Origin: Planctomycetales bacterium
Lineage (GTDB): Bacteria > 4484-113 > JAFGCY01
DNA: 32,000 bases
Assembly (NCBI GenBank): GCA_022646745.1
Contig: CP060262.1
Coordinates: 1,560,001 to 1,592,000, forward strand
Reading direction: 5' to 3'
Shown here piece after piece: positions 1 to 32,000 of the stretch. Made by a program: the position numbers and the translations under genes. The notes beneath the pieces were generated by a model. It did not search any database and had not been told where the DNA came from. It was given only the letters and a program-made list of their open reading frames with translations. How positions within the stretch are numbered: position 1 is the first letter of the stretch; every line of letters starts with the position of its first letter.

Positions 1-2625
1 CATCTCCTGGACACCATTTGGGTAAAAACCAAACAGGTAATCAGCGAAGTATGTTTCCTTGTATTCGCCAGTGCTGTGGTTGATGAGATATGAATCACTG
101 TATAACTCCGATGGTTCACCATTGTCCACTGTGCCACTGATGCTGTAGACATCCAGTCCGGCCTTGTCAACCTGCAGATTGTATGAAGCCTCGCCACCGA
201 TGACTTCAATTGCAATCAAGTAATCGCCGGCATTGTCCGCCCGGAAATAGAATGAATGATTCCCGGTTCCTGTGTGCTGGAAGAGCTGCTGCACTGGGTC
301 TGCACTTAACAAGGTGACAGCGAATTCAATGTCCTGCTCGTTTGTCGCGATGGTGAATATCAACGAACCAGGATCATCCAGGGTAAACCCGTAGTGGTCG
401 CCGCCGTCAGAGTTACTGCTGATTGTGGCGTCAACATTCACTGGGAAGGGCTGCACAGATGCATCTTCCAGAATGTCATTGGGTTCGTGATTGTCCTGTG
501 CAAGGCTGATAACAGGTGCAAGCTGGATGTCAGAATTGCCGAACTCAACCCATTCATAAGCTGGCTCGAACTGCATGCCGAAGCGTTCGTGGTGTACGAA
601 TATCCGTTCACCGGGCATGTAATCCACATTGGACTCTGCAAGTCCTTCATCTGAGTATTCGTGCTCTGTGTATTCCTGGTCAGCAGACTGAGTGTGGAAA
701 ACACATTCATCCAGTGGCGTGCCATTCAGCTCATAATAGGCTGAGAGCCTGACGGGGTCATACTCGTAGATTTCCAGCTCATATGCCATCAGGGCGCCTT
801 CCATGAACAGGCGGAGGACATAGTTGCCTTCGCTAAGCGGACCGTTGGTCCTACCCTCAAGATGTGTACCGCTCATGTCGTCAAAGCCTATGTTGACTTC
901 ACTTGAATCATACAGGTCGAAATATCCTGCATCAGGATATTCAGCAGGACCATTCTCGGGGAACCGGGCACGGAACATCACGTGCTTGCCTTCCTGTACG
1001 TCAAAACTGAAGTAGTCATAGGAATCATTGCCAGTCAGGTCGTAACCACCAATCCAGCCAGATACGGGTGTTTCCAGGGGAAGGTTGAGCGGCGTGGCGC
1101 TGGCTGAGTCGTCGTTCGGTTCCATGTCGTCAACCGGAGCTGTTGCTGACATATCGAAGTCTTGTCCGACCAGTGGACCAGATGAGAAATCATGCAGTAT
1201 GGATTCAGGGCTGAAAGTGTACACCGATGAAACAGGGCGGACCGTGGCTGGCAACGGTGCCACCTGCTTGTTGCTGATGGTTCCAGTACCGGCTGTTACC
1301 ATGACTGTCGTGAAATCTGCGTATTCCAGGCGGACCAGGCTGGTATATAGTTCCTCATACAGGCCGTCGTCTCCGTCTCCGGGATCTCCTGAGTCGTAGA
1401 GGTCAACCTCGCAGAGCTCAGGCCGGCCGCTATGCAGGCTGAGGTCGTAGAATCCACCGCCACCCTCGCAGTTGACCTCGACATGGTACTTGCCGGCGCG
1501 TGGGAAGTAGTATCCGACGACAGTTGTTCCATACAATACGTAAGAGCTGCTTGATTCGGTTGATGAGTTTCTGTCATTGAATAGCTGCAGGCTTGGGAAA
1601 AGGATGTTCTCATCACCGTCAAAGCGGATGTAATACCAATCTTCACTCGGGACAATGAAACTGTAGAAGTCGGATTCGTCATCAAGGATGCTGATGGACG
1701 CACCATTCAATGGACTTGTACCCATGTCATGCTCATTGGCGAATGCATCGTTGGGTTCAAACTCATCGCTGCCGACGAATCCACTCTTCTGGGGATTTCC
1801 CCGCAGCTCGAGACCGCTCAGATCCGCTCCGTCCACTGTAAACATCGTTGCTGCAGGAAAGAACTGAAAACCGTCCAGTGTGGCCATAATGGCCCAGTTG
1901 CCATTCGGGATGGCTGAAAGGCTGAAACTACCGTCGACAGAACTGAACACAGACTGCGGATCAAGCAGGTTTGTCGTCACCAACGCGCCCTCAACGGGGT
2001 TGTCATGCATGTCCAGCACGATTCCGCTTACGTTGAAGCGTTCAAGATACTCGAGCGTGATACTTCCAACACTGATGCCGGCTTCGCTGTCAACCAGTAC
2101 CGCAATATAGATGTATCCGGCAGGTGAGCTGTGCTGGCCTGGGCTGCCGGCTAGGTCCGTTTCGAAGTTGCTGCCGTCCGACACCCCTCCGCGCCAGTCC
2201 CAGCGACTGCTTGAGTAGTCAGCAACTGCCACCCAGTAGCTGGCCCCGGGATCCGCGCTGTCAATTGACACACTTACGTTGCCGATGCTGTCCTGGGCAG
2301 TGCCTTCAAAGCGCCAGATCGCATATTCACTGGTCCCGGCAGCCGGGTTGTAGTCTGCTGAGCCTGCGCCGGCAGAGACATTGGCGCTCGCCTCATCGAA
2401 ATTTGAGCCGGGTTTGCTCAGGCTGGAGACTGCGGGAACCCTGTACGCTGCAAAACTGCCGTCCTGCGGCAGCGCGGCCAGGAAAACTTCGGTTCCTGCA
2501 GCGGTACCCTCGACAACTGCTGGTGTAAGTCTCGATTGGATCCCCAGGTTGGAATCTGGTTTGGCCCCTCCTCCGCAGGCAGTGAGCAGGCTGATCACAA
2601 GCAGCAGGACAGTCAGAATGCGCAT
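1..2625 (-). CDS. Multi-PPC-module lipoprotein, paralog A (N-terminus complete; C-terminus runs off the left window edge)
   Basis: Not in the ORF track because there is no stop inside the window. My translation of the minus strand from ATG 2625..2623 reads MRILTVLLLVISLLTACGGGAKPDSNLGIQSRLTP (signal peptide plus lipobox LTAC). Spot translations stay in this frame: 1140..1081 = APVDDMEPNDDSASATPLNL; 480..421 = NDILEDASVQPFPVNVDATI; 60..1 = KETYFADYLFGFYPNGVQEM. All are colinear with paralogs B-E. GAGAGG lies 6 nt upstream of the ATG. I did not translate every codon. Confidence 0.85.
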   Translation of the reverse strand, partial: MRILTVLLLVISLLTACGGGAKPDSNLGIQSRLTPAVVEGTAAGTEVFLAALPQDGSFAAYRVPAVSSLSKPGSNFDEASANVSAGAGSADYNPAAGTSEYAIWRFEGTAQDSIGNVSVSIDSADPGASYWVAVADYSSSRWDWRGGVSDGSNFETDLAGSPGQHSSPAGYIYIAVLVDSEAGISVGSITLEYLERFNVSGIVLDMHDNPVEGALVTTNLLDPQSVFSSVDGSFSLSAIPNGNWAIMATLDGFQFFPAATMFTVDGADLSGLELRGNPQKSGFVGSDEFEPNDAFANEHDMGTSPLNGASISILDDESDFYSFIVPSEDWYYIRFDGDENILFPSLQLFNDRNSSTESSSSYVLYGTTVVGYYFPRAGKYHVEVNCEGGGGFYDLSLHSGRPELCEVDLYDSGDPGDGDDGLYEELYTSLVRLEYADFTTVMVTAGTGTISNKQVAPLPATVRPVSSVYTFSPESILHDFSSGPLVGQDFDMSATAPVDDMEPNDDSASATPLNLPLETPVSGWIGGYDLTGNDSYDYFSFDVQEGKHVMFRARFPENGPAEYPDAGYFDLYDSSEVNIGFDDMSGTHLEGRTNGPLSEGNYVLRLFMEGALMAYELEIYEYDPVRLSAYYELNGTPLDECVFHTQSADQEYTEHEYSDEGLAESNVDYMPGERIFVHHERFGMQFEPAYEWVEFGNSDIQLAPVISLAQDNHEPNDILEDASVQPFPVNVDATISSNSDGGDHYGFTLDDPGSLIFTIATNEQDIEFAVTLLSADPVQQLFQHTGTGNHSFYFRADNAGDYLIAIEVIGGEASYNLQVDKAGLDVYSISGTVDNGEPSELYSDSYLINHSTGEYKETYFADYLFGFYPNGVQEM

Positions 2626-2736
2626 CCGGAACCTCTCAGTAGAACATTTCTTGCAGGTGACTACATTTTAGCGAATACCCGGAACGGCATGCCAGAGGCT
2701 GTTCAGGCATCCATGCAGCCTTGCTATAATCCGCCA

Positions 2737-3426
2737 ATGAACACAGCTGCAAGGATCCTGGCTGTGCAGCAGGCCGCCGGCCGCAGGGTTGCGCTTGTCA
2801 TCAGCATCCTGATGGGACTGCTGGTCTGCATCCTGCTTATGTTCATTGCCACTTCCATATTGAACAACACCACGGGATTCACCCTGCGTGAGCTGCCCTG
2901 GATGCTGGGGGGCTGGGTCGTTCTCTCTTTGGTCCTCGGCTGGAGGATTTACGTCTGGTCTCGCAACTTGTTGCCACGCGCCGGCTCCATGCTGCAGGAA
3001 AGCCCGGCAACCGGCGACCTTGCTGCAGGCGTCTACCTTGACAGGCAGGAAGTGCAGGTCAGCAGCTTGGGCAGGAAGGTGCCGCTTATCCTGCCGGGAG
3101 TGCGTGGCATCCGGGAGCGGGGGCTGCCACTGCACCACGCACTGAGCCGGCAGAGCAGCCAGTGCGACATGCTGGTGGGCAGCCTGGTCCCGCGCCAGCC
3201 GTTATGGGGCTGCTTGCTGGCACTGCTCTTCTCCCTGCTGGTGATTGCCGGGAAGCAGCTGCCGGCGCGCCTGCCGGACCTGGACCTGCACGCACTGCAG
3301 GTGATTGCCAACCCGCTGATGAGCATGCTGCTGCTGTTCGTGCTGCTGGTGCTGCCGGTCGTGATTCGCCAGCAGGTCTGGCGCGAGGCCCTCTGCAGCG
3401 AGCTTGGAGACCGGCTGCGCAGCTGA
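2737..3426 (+). CDS. Hypothetical polytopic membrane protein (start uncertain: ATG at 2689, 2713 or 2737; track ORF begins 2536 inside paralog A)
   Basis: ORF 2536..3426. Hydrophobic stretches (VALVISILMGLLVCILLMFIATSIL, WMLGGWVVLSLVLGW, LWGCLLALLFSLLVIAG, LMSMLLLFVLLVLPVVI) suggest about 4 TM helices. Third codon positions are strongly G/C as in neighbouring genes. I recognise no family. Confidence 0.5.
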   Translation: MNTAARILAVQQAAGRRVALVISILMGLLVCILLMFIATSILNNTTGFTLRELPWMLGGWVVLSLVLGWRIYVWSRNLLPRAGSMLQESPATGDLAAGVYLDRQEVQVSSLGRKVPLILPGVRGIRERGLPLHHALSRQSSQCDMLVGSLVPRQPLWGCLLALLFSLLVIAGKQLPARLPDLDLHALQVIANPLMSMLLLFVLLVLPVVIRQQVWREALCSELGDRLRS

Positions 3427-3507
3427 GCAACAGCGTTGCGCCGGCCTCCTTCCGTCAATCCGTTGATACCGGCAGCCGACGCGGGACTGCCGTTGCCAGT
3501 GCGCCAG

Positions 3508-6500
3508 TTAGAAGACGTAGCCGGCGGTCAGGTCATACTCCAGGTCATCCGTATCACCGACGTTGATGTAATAGGTCTTGCCGGCGATGACGGGGAAGCG
3601 GATCAGTTGCTCGCCGGTGATCGGATTACGCTTGCCGCTGTTGACGGTGCTGGACCAGGTATCCTGCGCCAGCTCCACGCGGAAGCCGGCCGCCCAGTCA
3701 GCCGCTGGCTGGACCGTGATCTCGAAGATGCCGTCACTGGCTGCCGTGAACTTGTAGTAATCCGTACGGTCATTTCCGGGGCCGGCATCGTTGTCATCAT
3801 CCAGGCTGGCGTGGAAGGACGCCGGGATGCTCAGCACATAAGCGGCCCCAGAGTTGTCATTCGGCTCGCCGAAGTCGTGGTCGACGTACGTGGCGCTGAA
3901 GTCCTGTACGACGTCGGCTGTTGTCAGGTTGATTGTCGTCTTGCCTGACGGCGTGATGTTCTTGTTGGAGGCCTGCCACTCAATCTGGTAACTGCCCGCC
4001 GGCTGCCAGCCAAGATTGTAGCTGTCAGCCTGAGGGAACACAGCGATGCCAGTTGTGTGGTTGACAACCATCGTATTGTACGTCGTCTCGCCGACAACAC
4101 CGGGGTCGACACTGCCACTGATCTTGTAGACCGGCACCGTGGCTTCGCGGATACGCAGGCGGTATTCGCTTGAGCCCTCGGTTCGGCTGCGCACGATGAA
4201 CCTGTAGTCATCGGCATTCTCCGCCTTGATATAACAGTGCAGGTTCCCCTGCTGCTGGCTGCTGAACACCAGGCTGCCGTTGGAAATGCGCGTGACCGAG
4301 AGCTCGCTGTGCATGTCTGCATCGACGGGCTCGAGGAAGATCTCCAGTTCCTCGCCATCCAGGCCGTGGATTTCATAGAAGTCCTGGAAATCCGTCTCAT
4401 TGCTGATGCTCGCAGTGATGTCCACCGGCAACATCAGCTCCTTGCTTGAGGCCGCGAAGTCGTTGACCTCATTGCTGTCTGTGCCATAGCTGATCTGCGG
4501 AGCCAAGGTGATGTCGCTGCCTTCAAACACAACCCATTCAGTTGGCGGATCGAACACCAGTCCGTGGCGCTCATGCTGGACCAGTACTCGTTCCCCATCC
4601 ATGAACTTGTAAGTGAAGTCACACAGGCCGTCACTCACGCTCTGGTACTCGTCGTAGCTCTGGTCAGCCGTCAGTATCGTGCAAATTCCGAAATCCAGCG
4701 CTTCCCCGTCCAGCATGTACTGCGCCGACAAGGTGCGGGGTTCGAACTCGGTAAGCTCAAGTTCGTATCGCATCACCGGGCCTTCCATGAACACCCGCAG
4801 GAAGTAGGTCCCGGCGGCCAGCGGATCGGTGGTCCGCTTGTGCAGGGTGAACCCGGAGTAATTGTCAGTACTCACGGGATTCTCGCTTTCGTCATAGAGA
4901 TCGATGTATCCGGCATCCGGATATTCGTTCGGGCCGTTCTCGGGGAAACGGACCCGGGCCATCAGGTGTTTGCCCCCCTGCACCTCGAACTTGTAGAAAT
5001 CGTATGAATCATCATTGGTCAGTCCGAAGCCGCCGATCCAGCCTTCGAGCGGCTCCGCCATTGGCAGGCTGAGCACACTTGCATCGGCGAAGTCGTTGTT
5101 CGGCTCCTGTGAGTCCACAGGTGCAGCGGCTGACACGTTGAAGTCGAATGAGACCAGCGGGCCGGTGGAGAAGTCATGCTCAACGAAGGGCGGGTCAAAG
5201 TTGTAGAGCGGGCTGAGCGGCGTAATGGTTGCCACTACCGGTGGGATGTTGTTGTGCACTGCAGTGCCCGTGCCATAGCTCGTGACGTAGCCCTTCACGT
5301 CGTCATATGCTATCTCAACCGTTGTCAGGTACATTTCCTCATACAGCCCGTCATCGCCATCGCCGGGGCTGCCATCATCGCCCAGGTAGACCGACATTGT
5401 CTGTGTCTGTCCGGCATGCAGGCTCAGGCTGTACGTTCCACCGCCGCCCTCGCAGGTAAGTTCAACCTCGTAGTTGCCTGCACGCGGGAAGTAGTAACCG
5501 ACCCAGTTCGCTCCGTATGCGGATGACGAACTGGAGACCGTACTGATGAAACTGTCAACATGCAGGTAGAGGCTCGGAAACAGGATGCTGTCATCGCCTT
5601 CGTACTGGATGTAGTACCAGCCCTGGTCAGGCACCGGGAACTGGTAGAAGTCCACCGGGTCATCGAGGATGCTGATCGTTGCAGTCGGCGGCGTGCCGCC
5701 GGTATCACTCGCATTGTCATACAGGTTGTTCGGCTCATAGGGGTCATCTCCGACCCACCCGCTGACCTGCGGGTTGCCTCGCAGTTCCAGGCCCTCCACG
5801 TTGGCATCGGCGACATTGACAGTCACCATCGCCGGGCTGAACTGGTAACCGTCCAGCGCAACCATCACTGTCCAGCTGCCATTCGGGATTCCATTCAGAG
5901 TGAAGGTCCCGCCGGGGCCGGACAGTACCGGCTCCGAATCAAGCAGGTTCGTGGTGATCAGCGCCATGCCCAGCGGCTGGTCCTGCATGTCCAGCACCAC
6001 GCCGCTCACGTCGTAGCGCTGCAGGTACTCGATCGCCACATCGTAGACACTGAACGCAACGTCGCTGTCCGCCAGCACCGCCACATAGATATAGCCGGCC
6101 GGGGAGCTGTGCTGCCCGGCACTGCCGTTGAGCTGGAACAGGAATTCATCGCCTTCCGCAGCATGCCCCAGCCAGTCCCAGCGTCCGGTGGAATAGTCCG
6201 CAACAGCGATCCAGAAACTCGTGCCGGGTCCGCCATCGCCATAGTCAACCTGTACGCTGCCAACACTGTCCTGCGGTGTGCCCGCAAAGCGCCAGATCGC
6301 GTACTCGCTGGCTCCCGCCGGGGCATACTCCGCATCCAGGCCGGTGGCCACCACGTTGGCGGAGGCCTCGTTGAATTCACTGCCCGAAAGCGATAGGCTG
6401 GACACTGCCGGTACGCGCACCGGGTTGAACTCGCCCTCCGCCGGCAGTGCCGCATTGAACAGTTCCGTACCCGCTGCGTTGTCAAGCACGGCAGCCGGAA

Positions 6501-6597
6501 CCAGCGCACTCTGTACAGAAAGGTTGGTGGCATCACGTCCGCCGCAGGAGGCAAGCAAAAGCACTGCCAGCAGCATCACGGTCATTCTCAGTTTCAT
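3508..6597 (-). CDS. Multi-PPC-module lipoprotein, paralog B
   Basis: ORF 3508..6624. Likely start is ATG 6597..6595 (MKLRMTVMLLAVLLLASCGG; lipobox LASC) preceded by GAGGAA. It has four E-P-N-(D/N) ... D-x-Y-x-F ... Y-x-L modules of PPC type, a CarboxypepD_reg-like segment, and no HExxH. Confidence 0.88.
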   Translation of the reverse strand: MKLRMTVMLLAVLLLASCGGRDATNLSVQSALVPAAVLDNAAGTELFNAALPAEGEFNPVRVPAVSSLSLSGSEFNEASANVVATGLDAEYAPAGASEYAIWRFAGTPQDSVGSVQVDYGDGGPGTSFWIAVADYSTGRWDWLGHAAEGDEFLFQLNGSAGQHSSPAGYIYVAVLADSDVAFSVYDVAIEYLQRYDVSGVVLDMQDQPLGMALITTNLLDSEPVLSGPGGTFTLNGIPNGSWTVMVALDGYQFSPAMVTVNVADANVEGLELRGNPQVSGWVGDDPYEPNNLYDNASDTGGTPPTATISILDDPVDFYQFPVPDQGWYYIQYEGDDSILFPSLYLHVDSFISTVSSSSSAYGANWVGYYFPRAGNYEVELTCEGGGGTYSLSLHAGQTQTMSVYLGDDGSPGDGDDGLYEEMYLTTVEIAYDDVKGYVTSYGTGTAVHNNIPPVVATITPLSPLYNFDPPFVEHDFSTGPLVSFDFNVSAAAPVDSQEPNNDFADASVLSLPMAEPLEGWIGGFGLTNDDSYDFYKFEVQGGKHLMARVRFPENGPNEYPDAGYIDLYDESENPVSTDNYSGFTLHKRTTDPLAAGTYFLRVFMEGPVMRYELELTEFEPRTLSAQYMLDGEALDFGICTILTADQSYDEYQSVSDGLCDFTYKFMDGERVLVQHERHGLVFDPPTEWVVFEGSDITLAPQISYGTDSNEVNDFAASSKELMLPVDITASISNETDFQDFYEIHGLDGEELEIFLEPVDADMHSELSVTRISNGSLVFSSQQQGNLHCYIKAENADDYRFIVRSRTEGSSEYRLRIREATVPVYKISGSVDPGVVGETTYNTMVVNHTTGIAVFPQADSYNLGWQPAGSYQIEWQASNKNITPSGKTTINLTTADVVQDFSATYVDHDFGEPNDNSGAAYVLSIPASFHASLDDDNDAGPGNDRTDYYKFTAASDGIFEITVQPAADWAAGFRVELAQDTWSSTVNSGKRNPITGEQLIRFPVIAGKTYYINVGDTDDLEYDLTAGYVF
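3511..3870 (-). other. PPC-type module 4 of paralog B (C-terminal)
   Basis: GEPNDNSGAAYVLSIPASFHASLDDDND...DRTDYYKFTAASDGIFEITV...GKTYYINVGDTDDLEYDLTAGYVF. Confidence 0.6.
4144..4476 (-). other. PPC-type module 3 of paralog B (most divergent module between paralogs)
   Basis: SNEVNDFAASSKELMLPVDITASISNETDFQDFYEIHGLDGEELEIFL...DDYRFIVRSRTEGSSEYRLRI. Confidence 0.5.
4747..5109 (-). other. PPC-type module 2 of paralog B
   Basis: QEPNNDFADASVLSLPMAEPLEGWIGG...DDSYDFYKFEVQGGKHLMARV...GTYFLRVFMEGPVMRYELEL. Confidence 0.6.
5410..5739 (-). other. PPC-type module 1 of paralog B
   Basis: YEPNNLYDNASDTGG...ILDDPVDFYQFPVPDQGWYYIQ...GNYEVELTCEGGGGTYSLSL. The EPNN codons were verified at 5728..5736. Confidence 0.6.
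5776..6015 (-). other. Carboxypeptidase-regulatory-like beta-sandwich segment of paralog B (aa ~204-283 of the track ORF)
   Basis: YDVSGVVLDMQDQPLGMALITTNLLDSEPVLSGPGGTFTLNGIPNGSWTVMVALDGYQFSP fits the familiar pattern isGxVxDxxGxPlxGAxVxx...DxxGxFxlxglPxGxYxlxvxxxGY. Assigned by eye, not by HMM. Confidence 0.55.
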
Positions 6598-6662
6598 CTT
6601 CTGTTCCTCATTGTCAGTTGTCAAATCGGTACGGCCGCTGCCGGTTGCATCATTCCAGGCGG

Positions 6663-9600
6663 TTACAGGTAGTCAACCAGTAGCTGGTATCGCAGGTCAA
6701 CGAAGCCGTCAACCTTTACGAAGTAAGTCTCGCCGGCCTTGACGTTCCAGCGCATGGTCTGCGAGCTGCCATCCGTGGAAAACTTGCCAATGTTGACCAG
6801 GGTCGAAATGCTGCCTTCGAACAGTGACAAATCGTAGTCAGCCGGGCTGTTCTCCTGGTGCATGCTCTGCAGCTCGATGTGGCCATCCGTCGGGGCAATG
6901 AACTTGTAGTAATCCGTCGTGTCCCGTCCGCCGGGCAGGTAGTCGTTGTCATAGTCGAGGTTGGCAGTCAGGTCTACGGGCAGTGTCAGCAGGGCAGCGC
7001 TTCCGGAGTTGTCATTCGGTTCGTTGCTGTCCTTGTCACTGTATACCGCACTGTAGTCCAGCACGGCATCCGCATTGCTGATGGCAACGGTTGTCTTTCC
7101 GGATGGCGTGATGTTCCTGTTGGAGATCTGCCACTGGATGTCATAGCTGCCGTTGGGATAGTAGCCCAGCAGGTAGCTCGAACCCGTTGCCTCGCGATAC
7201 TCACCAGTAGTATGGTTCAGGATGTAGCCGCGCAGGTAGTTTTCCGACGGCTCGCCGTTGTCAAGGCTGCCGCTGATGCTGTAGACATTGAAGCCTGCTT
7301 TGTTGATCTGCAGAGAGTAGTCCAGGTCCACTGCATTGGCCACGCTGACCTCGACGATGTAATCGCCCGGATCAGGTGTGCGGTAGTAGAAGCTGTGGTC
7401 ACCCCGGCCGATGTGGTCGTAGATCACCTGCGTGCTGGGGGCCTTGCTGAAGCGCAGGCGCACCAGGGCGTCTGGGCTGCTGCAGCCGAGCTGCACCACC
7501 AGTGATTCCGGGCCCTGCAGGCTGAACATGTAATAGTCATAATTGTCAGTTGAGGAGGAGCAGCTGGCCTCGACCTGGACCGGGAACTGCACTTCCGGCA
7601 CATCGGCGAATACGTCACTCGGCTCCAGCTTATCCGTGCTTGGCGTCGCCGTTGGCGTGAGCTGGATATCCTGTGTGCCGAATTCCACCCATTCATACTC
7701 CGGATCGAACTGCATGCCATACCGCTGGTGGTGTACGAGTACTCTCTCACCGGGGCGGAACTTATCCTCCACTTCCGCCAGGCCGGCAAAGCAGTATTCC
7801 AGATTCATGATGCTTGCATCCGCCGTGATGTAGCTGAATTTCACGTCTTCAAGCGGCACACCCTTGTACTCATAGTAGGCAGACAGCGAAAGTGGGTCGT
7901 ACTCCTCGATCCAGATTTCGTAGGGCATCAGGTTGCCATCCATGTTGAGTGTCAGGAAGTACTCCTGCGCGGGCAGTGCCACCTGGCTGCGCCCGTCAAT
8001 CTGGAAGATGCTGTCTGCCAGCAGGGTGTAATTGTTGCCCAGCGAATCACGCAGTGCCAGACCTCCACTGTCGATGAATCGCAGCGGTCCGTTCTGCGGG
8101 AAACGCACCTGCACGAAGAGGTGCTTGTTGCCGGAACTCTCGAACCGGAAGACATCATACTCATCATTAGTGAGGGACTCGCCACCGATCCAGCCGGTGA
8201 TCGGTGCTGACAGCGGCAGCACGAGCTGGGTGGCATTGCTGTTGTCATTGTTGGGTTCCATCGGGTCATCGGGAGCAACGGCGCTGACGTTGAAGTCCAG
8301 GTTGAACAGGTCCCCTGTGGAGAAATCATGCTGGGCCTGCGGGGGCTCAAAGCTGTAAAGCGGGTCCAGCGGCACGATCGTTGCCGGCAGTGGAGCAACG
8401 TACTGCATGCTGACGTAACCGTTTCCTGAGCTGTACAGCGTACATGTCGCATCAGGCAAGCGCAGCTCAATTCGTGAGGACCGGAGTGATTCGAATATTC
8501 CGTCATCTCCATCCCCGGGATCGCCGGTATCCTCGATGTAGCAGCCGAAACCACTGGTCTGCCCCGGCTTGATGCTGAGGCTGTACTGTCCCGCTCCGGC
8601 TTCACAGCCCACACTGACATAGTAAGTACCGGGCCGCTGGAAGTAATAGCCAACCCAGGTTGCACCACTCAGCACCGTGAAGTCACTTGCTACGCGATTG
8701 GCGCTTTCATCGTTCTGGAGCTTGATGTCCGGGAACAGGATGCTGTCATCGCCGATGAACTCGAGGTAATACCAGCCCTCCTGGGGGACTTCAAAGCTGT
8801 AGTAGTCCACCGGGTCATCCAGGATGCCGAGGCTGGCTCCGGTGAGCGCGCCGCTGCCCATGTCCGAGGCGTTGGCAAAGAAGTCATTGGGTTCAAACTC
8901 GTCGCTGCCCACGAGCCCGCTCACACGGGGATTGCCCCGCAGCACCAGGCCGTTGATATCTGCGTCAGCGACTGTGACATTCGTGGCCGCCGGGAAGAAT
9001 TCATGCCCGGCAAGCGTTGCCATCACGGCCCAGTTGCCATTCGGGATGCCCGCCAGGCTGAAGCTGCCATCCGCAGCACTGAAGACCTGCTGCGGGTCTG
9101 CCAGGTTGGTCGTCACCAGCACGCCCGCCAGCGGCCGGTCCAGCATGTCCAGTACGACACCGCTCACGTTGTAGCGCTGCAGGTACTCAATGCTGACGCT
9201 GCCAACGCTCAGTGCCTTGTCCGTGTCGCAAAGGACCGCCACGTAGATGTAGCCGGCGGCTGAGCTGTGCTGGCCAGGGCTGCCCGCCAGGTCGGTCTCG
9301 AAAGCGCTGCCATCATCCCTGCCTCCTCGCCAGTCCCAGCGGCCGCTGGAATAGTCGGCCACCGCGACCCAGTAGCGCGCACCGGCTTCAGCGCTGTCGA
9401 TCGTGACGCTGACTTTGCCGATGCTGTCCTGCGGAGTGCCGAGGAAGCGCCAGATCGCATACTCACTTGTGCCGGCAATCGGGTTGAAGTCCGCGGTGGT
9501 GGATCCGGCTGTGACATTGCCGCTGGCTTCATTGAAGCTGGACCCCGGCAGGCTCAGGCTTGAGACCGCCGGTACGCGGTCTTCAGGCTGGCCGTCATCC

Positions 9601-9764
9601 AACGGCAGGGCAGCCTGGAAGATCTCAGTGCCGGCTGATTGTGACTCGACCGCTGCCGGTAACAGCCTGGCCTCCACCAAAGGGCTGTCAGTTCCCCGGC
9701 CAGCCCCCCCGCAGGCCGTCAGCAGGCAGCAGGCAAGCAGCAGTGATGCTAGCGTTGTGCGCAT
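6663..9764 (-). CDS. Multi-PPC-module lipoprotein, paralog C
   Basis: 1033-aa ORF. N-terminus MRTTLASLLLACCLLTACGG (lipobox LTAC). AAGAGG lies upstream of the ATG. Same module order as B (FEPNDFFANASD, MEPNNDNSNATQL, LEPSDVFADVPE, NEPNDNSGSAALL). Confidence 0.9.
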   Translation of the reverse strand: MRTTLASLLLACCLLTACGGAGRGTDSPLVEARLLPAAVESQSAGTEIFQAALPLDDGQPEDRVPAVSSLSLPGSSFNEASGNVTAGSTTADFNPIAGTSEYAIWRFLGTPQDSIGKVSVTIDSAEAGARYWVAVADYSSGRWDWRGGRDDGSAFETDLAGSPGQHSSAAGYIYVAVLCDTDKALSVGSVSIEYLQRYNVSGVVLDMLDRPLAGVLVTTNLADPQQVFSAADGSFSLAGIPNGNWAVMATLAGHEFFPAATNVTVADADINGLVLRGNPRVSGLVGSDEFEPNDFFANASDMGSGALTGASLGILDDPVDYYSFEVPQEGWYYLEFIGDDSILFPDIKLQNDESANRVASDFTVLSGATWVGYYFQRPGTYYVSVGCEAGAGQYSLSIKPGQTSGFGCYIEDTGDPGDGDDGIFESLRSSRIELRLPDATCTLYSSGNGYVSMQYVAPLPATIVPLDPLYSFEPPQAQHDFSTGDLFNLDFNVSAVAPDDPMEPNNDNSNATQLVLPLSAPITGWIGGESLTNDEYDVFRFESSGNKHLFVQVRFPQNGPLRFIDSGGLALRDSLGNNYTLLADSIFQIDGRSQVALPAQEYFLTLNMDGNLMPYEIWIEEYDPLSLSAYYEYKGVPLEDVKFSYITADASIMNLEYCFAGLAEVEDKFRPGERVLVHHQRYGMQFDPEYEWVEFGTQDIQLTPTATPSTDKLEPSDVFADVPEVQFPVQVEASCSSSTDNYDYYMFSLQGPESLVVQLGCSSPDALVRLRFSKAPSTQVIYDHIGRGDHSFYYRTPDPGDYIVEVSVANAVDLDYSLQINKAGFNVYSISGSLDNGEPSENYLRGYILNHTTGEYREATGSSYLLGYYPNGSYDIQWQISNRNITPSGKTTVAISNADAVLDYSAVYSDKDSNEPNDNSGSAALLTLPVDLTANLDYDNDYLPGGRDTTDYYKFIAPTDGHIELQSMHQENSPADYDLSLFEGSISTLVNIGKFSTDGSSQTMRWNVKAGETYFVKVDGFVDLRYQLLVDYL

Positions 9765-9844
9765 CCGAAGTACCTCTTATTTCATCTGTTTGTAGTCTGT
9801 CCAGGGAAGATCATTCTAGCGAAAAACACGCCGGATTAAGCCCC

Positions 9845-12800
9845 TCATGGCAGGAAGTCGCCGCTGACCACGTACCGCACATCCTCCGTTGACTGGATGT
9901 AGAGATAGTAGGTCAGTCCGGACTTCACTTCATAGCCCAGCCGGCGTGAGCCATTCAGCGGGTTCAACCTGCCGAAGTTGACGATGTTGCCTATGTTTTC
10001 CTCGCTCAGTGAGACCGGAAACACCTCCAGTCCCCCGAACAGCGGCACCACCGTGATCTGGAAGAAGCCGTCCTGGGCCGGCACGAACTTGTAGTAGTCC
10101 CGGCTGTCCTTCCCGCCGACCAGCACGTCGTTGTCATAGTCCAGGCTGGCACTGAAGCTGAAGGGGATCGTAAGCACTGCGCCGGTGTTAGCCGAATCGT
10201 TCGGCTCCAGGTTGTCCTGGTCCACGTAGGTGGCAGTGAAGTTCTGCACCGTATCCGCACCGCTGATCGTGACCGTCACCGCGCCGGGCGGTGAGACGGT
10301 GTGGTTCGAGGTGTACCAGCGCAGGTCGTAGTCCCCATCAGGGTAGGGGCCCAGTTCGTAGTTGCTGCCGCCGTTCGGCCTGTAGACCTCGCCAGTGGTT
10401 TCGTTGACCAGCTGCGTGCCTGCATAGCTCTCCGTCAAGCTGCCGTGGTCCAGCGTTCCGGTGATGTAGTGGACGGGCACAGAAGTCTCTATCTTCAGGT
10501 TGTAGGAAGTCTCGCCAGTGTTGGCGAGGATGGCGAAGGTGTAATCATCATCGTCAGGCAGTTCGAACCAGAAGGTGGAGCTGCCGCGGGCCTTGTGGGA
10601 CCCAAGCTGTGCGCTGCCGGAGGTCTTCTCCACCCAGCACTCCAGTTCCACATCAGTTTCGTCTGGGGTCAGCGTGAGCATCACCGGCCCGGCGCTCATG
10701 CCCTGAACTCCGTAGTAATCAGCGTAGTCAGTCACGGCGCTGATATTGCCATTCACATCCGCCGGAAAGCTGACGACGAAGGGGTCGCTTGCGAAGTCGT
10801 TCGGTTCCGTGGCATCATCCGCCACGCTGATCGCCGGTTCGAGCAGGATGTCCGAGCCGTCGAACTGGATCCACTGCTCCGGCGGGTCAAAGCTCAGGCC
10901 GCGGTGCTTGTAGGAGACGTGCAGCAGCTCCCCGTCCATGAACGGGTCGGAGTCGAAATCCAGCCCGGGGCTGTAGTAGTTGGTCGCGTACCGGTACCCG
11001 GATGGCACGATCTCATACGAAACCCTGCCATAGTCCAGCTCCTTGCCATCCAGTGTGAAGTATACGGACAGCTTTCGTCGCGGGAACTGCAAGACTTCCA
11101 GTTCATAGGGGGTCAGTTCCCCGCTCCAGTAGATGTACAGGTAATAGCTGCCTGCAGGCAGGGGCTGCAGGGTACGCAGTTCTGAATACTGGCCGTGGCT
11201 GTAATCAAGGCAGAACACCTGGCTGTCCATGTCGTCGAACAGGAACATGAAGGGGATCCCGCCTGCCTGGTTCTCCATTTCCGGCAGGTAGGCCCGCAGG
11301 GTCAGGTCCATCCCGTCCTGCACGTCAAAGCTGTAGAAGTCCTGCTCATCATTTAGGGTCAGGTCACGGCCGCCGATGTAGCCGGCATGCGGCTGAGCCA
11401 TCGGCAATGTCAGCGGCACGGCGGACAGCTTGTCATTGTTCGGCTCGTCGCTGTCAACAACTGTTGCCGCACTGAAGTTGAAGTCGACGCCGGACAGGTC
11501 TCCTGATGCGAAGTCATGCTGGATTGCCAGTGGGTCAAATGTATAGCGCTCTGAGTGCGGGGTGATCGTCGCCTCAAGCGGGGGCATGAAGCGGTGGTCG
11601 AGGTATCCGCCTGAACTGGGGATCTCGCAGCTGGAATCCCCAAAATCAACCGTGACGGCGCAGTTGCGCATCTCCTCAGCCAGCCCGTCATCACCATCCC
11701 CCGGAAGGCCCGTGTCAATCAGCTGCATGTCCAGCGAATGGCAACGGCCATCCAGCAGCTCCAGGCTGTAATGCCCGCCGCCACCCTCGCAGTAGACCTC
11801 GACGCGGTACTCGCCCGCCACCGGGAAGTAGTATCCGAGCCAGTTCGTGCCACGTACCACCTCATAGTCCCCGATGTAATCGGAGAACAGGTCGGTCTGC
11901 AGGGAAAGGTGCGGGAACAGGATGCTGTTGTCAGCATTGAGCTGCAGGTAGTGCCAGCCTGCCGTTGCCACCGGGAAGGTGTAGCAGTCGTACTCATCGT
12001 CAAGGGCGCTGATCGTGGCATCCGTCACCATCTCCGGGCCAAGTGGCTCTGCATTCTCCGCCAGGTCGTTGGGCTCGTACAAGTCGTCCGGGAAGCCGAA
12101 GCTGCGCGGGAAGCCCTGCAGCAGCAGACCGTTGACATCGCTGTCCGTGATGTCCACCATGGTCAGGTCCGGATCGAAGCCCCAGTTGCGCAGGGTTGCC
12201 ATCACCGCCCAGCTGCCGGCCGGCAGGCCGTCAAGCCGGAAGCTGCCATCCGCCGCGCTGAGCACCTGCTGCACGTCAAGCAGGTTGGTGGACAGCAGTG
12301 CACCCTCGATCGGGTTGCCGGACTTGTCCTGCACGAAGCCGCTGACGGAATAGCGCTGCAGGTACTGGATGCCAACGGCTGCTATGCTCAGCTGCGAGCC
12401 GGCCTCAGCCAGCACGGCTACATAGATGTAGCCCGCCGGTGAGCTGTACTGGCCGTTGCCACTGCCGGGCACGGCATCGAAGTCCGAGCCGTCCGCCACA
12501 TCCCCGAGCCAGCTCCAGCGCCCGCTGGAATAGTCAGCCAGCGCTGTCCAGTAGCGTGTGCCGGGCTGGGCAGACTCAACGGTGACGTTCACCATCCCAA
12601 GCGCATCATCAGGCGTGCCGCTGAAGCGCCAGATCGCGTACTCGCTGCCTGCCGATACGGCATAATCCGCCAGTTCGCCATTCACGCTGACATTCGTGGA
12701 GGCTTCATTGAATCCGCTGCCCGCTAGCTCGATTGTCGCCAGCGCCGCCACGCGGGAGGGGTTGAAATGCCCCTCATCCGGCAGGGATGTGTTGAATATG

Positions 12801-12925
12801 GCCTGGTGCTCCGTGACGGCAGGCACGATTGCTGATACGGCAACTGAGTCCTGCTGTCCACCCCGGCCTCCGCAGGAGCACAGCAGCAACGAAATGGCAA
12901 TCAGTGTGGATGTAAGGTGTTTCAT
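9845..12925 (-). CDS. Multi-PPC-module lipoprotein, paralog D
   Basis: ORF 9845..12973. Likely start is ATG 12925..12923 (MKHLTSTLIAISLLLCSCGG) with GGGAG about 10 nt upstream. Modules: YEPNDLAENAEPL, DEPNNDKLSAVPL, TEPNDFASDPFVV, LEPNDSANTGAVL. Confidence 0.88.
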   Translation of the reverse strand: MKHLTSTLIAISLLLCSCGGRGGQQDSVAVSAIVPAVTEHQAIFNTSLPDEGHFNPSRVAALATIELAGSGFNEASTNVSVNGELADYAVSAGSEYAIWRFSGTPDDALGMVNVTVESAQPGTRYWTALADYSSGRWSWLGDVADGSDFDAVPGSGNGQYSSPAGYIYVAVLAEAGSQLSIAAVGIQYLQRYSVSGFVQDKSGNPIEGALLSTNLLDVQQVLSAADGSFRLDGLPAGSWAVMATLRNWGFDPDLTMVDITDSDVNGLLLQGFPRSFGFPDDLYEPNDLAENAEPLGPEMVTDATISALDDEYDCYTFPVATAGWHYLQLNADNSILFPHLSLQTDLFSDYIGDYEVVRGTNWLGYYFPVAGEYRVEVYCEGGGGHYSLELLDGRCHSLDMQLIDTGLPGDGDDGLAEEMRNCAVTVDFGDSSCEIPSSGGYLDHRFMPPLEATITPHSERYTFDPLAIQHDFASGDLSGVDFNFSAATVVDSDEPNNDKLSAVPLTLPMAQPHAGYIGGRDLTLNDEQDFYSFDVQDGMDLTLRAYLPEMENQAGGIPFMFLFDDMDSQVFCLDYSHGQYSELRTLQPLPAGSYYLYIYWSGELTPYELEVLQFPRRKLSVYFTLDGKELDYGRVSYEIVPSGYRYATNYYSPGLDFDSDPFMDGELLHVSYKHRGLSFDPPEQWIQFDGSDILLEPAISVADDATEPNDFASDPFVVSFPADVNGNISAVTDYADYYGVQGMSAGPVMLTLTPDETDVELECWVEKTSGSAQLGSHKARGSSTFWFELPDDDDYTFAILANTGETSYNLKIETSVPVHYITGTLDHGSLTESYAGTQLVNETTGEVYRPNGGSNYELGPYPDGDYDLRWYTSNHTVSPPGAVTVTISGADTVQNFTATYVDQDNLEPNDSANTGAVLTIPFSFSASLDYDNDVLVGGKDSRDYYKFVPAQDGFFQITVVPLFGGLEVFPVSLSEENIGNIVNFGRLNPLNGSRRLGYEVKSGLTYYLYIQSTEDVRYVVSGDFLP

Positions 12926-12976
12926 ATGGGATTCACTCCCTGGCTCTGGAATTTTTCGGTGGAACTGTAGCATGGG

Positions 12977-15900
12977 TCAGGGCAGGTAATCCCCGGCCAG
13001 CTGGTAAACGATGTCAACATCCGATGTTACATGGATCACGTAATCCTGGCCAGCCTGCAGCTCAAAGGTCAGCCGGTGCACGCCGGTCAGCTCGTCACGT
13101 TGCGCGAGTACCGTGCCGCCATCGGCAGTGCTGCGCAGCTCAAGCTTCAGCTGGCTCAGGGATGGCAGCCAGGGCACGGCCGTTAGCTCAAAGCTGCCCG
13201 TGCCCGGTGCGGTGAATTTGTAGTAGTCCTGGCCATCCCCGAAGGCTCCGACATTGACATCATCGAAGTCCAGGCTGGCAACCGTGCTGATCGGGATGCT
13301 GAGCGGGGTGGCGGCGATGGTGCTGTTGTTCGGCTCCCCGCTGTCATTGCTCTGGTAGCTTGCGGTGAAGTCCTGCACCGCATCCGCGCCATTGACAACC
13401 ACGGTCACGGCTCCGAGCGGTACGGTCAGGTGGTTTGCGATGTACCACTGGATGTCATAGCTTCCCTCCGGTACGAACCCAAGGTCGTATGACGGCCCCG
13501 TGACGGGCAGCACCCTGCCGGTGGTCTGGTTGACGATGAAGCCGCCATCGTACTGGTCGCCGGGTGTACCATGGTCAAGCGATCCGCTGATGCTGTAGAC
13601 CGGCCCGCCGGCCATGTCCATGTCCAGGCTGTAGGTCGATGACCCTCCGTCCGCGCTGAGCCGCAGGATGTAATCGGCCTTTGCCGCTGACCGGTAGTAC
13701 AGCTGCTCATCACCCTGCCCGCTGACGAGCTGGTAGTCGCCGGGTGTACTTTCCCCGTAGAACATGCAGGTCCAGAGCGTGTCCGGGTCCGTCATCTTCA
13801 GGTTTACCGCCACCCCGCCGGCCTCCAGGCCGCCCAGCCGGTAACAGTCGACCTCGTCAGACAGCGAGCTGATGCTGGCAACGACTTCGACAGGCAGCTC
13901 CAGGTCCTCAGTGATCAGTGATGGCAGGGCATTGGGCTCCAGGCTGTCGCTGCCGATTGTCAGCTTCGGGAAGGTGGTCCTGTCCTCGGCGCCGAGCTGG
14001 ATCCACTCCACCGGCGGGTCGATTGCCATCCCGTTGCGCTCATAGGCCAGCTTGATGAACTCACCCTCCATCAGGGGCACTCCAACGGTGGCTGTGCCGC
14101 TGGAGACGTTTTCCGTGTCAGTGTAGTTGCCATCCCCGGTCTGCCAGTGCATCTGCCCGTCAGACAGCGGATTGCCGGACAGCAGCCAGCTGCTGGAGAG
14201 CGTGCGGCCCTCGAACAGGAACAGTTCCAGCTCATAGGCCATCATGGTCCCGCCCATGTCCAGCTGCAGGTAATAGTCGCCCGCCGCCAGCGGGTCCCGG
14301 CTGCGCAGTTCCAGTTGCCAGGGACCTGACATGTCATGGATCTGGACGGTGTTCTCACTGGAATTGAAAAGCCGCAGGTTGCCGGCCATGTCCGGCCCGG
14401 AGGCCTGATCCTCGGGGAAGCGTACCCGGGCCAGTACATATTCGTCCCCCGCTGCGCTGAAGCTGAAGACGTCACGGGCGTCGTTGCCCGTGAGGTCATT
14501 CCCTCCGATGAAGCCCGCAAGCGGCGCTGCCAGTGGCAGGCTGAGTGGGCTGGCCGTGCTGAAGTCGTCATTCGGCTCCATGGAATCCGCCGGCGCCACT
14601 GCGGAAAAATTGAAGTCCGCCACCAGCTGGCCGCTGGAGAAGTCATGCTCAATGCTGGCCGGCTCAAAGGTGTAGCGCGGGCTGACCGGCCGCACCGTGG
14701 CCGGCAGCGGCGGTATGTGGTAGTGCCATAGTTCGAATTCCCCCGGCGTGAGCAGCTTCGCCGTGTATTCCGCGAATTCCAGCTCGATGACGGTGTTGTC
14801 CATCGCCTCCTGCAGGCCGTCGTCACCGTCTCCCGGCGCACCGTTGTCAAACAGCGTGAGGTTCAGGAACTCGCCTCGGCCCTGCTGCAGGTGCAGCTCA
14901 TATTCGCCGCCGCCCGCCTCGCAGCGCACCTCGGCGAAATAGCTGCCCGGCTGCGGAATGTAGAAACTGAACCAGGCGGCCCCGGACAGGCTGTCATAGT
15001 TCAGCCCGGAGAAGATGTCGAGATTGCCCTGCAGCCTGACCGTCGGGAACAGTATGCTGTCATCTCCGCGGAACTCGAGGTAATGCCAGCCCGTCTCGCT
15101 GGCGTCAAAGCTATAGAAGTCCGCTGCGTCATTCAGCACGCTCAACGTCGAACTGACAACCGGGAACTGGTTGATCTGGTGTGCATCGCGGATGATGTCA
15201 TTCGGCTCATACGGATCATTCACCTTCGGCCGCGTGCTGAAGATCTCCCCACGCAGCACCAGCCCTTCCACATCGGCATTGGAAACCCCGACTGTGTTCA
15301 CCAAGGGGTCAAACAGGTAGTTCTCCACGGTCGCAAACACCGACCATGAACCGTTTGGGATGCCGGGCAGGCTGAAGGATCCATCCTCCGCGCTGAACAC
15401 CTGGCGCGGGTCCGCGAGGTTGGTGGTGACCAGTGCCCCGGCAATCGGGTGCCCGCCGTAGTCCAGCACATGGCCACTGATGTCGTAGCGGTTGAGGTAC
15501 TCCAGTGTGAGCCTGTCCACTGCGAAGCCCGCATTGCCGTTGCTTATGATGGCGACGTAGATGTAGCCGGCCCCGGAACTGTGCATGCCTGGCTCGCCGG
15601 CAACGTCAAAATTGTCACCGCCGGCTTCCCCTGTGCCACCGAGCCATTGCCAGCGGCCAGTGTCGTAGTTGGCAATCCCGGCCCAGTAGACGAAGCCCGG
15701 CTGCTCCCCACTGGTCTGGATGCTGAGGCTGCCTATGCTGTCGAGCGGGGCTGCTTCAAAACGCCAGATCGCGTAGTGCAGTTCACCCTGTGGGTCAAAC
15801 AGCGCCGCCGGACTGGCTGAGCCAACGTTGGAGCTGGCTTCATGGAACTGCTCACCGTCCTTCGCCAGGCTGGAAACCGCAGGCACGCGGGTGCTGTCGA

Positions 15901-16063
15901 AACCGCTGTCTGCAGGCAGTGATGCGTTGAAGACCCCGAGCTGGTCGAGCTCTGTGGCGGGGACCGGAATCTGCCGGGCCTCGCCGTCGAACTGTCGCTT
16001 GCCATTGCATGCGGAGAGGATCAGGATCGAAAGTAAGATCGCAGGAATCAGATTGCGGTCCAT
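12977..16063 (-). CDS. Multi-PPC-module lipoprotein, paralog E
   Basis: 1028-aa ORF. N-terminus MDRNLIPAILLSILILSACNG (lipobox LSAC). GAAGGAAG lies upstream. Modules: YEPNDIIRDAHQI, MEPNDDFSTASPL, LEPNALPSLITE, GEPNNSTIAATPL. Confidence 0.9.
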   Translation of the reverse strand: MDRNLIPAILLSILILSACNGKRQFDGEARQIPVPATELDQLGVFNASLPADSGFDSTRVPAVSSLAKDGEQFHEASSNVGSASPAALFDPQGELHYAIWRFEAAPLDSIGSLSIQTSGEQPGFVYWAGIANYDTGRWQWLGGTGEAGGDNFDVAGEPGMHSSGAGYIYVAIISNGNAGFAVDRLTLEYLNRYDISGHVLDYGGHPIAGALVTTNLADPRQVFSAEDGSFSLPGIPNGSWSVFATVENYLFDPLVNTVGVSNADVEGLVLRGEIFSTRPKVNDPYEPNDIIRDAHQINQFPVVSSTLSVLNDAADFYSFDASETGWHYLEFRGDDSILFPTVRLQGNLDIFSGLNYDSLSGAAWFSFYIPQPGSYFAEVRCEAGGGEYELHLQQGRGEFLNLTLFDNGAPGDGDDGLQEAMDNTVIELEFAEYTAKLLTPGEFELWHYHIPPLPATVRPVSPRYTFEPASIEHDFSSGQLVADFNFSAVAPADSMEPNDDFSTASPLSLPLAAPLAGFIGGNDLTGNDARDVFSFSAAGDEYVLARVRFPEDQASGPDMAGNLRLFNSSENTVQIHDMSGPWQLELRSRDPLAAGDYYLQLDMGGTMMAYELELFLFEGRTLSSSWLLSGNPLSDGQMHWQTGDGNYTDTENVSSGTATVGVPLMEGEFIKLAYERNGMAIDPPVEWIQLGAEDRTTFPKLTIGSDSLEPNALPSLITEDLELPVEVVASISSLSDEVDCYRLGGLEAGGVAVNLKMTDPDTLWTCMFYGESTPGDYQLVSGQGDEQLYYRSAAKADYILRLSADGGSSTYSLDMDMAGGPVYSISGSLDHGTPGDQYDGGFIVNQTTGRVLPVTGPSYDLGFVPEGSYDIQWYIANHLTVPLGAVTVVVNGADAVQDFTASYQSNDSGEPNNSTIAATPLSIPISTVASLDFDDVNVGAFGDGQDYYKFTAPGTGSFELTAVPWLPSLSQLKLELRSTADGGTVLAQRDELTGVHRLTFELQAGQDYVIHVTSDVDIVYQLAGDYLP

Positions 16064-16114
16064 CAGGCTTCCTTCAGGTGATTTCCGTTACCGGAATTTT
16101 ACCTTGCAGGAAGC

Positions 16115-16813
16115 CTAGTTACCGGAGCCTGCCGGGGGCTGGGCCTGTTCCTGCTGCTCGGCTGCCTTCTGGCGCTCCTCGAGGAAGTCCGGATGCCGTT
16201 CCTCCCATTCCGCCAGATAGTTGTACGCCGCCTCACCGGTCGGCTTGTGCTCCAGCACGACATTTGCCGTCATGCTGGATTCGCTGGAATTGTCCTGGGT
16301 AAACACCAGCTGCAGGTTGTCCTCGCTGCCCCAGATCCACTGCGTACCGGGCAGGCGTTCCTCCACCGGCTCGCCGTACAGGTCCACCAGGCGCTGGCGC
16401 CATTCATCGGCCTGTGGGGCGGAGATGCCCTCGATGCGGTCCACGATGATGTACAGCTGGTCACGGTAGAAGGACAGGGTCAGCGTGCGGCGTGGCATGC
16501 CCTCATCCTCGCGCTCGAACTCGATCACATGCGTCTGCACATCGTCGTAGTCCTGCAGGCCGCGGAAGAAGCCCTCGCCCTTGCCCTGCGGCGCGTTGTA
16601 GATCTGCGAGAGGTCCAGGGTGCTCATCCCGAGCTTCAGCCCGTCGTAATGCAGGAGCGCTCCCTCGGCCGGGATCACGTCCGCCGGCTGGAAGGCCGGG
16701 TTAGGCTTTGCGTTGCCAGTCTTGCTCTTCTCGCCTTCCTCGGGCTGGCGGCAGGCGGACAGTGTTGCCAGCATTGCCAGCATGCAGATCGTCAGCAGGA
16801 TGCGCATCAGCAT
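16115..16813 (-). CDS. Small lipoprotein, unknown function
   Basis: 232-aa ORF. N-terminus MLMRILLTICMLAMLATLSACRQ (lipobox LSAC). Lies 51 nt upstream of paralog E. Its ATG is 3 nt after the TAG of the preceding gene (TAG AAT ATG). Confidence 0.75.
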   Translation of the reverse strand: MLMRILLTICMLAMLATLSACRQPEEGEKSKTGNAKPNPAFQPADVIPAEGALLHYDGLKLGMSTLDLSQIYNAPQGKGEGFFRGLQDYDDVQTHVIEFEREDEGMPRRTLTLSFYRDQLYIIVDRIEGISAPQADEWRQRLVDLYGEPVEERLPGTQWIWGSEDNLQLVFTQDNSSESSMTANVVLEHKPTGEAAYNYLAEWEERHPDFLEERQKAAEQQEQAQPPAGSGN

Positions 16814-16816
16814 ATT

Positions 16817-17554
16817 CTACCCGTCCTGCCCCGTGACGTCCTCGCCTTCCGTCGCCGTGCCGATCGCCATCCCGGCGCGCAGCTCCTCCAGCCAGCCGTC
16901 CACGAATTCCAGCTCATAGGCCGGGTGCCGCCAGTTGCCGGAATACTGCAGGCTGGTCGGCCCGGTCAGTTCGATGATGGTCTTGCCCTTCGGCAGCTCG
17001 GCATCGCCCTGCACCTCGCGCAGGTTGAGCTGCTGCTCCACATTGGCCTCGCGCAGGTCCGCCACCCATGGGTCCCATTTCTCGTCGTTGTAGATCGTGT
17101 CCAGCTCCAGCTCATATGACTCAATCACGTCACCGGCGGCGGTGATCCGCAGGCCGTCCGTGTCCAGCCGGGCACGGTCCGAGCCAAGCGCGGTCAGCTT
17201 CCACTCCACACCCCATTCGCGGGTGGTGCGCAGCACCTCACCCTGGCTGCCGAAGACCCGCAGCCCGATCCCGAGACCATCGTCCAGCAGGCGCAGGTCC
17301 ACCTGCCTGTGTGGAATGTCGATGCGCTCCGCCACCGGCTGCGGGATCTGCTCCTGGTATTCCGGCAGCAGGCTGCCGCGGTGCTGCCAGGCGTACCAGA
17401 CAAGCCCGATGCCGACGATGAAGGGCAGGGCCACGATGAAGATGAACCCGAGCTGGACGCTGTGCGCCTTCTTGCGGCGCGCCGGTTTGCCACCATCCGC
17501 CTTGCGCTGGCTGCGGCTGTTGCGGTATGCCTTCTTCCAGGGATCCTGGCTCAT
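16817..17554 (-). CDS. Single-pass membrane-anchored protein, unknown function
   Basis: 245-aa ORF. Basic N-terminus (KKAYRNSRSQRKADGGKPARRKK), one TM helix (LGFIFIVALPFIVGIGLVWYAW), then a ~180-aa soluble domain. Confidence 0.7.
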   Translation of the reverse strand: MSQDPWKKAYRNSRSQRKADGGKPARRKKAHSVQLGFIFIVALPFIVGIGLVWYAWQHRGSLLPEYQEQIPQPVAERIDIPHRQVDLRLLDDGLGIGLRVFGSQGEVLRTTREWGVEWKLTALGSDRARLDTDGLRITAAGDVIESYELELDTIYNDEKWDPWVADLREANVEQQLNLREVQGDAELPKGKTIIELTGPTSLQYSGNWRHPAYELEFVDGWLEELRAGMAIGTATEGEDVTGQDG

Positions 17555-17580
17555 GCCTGCTTCTCTCCACCTTGCATTGT

Positions 17581-17877
17581 TCAGTCATGCCCCTCGGCGA
17601 ACACATCCATGATCAGGTCCTCCTCGTCATCCGAGAGGAACTCCTCGAACACCGTGTTCGCCGGGTCATCGGCTGCCACGCTGTAATACAGTGTGTACAG
17701 CCCCTGGCGCACACTGTAGTACCTGCGCTTGCTGCGCGCAGATGTATGCACCAGCCGGTACTTCGCCCGCCCTTTCACCACGTCCGCCACCGCGCGCTCG
17801 AACTCCGCGTAGCGCTTGGTATCGAACATCGGCACGCGCCTGTTCAGTGCATCGCTGACAACGACCCGGATGCTCAT
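17581..17877 (-). CDS. Small (98 aa) hypothetical protein, first gene of the minus-strand cluster
   Basis: ORF with GGAG 4 nt upstream of the ATG and an acidic C-terminus (LSDDEEDLIMDVFAEGHD). Any RelE/ParE-like resemblance is too weak to call. Confidence 0.55.
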   Translation of the reverse strand: MSIRVVVSDALNRRVPMFDTKRYAEFERAVADVVKGRAKYRLVHTSARSKRRYYSVRQGLYTLYYSVAADDPANTVFEEFLSDDEEDLIMDVFAEGHD

Positions 17878-17950
17878 TGCTCCATCTTAGGCCACAGCCG
17901 GGGGAATGTGGATCAGCTGTGGAAAAGCCGCTGCAATATATACGTTTGTT

Positions 17951-17959
17951 TGCTATAAT
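17951..17959 (+). promoter_or_regulatory. Extended -10 element TGCTATAAT in the divergent intergenic region
   Basis: Exact TGnTATAAT at 17951..17959, upstream of the 18020 gene. The opposite strand of the same region carries TCAACA-N18-TATATT for the 17877 cluster. No experimental support. Confidence 0.4.
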
Positions 17960-18019
17960 GTTGACGTGGTTGAGAATAAAAGGGGTGGCCATGCCGCAGG
18001 GGCACGCGGCAGGCACACA

Positions 18020-18742
18020 GTGCTGCGCAGGCTGAGCGGTCTGGCATGGACCGGGCTTGTGCTGGTTCTGCTCGCCCTGGCCTGGCAGTGGTGGGCCTTC
18101 AACCTCTCCGGACGCCTGAGCCTCTCCCAGCAGATTTCCGCAGATGAGTTCCAGCGCGGCTTCTCCTTCGGCCCGGTCTACATCCAGGAAGGCGTGGTCG
18201 GCCGCTACTACATCAGCGCCACCCTGCCGGATACCCCGGAGGGCATGTGGATCAGCCGCTTCGAGGTGCGTGATGCATCCGGCCTGCCGGTATTCGGGCA
18301 GGACGAGGTCAGGCTTTACGGCGAGCACAGCTTCCGTCCGGGGATGCAAGACCGCATCCGCAAGCAGTTCAGCCTGGACCGCGAAACCGGCTACTACTAC
18401 TTCCATTTCAAGAGTGAGAACGGCGTATTCAACGCGAACCAAAGCGCGCCCCCGGTGGTCGAATTCAATGTCAGGCAGGGTGTGGTGCATGGCATGGCGC
18501 TATGGCTGCCCTTCGGCTGCCTGCTGCTGCTTGGTCTCGTCCTGAGCGGGGTCAGCCTCTGGCTGCGGATGCAGTTTGCGGGGCTTGAGGAAGACGGTTC
18601 CCCCTCCGGTGATGGGGAGCGCCAGCCAAAGGTGGTGGTCCCGCGCCAGCCGGCCGGTCCGCAGCCCGCCGGCAGCAGCGGTGTCAGTGCGCTCGGCCGC
18701 CGGCATGACCGGCTCAGTGAGGGCCGGGGCAAGCTGCGCTGA
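18020..18742 (+). CDS. Hypothetical membrane protein with N- and C-terminal TM helices (start uncertain: ATG 17906, GTG 17966 or GTG 18020)
   Basis: ORF 17906..18742. The GTG at 18020 would give MLRRLSGLAWTGLVLVLLALAWQWWAF, a signal or TM segment. A second TM is ALWLPFGCLLLLGLVLSGVSLWL. The ATG at 17906 lies upstream of the putative -10 element. Confidence 0.6.
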   Translation: MLRRLSGLAWTGLVLVLLALAWQWWAFNLSGRLSLSQQISADEFQRGFSFGPVYIQEGVVGRYYISATLPDTPEGMWISRFEVRDASGLPVFGQDEVRLYGEHSFRPGMQDRIRKQFSLDRETGYYYFHFKSENGVFNANQSAPPVVEFNVRQGVVHGMALWLPFGCLLLLGLVLSGVSLWLRMQFAGLEEDGSPSGDGERQPKVVVPRQPAGPQPAGSSGVSALGRRHDRLSEGRGKLR

Positions 18743-18777
18743 AAAGCCTGCTGTGATAACATTTAACCGGATCAGCC

Positions 18778-19194
18778 ATGGCGACAAACAACGACCCGCT
18801 GCCGATAGACTTCGGCAAGGGCGAAAAAAATCATGACTCGGCGGACGGACACAAGACCTGCGGACAGTGCGGCGGTCAGGCCGTGCGCGGGGACCTCTCC
18901 TCCGTTGCCAACTTCGGCGTGACCCGTGAACCACACTTCGTGACGAGCTACGGCTGGATGCAGGTCAAGTATGACCGCGCCACCCCGATCGACGTCTACA
19001 TGTGCCTGTCCTGCGGACACATCAGTTTCTACGGGCGCCAGCCGATGTCAGTGCTGGACCCGATCGAGCGCCAGCAGCTGCTGCGTGATGAGAACCCGGC
19101 CCTGGACAGGAAGCTCAAGCGCGAGGAAAAACGCCGCAGCGAGCTGGAGAAGAAGGGCCGCCCGCTGGACAGCGACGACCACACCGGAATCTGA
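18778..19194 (+). CDS. Zinc-ribbon protein with a basic and acidic coiled C-terminal tail
   Basis: 138-aa ORF with two CxxC pairs (CGQCGG ... CLSCGH). Confidence 0.65.
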   Translation: MATNNDPLPIDFGKGEKNHDSADGHKTCGQCGGQAVRGDLSSVANFGVTREPHFVTSYGWMQVKYDRATPIDVYMCLSCGHISFYGRQPMSVLDPIERQQLLRDENPALDRKLKREEKRRSELEKKGRPLDSDDHTGI

Positions 19195-19234
19195 TCCGCT
19201 GCCCCTCCATCGCCCCGGACGGGGCATATTCCTG

Positions 19235-19243
19235 TGGGATAAT
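19235..19243 (+). promoter_or_regulatory. Extended -10-like element TGGGATAAT upstream of the LptD-like gene
   Basis: TGnGATAAT resembles the TGGGTATAAT and TGGGATATAAT elements upstream of the tRNA genes in this window. Confidence 0.3.
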
Positions 19244-19254
19244 CTTCATCTGGT

Positions 19255-19273
19255 CCATACATTATGTGTATGG
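19255..19273. promoter_or_regulatory. Perfect 7-bp inverted repeat CCATACA-N5-TGTATGG just downstream of the putative -10 (operator-like)
   Basis: Read directly from the sequence. The arms are exact reverse complements. Confidence 0.3.
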
Positions 19274-19373
19274 TGACCAAACACGTTCCACCGGCATGCG
19301 TCTAGACGTATGAAGTGGACTCAAGGAAGGCGGAATCAATTTGAGCTCGGGCGGCTCGTCTACAGGCAGCAGG

Positions 19374-22300
19374 ATGCTGGCGGCGCTATGCGCATGCCTC
19401 TGCGCTTGGCTGCTCGTTGGACCGGCTGCCGCCCAGAACACCGCCGAAAAGGAACCACCTCCCGCCAGTTCCTCGGAGAAGGAAACCCCGCCCCCTGCCA
19501 ACAATGCGGAGAAGGAAACCCCACCGGCCAATGCAGCCGAGAAGGAAACTCCGCCCGCGAATGCGGCCGAGAAGGAGACCCCGCCTGCCAACGCCGCTGA
19601 GAAGGGTGATGGCACTAAGCCGCAGGAAGAACCGGCCCAGCCGGATGGCAAGGGGAATGCCAACGCAGCTGAAGCTGGCAAGACTGACAAGCCGGCCGGC
19701 GAAGACGAGCCGAAGAAGGAAGAATCCACACCGCCTGCCAATGTGGCCGAAGGTGACAAGCCGGAGGGCCAGAAACCGGCCCAGCCCGGTGAGGCGCCGC
19801 CGATGCAGACCGCCCCGGAGATCGACCCTCGCAATCCTGCCAACACCGCCGAGTCCGGCGGGCAGGAGCTGCCGGACGGAGTGGTCGAGCGCGGAGCATC
19901 CGATACCGTCATTGCGGTGGAGGGCGATCCGGGCGTGAATGCGGAAGGGATCGCCGAGCCGCCCGAAACGGAGATGATCCTCCCGAGCCCGGCGGAAGCA
20001 GCTGGCAACGTGGCGGAGGGTGAACCCGAGCCGCTCAACATCCAGGTGCCGATGCTTGACAATGTCGGCCCGCCGCCGGATGTGGACGAGTTCTACAGCC
20101 CGGAGCGCAGCTACCTTGGCCGCCGGCCACTGCCGTCGCTGGATGAGACCGAGACCGACGAGGAACGCCTGGCGCGCAATGTCGAGCAGAGCCTCGACCT
20201 GCTGGACCTGGCCGGCGAGACCCGGCCCGACGGCGGGATCAACATCCCGCTGCCATCCGGCCAGCTGACCTTCAAGGCCGCCGATGCCTTCCAGTACGAC
20301 CGCCGCAACCGGATCCTGACCTTCACCGGCAACGCCGAGCTGCTTTTCGGCACCATCGCTGTCTGGGCGGACTTCATCGAGGTCAATGACCAGGCGGCGA
20401 CTGCCTATGCCAAGGGTTACGTTGCCATCCAGCAGGGCGATGACATCGTCTACGCCGATGAGGCCTACCTCAATTACGACACCGAGACCTTCGAGCTGTT
20501 CTGGGTCGAGGGCAACACCACCGGCCCGCGCGTGCGTGGCAACATCTTCTTCATGGCGGACCGGGCGCTCGGCACCTTTGACCAGATGATCATGTACAAC
20601 GCGGACGTGACCACCTGCGACCCGTACTGCGGCCAGCTCAAGGAGTACCGCCTCAACGCGCGCAAGGTCAACTACCGCAAGGACAACAGCGTCGTGCTGC
20701 ACGATGTCTGGATCTATGTCCACAACAACAAGATCGCCTACGTGCCGATCCTCGCGATCCCGATCCCGCATGAGCAGAGCGAATGGAAGCCGGGCGAGAG
20801 CGAGGTGCAGCAGACCTACGGCTGGAGCCGCGCCGAGGGGGCCTTCGCCAAGTTCGCCTACACCTACTCCACGCGCTACGCGGAGGGTGTCAACGGCCCG
20901 CTGCTGGGTGTTGCCAAGGTGGACGTGATGCAGCGCCGCGGCGTCGGCGTCGGCCTGCGCCAGGACTTCTACAACCCGGAAGTCGGTGTGACCACGATCT
21001 CCTCCTACATCAAGGAGGAATGGCCGCAGATGGTGGCCGTCGACCTGTTTGGCCGCAAGGAGACCACCGCTGACAGTGGCAACGAGTTCAGCTTCCTGCT
21101 GGACCAGGAACTGAACTTCTCGCGCAAGTTCAACGGTTCGCTGAAGATCGACCGCCAGAAGAGCTTCATCCCCTCCGCCAGCGGAACTTCGATCGGCCGC
21201 CTGACCAACACCTGGCGCAACAACCTGACGATGAAGTACCAGGCCGGCGACACGACGGCCAACCTGTCATTCCGCCACAACATCGACATCCGCGGTGGCC
21301 AGACCAATGCCGACGGAACGCAGGAACCGCGCAGTGAGCCGGTGACCATCAACGGCACGCTCAGCCTGCGCCAGAACCTCAGTGATGAATTCACCTTCAA
21401 TGGCGACACGCAGTACAACTCGACGAAGAGCCAGAACCAGACCCGTATCGCCGCCGACCAGGAAGCCAACTACAAGCTTGACCTGACCTTCCAGGGCAGG
21501 CAGGAGACCGCGCTGGACGGCTACACCGGCAAGCTGACCTACGCCGAGCAGGGCATTGACCTGGACGGCGATGACAACACCACGGACCGCAACGTGCAGG
21601 TCAACCGCCAGATCCCGTCCATCGAGATCACCGCCCCGCGCGACCTGATCAACGACGGGGCCTACTTCACCACCTTCAAGCTGAACCTGGACAAGTTGGT
21701 TACGGGCCGCCGCCGCGATGCACAGGCCGCCCAGCGCATGAAGGTCGAATTCGGCGGGCGCGACCGGCTGGAATTCAGCAATGCCTCCTCGCTGGACACC
21801 TCCGCCAACTTCAAGCAGTACTGGTATGACGACACCAACTCGCAGTACGTGATCAACACCAGTGCGCAGTACAAGTACGACCCGAAGAGCTGGTACGTGT
21901 TCGACGCCCAGTGGCGCCTGAACTACCAGCAGGGCGTGCAGGAGCCGCCGGTGCGCGGTGACCGTGCCACGAAGCTGCACACCGTCACCTACAACTGGAC
22001 CTTTGGCAACATGCGCTCCTGGCGCTGGCAGCTGCGCAGTGGCTACAACCTGGAGGACGGGCGCCCCAACCCGATCAGCTCGACCTTCTACTTCGACCCG
22101 AACCGCACCTTCGGCCTGACCCATACCCTGCAGCTGCGCAACAACATCCGGCCCAACACGGACGCAGGCAATGACACCACGCACTCCAGCTGGACCTTCA
22201 ACCAGAGCCACCTCGTCGGCACCTGGCGCTCGCCCTACATCGCGGACGACGGCTATTACAACTGGCTCTTGAACTTCACGATTGACAACGACCCGGAGGA

Positions 22301-22682
22301 CGAGTGGCAGCTCACCAAGCTGTCAACCAGCTGGTTCAAGCGCTGGGGTTATGGCTGGTCCACGGAGCTGGTCGGCGACTACCGCAAGACCGCCAACGGG
22401 CCGAACCCGGACTTCGCGATGCCCTTCTTCAAGGATTACCTGAAGAAGGTCACCGTGCGCAAGGTGAACTGCTGCACCACGATGGAGCTGGGCTGGCGCA
22501 CGGAGCTCAAGGAAGTCTACCTGAACATGTACATCAACGCCCTGCAGCAGTACCCGGCGCACGCCGACTACCGCACGCAGAACAGCCACATCGTCGGCGA
22601 CACCTACTTCCCCTGGGAGCAGGTCCGCCAGGATGTGCTGACGGACGTGTTCGGCATCAACCAGCAGATCCCGTTCTTTTAG
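19374..22682 (+). CDS. lptD: LptD/OstA-family outer-membrane protein with a long Pro/Glu/Ala-rich N-terminal extension
   Basis: ORF 19341 (TTG)..22682. Likely start is ATG 19374 (MLAALCACLCAWLLVGPAAAQ signal peptide). OstA-like segment: LTFKAADAFQYDRRNRILTFTGNAELLFGTIAVWADFIEVNDQAATAYAKGYVAIQQGDDIVYADEAYL. A long beta-rich Tyr/Asn/Thr/Arg region ends in the aromatic terminus ...QQIPFF, typical of OM beta-barrels. Confidence 0.65.
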   Translation: MLAALCACLCAWLLVGPAAAQNTAEKEPPPASSSEKETPPPANNAEKETPPANAAEKETPPANAAEKETPPANAAEKGDGTKPQEEPAQPDGKGNANAAEAGKTDKPAGEDEPKKEESTPPANVAEGDKPEGQKPAQPGEAPPMQTAPEIDPRNPANTAESGGQELPDGVVERGASDTVIAVEGDPGVNAEGIAEPPETEMILPSPAEAAGNVAEGEPEPLNIQVPMLDNVGPPPDVDEFYSPERSYLGRRPLPSLDETETDEERLARNVEQSLDLLDLAGETRPDGGINIPLPSGQLTFKAADAFQYDRRNRILTFTGNAELLFGTIAVWADFIEVNDQAATAYAKGYVAIQQGDDIVYADEAYLNYDTETFELFWVEGNTTGPRVRGNIFFMADRALGTFDQMIMYNADVTTCDPYCGQLKEYRLNARKVNYRKDNSVVLHDVWIYVHNNKIAYVPILAIPIPHEQSEWKPGESEVQQTYGWSRAEGAFAKFAYTYSTRYAEGVNGPLLGVAKVDVMQRRGVGVGLRQDFYNPEVGVTTISSYIKEEWPQMVAVDLFGRKETTADSGNEFSFLLDQELNFSRKFNGSLKIDRQKSFIPSASGTSIGRLTNTWRNNLTMKYQAGDTTANLSFRHNIDIRGGQTNADGTQEPRSEPVTINGTLSLRQNLSDEFTFNGDTQYNSTKSQNQTRIAADQEANYKLDLTFQGRQETALDGYTGKLTYAEQGIDLDGDDNTTDRNVQVNRQIPSIEITAPRDLINDGAYFTTFKLNLDKLVTGRRRDAQAAQRMKVEFGGRDRLEFSNASSLDTSANFKQYWYDDTNSQYVINTSAQYKYDPKSWYVFDAQWRLNYQQGVQEPPVRGDRATKLHTVTYNWTFGNMRSWRWQLRSGYNLEDGRPNPISSTFYFDPNRTFGLTHTLQLRNNIRPNTDAGNDTTHSSWTFNQSHLVGTWRSPYIADDGYYNWLLNFTIDNDPEDEWQLTKLSTSWFKRWGYGWSTELVGDYRKTANGPNPDFAMPFFKDYLKKVTVRKVNCCTTMELGWRTELKEVYLNMYINALQQYPAHADYRTQNSHIVGDTYFPWEQVRQDVLTDVFGINQQIPFF
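19443..19604 (+). repeat. In-frame tandem 30-nt coding repeat (A-E-K-E-T-P-P-A-N-A, about 5 units; 3 units are peptide-perfect at 19506..19595)
   Basis: Units are gcg gag aag gaa acc cca ccg gcc aat gca / gcc gag aag gaa act ccg ccc gcg aat gcg / gcc gag aag gag acc ccg cct gcc aac gcc. The peptide is identical and the differences are all synonymous. Confidence 0.9.
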
Positions 22683-23055
22683 ATCTGCCGACTCACGCAA
22701 GCGCTCGTCGGTCTGGGCCTGCGCTGAAGGCAAGCTTCAGCGGGTCGGCCTGAAGTTGCCGGGCTGAGCCATAGGCGAAGTCACGCCAAAGGCGTGATCG
22801 CGCTGAAGTAATGTAGTTGCCGTCTCAAGCAAGCGCTCGACGATTTGCGATGCAGCTCGAAGCAAGCTCTTCGCTGATTGCACAATCGCGGCTGCCCCCA
22901 TTGGCAACATTTTGCAGTGCCGCCTGACATCCCGGGTGGGGATTGTGCCGCAGGCACGATCCGCAGGGCGGGCATGTCAAACAGGCAGGCGGCTTATGCT
23001 GTCAATACTATTCAGACTACAAAGACTATTCAATCTACCCAAACTTCATCACACG

Positions 23056-23086
23056 AAAAAAAGGCGAGGACATTGCCTCGCCTTTT
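23056..23086. terminator. Bidirectional rho-independent terminator between the convergent lptD-like and sucD genes
   Basis: Stem AAGGCGAGG (23061..23069) pairs with CCTCGCCTT (23076..23084) around a 6-nt loop. An A7 run precedes it (T7 on the minus strand, downstream of sucD) and TTTT follows on the plus strand. A second GC hairpin GGCGGC-AGGAT-GCCGCC lies at 23104..23120. Confidence 0.7.
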
Positions 23087-23142
23087 CATTGTCAATCTGT
23101 TTCGGCGGCAGGATGCCGCCACTCCTGTTCCCAGTTCCCTGA

Positions 23143-24018
23143 CTACAGTACGCTCTTCACCAGGTCCGGGATCTGCATCGTGATGTCGGCCAGCTTGATG
23201 CCAGCCTCCTTGAAAGCCGCCACCTTGCTGTCAGCCGTGCCCTTGTTGCCACTGACGATCGCGCCGGCGTGGCCCATGCGCTTGCCCTGCGGCGCGGTGC
23301 GCCCGCTGATGAAGCCCACCACCGGCTTGCTCATCTCCTTCACGAACTCGGCTGCGTCCTCCTCGTCGGAGCCGCCGATCTCGCCGACCACCACCACGCA
23401 TTCCGTCTTCGGGTCCGCCTCGAACTCGACCAGCAGGTCGAGGAAGGTGGTGCCGATCATCGGGTCGCCGCCGATGCCGATGCAGGTGCTCTGGCCGATG
23501 CCGGCCTCGGAAAGCGCGTTGACAACCTCATAGGTCAGCGTGCCCGAGCGGCTGATCAGCCCGACCGGGCCGGGGGTGAAGATCTTCGCCGGCATGATGC
23601 CGACCTTGCACTCACCGACGGTCACGATGCCGGGGCAGTTGGGCCCGATCAACACGCTGCCGAAGCGCGAGGCGAACTGGTACTGCTTGATGCTGTCCAG
23701 CACGGGGATGCCCTCGGTGATCGCCACGATCACATCCATCCCGGCGCTGGCCGCCTCACAGACGGCGTCGGCGGCGAAGGCCGGCGGCACGAACACGCAG
23801 CTGGCGTTGGCACCGGTCTCCTCGGCGGCCTCGATCATCGTGTTGAAGATCGGGATGCTGTGGCCATCATGCTCGAACACCTGTCCGCCCTTGCCCGGCG
23901 TCACACCGGCCACCACATTGGTGCCGTACTCCAGCATGCGCTGGGTGTGGAAGCTGCCGTCGTTGCCGGTGATGCCCTGCACGACGAGACGGGTGTCATT
24001 GCCGACGATGATTCCCAT
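23143..24018 (-). CDS. sucD: Succinyl-CoA synthetase (succinate--CoA ligase) alpha subunit
   Basis: ORF 23143..24066. Likely start is ATG 24018..24016 ([45 protein letters not shown]...), preceded by AAAGGA. Typical SucD motifs are present ([22 protein letters not shown] with the phosphohistidine). Confidence 0.9.
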
Positions 24019-24146
24019 GGTGGAAGTCCTTTCTATATATGTATCTGTCCGGCGCCTGGCTGCCACCGGCGCGCAGATTCTAGCACCAGCCGCCGGGGCC
24101 TGCGCGCAATCTGGGACTGATCCGGGTTAACGCCCGGTGAACCGCC

Positions 24147-25043
24147 TCAGCTCAGCGAGGAGAAGATCGGCGCGAAGGTGCTCTTCACGAAGGAGCGGAA
24201 GTCATGCTGCCAGGTTTGCAGGGGGTCGCGCCGCGAAGCGTAGTCCGGCGTGCCCTGCTCAATCCATTCATAGGTGCGCACCAGCAGCCCGGCCATACTG
24301 TCGCCCATCCCGATCTGGGTCAGGTGCTCCAGGCAATGCGCTCCGTCCTGCTGCTCGTAGCTCAGTTCCATTCCGAGCTCATCTGCGAGGATCCCCACCG
24401 CCTCATCAAGACTCATGTCGCAGGGGCCGTGGATCTCCAGCGTGAGCTGGCCATGCCAGTCCGTGTCCAGCAGGCTGGCGGCGGCGATGCTCGCCACGTC
24501 TGAGGTTGAGACCATCGGGAAGCTGCGCGAGCCGCTCACCGGCCGGCAGATGCGCTTCTGCTCACCGATGCTCATCAGGCAGGTGAGGAAGTTCTCCATG
24601 AAGTATGCGCTGCGCAGGTGCAGCACATCCGCGGCCAGGCCGTTGAGCCGCTCCTCCACCAGGTGGTGGCCGTAGACCAGCCCGGTCTCGCTGCCCAGTT
24701 CCGCACCGAGCGAGGAGAGGTAAACGATGCGGCGGATCCCGCTGCCCTGCAGCGCTTCGGCGGCGGCATCACCGGCGCGGCGATACCAGTCCAGCACGTC
24801 GGGGCTCTGGAAGTCCGGCGGGATCGCCCAGAACAGGGTGTCAGCCCCTTCCACGAGGCGGCGGATGTCGGCCGGGTCGTGGATGCAGCCTGCGATCTTG
24901 CGCAAGTTCGGGCTGCAGGCCAGCTTGAGCGGGTTCTTCGACATCGCCCGCACATTCACGCCCGCATCCAGCAGCTGGCCCAGCAGCAGCTGGCCGATGT
25001 TGCCCAGCGGCGCGGTGATCGCGATTGTACGTTGTGAGTCCAT
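24147..25043 (-). CDS. NmrA-like / atypical SDR NAD(P)-binding protein
   Basis: ORF 24147..25160. Likely start is ATG 25043 (MDSQRTIAITAPLGNIGQLLLGQLLDAGVNVRAMSKNP), giving a Rossmann-type N-terminus with a degenerate G-x-x-G-x-x-G. Confidence 0.55.
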   Translation of the reverse strand: MDSQRTIAITAPLGNIGQLLLGQLLDAGVNVRAMSKNPLKLACSPNLRKIAGCIHDPADIRRLVEGADTLFWAIPPDFQSPDVLDWYRRAGDAAAEALQGSGIRRIVYLSSLGAELGSETGLVYGHHLVEERLNGLAADVLHLRSAYFMENFLTCLMSIGEQKRICRPVSGSRSFPMVSTSDVASIAAASLLDTDWHGQLTLEIHGPCDMSLDEAVGILADELGMELSYEQQDGAHCLEHLTQIGMGDSMAGLLVRTYEWIEQGTPDYASRRDPLQTWQHDFRSFVKSTFAPIFSSLS

Positions 25044-25270
25044 CTCAGCGGCCCTTTGCAGGCTAATGATGGTACCCCTTGAAAATTGGATTATTGCGCA
25101 ATTTATCTCAGGGCTTGAGACGGATTTGATAAAGGGCGCAGGGGCCGGCATGGCCCGCACCAGATCAGTTTTCGGAAATCCTGGAGTATTCGATGCTGGC
25201 CGCAGGCCGGCCCGGGCAAGGGGTATTTTGGTCTTTCTGGAATGGGATGTGGCTGACTGGGCGGCCTTCT

Positions 25271-25310
25271 GGGATATAATTTTTGCCCCTGACGGTGTGT
25301 TGGGTATAAT
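25271..25310 (+). promoter_or_regulatory. Two tandem -10-like elements (GGGATATAAT 25271..25280; TGGGTATAAT 25301..25310) upstream of the tRNA genes
   Basis: The perfect TATAAT at 25305..25310 ends 11 nt before tRNA-Lys. A second perfect TATAAT lies at 25275..25280. TTGCCC at 25283..25288 is a weak -35. Confidence 0.45.
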
Positions 25311-25321
25311 CTACGCCCCAA

Positions 25322-25394
25322 GCGCCGTTAGCTCAGTTGGTAGAGCATCTGACTTTTAATCAGGTGGTCACAGGTTCGAGCCCTGTACGGCGTA
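25322..25394 (+). tRNA. tRNA-Lys (anticodon UUU)
   Basis: Hand-folded cloverleaf: acceptor GCGCCGT/ACGGCGT, D-arm GCTC-AGTTGGTA-GAGC, anticodon arm TCTGA-CTTTTAA-TCAGG, T-arm ACAGG-TTCGAGC-CCTGT. CCA is not encoded. Confidence 0.92.
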
Positions 25395-25401
25395 GATTTT
25401 T

Positions 25402-25474
25402 GGCCCTATCGTCTAGTGGTCTAGGACGCCGCCCTTTCACGGCGGAAACACGGGTTCGAGTCCCGTTGGGGCTG
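25402..25474 (+). tRNA. tRNA-Glu (anticodon UUC)
   Basis: GGCCCTATCGTCTAGTGGTCTAGGACGCCGCCCTTTCACGGCGGAAACACGGGTTCGAGTCCCGTTGGGGCTG. Anticodon arm CCGCC-CTTTCAC-GGCGG, T-arm ACGGG-TTCGAGT-CCCGT. Very similar in layout to E. coli tRNA-Glu. Confidence 0.9.
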
Positions 25475-25486
25475 ATTGAAACTAAC

Positions 25487-25508
25487 TAGTAATCAGTTTC
25501 GATTACTA
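25487..25508. terminator. AT-rich hairpin TAGTAATC-AGTTTC-GATTACTA followed by ATTTTC, between tRNA-Glu and the convergent methyltransferase remnant
   Basis: Perfect 8-bp stem read from the sequence. It overlaps the stop of the 25506 ORF. The stem is weak, so terminator function is uncertain. Confidence 0.3.
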
Positions 25509-26330
25509 ATTTTCATAGTTTCGGATCAACACCTCCATTCTCGTGTTGCCACGGCGTTTCTGGCGACTCAAGTTGCACGTTCGCACAAGATAGGAGTAGT
25601 TCCATTTCGGAAATGGATAGAGGATCTCCAGTAACGGGTGCGCAAAGTAGCTGACAGCTGCTTTTGACTGGCAGAGATTGAGGCACTTTGCCAGAGCCAG
25701 ATGATCATCCAGACGGAATTCTCCACCTTCGGCATAAACAGACTCTGTGCCCAGGTAGGGTGGGTCACAGTAGACTAGGGTGGATTGTGAATCATATCGA
25801 TAGATGATCCTCTCAAATCCATCACTCTCAATGACAACATTCATCAGCCGTTTTTACGCCATGGCTGCATCCAGTATCTTGCTTCGGTTTCTGAATGTCC
25901 GATTCTGATGCTTCCCGGTTCCGAAGCCACCACCAGTGATTCCTCCAAACGAATTGAGGTTGAGATACCAGCAGCGGGCGGCAAACTGAATGTCAGTCAT
26001 TACGCCGGGATAGCCATCCTTGAGCCAGCGGAGATCCTTCCTGTAAAGATCCCTTGAGATAGGCAGCTCGCTGATTTCACGAACCAGCTCGTGGTAGTGA
26101 TGCTTGATGCAAAGCATGAAGGTGACAAGTGCGCTGTCAATGTCGTTGTAGACCTCGACGTCTACAGGATCTCTGTTCAGCAGAAGTGCCGCACTGCCGC
26201 CAAAAGGCTCCACGTAAGTCTTGCACTCCACATCGATCAATGGCAGTATCCAGTTTGCCAATCTGGTTTTTCCGCCGACCCATACACAAGGTGTTCTCAC
26301 TTTCAATTCAAGTCCCTCCCGGATTGTCAA
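25506..26330 (-). pseudogene. Dam-like (D12 class) N6-adenine DNA methyltransferase interrupted by a single in-frame TAA
   Basis: ORF 25854..26330 carries the N-terminal half (VWVGGKTRL, SAM motif YVEPFGGSAALLL, NDID). ORF 25506..25844 carries the catalytic half (LVYCDPPY). The junction on the minus strand reads GAT GCA GCC ATG GCG TAA AAA CGG CTG ATG AAT GTT, i.e. D A A M A * K R L M N V, all in one frame. The N-terminal start is probably TTG 26306 (GGGAGGG 7 nt upstream) or GTG 26300, not the track start. Confidence 0.75.
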
Positions 26331-26433
26331 TGAATCTTAAGGTAATTGCCTATTATCCTTACATTGGACAACCTTCCAAGGGAGAGAGCTGTTAGCCTGC
26401 TACTTTAACAATCTTGTCAGCTTGTAGGCACTG

Positions 26434-27549
26434 TCACAGCCCATCCACTGCATCAAGCAAATGCTCCTTAATCTCCATGGCGCTGCCAGCGAGGTTCACG
26501 GTGGCGAAGCGCAGGTTGTGGCCCTGGATGCAGACGGTTTCGCAGTAGTGCGTGTCGATTGCCGGGTGCAGCAGCATCCCGGATGCCGCATCCGCAAGCA
26601 GGTCTCCTTGATTGATTTGAGAGAACAGGTAGGTGTACAGCTGGTAGATGTAGCCGCTTTTGAGCTTCTCCCGGCCAAACTGGTTGGCCTTCACGATTTC
26701 CGTGAACTTCGTGTCGATTACGATTCGCCTGTCAGAGCTGTGATGCTCAAGTACGATATCGGTCCTCATTTCAGGCATCAGCTCAGCAATGCGCCAGGTC
26801 TCTTCCGTTCTGTCCCAGGCCAGTTTGCGGCCGGTCACGACCTTCCAGCCTCCCGGAGTGAGCATCACGTCATAGAATCCAGCAACAGCCTGCTCAAACA
26901 ACTGGCGCAGCCACTTCTCCTCACGGTCCGGGCGCTCGAGCCTGCGTGGGCCTGCCGATTCTGCAGGAATTGCAAACTCAAGCATCAACCGTGCCGCTTC
27001 CAGCATCTTCTGGTCATGCCGGTCATTGAAGCCTGACCTGTCTGAATTCAGTTCAGCCGGAGTCGGCATCCTTCCGCTGACTCCCATCCGGCTCAGACCG
27101 TCGCACAGGTCTCGGCAGCGCCGGACCAGACTCTTGTCCTTGACAAGGTGGGAGGCGCGCTCCAGTGCAGCCATTACATAACGGTTGCGCGGGCTGTCCA
27201 CTGTCAACTCACTGAAATGGCAATGGATACTGCCCTGGCTGAGCAGTGATCGTCTCTCAGTCCTGAGCAGGTCTATCCGGCCACGTACACGCTGAACATC
27301 AGCACTGCGGGTGCTAAAGCTGTAATTCAGGCTGCGTCTCAGGCGGACCTCGACAATCCTCGCAAGGTACTCAGCGACGAGATCAGGAATCTGGTCCGGG
27401 TTATCTTCCACGCCTGCTTTGTTGAACTCCTGCTGATTGCGCAGGCGCGAGGCATACAGCATCAGAAGCCAGATGTTGCGCACGGGGATTCTGCCCACAA
27501 ATGCCTGGGCTGTCTCTGTTCCTTCGTGTGCCAACACCTGATCAGTCAT
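26434..27549 (-). CDS. mcrC: McrC-like nuclease subunit of a type IV (McrBC) restriction system
   Basis: 371-aa ORF starting 2 nt after the McrB-like stop (TAG GA ATG). The C-terminal PD-(D/E)xK-like motif (MRTDIVLEHHSSDRRIVIDTKFTE) matches the McrC pattern PD...D-x-K. Confidence 0.75.
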   Translation of the reverse strand: MTDQVLAHEGTETAQAFVGRIPVRNIWLLMLYASRLRNQQEFNKAGVEDNPDQIPDLVAEYLARIVEVRLRRSLNYSFSTRSADVQRVRGRIDLLRTERRSLLSQGSIHCHFSELTVDSPRNRYVMAALERASHLVKDKSLVRRCRDLCDGLSRMGVSGRMPTPAELNSDRSGFNDRHDQKMLEAARLMLEFAIPAESAGPRRLERPDREEKWLRQLFEQAVAGFYDVMLTPGGWKVVTGRKLAWDRTEETWRIAELMPEMRTDIVLEHHSSDRRIVIDTKFTEIVKANQFGREKLKSGYIYQLYTYLFSQINQGDLLADAASGMLLHPAIDTHYCETVCIQGHNLRFATVNLAGSAMEIKEHLLDAVDGL

Positions 27550-27551
27550 TC

Positions 27552-29801
27552 CTACAGATCCCTCAGCAGGTCCTGGCTGGCCTTGTCGACTGCTTCCGGA
27601 TTGTCATACCAGTACTCGCGCAGCAGAGGCATGATCTCCGTATTGACAACCTGCCGGAACCAGTTGACAGGGTCCTTGATCTCCTGGCCCCGGGCCGGCG
27701 TGAGGTAGCTGTGCCCTACACAGAACTGACTTCCGAGGGTTGGGCTACTTGAGATTGTGGAGTTCAGGTCAGCAAGCCTGCGTTCAAAATCGCGGCAAAG
27801 CGACGCAGACATTCCATACTGTTCGCCCATCCAGCTGCGCCATGCCTCACCAAGGCGTGGCTCCAGGTCCTGGAAGGCAAATCGCCTGCGTAAAGCGTAA
27901 TCCACAAGCGCCAGCGAGCGGTCGGCGATGTTCATCGTGCCAATGATGTACAGGTTGGCCGGCACATACATCGGCTTGTCGCCCTTGACTCCATAGCTCA
28001 GTTCAATCGCGGCGTCAGGTGTGCGCTTGTCAGCCTCAATCAGGGTCAGCAGCTCACCGAAGATCTGGGCGGGATGGCCCCGGTTGATTTCCTCAATTAC
28101 AAGTACATACTGATTTGAGGCATCCTGCAGTGCCTGGTTGGCAATCTCCAGAAATGGTCCGTCAACCAGCTCCAGTCTGCCATCTCCGGATGGACGCCAG
28201 CCGCGCACGAAATCCTCATATGACAGGTTCGGATGGAACTGTACGCTGCGGACCCGTGGCTTGGCTTTCTCTCCCATCAGGGCATACGCCAGGCGGCGTG
28301 CCAGCCAGGTCTTACCCGTTCCCGGAGGTCCCTGCAGTATCAGGTTGCGCTTGCTGCGTAGTCGATCCACAATTGCATCCACCTCATCATGTGACAGGAA
28401 ACAGCCGTCGTTGATGATGTCACGGGTGGAGTAAGGGTCGAAAGCCTGGACTGGAGATTCTGAGATCTCCTCAGATTCATGAATTACCTCTTCTGCCTCA
28501 GCAACTTCAAGGTCATCAAACCTGTCGCCACCGACAGCCTCGATATCCGCGAGATGTGACAACTCGGGGAATGAATGTGCTGGAAAGTCCACCTCCTGGA
28601 ATCGCTGTTCCAGAGAATCCTTAAGCGCCAGCAGATCTGCTGCTTCTGCAATTCTCTTGTAGTGGCTTCTGCCAATCTTCATTTTCAGACGTTTTTCAAT
28701 GAACGCACGAGAGGGGCCATCCAGCGTCGGGTACGTCCAGGGGCGAATCCAGAATAATCCAGTACTCAAACGCCAGCTAGCTCCACGCACGTCAAGGGCT
28801 GCGTCATATGCTTGGATGAAGTAGTCTTCGCTTGCCGTATCCTGCAAATCCGCGAACTCGATACCCGCTTCGAAGGCTGTCCAAAGCCTATCCATGTCAT
28901 CTGATTCGCGAAGATAGTGCCAACCGAAGAACCAGGAATTCTGATTGTTCAGTCGTGGAATTCCTCGGAACGAATTGATCCTTCCAACCTTGACCCCAAG
29001 AAAGGAAGCAATTCTTTCAAGGGACGCACGCCGGTTGTCTTCGGTAGTCTGCCGGTTGAAGATTCCCATGACAGTGAATGGGCAGATATCCTCCAATGGA
29101 AACGGCCGTCCCTTTGCGTCGCGATCTTCCATTGGAGTGAATGGATCAAGTTCCTCGTCCATTTCATGCAATGCCCTGACCAATTCACTTCTGTCATCCT
29201 TGAATTGCAGCAAGGCGTCAGCTATGCGTTCGTAAGCTTCCGTCCAGGGGAATAGGTCCTGTGCCGTGGACTTCCTGCCAAATCGCTCGGCCCAGAATGG
29301 ATCATTGCAGAACTTGTCATAGTCCTGCTCCCCTCCGGCGAATGCGAACTCGATGAGTGCCTTGCGCATCCAGTCGCTTGCCTCAACCTTCCAGATTGTC
29401 GTTCGGTTCGTGAAGAAGTACCATTCCCAGACAGGATCGACTTCCCACCACTCAACATTCAGGTGTCTGCCATCGAGAGAATTTCTTGTCACCTTGCCAA
29501 TGGCCTTGATTGCCATCGTGCTGACCGGGAGCCCCTTATTGTCAAAAGGTAGGTCCTTCTTGCGGATATAAGAGGACTTTATTGCGATCAGGTCGCCTGG
29601 CCTGACCGAGCGGACCAGGTCCAGGTACTTGTCTTCGTATCCGTTTTCCCAGATACCCTCGCTGATGAAGCGCTCGGTTTCGTCTCCAGCGCCAGTTGCA
29701 GCTCCTACAAACCAGCATGTATGTTTCAATGCATCTTCAACTGATAGCTTCAAGTGTTCTTCTCCAAAGCGAGGCTGCTCTGAGCAAACCCACCATCCCA
29801 A
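27552..29801 (-). CDS. mcrB: McrB-like AAA+ GTPase subunit with a long N-terminal extension (start uncertain: TTG 29801 or TTG 29753 with GGAG 8 nt upstream)
   Basis: Walker A LILQGPPGTGKT (codons verified at 28308..28334), Walker B VLVIEEINRG, McrB signature IIGTMNIADRS (E. coli MNTADRS), RRRFAF. About 455 residues precede the AAA+ core region. Confidence 0.85.
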   Translation of the reverse strand: MGWWVCSEQPRFGEEHLKLSVEDALKHTCWFVGAATGAGDETERFISEGIWENGYEDKYLDLVRSVRPGDLIAIKSSYIRKKDLPFDNKGLPVSTMAIKAIGKVTRNSLDGRHLNVEWWEVDPVWEWYFFTNRTTIWKVEASDWMRKALIEFAFAGGEQDYDKFCNDPFWAERFGRKSTAQDLFPWTEAYERIADALLQFKDDRSELVRALHEMDEELDPFTPMEDRDAKGRPFPLEDICPFTVMGIFNRQTTEDNRRASLERIASFLGVKVGRINSFRGIPRLNNQNSWFFGWHYLRESDDMDRLWTAFEAGIEFADLQDTASEDYFIQAYDAALDVRGASWRLSTGLFWIRPWTYPTLDGPSRAFIEKRLKMKIGRSHYKRIAEAADLLALKDSLEQRFQEVDFPAHSFPELSHLADIEAVGGDRFDDLEVAEAEEVIHESEEISESPVQAFDPYSTRDIINDGCFLSHDEVDAIVDRLRSKRNLILQGPPGTGKTWLARRLAYALMGEKAKPRVRSVQFHPNLSYEDFVRGWRPSGDGRLELVDGPFLEIANQALQDASNQYVLVIEEINRGHPAQIFGELLTLIEADKRTPDAAIELSYGVKGDKPMYVPANLYIIGTMNIADRSLALVDYALRRRFAFQDLEPRLGEAWRSWMGEQYGMSASLCRDFERRLADLNSTISSSPTLGSQFCVGHSYLTPARGQEIKDPVNWFRQVVNTEIMPLLREYWYDNPEAVDKASQDLLRDL

Positions 29802-30042
29802 TTCTAGCGCGCTGGATTTTTTAGGAACAATTGACCGAGTTACCTAGTTGCTTGTTTAGTGGATTGAGGTTTTGCCCTCCTCCCCCTCGCAATCTTCAGG
29901 TCGTACGGCAGCCTGATTATTCCCATAGGGGCTGCCACCTTTCTGGCACATTCTCTCTTCATTGACTGCGCAACTCCGTCTCAACTAGAATGATGGCTGT
30001 TCCGGCTCCGCCAGACTAACAGATAGATTTCCGGAGATTTCC

Positions 30043-32000
30043 ATGCAGTCCTTAAGCAGCATCAAAGGCGGCTTCCTGCGTTTCATTTCCATCCTTGCGA
30101 TGTCCATCACCGCGATTGCCTGCTACTCCTGTTCCGTGGGCAGGCAGCCTGTGGAGCAGGCATCATTCGGTCAGCTGCAGGGAGCGCAACCTGTGGATAT
30201 GCAGGCAGTCTGGCCGGATAGTATCCCGCAGGACCGCATGCAGCCCTGGGAAGAGCTTGGTGCTGACGGGTATGTGATCCCTGCGGGCAAGGGGACGAGT
30301 GCGATCAACCTTGAAAGCGAATTCATTCCCGGCGTGGAGCGCTTCAGCTCCAGTGGCGACGTGAATGACAACGGCGAGGCCAGCCGCATTGCGAGCCAGG
30401 CCGGCACGACGAGCCAGGCGATGTACCGCATCCCGCTGGGCGGCGGGCATCCGGGCGTTGTCAGCGTGGATGCCAACCTGCTGGCGGGCAAGGGCTACTA
30501 CCTCGGGCTGGCCAACTACGGCAGTGCCCGCTGGCAGTGGTATGGCCCCTTCACTGACAACCACGTGCGCATTTCGACAGCCCTGCAGGGCCCCTATACA
30601 TCCAGCCTCGGCAGCCTGTTCGTCAGTGTGCTCGTGCATGGCGGCGGTGCAGCTGATGTGGTGGGCATTGGCATCAATAATGAAGATGCGGCTGACACAA
30701 CAGCACCACCGCAGCCCAGCGGACTGGCCGTTACCCCGCTTGACGGCGGCCTGCTGCTGGACTGGGACCCTGTGATTGCCGGCGACCTGGCCGGCTACCG
30801 CATCTACCACAGTGATGGTATGTTCAGCAGTGGATCCGCAGCCGGAGTCAGCCATGTTGACAGCCTTGAAGGGCTGACGCAGCACCAGCTTTGGTCTGAC
30901 CCGGGCAGCCTGCGCTACATCCGCGTCAGCGCGATTGACATTTCCGGCTACGAATCCCCGCTGAGCGACATCGTCAGTGACTCCCCGCTGGATGGAAGCG
31001 CTCCGGCAATGGTGATCCTTGTTGACAAGCCCAGCGGCTCGCTTGCGGAGGGCATTGCCCTGACAGCCAGTGGTGCAGACAGCTATGACATTGATGTGGA
31101 CGGCGACGGTACGTACGACATCACCGGTGCTGCAACAGGCACCGCCCAGGTTGACACTTCCCGGCTCGGCATCATTCGCCCGCGTGTGCGGGGAACGGGC
31201 GTGGAAGGCACAGCAATTGCCCACGGCTCCGTCAGCCTGGTCATCTCCGGCAACAGCCGCCCTGTGGCGGTGGCCATCTCGGATGTGGCATCCGGAACAG
31301 CTCCGCTTGCGGTCACATTCAGCGGTACTGACAGCACGGACTTCGACGGCAGCATCGTCGGTGGCGGCTGGGACTTCGACGGCGACGGTACATACGAGGT
31401 CTGGGACGACACGGACATCGTGCATGTCACCTCGGCAATGCATACATACACGCAGCCTGGCACCTACAACGCCAAGCTGCGGGTTGTCGACGACAAGGGT
31501 GCCTGGGATGTGGACACGGTTACGGTGACTGTCTCTCCTCCAGCCGGCAACATCCCACCGGTGGCCATCCTGCGCGGTTCGCAGTTCACCGGTGATGACA
31601 AGATCGGCATTGAATTCAGCGCGATGGATTCCCACGACCCGGACGGCAGCATCCTTGACTACGAGTGGGACTTCGATGGTGACGGGATCTTCAACGAGCC
31701 CGGCGCAGAGGCTGACAACCGTGGTGAGGTGAATCCGTCGCAGCAGGCCTATTACGCCGGTCCCCCGGTGGCTGTCGGGCTGCGGGTGACTGACAACGAG
31801 GCTGCCACCAGTTCAACAAGCTTCACGGTGATAGTCCACGGCTGGTTTGTCCAGGCAGTGGATACGACAGACAATGTCGGCCGGTACACCTCCCTGGCGG
31901 TGGTCGACGGCAACCCGGCGATCAGCTATTTTGACGTGACGAACACTGAGCTTATGTATGTGCGGGCCGGCAATCCCCAGGGCAGTGCCTGGGGAACGCC
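30043..32000 (+). CDS. Secreted protein (possibly a lipoprotein) with the shared N-terminal module, an FN3-like domain and three PKD-like domains; partial, continues past the right edge
   Basis: Not in the ORF track because there is no stop. I translated frame 1 from ATG 30043 to the window end codon by codon and found no stop. N-terminus is MQSLSSIKGGFLRFISILAMSITAIACYSC, a signal peptide with an imperfect lipobox. FN3-like: PSGLAVTPLDGGLLLDWDP...YRIYHSD...IRVSAIDISGYESP. PKD signatures: TAPLAVTFSGTDSTDFDGSIVGGGWDFDGDGTYE...YTQPGTYNAKLRVVDDKG and FSAMDSHDPDGSILDYEWDFDGDG...VGLRVTDNEA. The antisense 490-aa ORF 30163..31635 is a shadow. Confidence 0.85.
   Translation, partial: MQSLSSIKGGFLRFISILAMSITAIACYSCSVGRQPVEQASFGQLQGAQPVDMQAVWPDSIPQDRMQPWEELGADGYVIPAGKGTSAINLESEFIPGVERFSSSGDVNDNGEASRIASQAGTTSQAMYRIPLGGGHPGVVSVDANLLAGKGYYLGLANYGSARWQWYGPFTDNHVRISTALQGPYTSSLGSLFVSVLVHGGGAADVVGIGINNEDAADTTAPPQPSGLAVTPLDGGLLLDWDPVIAGDLAGYRIYHSDGMFSSGSAAGVSHVDSLEGLTQHQLWSDPGSLRYIRVSAIDISGYESPLSDIVSDSPLDGSAPAMVILVDKPSGSLAEGIALTASGADSYDIDVDGDGTYDITGAATGTAQVDTSRLGIIRPRVRGTGVEGTAIAHGSVSLVISGNSRPVAVAISDVASGTAPLAVTFSGTDSTDFDGSIVGGGWDFDGDGTYEVWDDTDIVHVTSAMHTYTQPGTYNAKLRVVDDKGAWDVDTVTVTVSPPAGNIPPVAILRGSQFTGDDKIGIEFSAMDSHDPDGSILDYEWDFDGDGIFNEPGAEADNRGEVNPSQQAYYAGPPVAVGLRVTDNEAATSSTSFTVIVHGWFVQAVDTTDNVGRYTSLAVVDGNPAISYFDVTNTELMYVRAGNPQGSAWGT

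Follow-up and report, generated by a model that had tools for sequence, protein, structure and literature searches.

A tandem array of lipoprotein genes and its surroundings

On its minus strand, the window (i.e., the whole 32,000-nt stretch of DNA that was analysed) carries a tandem array of four complete paralogous genes, E, D, C and B (1026–1033 aa), and an edge-cut fifth, A (Table 1). The original prediction of five co-oriented paralogs of about 1,030 aa held for strand, size and tandem order, except that A, whose start lies at position 2625, runs past the window start (its full 1033 aa were read from an identical public contig), and that a sixth paralog follows A just outside the window on that contig. 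Over their full length the paralogs are 38–55% identical to one another.

Purine runs resembling a Shine-Dalgarno sequence are located 6–11 nt ahead of every paralog ATG, as had been noted from the sequence. The gaps among E, D, C and B are short (48, 80 and 65 nt) and no terminator-like site was found in them, as anticipated; the single transcript proposed for all five genes is nevertheless impossible, because an opposite-strand gene for a 229-aa protein separates B from A. The leader of E folds into a stable hairpin, and its counterparts in L004, L009 and L010 form analogous but weaker stems. Searches of Pfam, the PDB and PADLOC gave no match for the 232-aa lipoprotein at the array head, and database searches with the adjacent 245-aa membrane protein gave none either. 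The neighbourhood in the window consists of uncharacterised small envelope proteins together with lptD, sucD, an NmrA-like gene and McrBC. Across the genomes examined, the array was never accompanied by a linked transporter, glycoside hydrolase or peptidase gene, and substrate capture therefore lacks a pathway context.

Table 1. Positions of the array genes, of the domains of paralog C and of neighbouring features in the window
Feature	Position	Strand	Description	Basis or remark
Paralog E	12977..16063	(-)	1028 aa, lipobox LSAC-NG, opens the array	ORF, alignments; 99.9% identical to P0020
Paralog D	9845..12925	(-)	1026 aa, lipobox LCSC-GG	ORF, ATG start at 12925; identical to P0021
Paralog C	6663..9764	(-)	1033 aa, lipobox LTAC-GG	ORF; copy modelled by AlphaFold
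Paralog B	3508..6597	(-)	1029 aa, lipobox LASC-GG	ORF; identical to P0013
Paralog A	1..2625	(-)	874 of 1033 aa visible, lipobox LTAC-GG	100% identical to P0002 over the visible part
N-terminal domain of C (residues 55-196)	9177..9602	(-)	Jelly roll resembling CBM6/35/86, no Pfam family	Domain model, Foldseek
CarboxypepD_reg (transthyretin-like) domain of C (residues 197-282)	8919..9176	(-)		Pfam PF13620; NOMO match in PDB
PPC module 1 of C (residues 283-402)	8559..8918	(-)		Profile homology
Ig-like domain 2 of C (residues 403-496)	8277..8558	(-)	Acidic P-G-D-G-D-D-G loop, invariant	
PPC module 2 of C (residues 497-624)	7893..8276	(-)		Profile homology
Ig-like domain 3 of C (residues 625-708)	7641..7892	(-)		AlphaFold model, hhalign
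PPC module 3 of C (residues 709-824)	7293..7640	(-)	Varies more between paralogs than any other domain	
Ig-like domain 4 of C (residues 825-909)	7038..7292	(-)		AlphaFold model, hhalign
PPC module 4 of C (residues 910-1033)	6666..7037	(-)		Profile homology
232-aa lipoprotein gene	16115..16813	(-)	Lipobox LSAC	Array head in all four syntenic genomes
245-aa single-pass membrane protein gene	16817..17554	(-)	3 nt upstream of the 232-aa lipoprotein gene	Conserved with it
Conserved 98-aa ORF	17581..17877	(-)	Upstream of the 245-aa gene	Gene call in L009 and L010
Leader of paralog E	16064..16114	(-)	Stable hairpin, 3′ arm covers SD-like GAAGGAAG	MFE -33.5 kcal/mol, z -5.1
229-aa multi-pass membrane-protein gene	2737..3426	(+)	Between B and A	Gene call also in L001 and L002

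Domain architecture of the paralogs

Judged by the marks of a type II signal peptide (positively charged n-region, hydrophobic core and, within about 30 residues, a lipobox [LVI][ASTC][GAS]C), the window copies qualify as bacterial lipoproteins. Their lipoboxes are the predicted LTAC, LASC, LTAC, LCSC and LSAC, each with GG or NG behind it, and a lipobox-like cysteine recurs in nearly all relatives, both close and distant. The copies are therefore predicted to be lipidated at this cysteine. They are also markedly acidic (pI 4.05–4.10), with 14–15% D+E vs. about 4% K+R.

The AlphaFold model of C (pLDDT 85.6, pTM 0.72) is all-beta, and its nine beta-sandwich domains cover the full length, i.e., a CBM6-like jelly roll, a CarboxypepD_reg domain and four PPC modules alternating with three Ig-like domains. 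The segments between the PPC modules, which had been singled out as the place where a catalytic fold might hide, are Ig/transthyretin-like sandwiches of 84–94 aa each. The protein can hence be read as a CBM-like domain followed by four pairs of an Ig-like and a PPC domain, and the PPC modules, originally described as stand-alone, are instead paired with Ig-like sandwiches both in the model of C and according to hhalign. When this model was compared with the PDB via Foldseek, the best match was the ColG tandem collagen-binding domain (5iku, E 7e-11), while the remaining ones were non-catalytic beta-sandwich arrays (pilins, SdrD, complement). All six copies have the acidic loop P-G-D-G-D-D-G without change, and a 28-sequence family alignment shows most of its residues to be invariant.

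The predicted N-terminal module of about 140 aa proved real (about residues 55–196) and, when modelled separately for C, adopted a confident fold (pLDDT 88.4). Its Foldseek match in the PDB was CBM6 (2cdp/2cdo, E 1.7e-5), followed by weaker fold matches to CBM86, CBM35, CBM36 and CBM61, with a target-normalised TM of 0.5–0.65 for the set as a whole. Pfam assigned no family to any of 32 N-domain sequences and a comparison with PDB sequences gave no match (best E 0.38); the domain constitutes an unannotated family and a candidate addition to domain databases. The CBM-like resemblance is generic (TM about 0.5), the fold being shared by Cry toxins and phage fibre domains. The carboxypeptidase-regulatory-like sandwich, also predicted, was recovered as CarboxypepD_reg (PF13620) at 28–35 bits, with A, B and D (33.0, 33.5 and 35.3 bits) above the Pfam gathering score of 32.3 bits and C and E (28.3 and 31.2 bits) just under it; distant full-length relatives reach 42–59 bits.

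The four E-P-N-D modules of each protein are mutually homologous (hhalign probability 90–98.6%), and a profile of the 19 window modules matched ColG s3a–s3b in the PDB (5iku, E 1.5e-20, positions 6–113 of 116), ColG s3b (about 2e-12) and ColH s3 (1e-8). The claim of four PPC-type modules per protein is thus upheld by full-length profile matches, whereas single sequences stay under the Pfam cut-off for PPC (PF04151): A, B and C score 14.4–18.2 bits against a gathering score of 25.9, and D and E gave no match. Some relatives do have a precomputed PF04151 match, and P0030 reaches 24.7 bits.

In all 19 modules the E, the D-x-x-D and the core tyrosines are invariant, with P-N nearly so, and D-x-x-E-P-N-(D/N) and D-x-x-D align to ENND/EPNDD and DSRD/DDAD of ColG, respectively. 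Wilson et al. reportedly described in 2003 a dual calcium site in ColG formed by linker residues E899, E901, N903 and D904 together with D927 and D930; equivalents of the latter two are found in all 19 modules. Judging from this motif conservation, the PPC modules probably keep the two-calcium site of the clostridial collagen-binding domains and would bind calcium. The collagen-contact surface of ColG, which we take to be T957, Y970, Q972, L992, Y994 and Y996, corresponds in every module to variable positions that are mainly polar or charged, and since these contact residues are not kept, the ligand is presumably not collagen specifically.

Scanning the six copies revealed no HExxH, HxxEH or CxEQ motif and no conserved GxSxG, and Pfam and NCBIfam searches found no peptidase family in the window copies. 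Together with an all-beta model that places all residues in small sandwiches (≤142 aa), this agrees with the predicted lack of a catalytic domain. Peptidases are the usual company of PPC and CarboxypepD_reg domains, and Foldseek did return complement and alpha-2-macroglobulin entries (E about 1e-7 to 1e-5), so that a hidden enzyme or protease-linked accessory, i.e., a cryptic peptidase, a collagen-specific binder or an alpha-2-macroglobulin-type protease trap, had to be considered. However, the alpha-2-macroglobulin-type matches (TM about 0.1) reflect repeated sandwiches only and a helical thioester domain is absent, ColG Y970, L992, Y994 and Y996 have variable, largely polar counterparts, and the array is not linked to a peptidase gene, making such a function highly improbable.

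Evolution and likely role of the array

A syntenic locus is present in four related genomes, which bear the labels used for this lineage in the records (UBP7, 4484_113 or 'Planctomycetales'), with 3, 6, at least 6 and 7 copies. There, the array in every case comes after the genes for the 232-aa and 245-aa envelope proteins and lies near lptD, while relatives in other genomes occur singly and without these head genes. The earlier view of a lipid-anchored family diversified in tandem is supported. Orthologs are under purifying selection (dN/dS 0.17–0.27; 0.14–0.31 by domain), and the paralog clades are old and common to several genomes. Mean identity among paralogs is highest in the N-terminal and CarboxypepD_reg domains (51–57%) and lowest in Ig3 and PPC3 (28–40%).

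That the paralogs are old, each under purifying selection and most different in Ig3/PPC3 suggests that they differ in ligand specificity. We give about an even chance to the array encoding paralogous, non-enzymatic envelope binding lipoproteins that are calcium-stiffened and have diverged in specificity, and a role in adhesion or binding is plausible. The chain would start with a lipid anchor, supplied by a type II signal peptide with its lipobox cysteine, and continue with a disordered linker of about 35 residues, a conserved membrane-proximal jelly roll with the shape of a carbohydrate-binding module, and the four pairs of Ig/transthyretin-like and PPC domains. Calcium would lock every Ig–PPC junction and so turn the very acidic chain (pI about 4.05) into a stiff multi-domain body, and the likeliest task of the proteins would be to take hold of insoluble glycan or protein polymers at the cell envelope, by capture or adhesion. 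The locus itself would evolve by duplication, loss and replacement of single alleles.

The acidic composition, the conserved calcium motifs and a pTM that is high for a nine-domain chain, suggesting a defined rigid body, could also be expected of a structural envelope component, i.e., a calcium-dependent S-layer-like coat or a periplasmic spacer or tether with no external ligand, in which the docking partner of the N-domain would be either envelope glycan of the same cell or the co-encoded 232-aa lipoprotein and 245-aa membrane protein. Such a component would also be in line with the strong conservation of the membrane-proximal domains, the purifying selection and the constant position behind the two head genes near lptD. 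Nevertheless, 3–7 paralogs of only 38–55% identity would be odd for one lattice or tether, relatives elsewhere do without the head genes, and PPC domains of established role are substrate binders (PMC6168687); we consider this explanation unlikely.

Variation at the locus was also evident between two close genomes, in which position 5 is only 56% (dS 0.83) and position 2 is 81% identical (dS 0.43), vs. 93–95% identity at the other positions and a dS of 0.11–0.21 at the neighbouring ones; some array positions carry replaced alleles. Moreover, A and the sixth copy each have the same duplicated 5′ leader, nearly identical up to and including the signal peptide, with about 57% identity elsewhere, A has an atypical, foreign-looking GC3 (0.59), and conserved –10-like GCTA(A/G)AAT boxes occur in several intergenic gaps. 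Along with the range in copy number, these features might point to a variable surface repertoire under phage or predator pressure (antigenic variation or decoy), with copies exchanged or differentially expressed. However, the dN/dS in every domain gives no sign of domain-averaged diversifying selection, the paralog clades are old and shared, and a tandem-repeat scan of the window gave no sign of an invertible promoter, a slippery repeat or a diversity-generating element. We regard this repertoire as quite improbable, and the decoy function suggested originally is unsupported given the purifying selection on orthologs.

A more elaborate version of the binding role, which we deem rather unlikely, is that the array and its head genes (98-aa ORF, 245-aa and 232-aa) form a dedicated surface system of this candidate phylum, in which lipoprotein stalks made rigid by calcium and sharing one type of membrane-proximal docking domain would carry exchangeable distal Ig/PPC tips that set attachment (to substrate, partner cell, prey or phage), with specificity re-assorted by allele recombination and each copy regulated from its own leader.

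As had been surmised, the sources assign no function to the family, the records giving only 'carboxypeptidase regulatory-like domain-containing protein'. It consists mostly of known parts, yet is an uncharacterised envelope-protein family; none of it is mechanistically unexpected, and the array opens no long-standing question. If its members do serve in binding, they would be the principal repertoire at the surface or envelope of an uncultured lineage from saline activated sludge and sediments, and could help to find out what its cells adhere to or harvest.

Comparison with known systems

Candidate assignments that were rejected include a bacterial alpha-2-macroglobulin lipoprotein (no CxEQ in the scan, no helical thioester domain in the all-beta model, Foldseek TM about 0.1) and an M9 collagenase or other zinc peptidase (neither HExxH nor HxxEH in the six copies, no peptidase family via Pfam or NCBIfam).

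SusE and SusF of Bacteroides are non-catalytic surface glycan-binding lipoproteins in which tandem CBM-like sandwiches follow an Ig-like domain at the N-terminus. The array proteins would resemble them, with no demonstrated homology, in their predicted lipid anchor, all-beta multi-domain body, presumed lack of enzyme activity and CBM-like domain, but this domain is membrane-proximal in the array, and no SusC/SusD-like transporter or glycoside hydrolase is found at the window and syntenic loci. In the Gram-positive adhesin SdrD, the B repeats, each with bound calcium, make up a rigid rod. This stalk similarly consists of serial sandwiches of the transthyretin/CarboxypepD_reg clan with calcium sites (Foldseek 10ps, E 3.6e-6), and relatives of the array proteins have weak SdrD_B matches in Pfam; in contrast, the array proteins lack a sortase LPXTG anchor and a fibrinogen-binding A domain, and their predicted calcium sites are in the PPC modules.

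The original description of PPC as normally a single appendage of proteases was too narrow, since many metagenomic proteins have 6–11 PPC domains and, like the array proteins, no recognisable enzyme domain (e.g., P0106 with 11, P0084 with 8, P0085 with 7, and P0068 with 6 and RTX). However, these are 1300–1900 aa long with strong Pfam PPC scores, some have T9SS sorting, RTX or FG-GAP, and none combines the lipobox, N-domain, CarboxypepD_reg and alternating Ig/PPC domains at the fixed length of about 1030 aa. Shorter relatives of 530–600 aa (P0125, P0127, P0142, P0151 and P0162) share the lipobox, the N-domain, the first CarboxypepD_reg and the lack of an enzyme domain, but have 3–4 CarboxypepD_reg domains after the N-domain and no PPC modules.

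The collagen-binding domains of ColG (s3a, s3b) and ColH (s3) share with the array modules a beta-sandwich of about 110–125 aa with a full-length profile match, the calcium motif E-x-N-D at the N-terminal linker with D-x-x-D, and the core G-x-Y and Y-x-L, and ColG likewise uses its PPC domains in tandem. Unlike the clostridial collagenases, which are secreted, the array proteins are predicted to be lipid-anchored, have no M9 catalytic module or PKD, do not conserve the collagen-contact residues and place Ig-like domains between their PPC modules. The fold of a collagen-binding domain and its calcium switch, as predicted here, would thus be reused serially in lipoproteins unrelated to collagenases.

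Gene content and limits of the array

All large ORFs within 1-16063 were found on the minus strand. The encoded proteins, i.e., paralogs A-E, can be aligned over their full length, at 38-55% identity, a likeness far above chance. At the N-terminus of each, a basic n-region and a hydrophobic core precede a lipobox (LTAC, LASC, LTAC, LCSC or LSAC) followed by GG or NG, and SD-like purine-rich runs lie 6-11 nt upstream of every ATG. On these grounds the original prediction of five co-oriented, lipobox-bearing paralogs holds. Three facts are to be added: A is cut by the window edge alone, an opposite-strand gene for a multi-pass membrane protein separates B from A (spacing of 882 nt), and the array continues outside the window. 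Specifically, the ENA scaffold L001 from the same population equals the window sequence except for a 7-nt indel and extends beyond the window start, revealing a full-length A of 1033 aa followed by a sixth paralog (public protein P0006, 1032 aa). The 7-nt deletion in L001 trims the C-terminus of the 229-aa membrane protein to 206 aa. A, B and D match the public proteins P0002, P0013 and P0021, respectively, at 100% identity, and E matches P0020 at 99.9%; NCBI names some of these 'MAG: carboxypeptidase regulatory-like domain-containing protein [Planctomycetales bacterium]' (4.1-Mb contig).

Coordinates of features in the window, in paralog C and in related scaffolds (L001, L004, L005, L009 and L010)
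Feature	Position	Strand	Remark
Paralog A	1-2625	-	start 2625; 874 aa visible, cut by window edge alone
5′ region shared by A and sixth copy	2560-2700; L001 7405-7670
Multi-pass membrane-protein gene	2737-3426	+	229 aa; between B and A
Paralog B	3508-6597	-	1029 aa
Paralog C	6663-9764	-	1033 aa
Paralog D	9845-12925	-	1026 aa; ATG at 12925
Paralog E	12977-16063	-	1028 aa
Leader of E	16064-16114	-	51 nt
Head genes	16115-17877	-	98, 245 and 232 aa
Zinc-ribbon-like gene	18778-19194	+	138 aa
LptD-like gene	19341-22682	+	1113 aa
Repeat in LptD-like gene	19443-19605		5.3 copies of 30-nt unit
Low-GC island	25506-29801	-	GC 0.47-0.57
D12-class methyltransferase ORFs	25854-26330; 25506-25844
McrC-like gene	26434-27549
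McrB-like gene (AAA_5)	27552-29801
490-aa ORF	30163-31635	-
Repeat in 490-aa ORF	30371-30419		18-nt unit
Signal peptide and disordered linker	C residues 1-54
N-domain	C residues 55-196
CarboxypepD_reg	C residues 197-282
PPC1	C residues 283-402
Ig-like domain 2	C residues 403-496
PPC2	C residues 497-624
Ig-like domain 3	C residues 625-708
PPC3	C residues 709-824
Ig-like domain 4	C residues 825-909
PPC4	C residues 910-1033
Analogous leader stems	L009 3617-3719; L004 about 3560-3665; L010 3582-3654
Position 5 alleles	L004 16255-19347; L009 16306-19398
Locus in single-member genome	L005 1141-9445	-

The E-D, D-C and C-B gaps (48, 80 and 65 nt, respectively) contain no terminator-like sites and fold no better than shuffled sequence. 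Since no such site was found there, one transcript comprising the head genes (i.e., the 98-aa ORF and the genes for the 245-aa membrane protein and the 232-aa lipoprotein, upstream of E) and E-D-C-B is possible, but A falls outside it because of the intervening plus-strand gene, so that the single long transcript first proposed cannot cover all five genes. Terminator and promoter consensus scans did not exceed chance level. In several gaps a –10-like GCTA(A/G)AAT or GGTAAAAT box lies 40-55 nt upstream of the ATG, and the orthologous gaps in other genomes have this box as well. A TTGACT-16-AATGAT site lies upstream of B. Moreover, the E leader contains a strong hairpin (AGGCUUCCU...AGGAAGCCU; –33.5 kcal/mol, z –5.1) of which the 3′ arm covers the SD-like sequence, and three related genomes have weaker analogous stems of different sequence, also over the SD region (z –1.1 to –1.9). 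These promoter-like boxes and leader stems are consensus-level hints of possible regulation.

Domain composition of the paralogs

An AlphaFold2 model of C, built from a 28-sequence family alignment, was wholly beta (mean pLDDT 85.6, pTM 0.72), and domain borders were set by strand pattern and internal profile comparisons. The segments between the PPC modules turned out to be beta-sandwiches of 84-94 aa each, leaving no room for an enzyme domain in C. The CarboxypepD_reg domain scored 28-35 bits against a Pfam cut-off of 32.3 (three of the five copies pass; distant relatives reach 59 bits) and only weakly resembled the three inter-PPC domains (hhalign probability 7-31%), which are therefore named Ig-like by fold alone. 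A loop in Ig-like domain 2, P-G-D-G-D-D-G, shows no change among the six copies, and the family alignment as a whole keeps most of this loop invariant. Conservation among the paralogs is highest in the N-domain and CarboxypepD_reg (51-57%) and lowest in Ig3 and PPC3 (28-40%). The proteins are very acidic (pI 4.05-4.10; D+E 14-15%, K+R about 4%).

Single sequences scored 14-18 bits against Pfam PF04151 (gathering score 25.9), with no match for D and E. Since single-sequence Pfam and NCBIfam scans left the PPC matches sub-threshold, a profile was built from the 19 modules in the window. The four modules are mutually homologous (hhalign probability 90-98.6%, E 1e-6 to 7.5e-16), and positions 6-113 of the 116 in the profile matched clostridial collagenase domains in the PDB, i.e., the ColG tandem collagen-binding domains (5iku, E 1.5e-20), ColG s3b (about 2e-12) and ColH s3 (1e-8). 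The 5iku entry also ranked at or near the top in the whole-protein profile and whole-model Foldseek searches. PPC domains include the collagen-binding domains of M9B collagenases (PMC6168687), and the proposed PPC identity of the E-P-N-D modules is thereby borne out at profile level, with single sequences below the Pfam cut-off.

All 19 modules conserve the columns D-x-x-E-P-N-(D/N), D-x-x-D, G-x-Y and Y-x-L. HMMER alignments placed the calcium-motif columns on ColG ENND / EPNDD and DSRD / DDAD, which comprise the ColG calcium ligands (E901, N903, D904, D927 and D930); a residue count along the 4hpk sequence gives the same numbering, and equivalents of D927 and D930 occur in 19 of 19 modules. 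At the ColG collagen contacts (T957, Y970, Q972, L992, Y994 and Y996) the aligned module positions are variable and mostly polar, and a collagen-specific reading was rejected on that basis.

None of 32 N-domain sequences matched a Pfam family, and a sequence search of the PDB gave no match either. Because Foldseek with the whole model was swamped by generic multi-sandwich matches (TM about 0.1), the N-domain was modelled separately (pLDDT 88.4, pTM 0.85), yielding a jelly roll nearest to carbohydrate-binding modules: CBM6 (2cdp/2cdo, E 1.7e-5), then CBM86, CBM61, CBM35, CBM36 and CBM29 (target-normalised TM 0.5-0.65). The same fold is also found in Cry toxin domain III and phage fibre domains, and a Foldseek search of viral structures returned generic phage-fibre jelly rolls and nothing else. 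The predicted fold is a lead for glycan binding, short of proof.

With regard to enzymes, Pfam and NCBIfam scans found no catalytic family, borderline CarboxypepD_reg and sub-threshold PPC matches being their sole yield. HExxH, HxxEH and CxEQ motifs were not found in the copies, nor was a conserved GxSxG, and a peptidase reading was rejected accordingly. The whole-model Foldseek matches included complement and alpha-2-macroglobulin entries, which reflect repeated sandwiches only; with TM about 0.1 and no CxEQ, an alpha-2-macroglobulin reading was likewise discarded. Together with the beta-sandwich segments, these scans agree with the earlier view that a catalytic domain is absent. A cryptic enzyme, protease trap or collagen-specific role is very unlikely.

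Distribution and evolution of the family

A word-indexed search returned 23 full-length relatives and no more; they measure 1002-1041 aa and come from a few metagenome assemblies. With an exhaustive profile search, roughly 20 further, more distant relatives of near-full length came to light, mostly about 1000-1040 aa (public proteins P0027-P0048), as did shorter lipoproteins in which the same N-domain precedes 3-4 CarboxypepD_reg domains without PPC. A lipobox is present in essentially all relatives, full-length and shorter. Among the matches of the profile search were also many unrelated proteins that have 6-11 strong PPC domains but lack an enzyme domain. A series of PPC modules with no protease attached is therefore not unusual in metagenomes, so that the premise of PPC domains as normally single appendages of proteases is too narrow.

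In four genomes the array is preceded by the same genes in the same order: lptD, the 138-aa zinc-ribbon-like gene, one of about 255 aa, the 98-aa ORF, and those for the 245-aa membrane protein and a lipoprotein of about 230 aa. The array comprises 4 + 2 copies in the window genome, at least 6 in UBP7 HKST-UBA03, 7 in AC1.30 and 3 in 4484_113 JAFGCY01. The head genes are kept in all four, the 245-aa single-pass membrane protein and the 232-aa lipoprotein at 64-82% identity to the window; neither the head genes nor the 229-aa membrane protein had a Pfam, PDB or PADLOC match. In the window, the LptD-like protein matches LptD_N only and has a long low-complexity N-terminal extension with tandem repeats encoding AEKETPPAN(A), and the 138-aa protein has two CxxC pairs and no family assignment; it is extremely conserved (100% identity between HKST-UBA03 and AC1.30, 86-88% of these to the window). 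More distant genomes have a single copy, no head genes and unrelated neighbours; in one (L005), the copy lies beside a PKD+PPC protein and two ~1010-aa proteins that have the anthrax-PA/binary-toxin calcium-binding domain.

In a neighbour-joining tree, the paralog clades are older than the split of the syntenic genomes. Positional orthologs of HKST-UBA03 and AC1.30 are 93-95% identical, except at positions 2 (81%, dS 0.43) and 5 (56%, dS 0.83), compared with a dS of 0.11-0.21 at other positions and flanks, and both exceptions may be read as individual alleles replaced by recombination. Despite their 56% identity, the position 5 alleles carry the same signal peptide (MNRLLICWLLPALLLVSCGGG), which suggests mosaic allele replacement with a breakpoint within the gene. 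Similarly, A and the sixth copy are near-identical (93%) over a stretch of 60 nt upstream plus some 170 nt at the start of the coding region, and about 57% identical beyond. This points to gene conversion at the 5′ end or to duplication of a promoter/leader cassette. The GC3 of A (0.59) differs from that of B-E (0.75-0.80) and of housekeeping neighbours (0.83-0.90), so that A looks as foreign in composition as the McrBC island of the same window. Adjoining McrBC are a D12-class (Dam-like) adenine methyltransferase in two ORFs, which looks like a disrupted gene, and a 490-aa ORF without Pfam or PADLOC match that holds a short tandem repeat.

Selection on the array genes is purifying: for whole genes, ortholog dN/dS was 0.17-0.27, and for single domains it was 0.14-0.31, with the largest values in PPC2 and PPC3, so domain-averaged positive selection was rejected. 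In three of four flanking genes dN/dS was 0.04-0.14, the fourth (the 138-aa gene) encoding identical proteins. The array thus consists of old paralogs kept by purifying selection, at a locus where the number of copies has changed and alleles have been replaced. A variable surface repertoire would suit the latter and sits poorly with the former, and we consider it improbable.

Possible function and comparison with known systems

The paralogs belong to a lineage-restricted family. Its members are acidic and all-beta, bear a lipobox, combine a CBM-like domain with four Ig/PPC pairs, conserve the calcium motifs and lack an enzyme domain. The proteins are presumably lipid-anchored. Calcium orders the linker of the ColG collagen-binding domains, and by analogy calcium would lock the Ig-PPC junctions. 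A shared docking role could fall to the conserved proximal domains, with the more variable Ig3/PPC3 region adding specificity and insoluble polymers or surfaces as putative ligands. The preferred reading, to which we give an evenly balanced probability, is that of lipid-anchored, calcium-locked binding proteins with paralog-specific preferences. A purely structural role in the envelope appears rather unlikely.

Literature searches on the array architecture returned nothing relevant; no description of this exact architecture was found in the libraries and papers searched, the family is without assigned function and its N-domain is unannotated. The other parts are known folds, and precedents exist for non-catalytic multi-sandwich lipoproteins as well as for multi-PPC proteins. 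Since the calcium motif is kept and the contact positions are variable, the window modules share with the ColG and ColH collagen-binding domains the fold and the calcium motif, but differ from them in the collagen-contact surface.

Follow-up and report, generated by a model that had tools for sequence, protein, structure and literature searches.

Two types of lipoproteins with a common N-terminal part

The analyzed stretch of 32,000 nucleotides (hereafter the window) encodes five tandem lipoprotein paralogs of ~1030 aa each on the minus strand and, at its end, a protein with PKD domains. This locus raises the question of whether the PKD protein and the paralogs carry one homologous module at their N-termini, and what such a module could do on proteins with different C-terminal parts. 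When the six-frame translation of the window was scanned with an HMM, six module copies were found and no more, the next match having E 0.13; five copies belong to the paralogs, and the sixth to the PKD protein (Table 1). Paralog P0 was left out of the seed alignment, yet was matched by the HMM. The original prediction of six copies with different C-termini holds for the number of copies, but only two architectures are present in the window (5 + 1). The copy that it ascribed to paralog B is that of PA.

Table 1. Features of the window related to the N-terminal module
Feature	Coordinates	Strand	Evidence or remark
PKD-type modular lipoprotein gene, partial at window end	30043..32000	+	translation, Pfam
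Signal peptide of the PKD protein up to the lipobox cysteine (Cys30, codon 30130..30132)	30043..30132	+	aligned Cys column
Full folded module of the PKD protein, ~residues 57-215	30211..30687	+	AlphaFold2 (predicted), HMM envelope, consensus
Module copy, paralog P0 (gene 1..2625, C-terminus beyond window)	2023..2478	-	HMM E 2.6e-65
Module copy, paralog PA (gene 3508..6597)	6001..6456	-	HMM E 8.1e-75
Module copy, paralog PB (gene 6663..9764)	9159..9617	-	HMM E 5.6e-74
Module copy, paralog PC (gene 9845..12925)	12338..12793	-	HMM E 3e-71
Module copy, paralog PD (gene 12977..16063)	15473..15928	-	HMM E 5.5e-71
LptD_N-containing protein, 1113 aa	19341..22682		outer membrane marker

The PKD-type gene encodes, in this order, a signal peptide, a tether, the module, an FN3-like region, PKD domains (PKD_4 was found twice by Pfam), and VDGNPAISY-type repeats; relatives of its product are known at full length, P0009 (939 aa) and P0007 (1442 aa). 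The originally delimited segment 30295..30678, residues 85-212, proved to be the module core, and the HMM envelope spans residues 85-218. The folded unit probably begins earlier, at about residue 57, because in the AlphaFold2 model an N-terminal arm (WPxxLPxDxxQPWE or WPxxIPxDxxQPWE) packs on the 11-strand beta-sandwich that makes up the rest of the module. The lipoboxes of the five paralogs are LTAC, LASC, LTAC, LCSC, and LSAC; that of the PKD protein, Y-S-C, is weaker and less canonical than in its relatives, and its cysteine occupies the homologous position.

Homology of the module copies

The module is common to the PKD protein and the five paralogs, as demonstrated by three significant comparisons that include both pairwise and profile alignments of the N-termini. 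Aligned with PA by BLASTP, the PKD protein gave E 9e-8 when the N-termini were compared and 4e-7 for the full-length proteins, at 26% identity. A profile of the five paralogs, with the PKD protein left out, matched PKD residues 100-212 at 36.5 bits. Finally, when the PKD-type and paralog-type profiles, built without common sequences, were aligned by hhalign over 117 columns, the probability was 99.1% and the E-value 1.6e-18. When the full-length proteins are compared, no segment other than the module is significant (next E 0.17), in agreement with the earlier statement that the PKD protein is otherwise unrelated to the paralogs.

The pairwise identity between module copies is only 23-29%, and the opposite strand of the PKD gene contains a 490-aa open reading frame (30163..31635), as would be expected if the similarity resulted from chance, composition, or overlapping frames in GC-rich DNA. 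However, the best of 5000 shuffled sequences reached 12.0 bits with the five-paralog profile, and the hhalign E-value is far from random; 580 database relatives carry the module at an equal position, two structure models are confident and concordant, and both the PKD domains and full-length homologs are found in the plus-strand frame. The shuffles, hhalign, relatives, and models refute this explanation, leaving it a negligible probability.

Family size, position, and lipidation signal

An exhaustive HMM search of 1.84 billion representative proteins matched 580 protein clusters at E<=1e-3, of which 150 were matched at E<=1e-10. The clusters are representatives at 50% identity, and the family comprises at least 580 of them. 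Word-indexed protein search is insensitive for this module: a five-sequence alignment retrieved no relatives, and the single PKD module retrieved only four short matches annotated as hypothetical proteins. A scan of JGI metagenomes produced no confirmed relatives of the paralog-type module, and an alignment of 44 members contains no conserved stretch of 7-10 columns. One protein, P0128 (3465 aa, Calx-beta-like repeats, eight weak stretches), was rejected as a repeat- or composition-driven match.

In 149 of the 150 matches listed, the module is present in a single copy, with its start between residues 6 and 134. Of 135 members with a complete N-terminus, 134 have an aligned lipobox cysteine before the module, and 52 diverse full-length proteins all have Cys in this column. 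Among the 135 complete members, position -3 is mostly L (78), position -2 is A, S, or T, and position -1 is S, A, or G in 133. The resulting consensus, L-[AST]-[SAG]-C, followed by Gly or Ser at +2 and +3, conforms to the signal peptidase II pattern [LVI]-[ASTVI]-[GAS]-C. The cysteine and the module are separated by a poorly conserved tether of ~25-60 residues, and variable passenger domains come after the module; this arrangement is constant.

The module, which the original prediction could not assign to a named family, falls into no named sequence family. Neither Pfam nor NCBIfam contains a match; in particular, when 44 diverse module segments were scanned against Pfam at E<=1, neither a CBM family nor any recurrent family was found, and a profile search of PDB sequences gave nothing below E 0.38. 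Thus, this is a new domain family, outside the Pfam and NCBIfam copies searched. Together with the fold class described below, the HMM provides a means of annotating hundreds of proteins now called "hypothetical" or "PKD domain-containing". On present evidence, this is a solid but unsurprising finding of a new domain.

C-terminal domains

At least eight domain types follow the module across the family, in support of the common head with different passengers that was originally proposed; the module is a real N-terminal head that recombines independently and is located after the lipoprotein signal. Outside the window, the direct passengers are FN3-like, CarboxypepD_reg, and PKD domains, SBBP-like and PQQ propellers, VDGxPAIxY repeats, CxxCH regions, and beta-helix-like regions. 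Their combinations include FN3-PKD stalks with beta-propellers and CarboxypepD_reg with PPC-like repeats. The CxxCH region resembles planctomycete cytochromes. The passengers are mostly non-catalytic and beta-rich: among the 25 of 32 Pfam families listed for 52 diverse members, there were no glycoside hydrolase, lyase, or esterase families, and one FGE-sulfatase was the only clear enzyme domain. In PKD-type proteins, conservation of the module does not exceed that of the next ~300 residues, and therefore the constraint on it is not distinct from that on the rest of the stalk.

Fold of the module and possible carbohydrate binding

AlphaFold2 models were obtained independently for the PKD module (pLDDT 92.5, pTM 0.88) and the PA module (pLDDT 79.9, pTM 0.80), and both are beta-sandwiches with an equal order of 11 strands. 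According to these models, the module is an all-beta jelly roll of ~135-160 residues that belongs to the CBM6-like, or "galactose-binding-domain-like", fold class. Foldseek matched both models to CBM6 (2cdp and 2cdo; E 5e-5 to 3e-4, target-normalized TM 0.53-0.59), CBM86 (6sgf; TM 0.60-0.64), Cry-toxin domain III, and the K2-2 tailspike protein, and one model or the other to CBM29, CBM36, CBM35, and CBM22; in general, the neighbors have E ~1e-4 and target-normalized TM 0.53-0.64. Lectin-like domains of phage tail fibers were matched in a viral structure library. All these matches are at the fold level only (TM ~0.45-0.64, 10-18% identity). LolA/LolB-like lipid-binding folds and Neisseria SLP "handle" domains were also considered, and neither was among the fold matches. 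The possibility, raised originally as an objection, that the module is a generic lectin fold with an established function is borne out at the fold level, because the modeled module is a CBM6-like jelly roll, but not at the level of the family or of an established function.

One interpretation is that the module binds an environmental polysaccharide, the proteins serving for capture of nutrients or particles. Its best structural neighbors, CBM6, CBM29, CBM35, CBM36, CBM61, CBM86, and the lectin-like Cry domain III, are consistent with such a role, as are the conserved aromatic residues, Y, W, and W in ADYxxGRWxW. However, the invariant aromatic residues are part of a beta-hairpin and possibly belong to the core. 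The residues invariant in both subfamilies (one W, one Y, G, S, and G) are core-like in appearance, and no ligand site conserved family-wide is evident from the conservation of the two subfamilies. The position of CBMs usually varies, and CBMs are often repeated; this module, in contrast, always comes first and in one copy. Moreover, with its predicted jelly-roll fold it combines neither a match to a CBM profile, even at E<=1, nor fusion to a glycoside hydrolase or lyase catalytic domain in the Pfam set described above. True substrate binding of this kind is thus possible but rather unlikely.

Taxonomic range and gene neighborhood

All 27 genomic loci with module genes come from metagenome-assembled genomes (MAGs) labeled UBP7, "bacterium", or "Planctomycetales bacterium". 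The loci were searched for with a 10-sequence alignment of the PKD type and two peptide patterns that reach PKD-type members only; accordingly, this range is that of the PKD type. The set of activated-sludge MAGs described previously includes three MAGs of candidate phylum UBP7 (PMC8495973); this appears to be the set to which the HKST-UBA isolate names belong. UBP7 has no entry in NCBI taxonomy.

The 27 loci contain 40 module genes, often two to four in tandem. The family is strongly expanded, with at least 11-12 module genes per MAG in the stretches sampled, often in tandem arrays like that in the window. This family of modular lipoproteins, large and unnamed, is so far known only from UBP7 and similarly unclassified MAGs, and it organizes a major, much expanded set of envelope lipoproteins in a little-known uncultured candidate phylum.

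Could the module be a handle by which a dedicated machinery of the outer membrane recognizes a subset of lipoproteins and flips or anchors them on the surface, with 16115..17554 as a possible partner? The evidence for such a sorting, anchoring, or export handle is positional: the module occurs strictly once, at the N-terminus, and in no proteins other than lipoproteins. Its passengers vary widely, and the LPxDxxQPWE arm shows high conservation among PKD-type proteins. The lipoprotein encoded at 16115..16813 has no module; some lipoproteins therefore lack it, and it could mark a subset. However, the genes at 16115..17877, originally suggested as partners, have homologs within +-6 kb of none of the 27 other loci (9 MAGs), and homologs of 16115..17554, 17906..19194, and 2536..3426 are missing from the flanks of these loci. 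Nor did scanning of JGI metagenomes yield a relative of the 16115..16813 lipoprotein. No gene family recurs beside module genes at more than four or five of the 27 loci; several of these neighbor groups come from apparently syntenic loci. A single-copy machinery encoded elsewhere and acting in trans would possibly fit the data.

The known signals of surface lipoproteins are a short acidic peptide after the cysteine (LES of Bacteroidota), the T9SS CTD, and the C-terminal barrel lobes of Slam substrates. To our knowledge, N-terminal jelly rolls are not among them. Instead of an acidic motif after Cys+1, positions +2..+6 in this family are rich in Gly and Ser, with 5% acidic residues, and in place of a C-terminal beta-sandwich, as in the T9SS CTD, the sandwich is N-terminal. 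In addition, all fold neighbors of the module are glycan-binding modules. We consider recognition by a dedicated machinery quite improbable. The more specific reading, in which the jelly-roll head is a whole-domain sorting or docking mark that directs a lipoprotein subset to surface display by UBP7-specific machinery, is more improbable still. If true, it would introduce a new surface-localization signal of lipoproteins, in the form of an entire domain instead of a short peptide or a C-terminal tag, and a sorting or docking element would bear on lipoprotein display in diderm bacteria beyond the model phyla.

Proposed role and comparison with known systems

Homology, fold, position, lipobox, and taxonomic setting of the module family leave very little room for doubt. 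With about even chances, the best explanation as a whole is that the module is a lineage-specific, CBM-like base domain near the membrane. After lipidation, the proteins would most probably be delivered to the outer membrane by a Lol-type pathway; the encoded LptD-like protein and the lack of Asp at +2 in the lipoproteins point in this direction. The module would be the first folded unit beside the lipid anchor, although, given the tether of 25-60 residues, it need not contact the membrane. It could form a common base, or pedestal, that keeps the variable binding domains off the membrane. Because its fold is CBM-like, the module may also attach to an envelope glycan of the cell itself (LPS or exopolysaccharide), fixing the orientation of the protein. 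Taken by itself, the role of a base or spacer with possible glycan docking is proposed tentatively, at slightly less than even chances. The location of these lipoproteins is assumed to be the surface rather than the periplasm.

There is a precedent for phylum-specific N-terminal spacer domains of lipoproteins: BACON, DUF1735, and the N-terminal domains of SusE/F have been proposed to be membrane-bound spacers, as opposed to catalytic units or units of primary binding, in surface lipoproteins of Bacteroidota (PMC11216935). Like them, the module is a phylum-restricted beta-sandwich that comes first after the lipoprotein signal and precedes varied C-termini. However, these domains are Ig-like, are encoded in polysaccharide utilization loci, and mostly have CAZyme or CBM C-termini as fusion partners, whereas the module is a larger jelly roll from UBP7-type MAGs. 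Its main fusion partners are PKD, FN3, PPC-like, and beta-propeller domains, and it occurs in contexts that are not PUL-like, with no SusC/D-like neighbors recurring at the 27 loci. Neither sequence (Pfam) nor top-ranked fold matches (Foldseek) link them to the module. Thus, the Bacteroidota design, in which one lineage-specific N-terminal sandwich carries many surface modules, has a counterpart in another phylum with a different fold.

Domains of the CBM6/29/35/36/86 type (2CDP, 2CDO, 6SGF) are the best Foldseek matches of both subfamilies and share with the module its general fold and size. Unlike them, the module has no profile similarity and no attachment to glycoside hydrolases, and is fixed N-terminally beside the lipid anchor; sugar binding by the module is putative. 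Domain III of Cry toxins (Cry11, Cry4, Cry1Ac, and Cry5B), a lectin-like jelly roll, is a top-ranked structural neighbor at 10-15% identity and TM ~0.5, with no further feature in common; unlike the module, it is C-terminal in a three-domain pore-forming toxin.

Homology and paralog array

The core of the module at 30295..30678 corresponds to residues 85-212 of the PKD protein. A six-frame scan of the window with an HMM seeded by four of the tandem paralogs and the PKD segment revealed exactly six copies, with the remainder at E >= 0.13; the P0 copy, which was left out of the seed, matched at E 2.6e-65. Because this HMM contained the PKD sequence, it was rebuilt from the five paralogs only, and it then scored PKD residues 100-212 at 36.5 bits versus 12.0 bits for the highest-scoring of 5000 shuffled PKD N-termini. 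Pairwise BLASTP between the PKD protein and a paralog gave E 9e-8. The hhalign comparison of 10 PKD-type with 13 paralog-type modules, two profiles with zero sequences in common, gave 99.1% probability (E 1.6e-18, 117 columns). The proposed common module is confirmed. In the full-length comparison the module was the sole significant segment (E 4e-7; runner-up E 0.17); therefore, the PKD protein and the paralogs are otherwise unrelated, as predicted. The claim of different C-terminal architectures holds in that a shared head precedes different passengers, but the window contains two architectures, not six.

Genes of the window discussed in the text, with their coordinates
Feature	Position	Strand	Remarks
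Lipoprotein paralog P0	1..2625, runs off window	-	~1030 aa class
Lipoprotein paralog PA	3508..6597	-	~1030 aa
Lipoprotein paralog PB	6663..9764	-	~1030 aa
Lipoprotein paralog PC	9845..12925	-	~1030 aa
Lipoprotein paralog PD	12977..16063	-	~1030 aa
Small lipoprotein, 232 aa	16115..16813	-	no family match
Small membrane-anchored protein, 245 aa	16817..17554	-	no family match
Five small genes flanking the array	16115..17554 (-), 17906..19194 (+), 2536..3426 (+)		include the two above; no Pfam match
LptD_N-containing protein, 1113 aa	19341..22682	+	weak LptD_N/LptA match, residues about 314-387
D12 adenine methylase fragment, truncated	25854..26330	-	about half of Pfam model
McrC protein	26434..27549	-	McrBC-type restriction pair
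AAA_5 protein, 749 aa, long N-terminal extension	27552..29801	-	McrBC-type restriction pair
PKD protein	from 30043, runs off window end	+	translation; PKD domains by Pfam

Full-length identity among the five paralogs is 39-54%. G+C content falls steadily along the array (PD 0.624, PC 0.610, PB 0.596, PA 0.595, P0 0.535), and all five are still full-length homologues. Duplications of different age, recombination involving a foreign copy, or a local effect on composition could account for the gradient. The database protein P0001, compared by eye, appears to be the same as PD except that the module's conserved YAIWRF motif has a W to R change (YAIRRF; PD residue ~100, window region 15770-15790). 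Strain variation or a sequencing error may explain the difference at this conserved site.

Family size, lipobox, and passenger domains

Among 1.84 billion representative proteins, the module profile matched 580 clusters with E <= 1e-3, of which 150 reached E <= 1e-10 and 8 reached E <= 1e-30. The module is effectively single-copy and starts at residue 6-134 in 149 of the 150 matches listed; the lone exception, the Calx-beta-like repeat protein P0128, is regarded as spurious. The aligned cysteine lies in a canonical lipobox in 134 of 135 N-terminally complete sequences and does not vary across 52 diverse full-length proteins. In the 135-sequence alignment, L predominates at position -3, with A, S, or T at -2 and S, A, or G at -1; Gly or Ser follows at +2 and +3, and acidic residues account for only 5% at +2..+6. 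The family consensus reads lipobox ... LPxDxxQPWE ... F.PGveRF ... GeA ... AiYR ... PG.vsvDvN ... YyvGlaDYg.gRW.W.GPf.d.hvR ... SplGN.FVaVl ... DVVGvG.

The profile search proposed with the original prediction also revealed the passengers. The module is directly followed by an FN3-like region bearing a DLAGY motif in 92 of 149 proteins, by CarboxypepD_reg in 24, and by other segments in 28; the remaining five proteins are truncated. The other segments comprise variants of the two main types, SBBP-like propellers, VDGxPAIxY repeats, CxxCH planctomycete-cytochrome-like segments, PKD, PQQ propellers, and a beta-helix-like region. Given this variety, the module is a real mobile domain, and it is always first. 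Within the PKD-type subfamily, conservation of the module does not exceed that of the ~300 residues after it, and the conserved stalk consists of the module, the FN3-like region, a further conserved region, and a PKD domain.

Pfam had zero matches on the module itself in 52 diverse members; downstream it identified PKD (30/52), CarboxypepD_reg (8/52), PQQ or other beta-propellers (6/52), as well as Sde0182_C, BNR_2, SBBP, PPC, Y_Y_Y, SdrD_B, and a single FGE-sulfatase. The families listed for these members include no glycoside hydrolase. The domains after the module are very diverse and mostly of a non-enzymatic, beta-rich binding type.

Fold of the module

The module belongs to no named family, as originally stated: Pfam gave no recurrent match at E <= 1 for 44 diverse segments, and NCBIfam and PDB sequence profiles gave none. 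The AlphaFold2 model of PKD-protein segment 53-222, built from a 44-sequence alignment (pLDDT 92.5, pTM 0.88), has 11 predicted beta-strands, and its N-terminal arm packs against the sandwich with high confidence. The PA module, modeled independently from paralog-type sequences only, has the same order of 11 strands (pLDDT 79.9, pTM 0.80). In Foldseek searches of the PDB both models matched CBM6 (2cdp, 2cdo, 5fui), CBM86 (6sgf), Cry-toxin domain III, and the K2-2 tailspike, and one or the other matched CBM29, CBM36, CBM35, CBM22, and the ephrin-receptor ligand-binding domain (E about 5e-5 to 1e-3, target-normalised TM 0.53-0.64, identity 10-18%). Phage tail-fibre and tailspike lectin-like domains from a viral structure library scored at a similar level.

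These models indicate a new sequence family with a common CBM6-like jelly-roll fold, the likeness being at the fold level only. A generic lectin fold, a match that the original prediction named as speaking against it, was found, but a known sequence family was not. The module resembles CBM6 in fold and differs from it as a sequence family and as a CAZy-type appendage. A true substrate-binding CBM is a possible reading suggested by the modeled fold; however, the fixed position and single copy fit it poorly, and catalytic partners are lacking.

Genomic context and possible function

When one genome per GTDB species was scanned with the PKD-type profile, 27 module loci emerged in nine MAGs, all of which bear the title 'UBP7', unclassified 'bacterium', or 'Planctomycetales bacterium'. 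They hold 40 distinct module genes, often two to four in tandem, with at least 12 in AC1.30 and at least 11 in HKST-UBA03. The family consists of lineage-specific, strongly expanded lipoproteins. Three MAGs of candidate phylum UBP7 are listed in an activated-sludge set (PMC8495973), apparently the one from which the HKST-UBA isolate names come. The window locus was found again in Logan and ENA assemblies. The closest locus, L004 (UBP7 HKST-UBA01, JAGRNR010000067.1), shares 79% identity with the window module. There, the module gene (stop-to-stop frame 5857..7656) overlaps a second frame, 7409..9991, encoding PQQ-propeller and PKD domains; 5857..9991 looks like one module lipoprotein gene that a frameshift or assembly error has divided.

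The original prediction was an export or sorting handle recognized by partner genes at 16115..17877. No neighbour family recurs beyond 4-5 of the 27 loci, and several recurring groups stem from apparently syntenic loci. Homologues of the five small flanking genes (16115..16813, 16817..17554, 17906..18742, 18778..19194, and 2536..3426) occur near module loci only at L001, the window locus itself, and JGI metagenome scans with the 16115..16813 lipoprotein and with the paralog-type module yielded no relatives; the proposed partners are thus not borne out. Pfam matched none of the five and NCBIfam none of the four tested; one product, 138 aa long, carries two cysteine pairs of the CxxC type (CGQCGG ... 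CLSCGH). The export handle remains as a rival suggested by the position of the module, and machinery acting in trans and encoded elsewhere is conceivable, but the gene neighbourhood provides zero backing and the fold is of a generic lectin type.

The window organism has an LptD-like outer-membrane protein, and the module lipoproteins have no Asp at +2; they are probably delivered to the outer membrane. Next to the anchor, the CBM-like jelly roll predicted as the first folded domain would form a common base or pedestal and may dock on envelope glycan. By analogy, the closest functional precedent would be the BACON, DUF1735, and SusE/F N-termini of Bacteroidota, phylum-specific sandwich domains argued to be membrane-bound spacers (PMC11216935). 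However, the module differs from them in fold and phylum, has no profile match to them, and lacks a PUL context. What is new is a jelly-roll domain family, as modeled, serving as the N-terminal module of modular lipoproteins.

The LptD_N protein has ~300 low-complexity residues before the match, including tandem AEKETPPAN repeats, which would make it an LptD-like outer-membrane protein of unusual extent. Between its gene and the PKD gene lie sucD, an NmrA-like gene, the truncated D12 methylase, and the McrBC pair. The D12 fragment and McrBC pair (25854..29801) have the lowest G+C in the window (0.52-0.56 versus about 0.62 elsewhere), and this segment, which lies immediately upstream of the gene for the PKD lipoprotein, has the look of an acquired defence islet.
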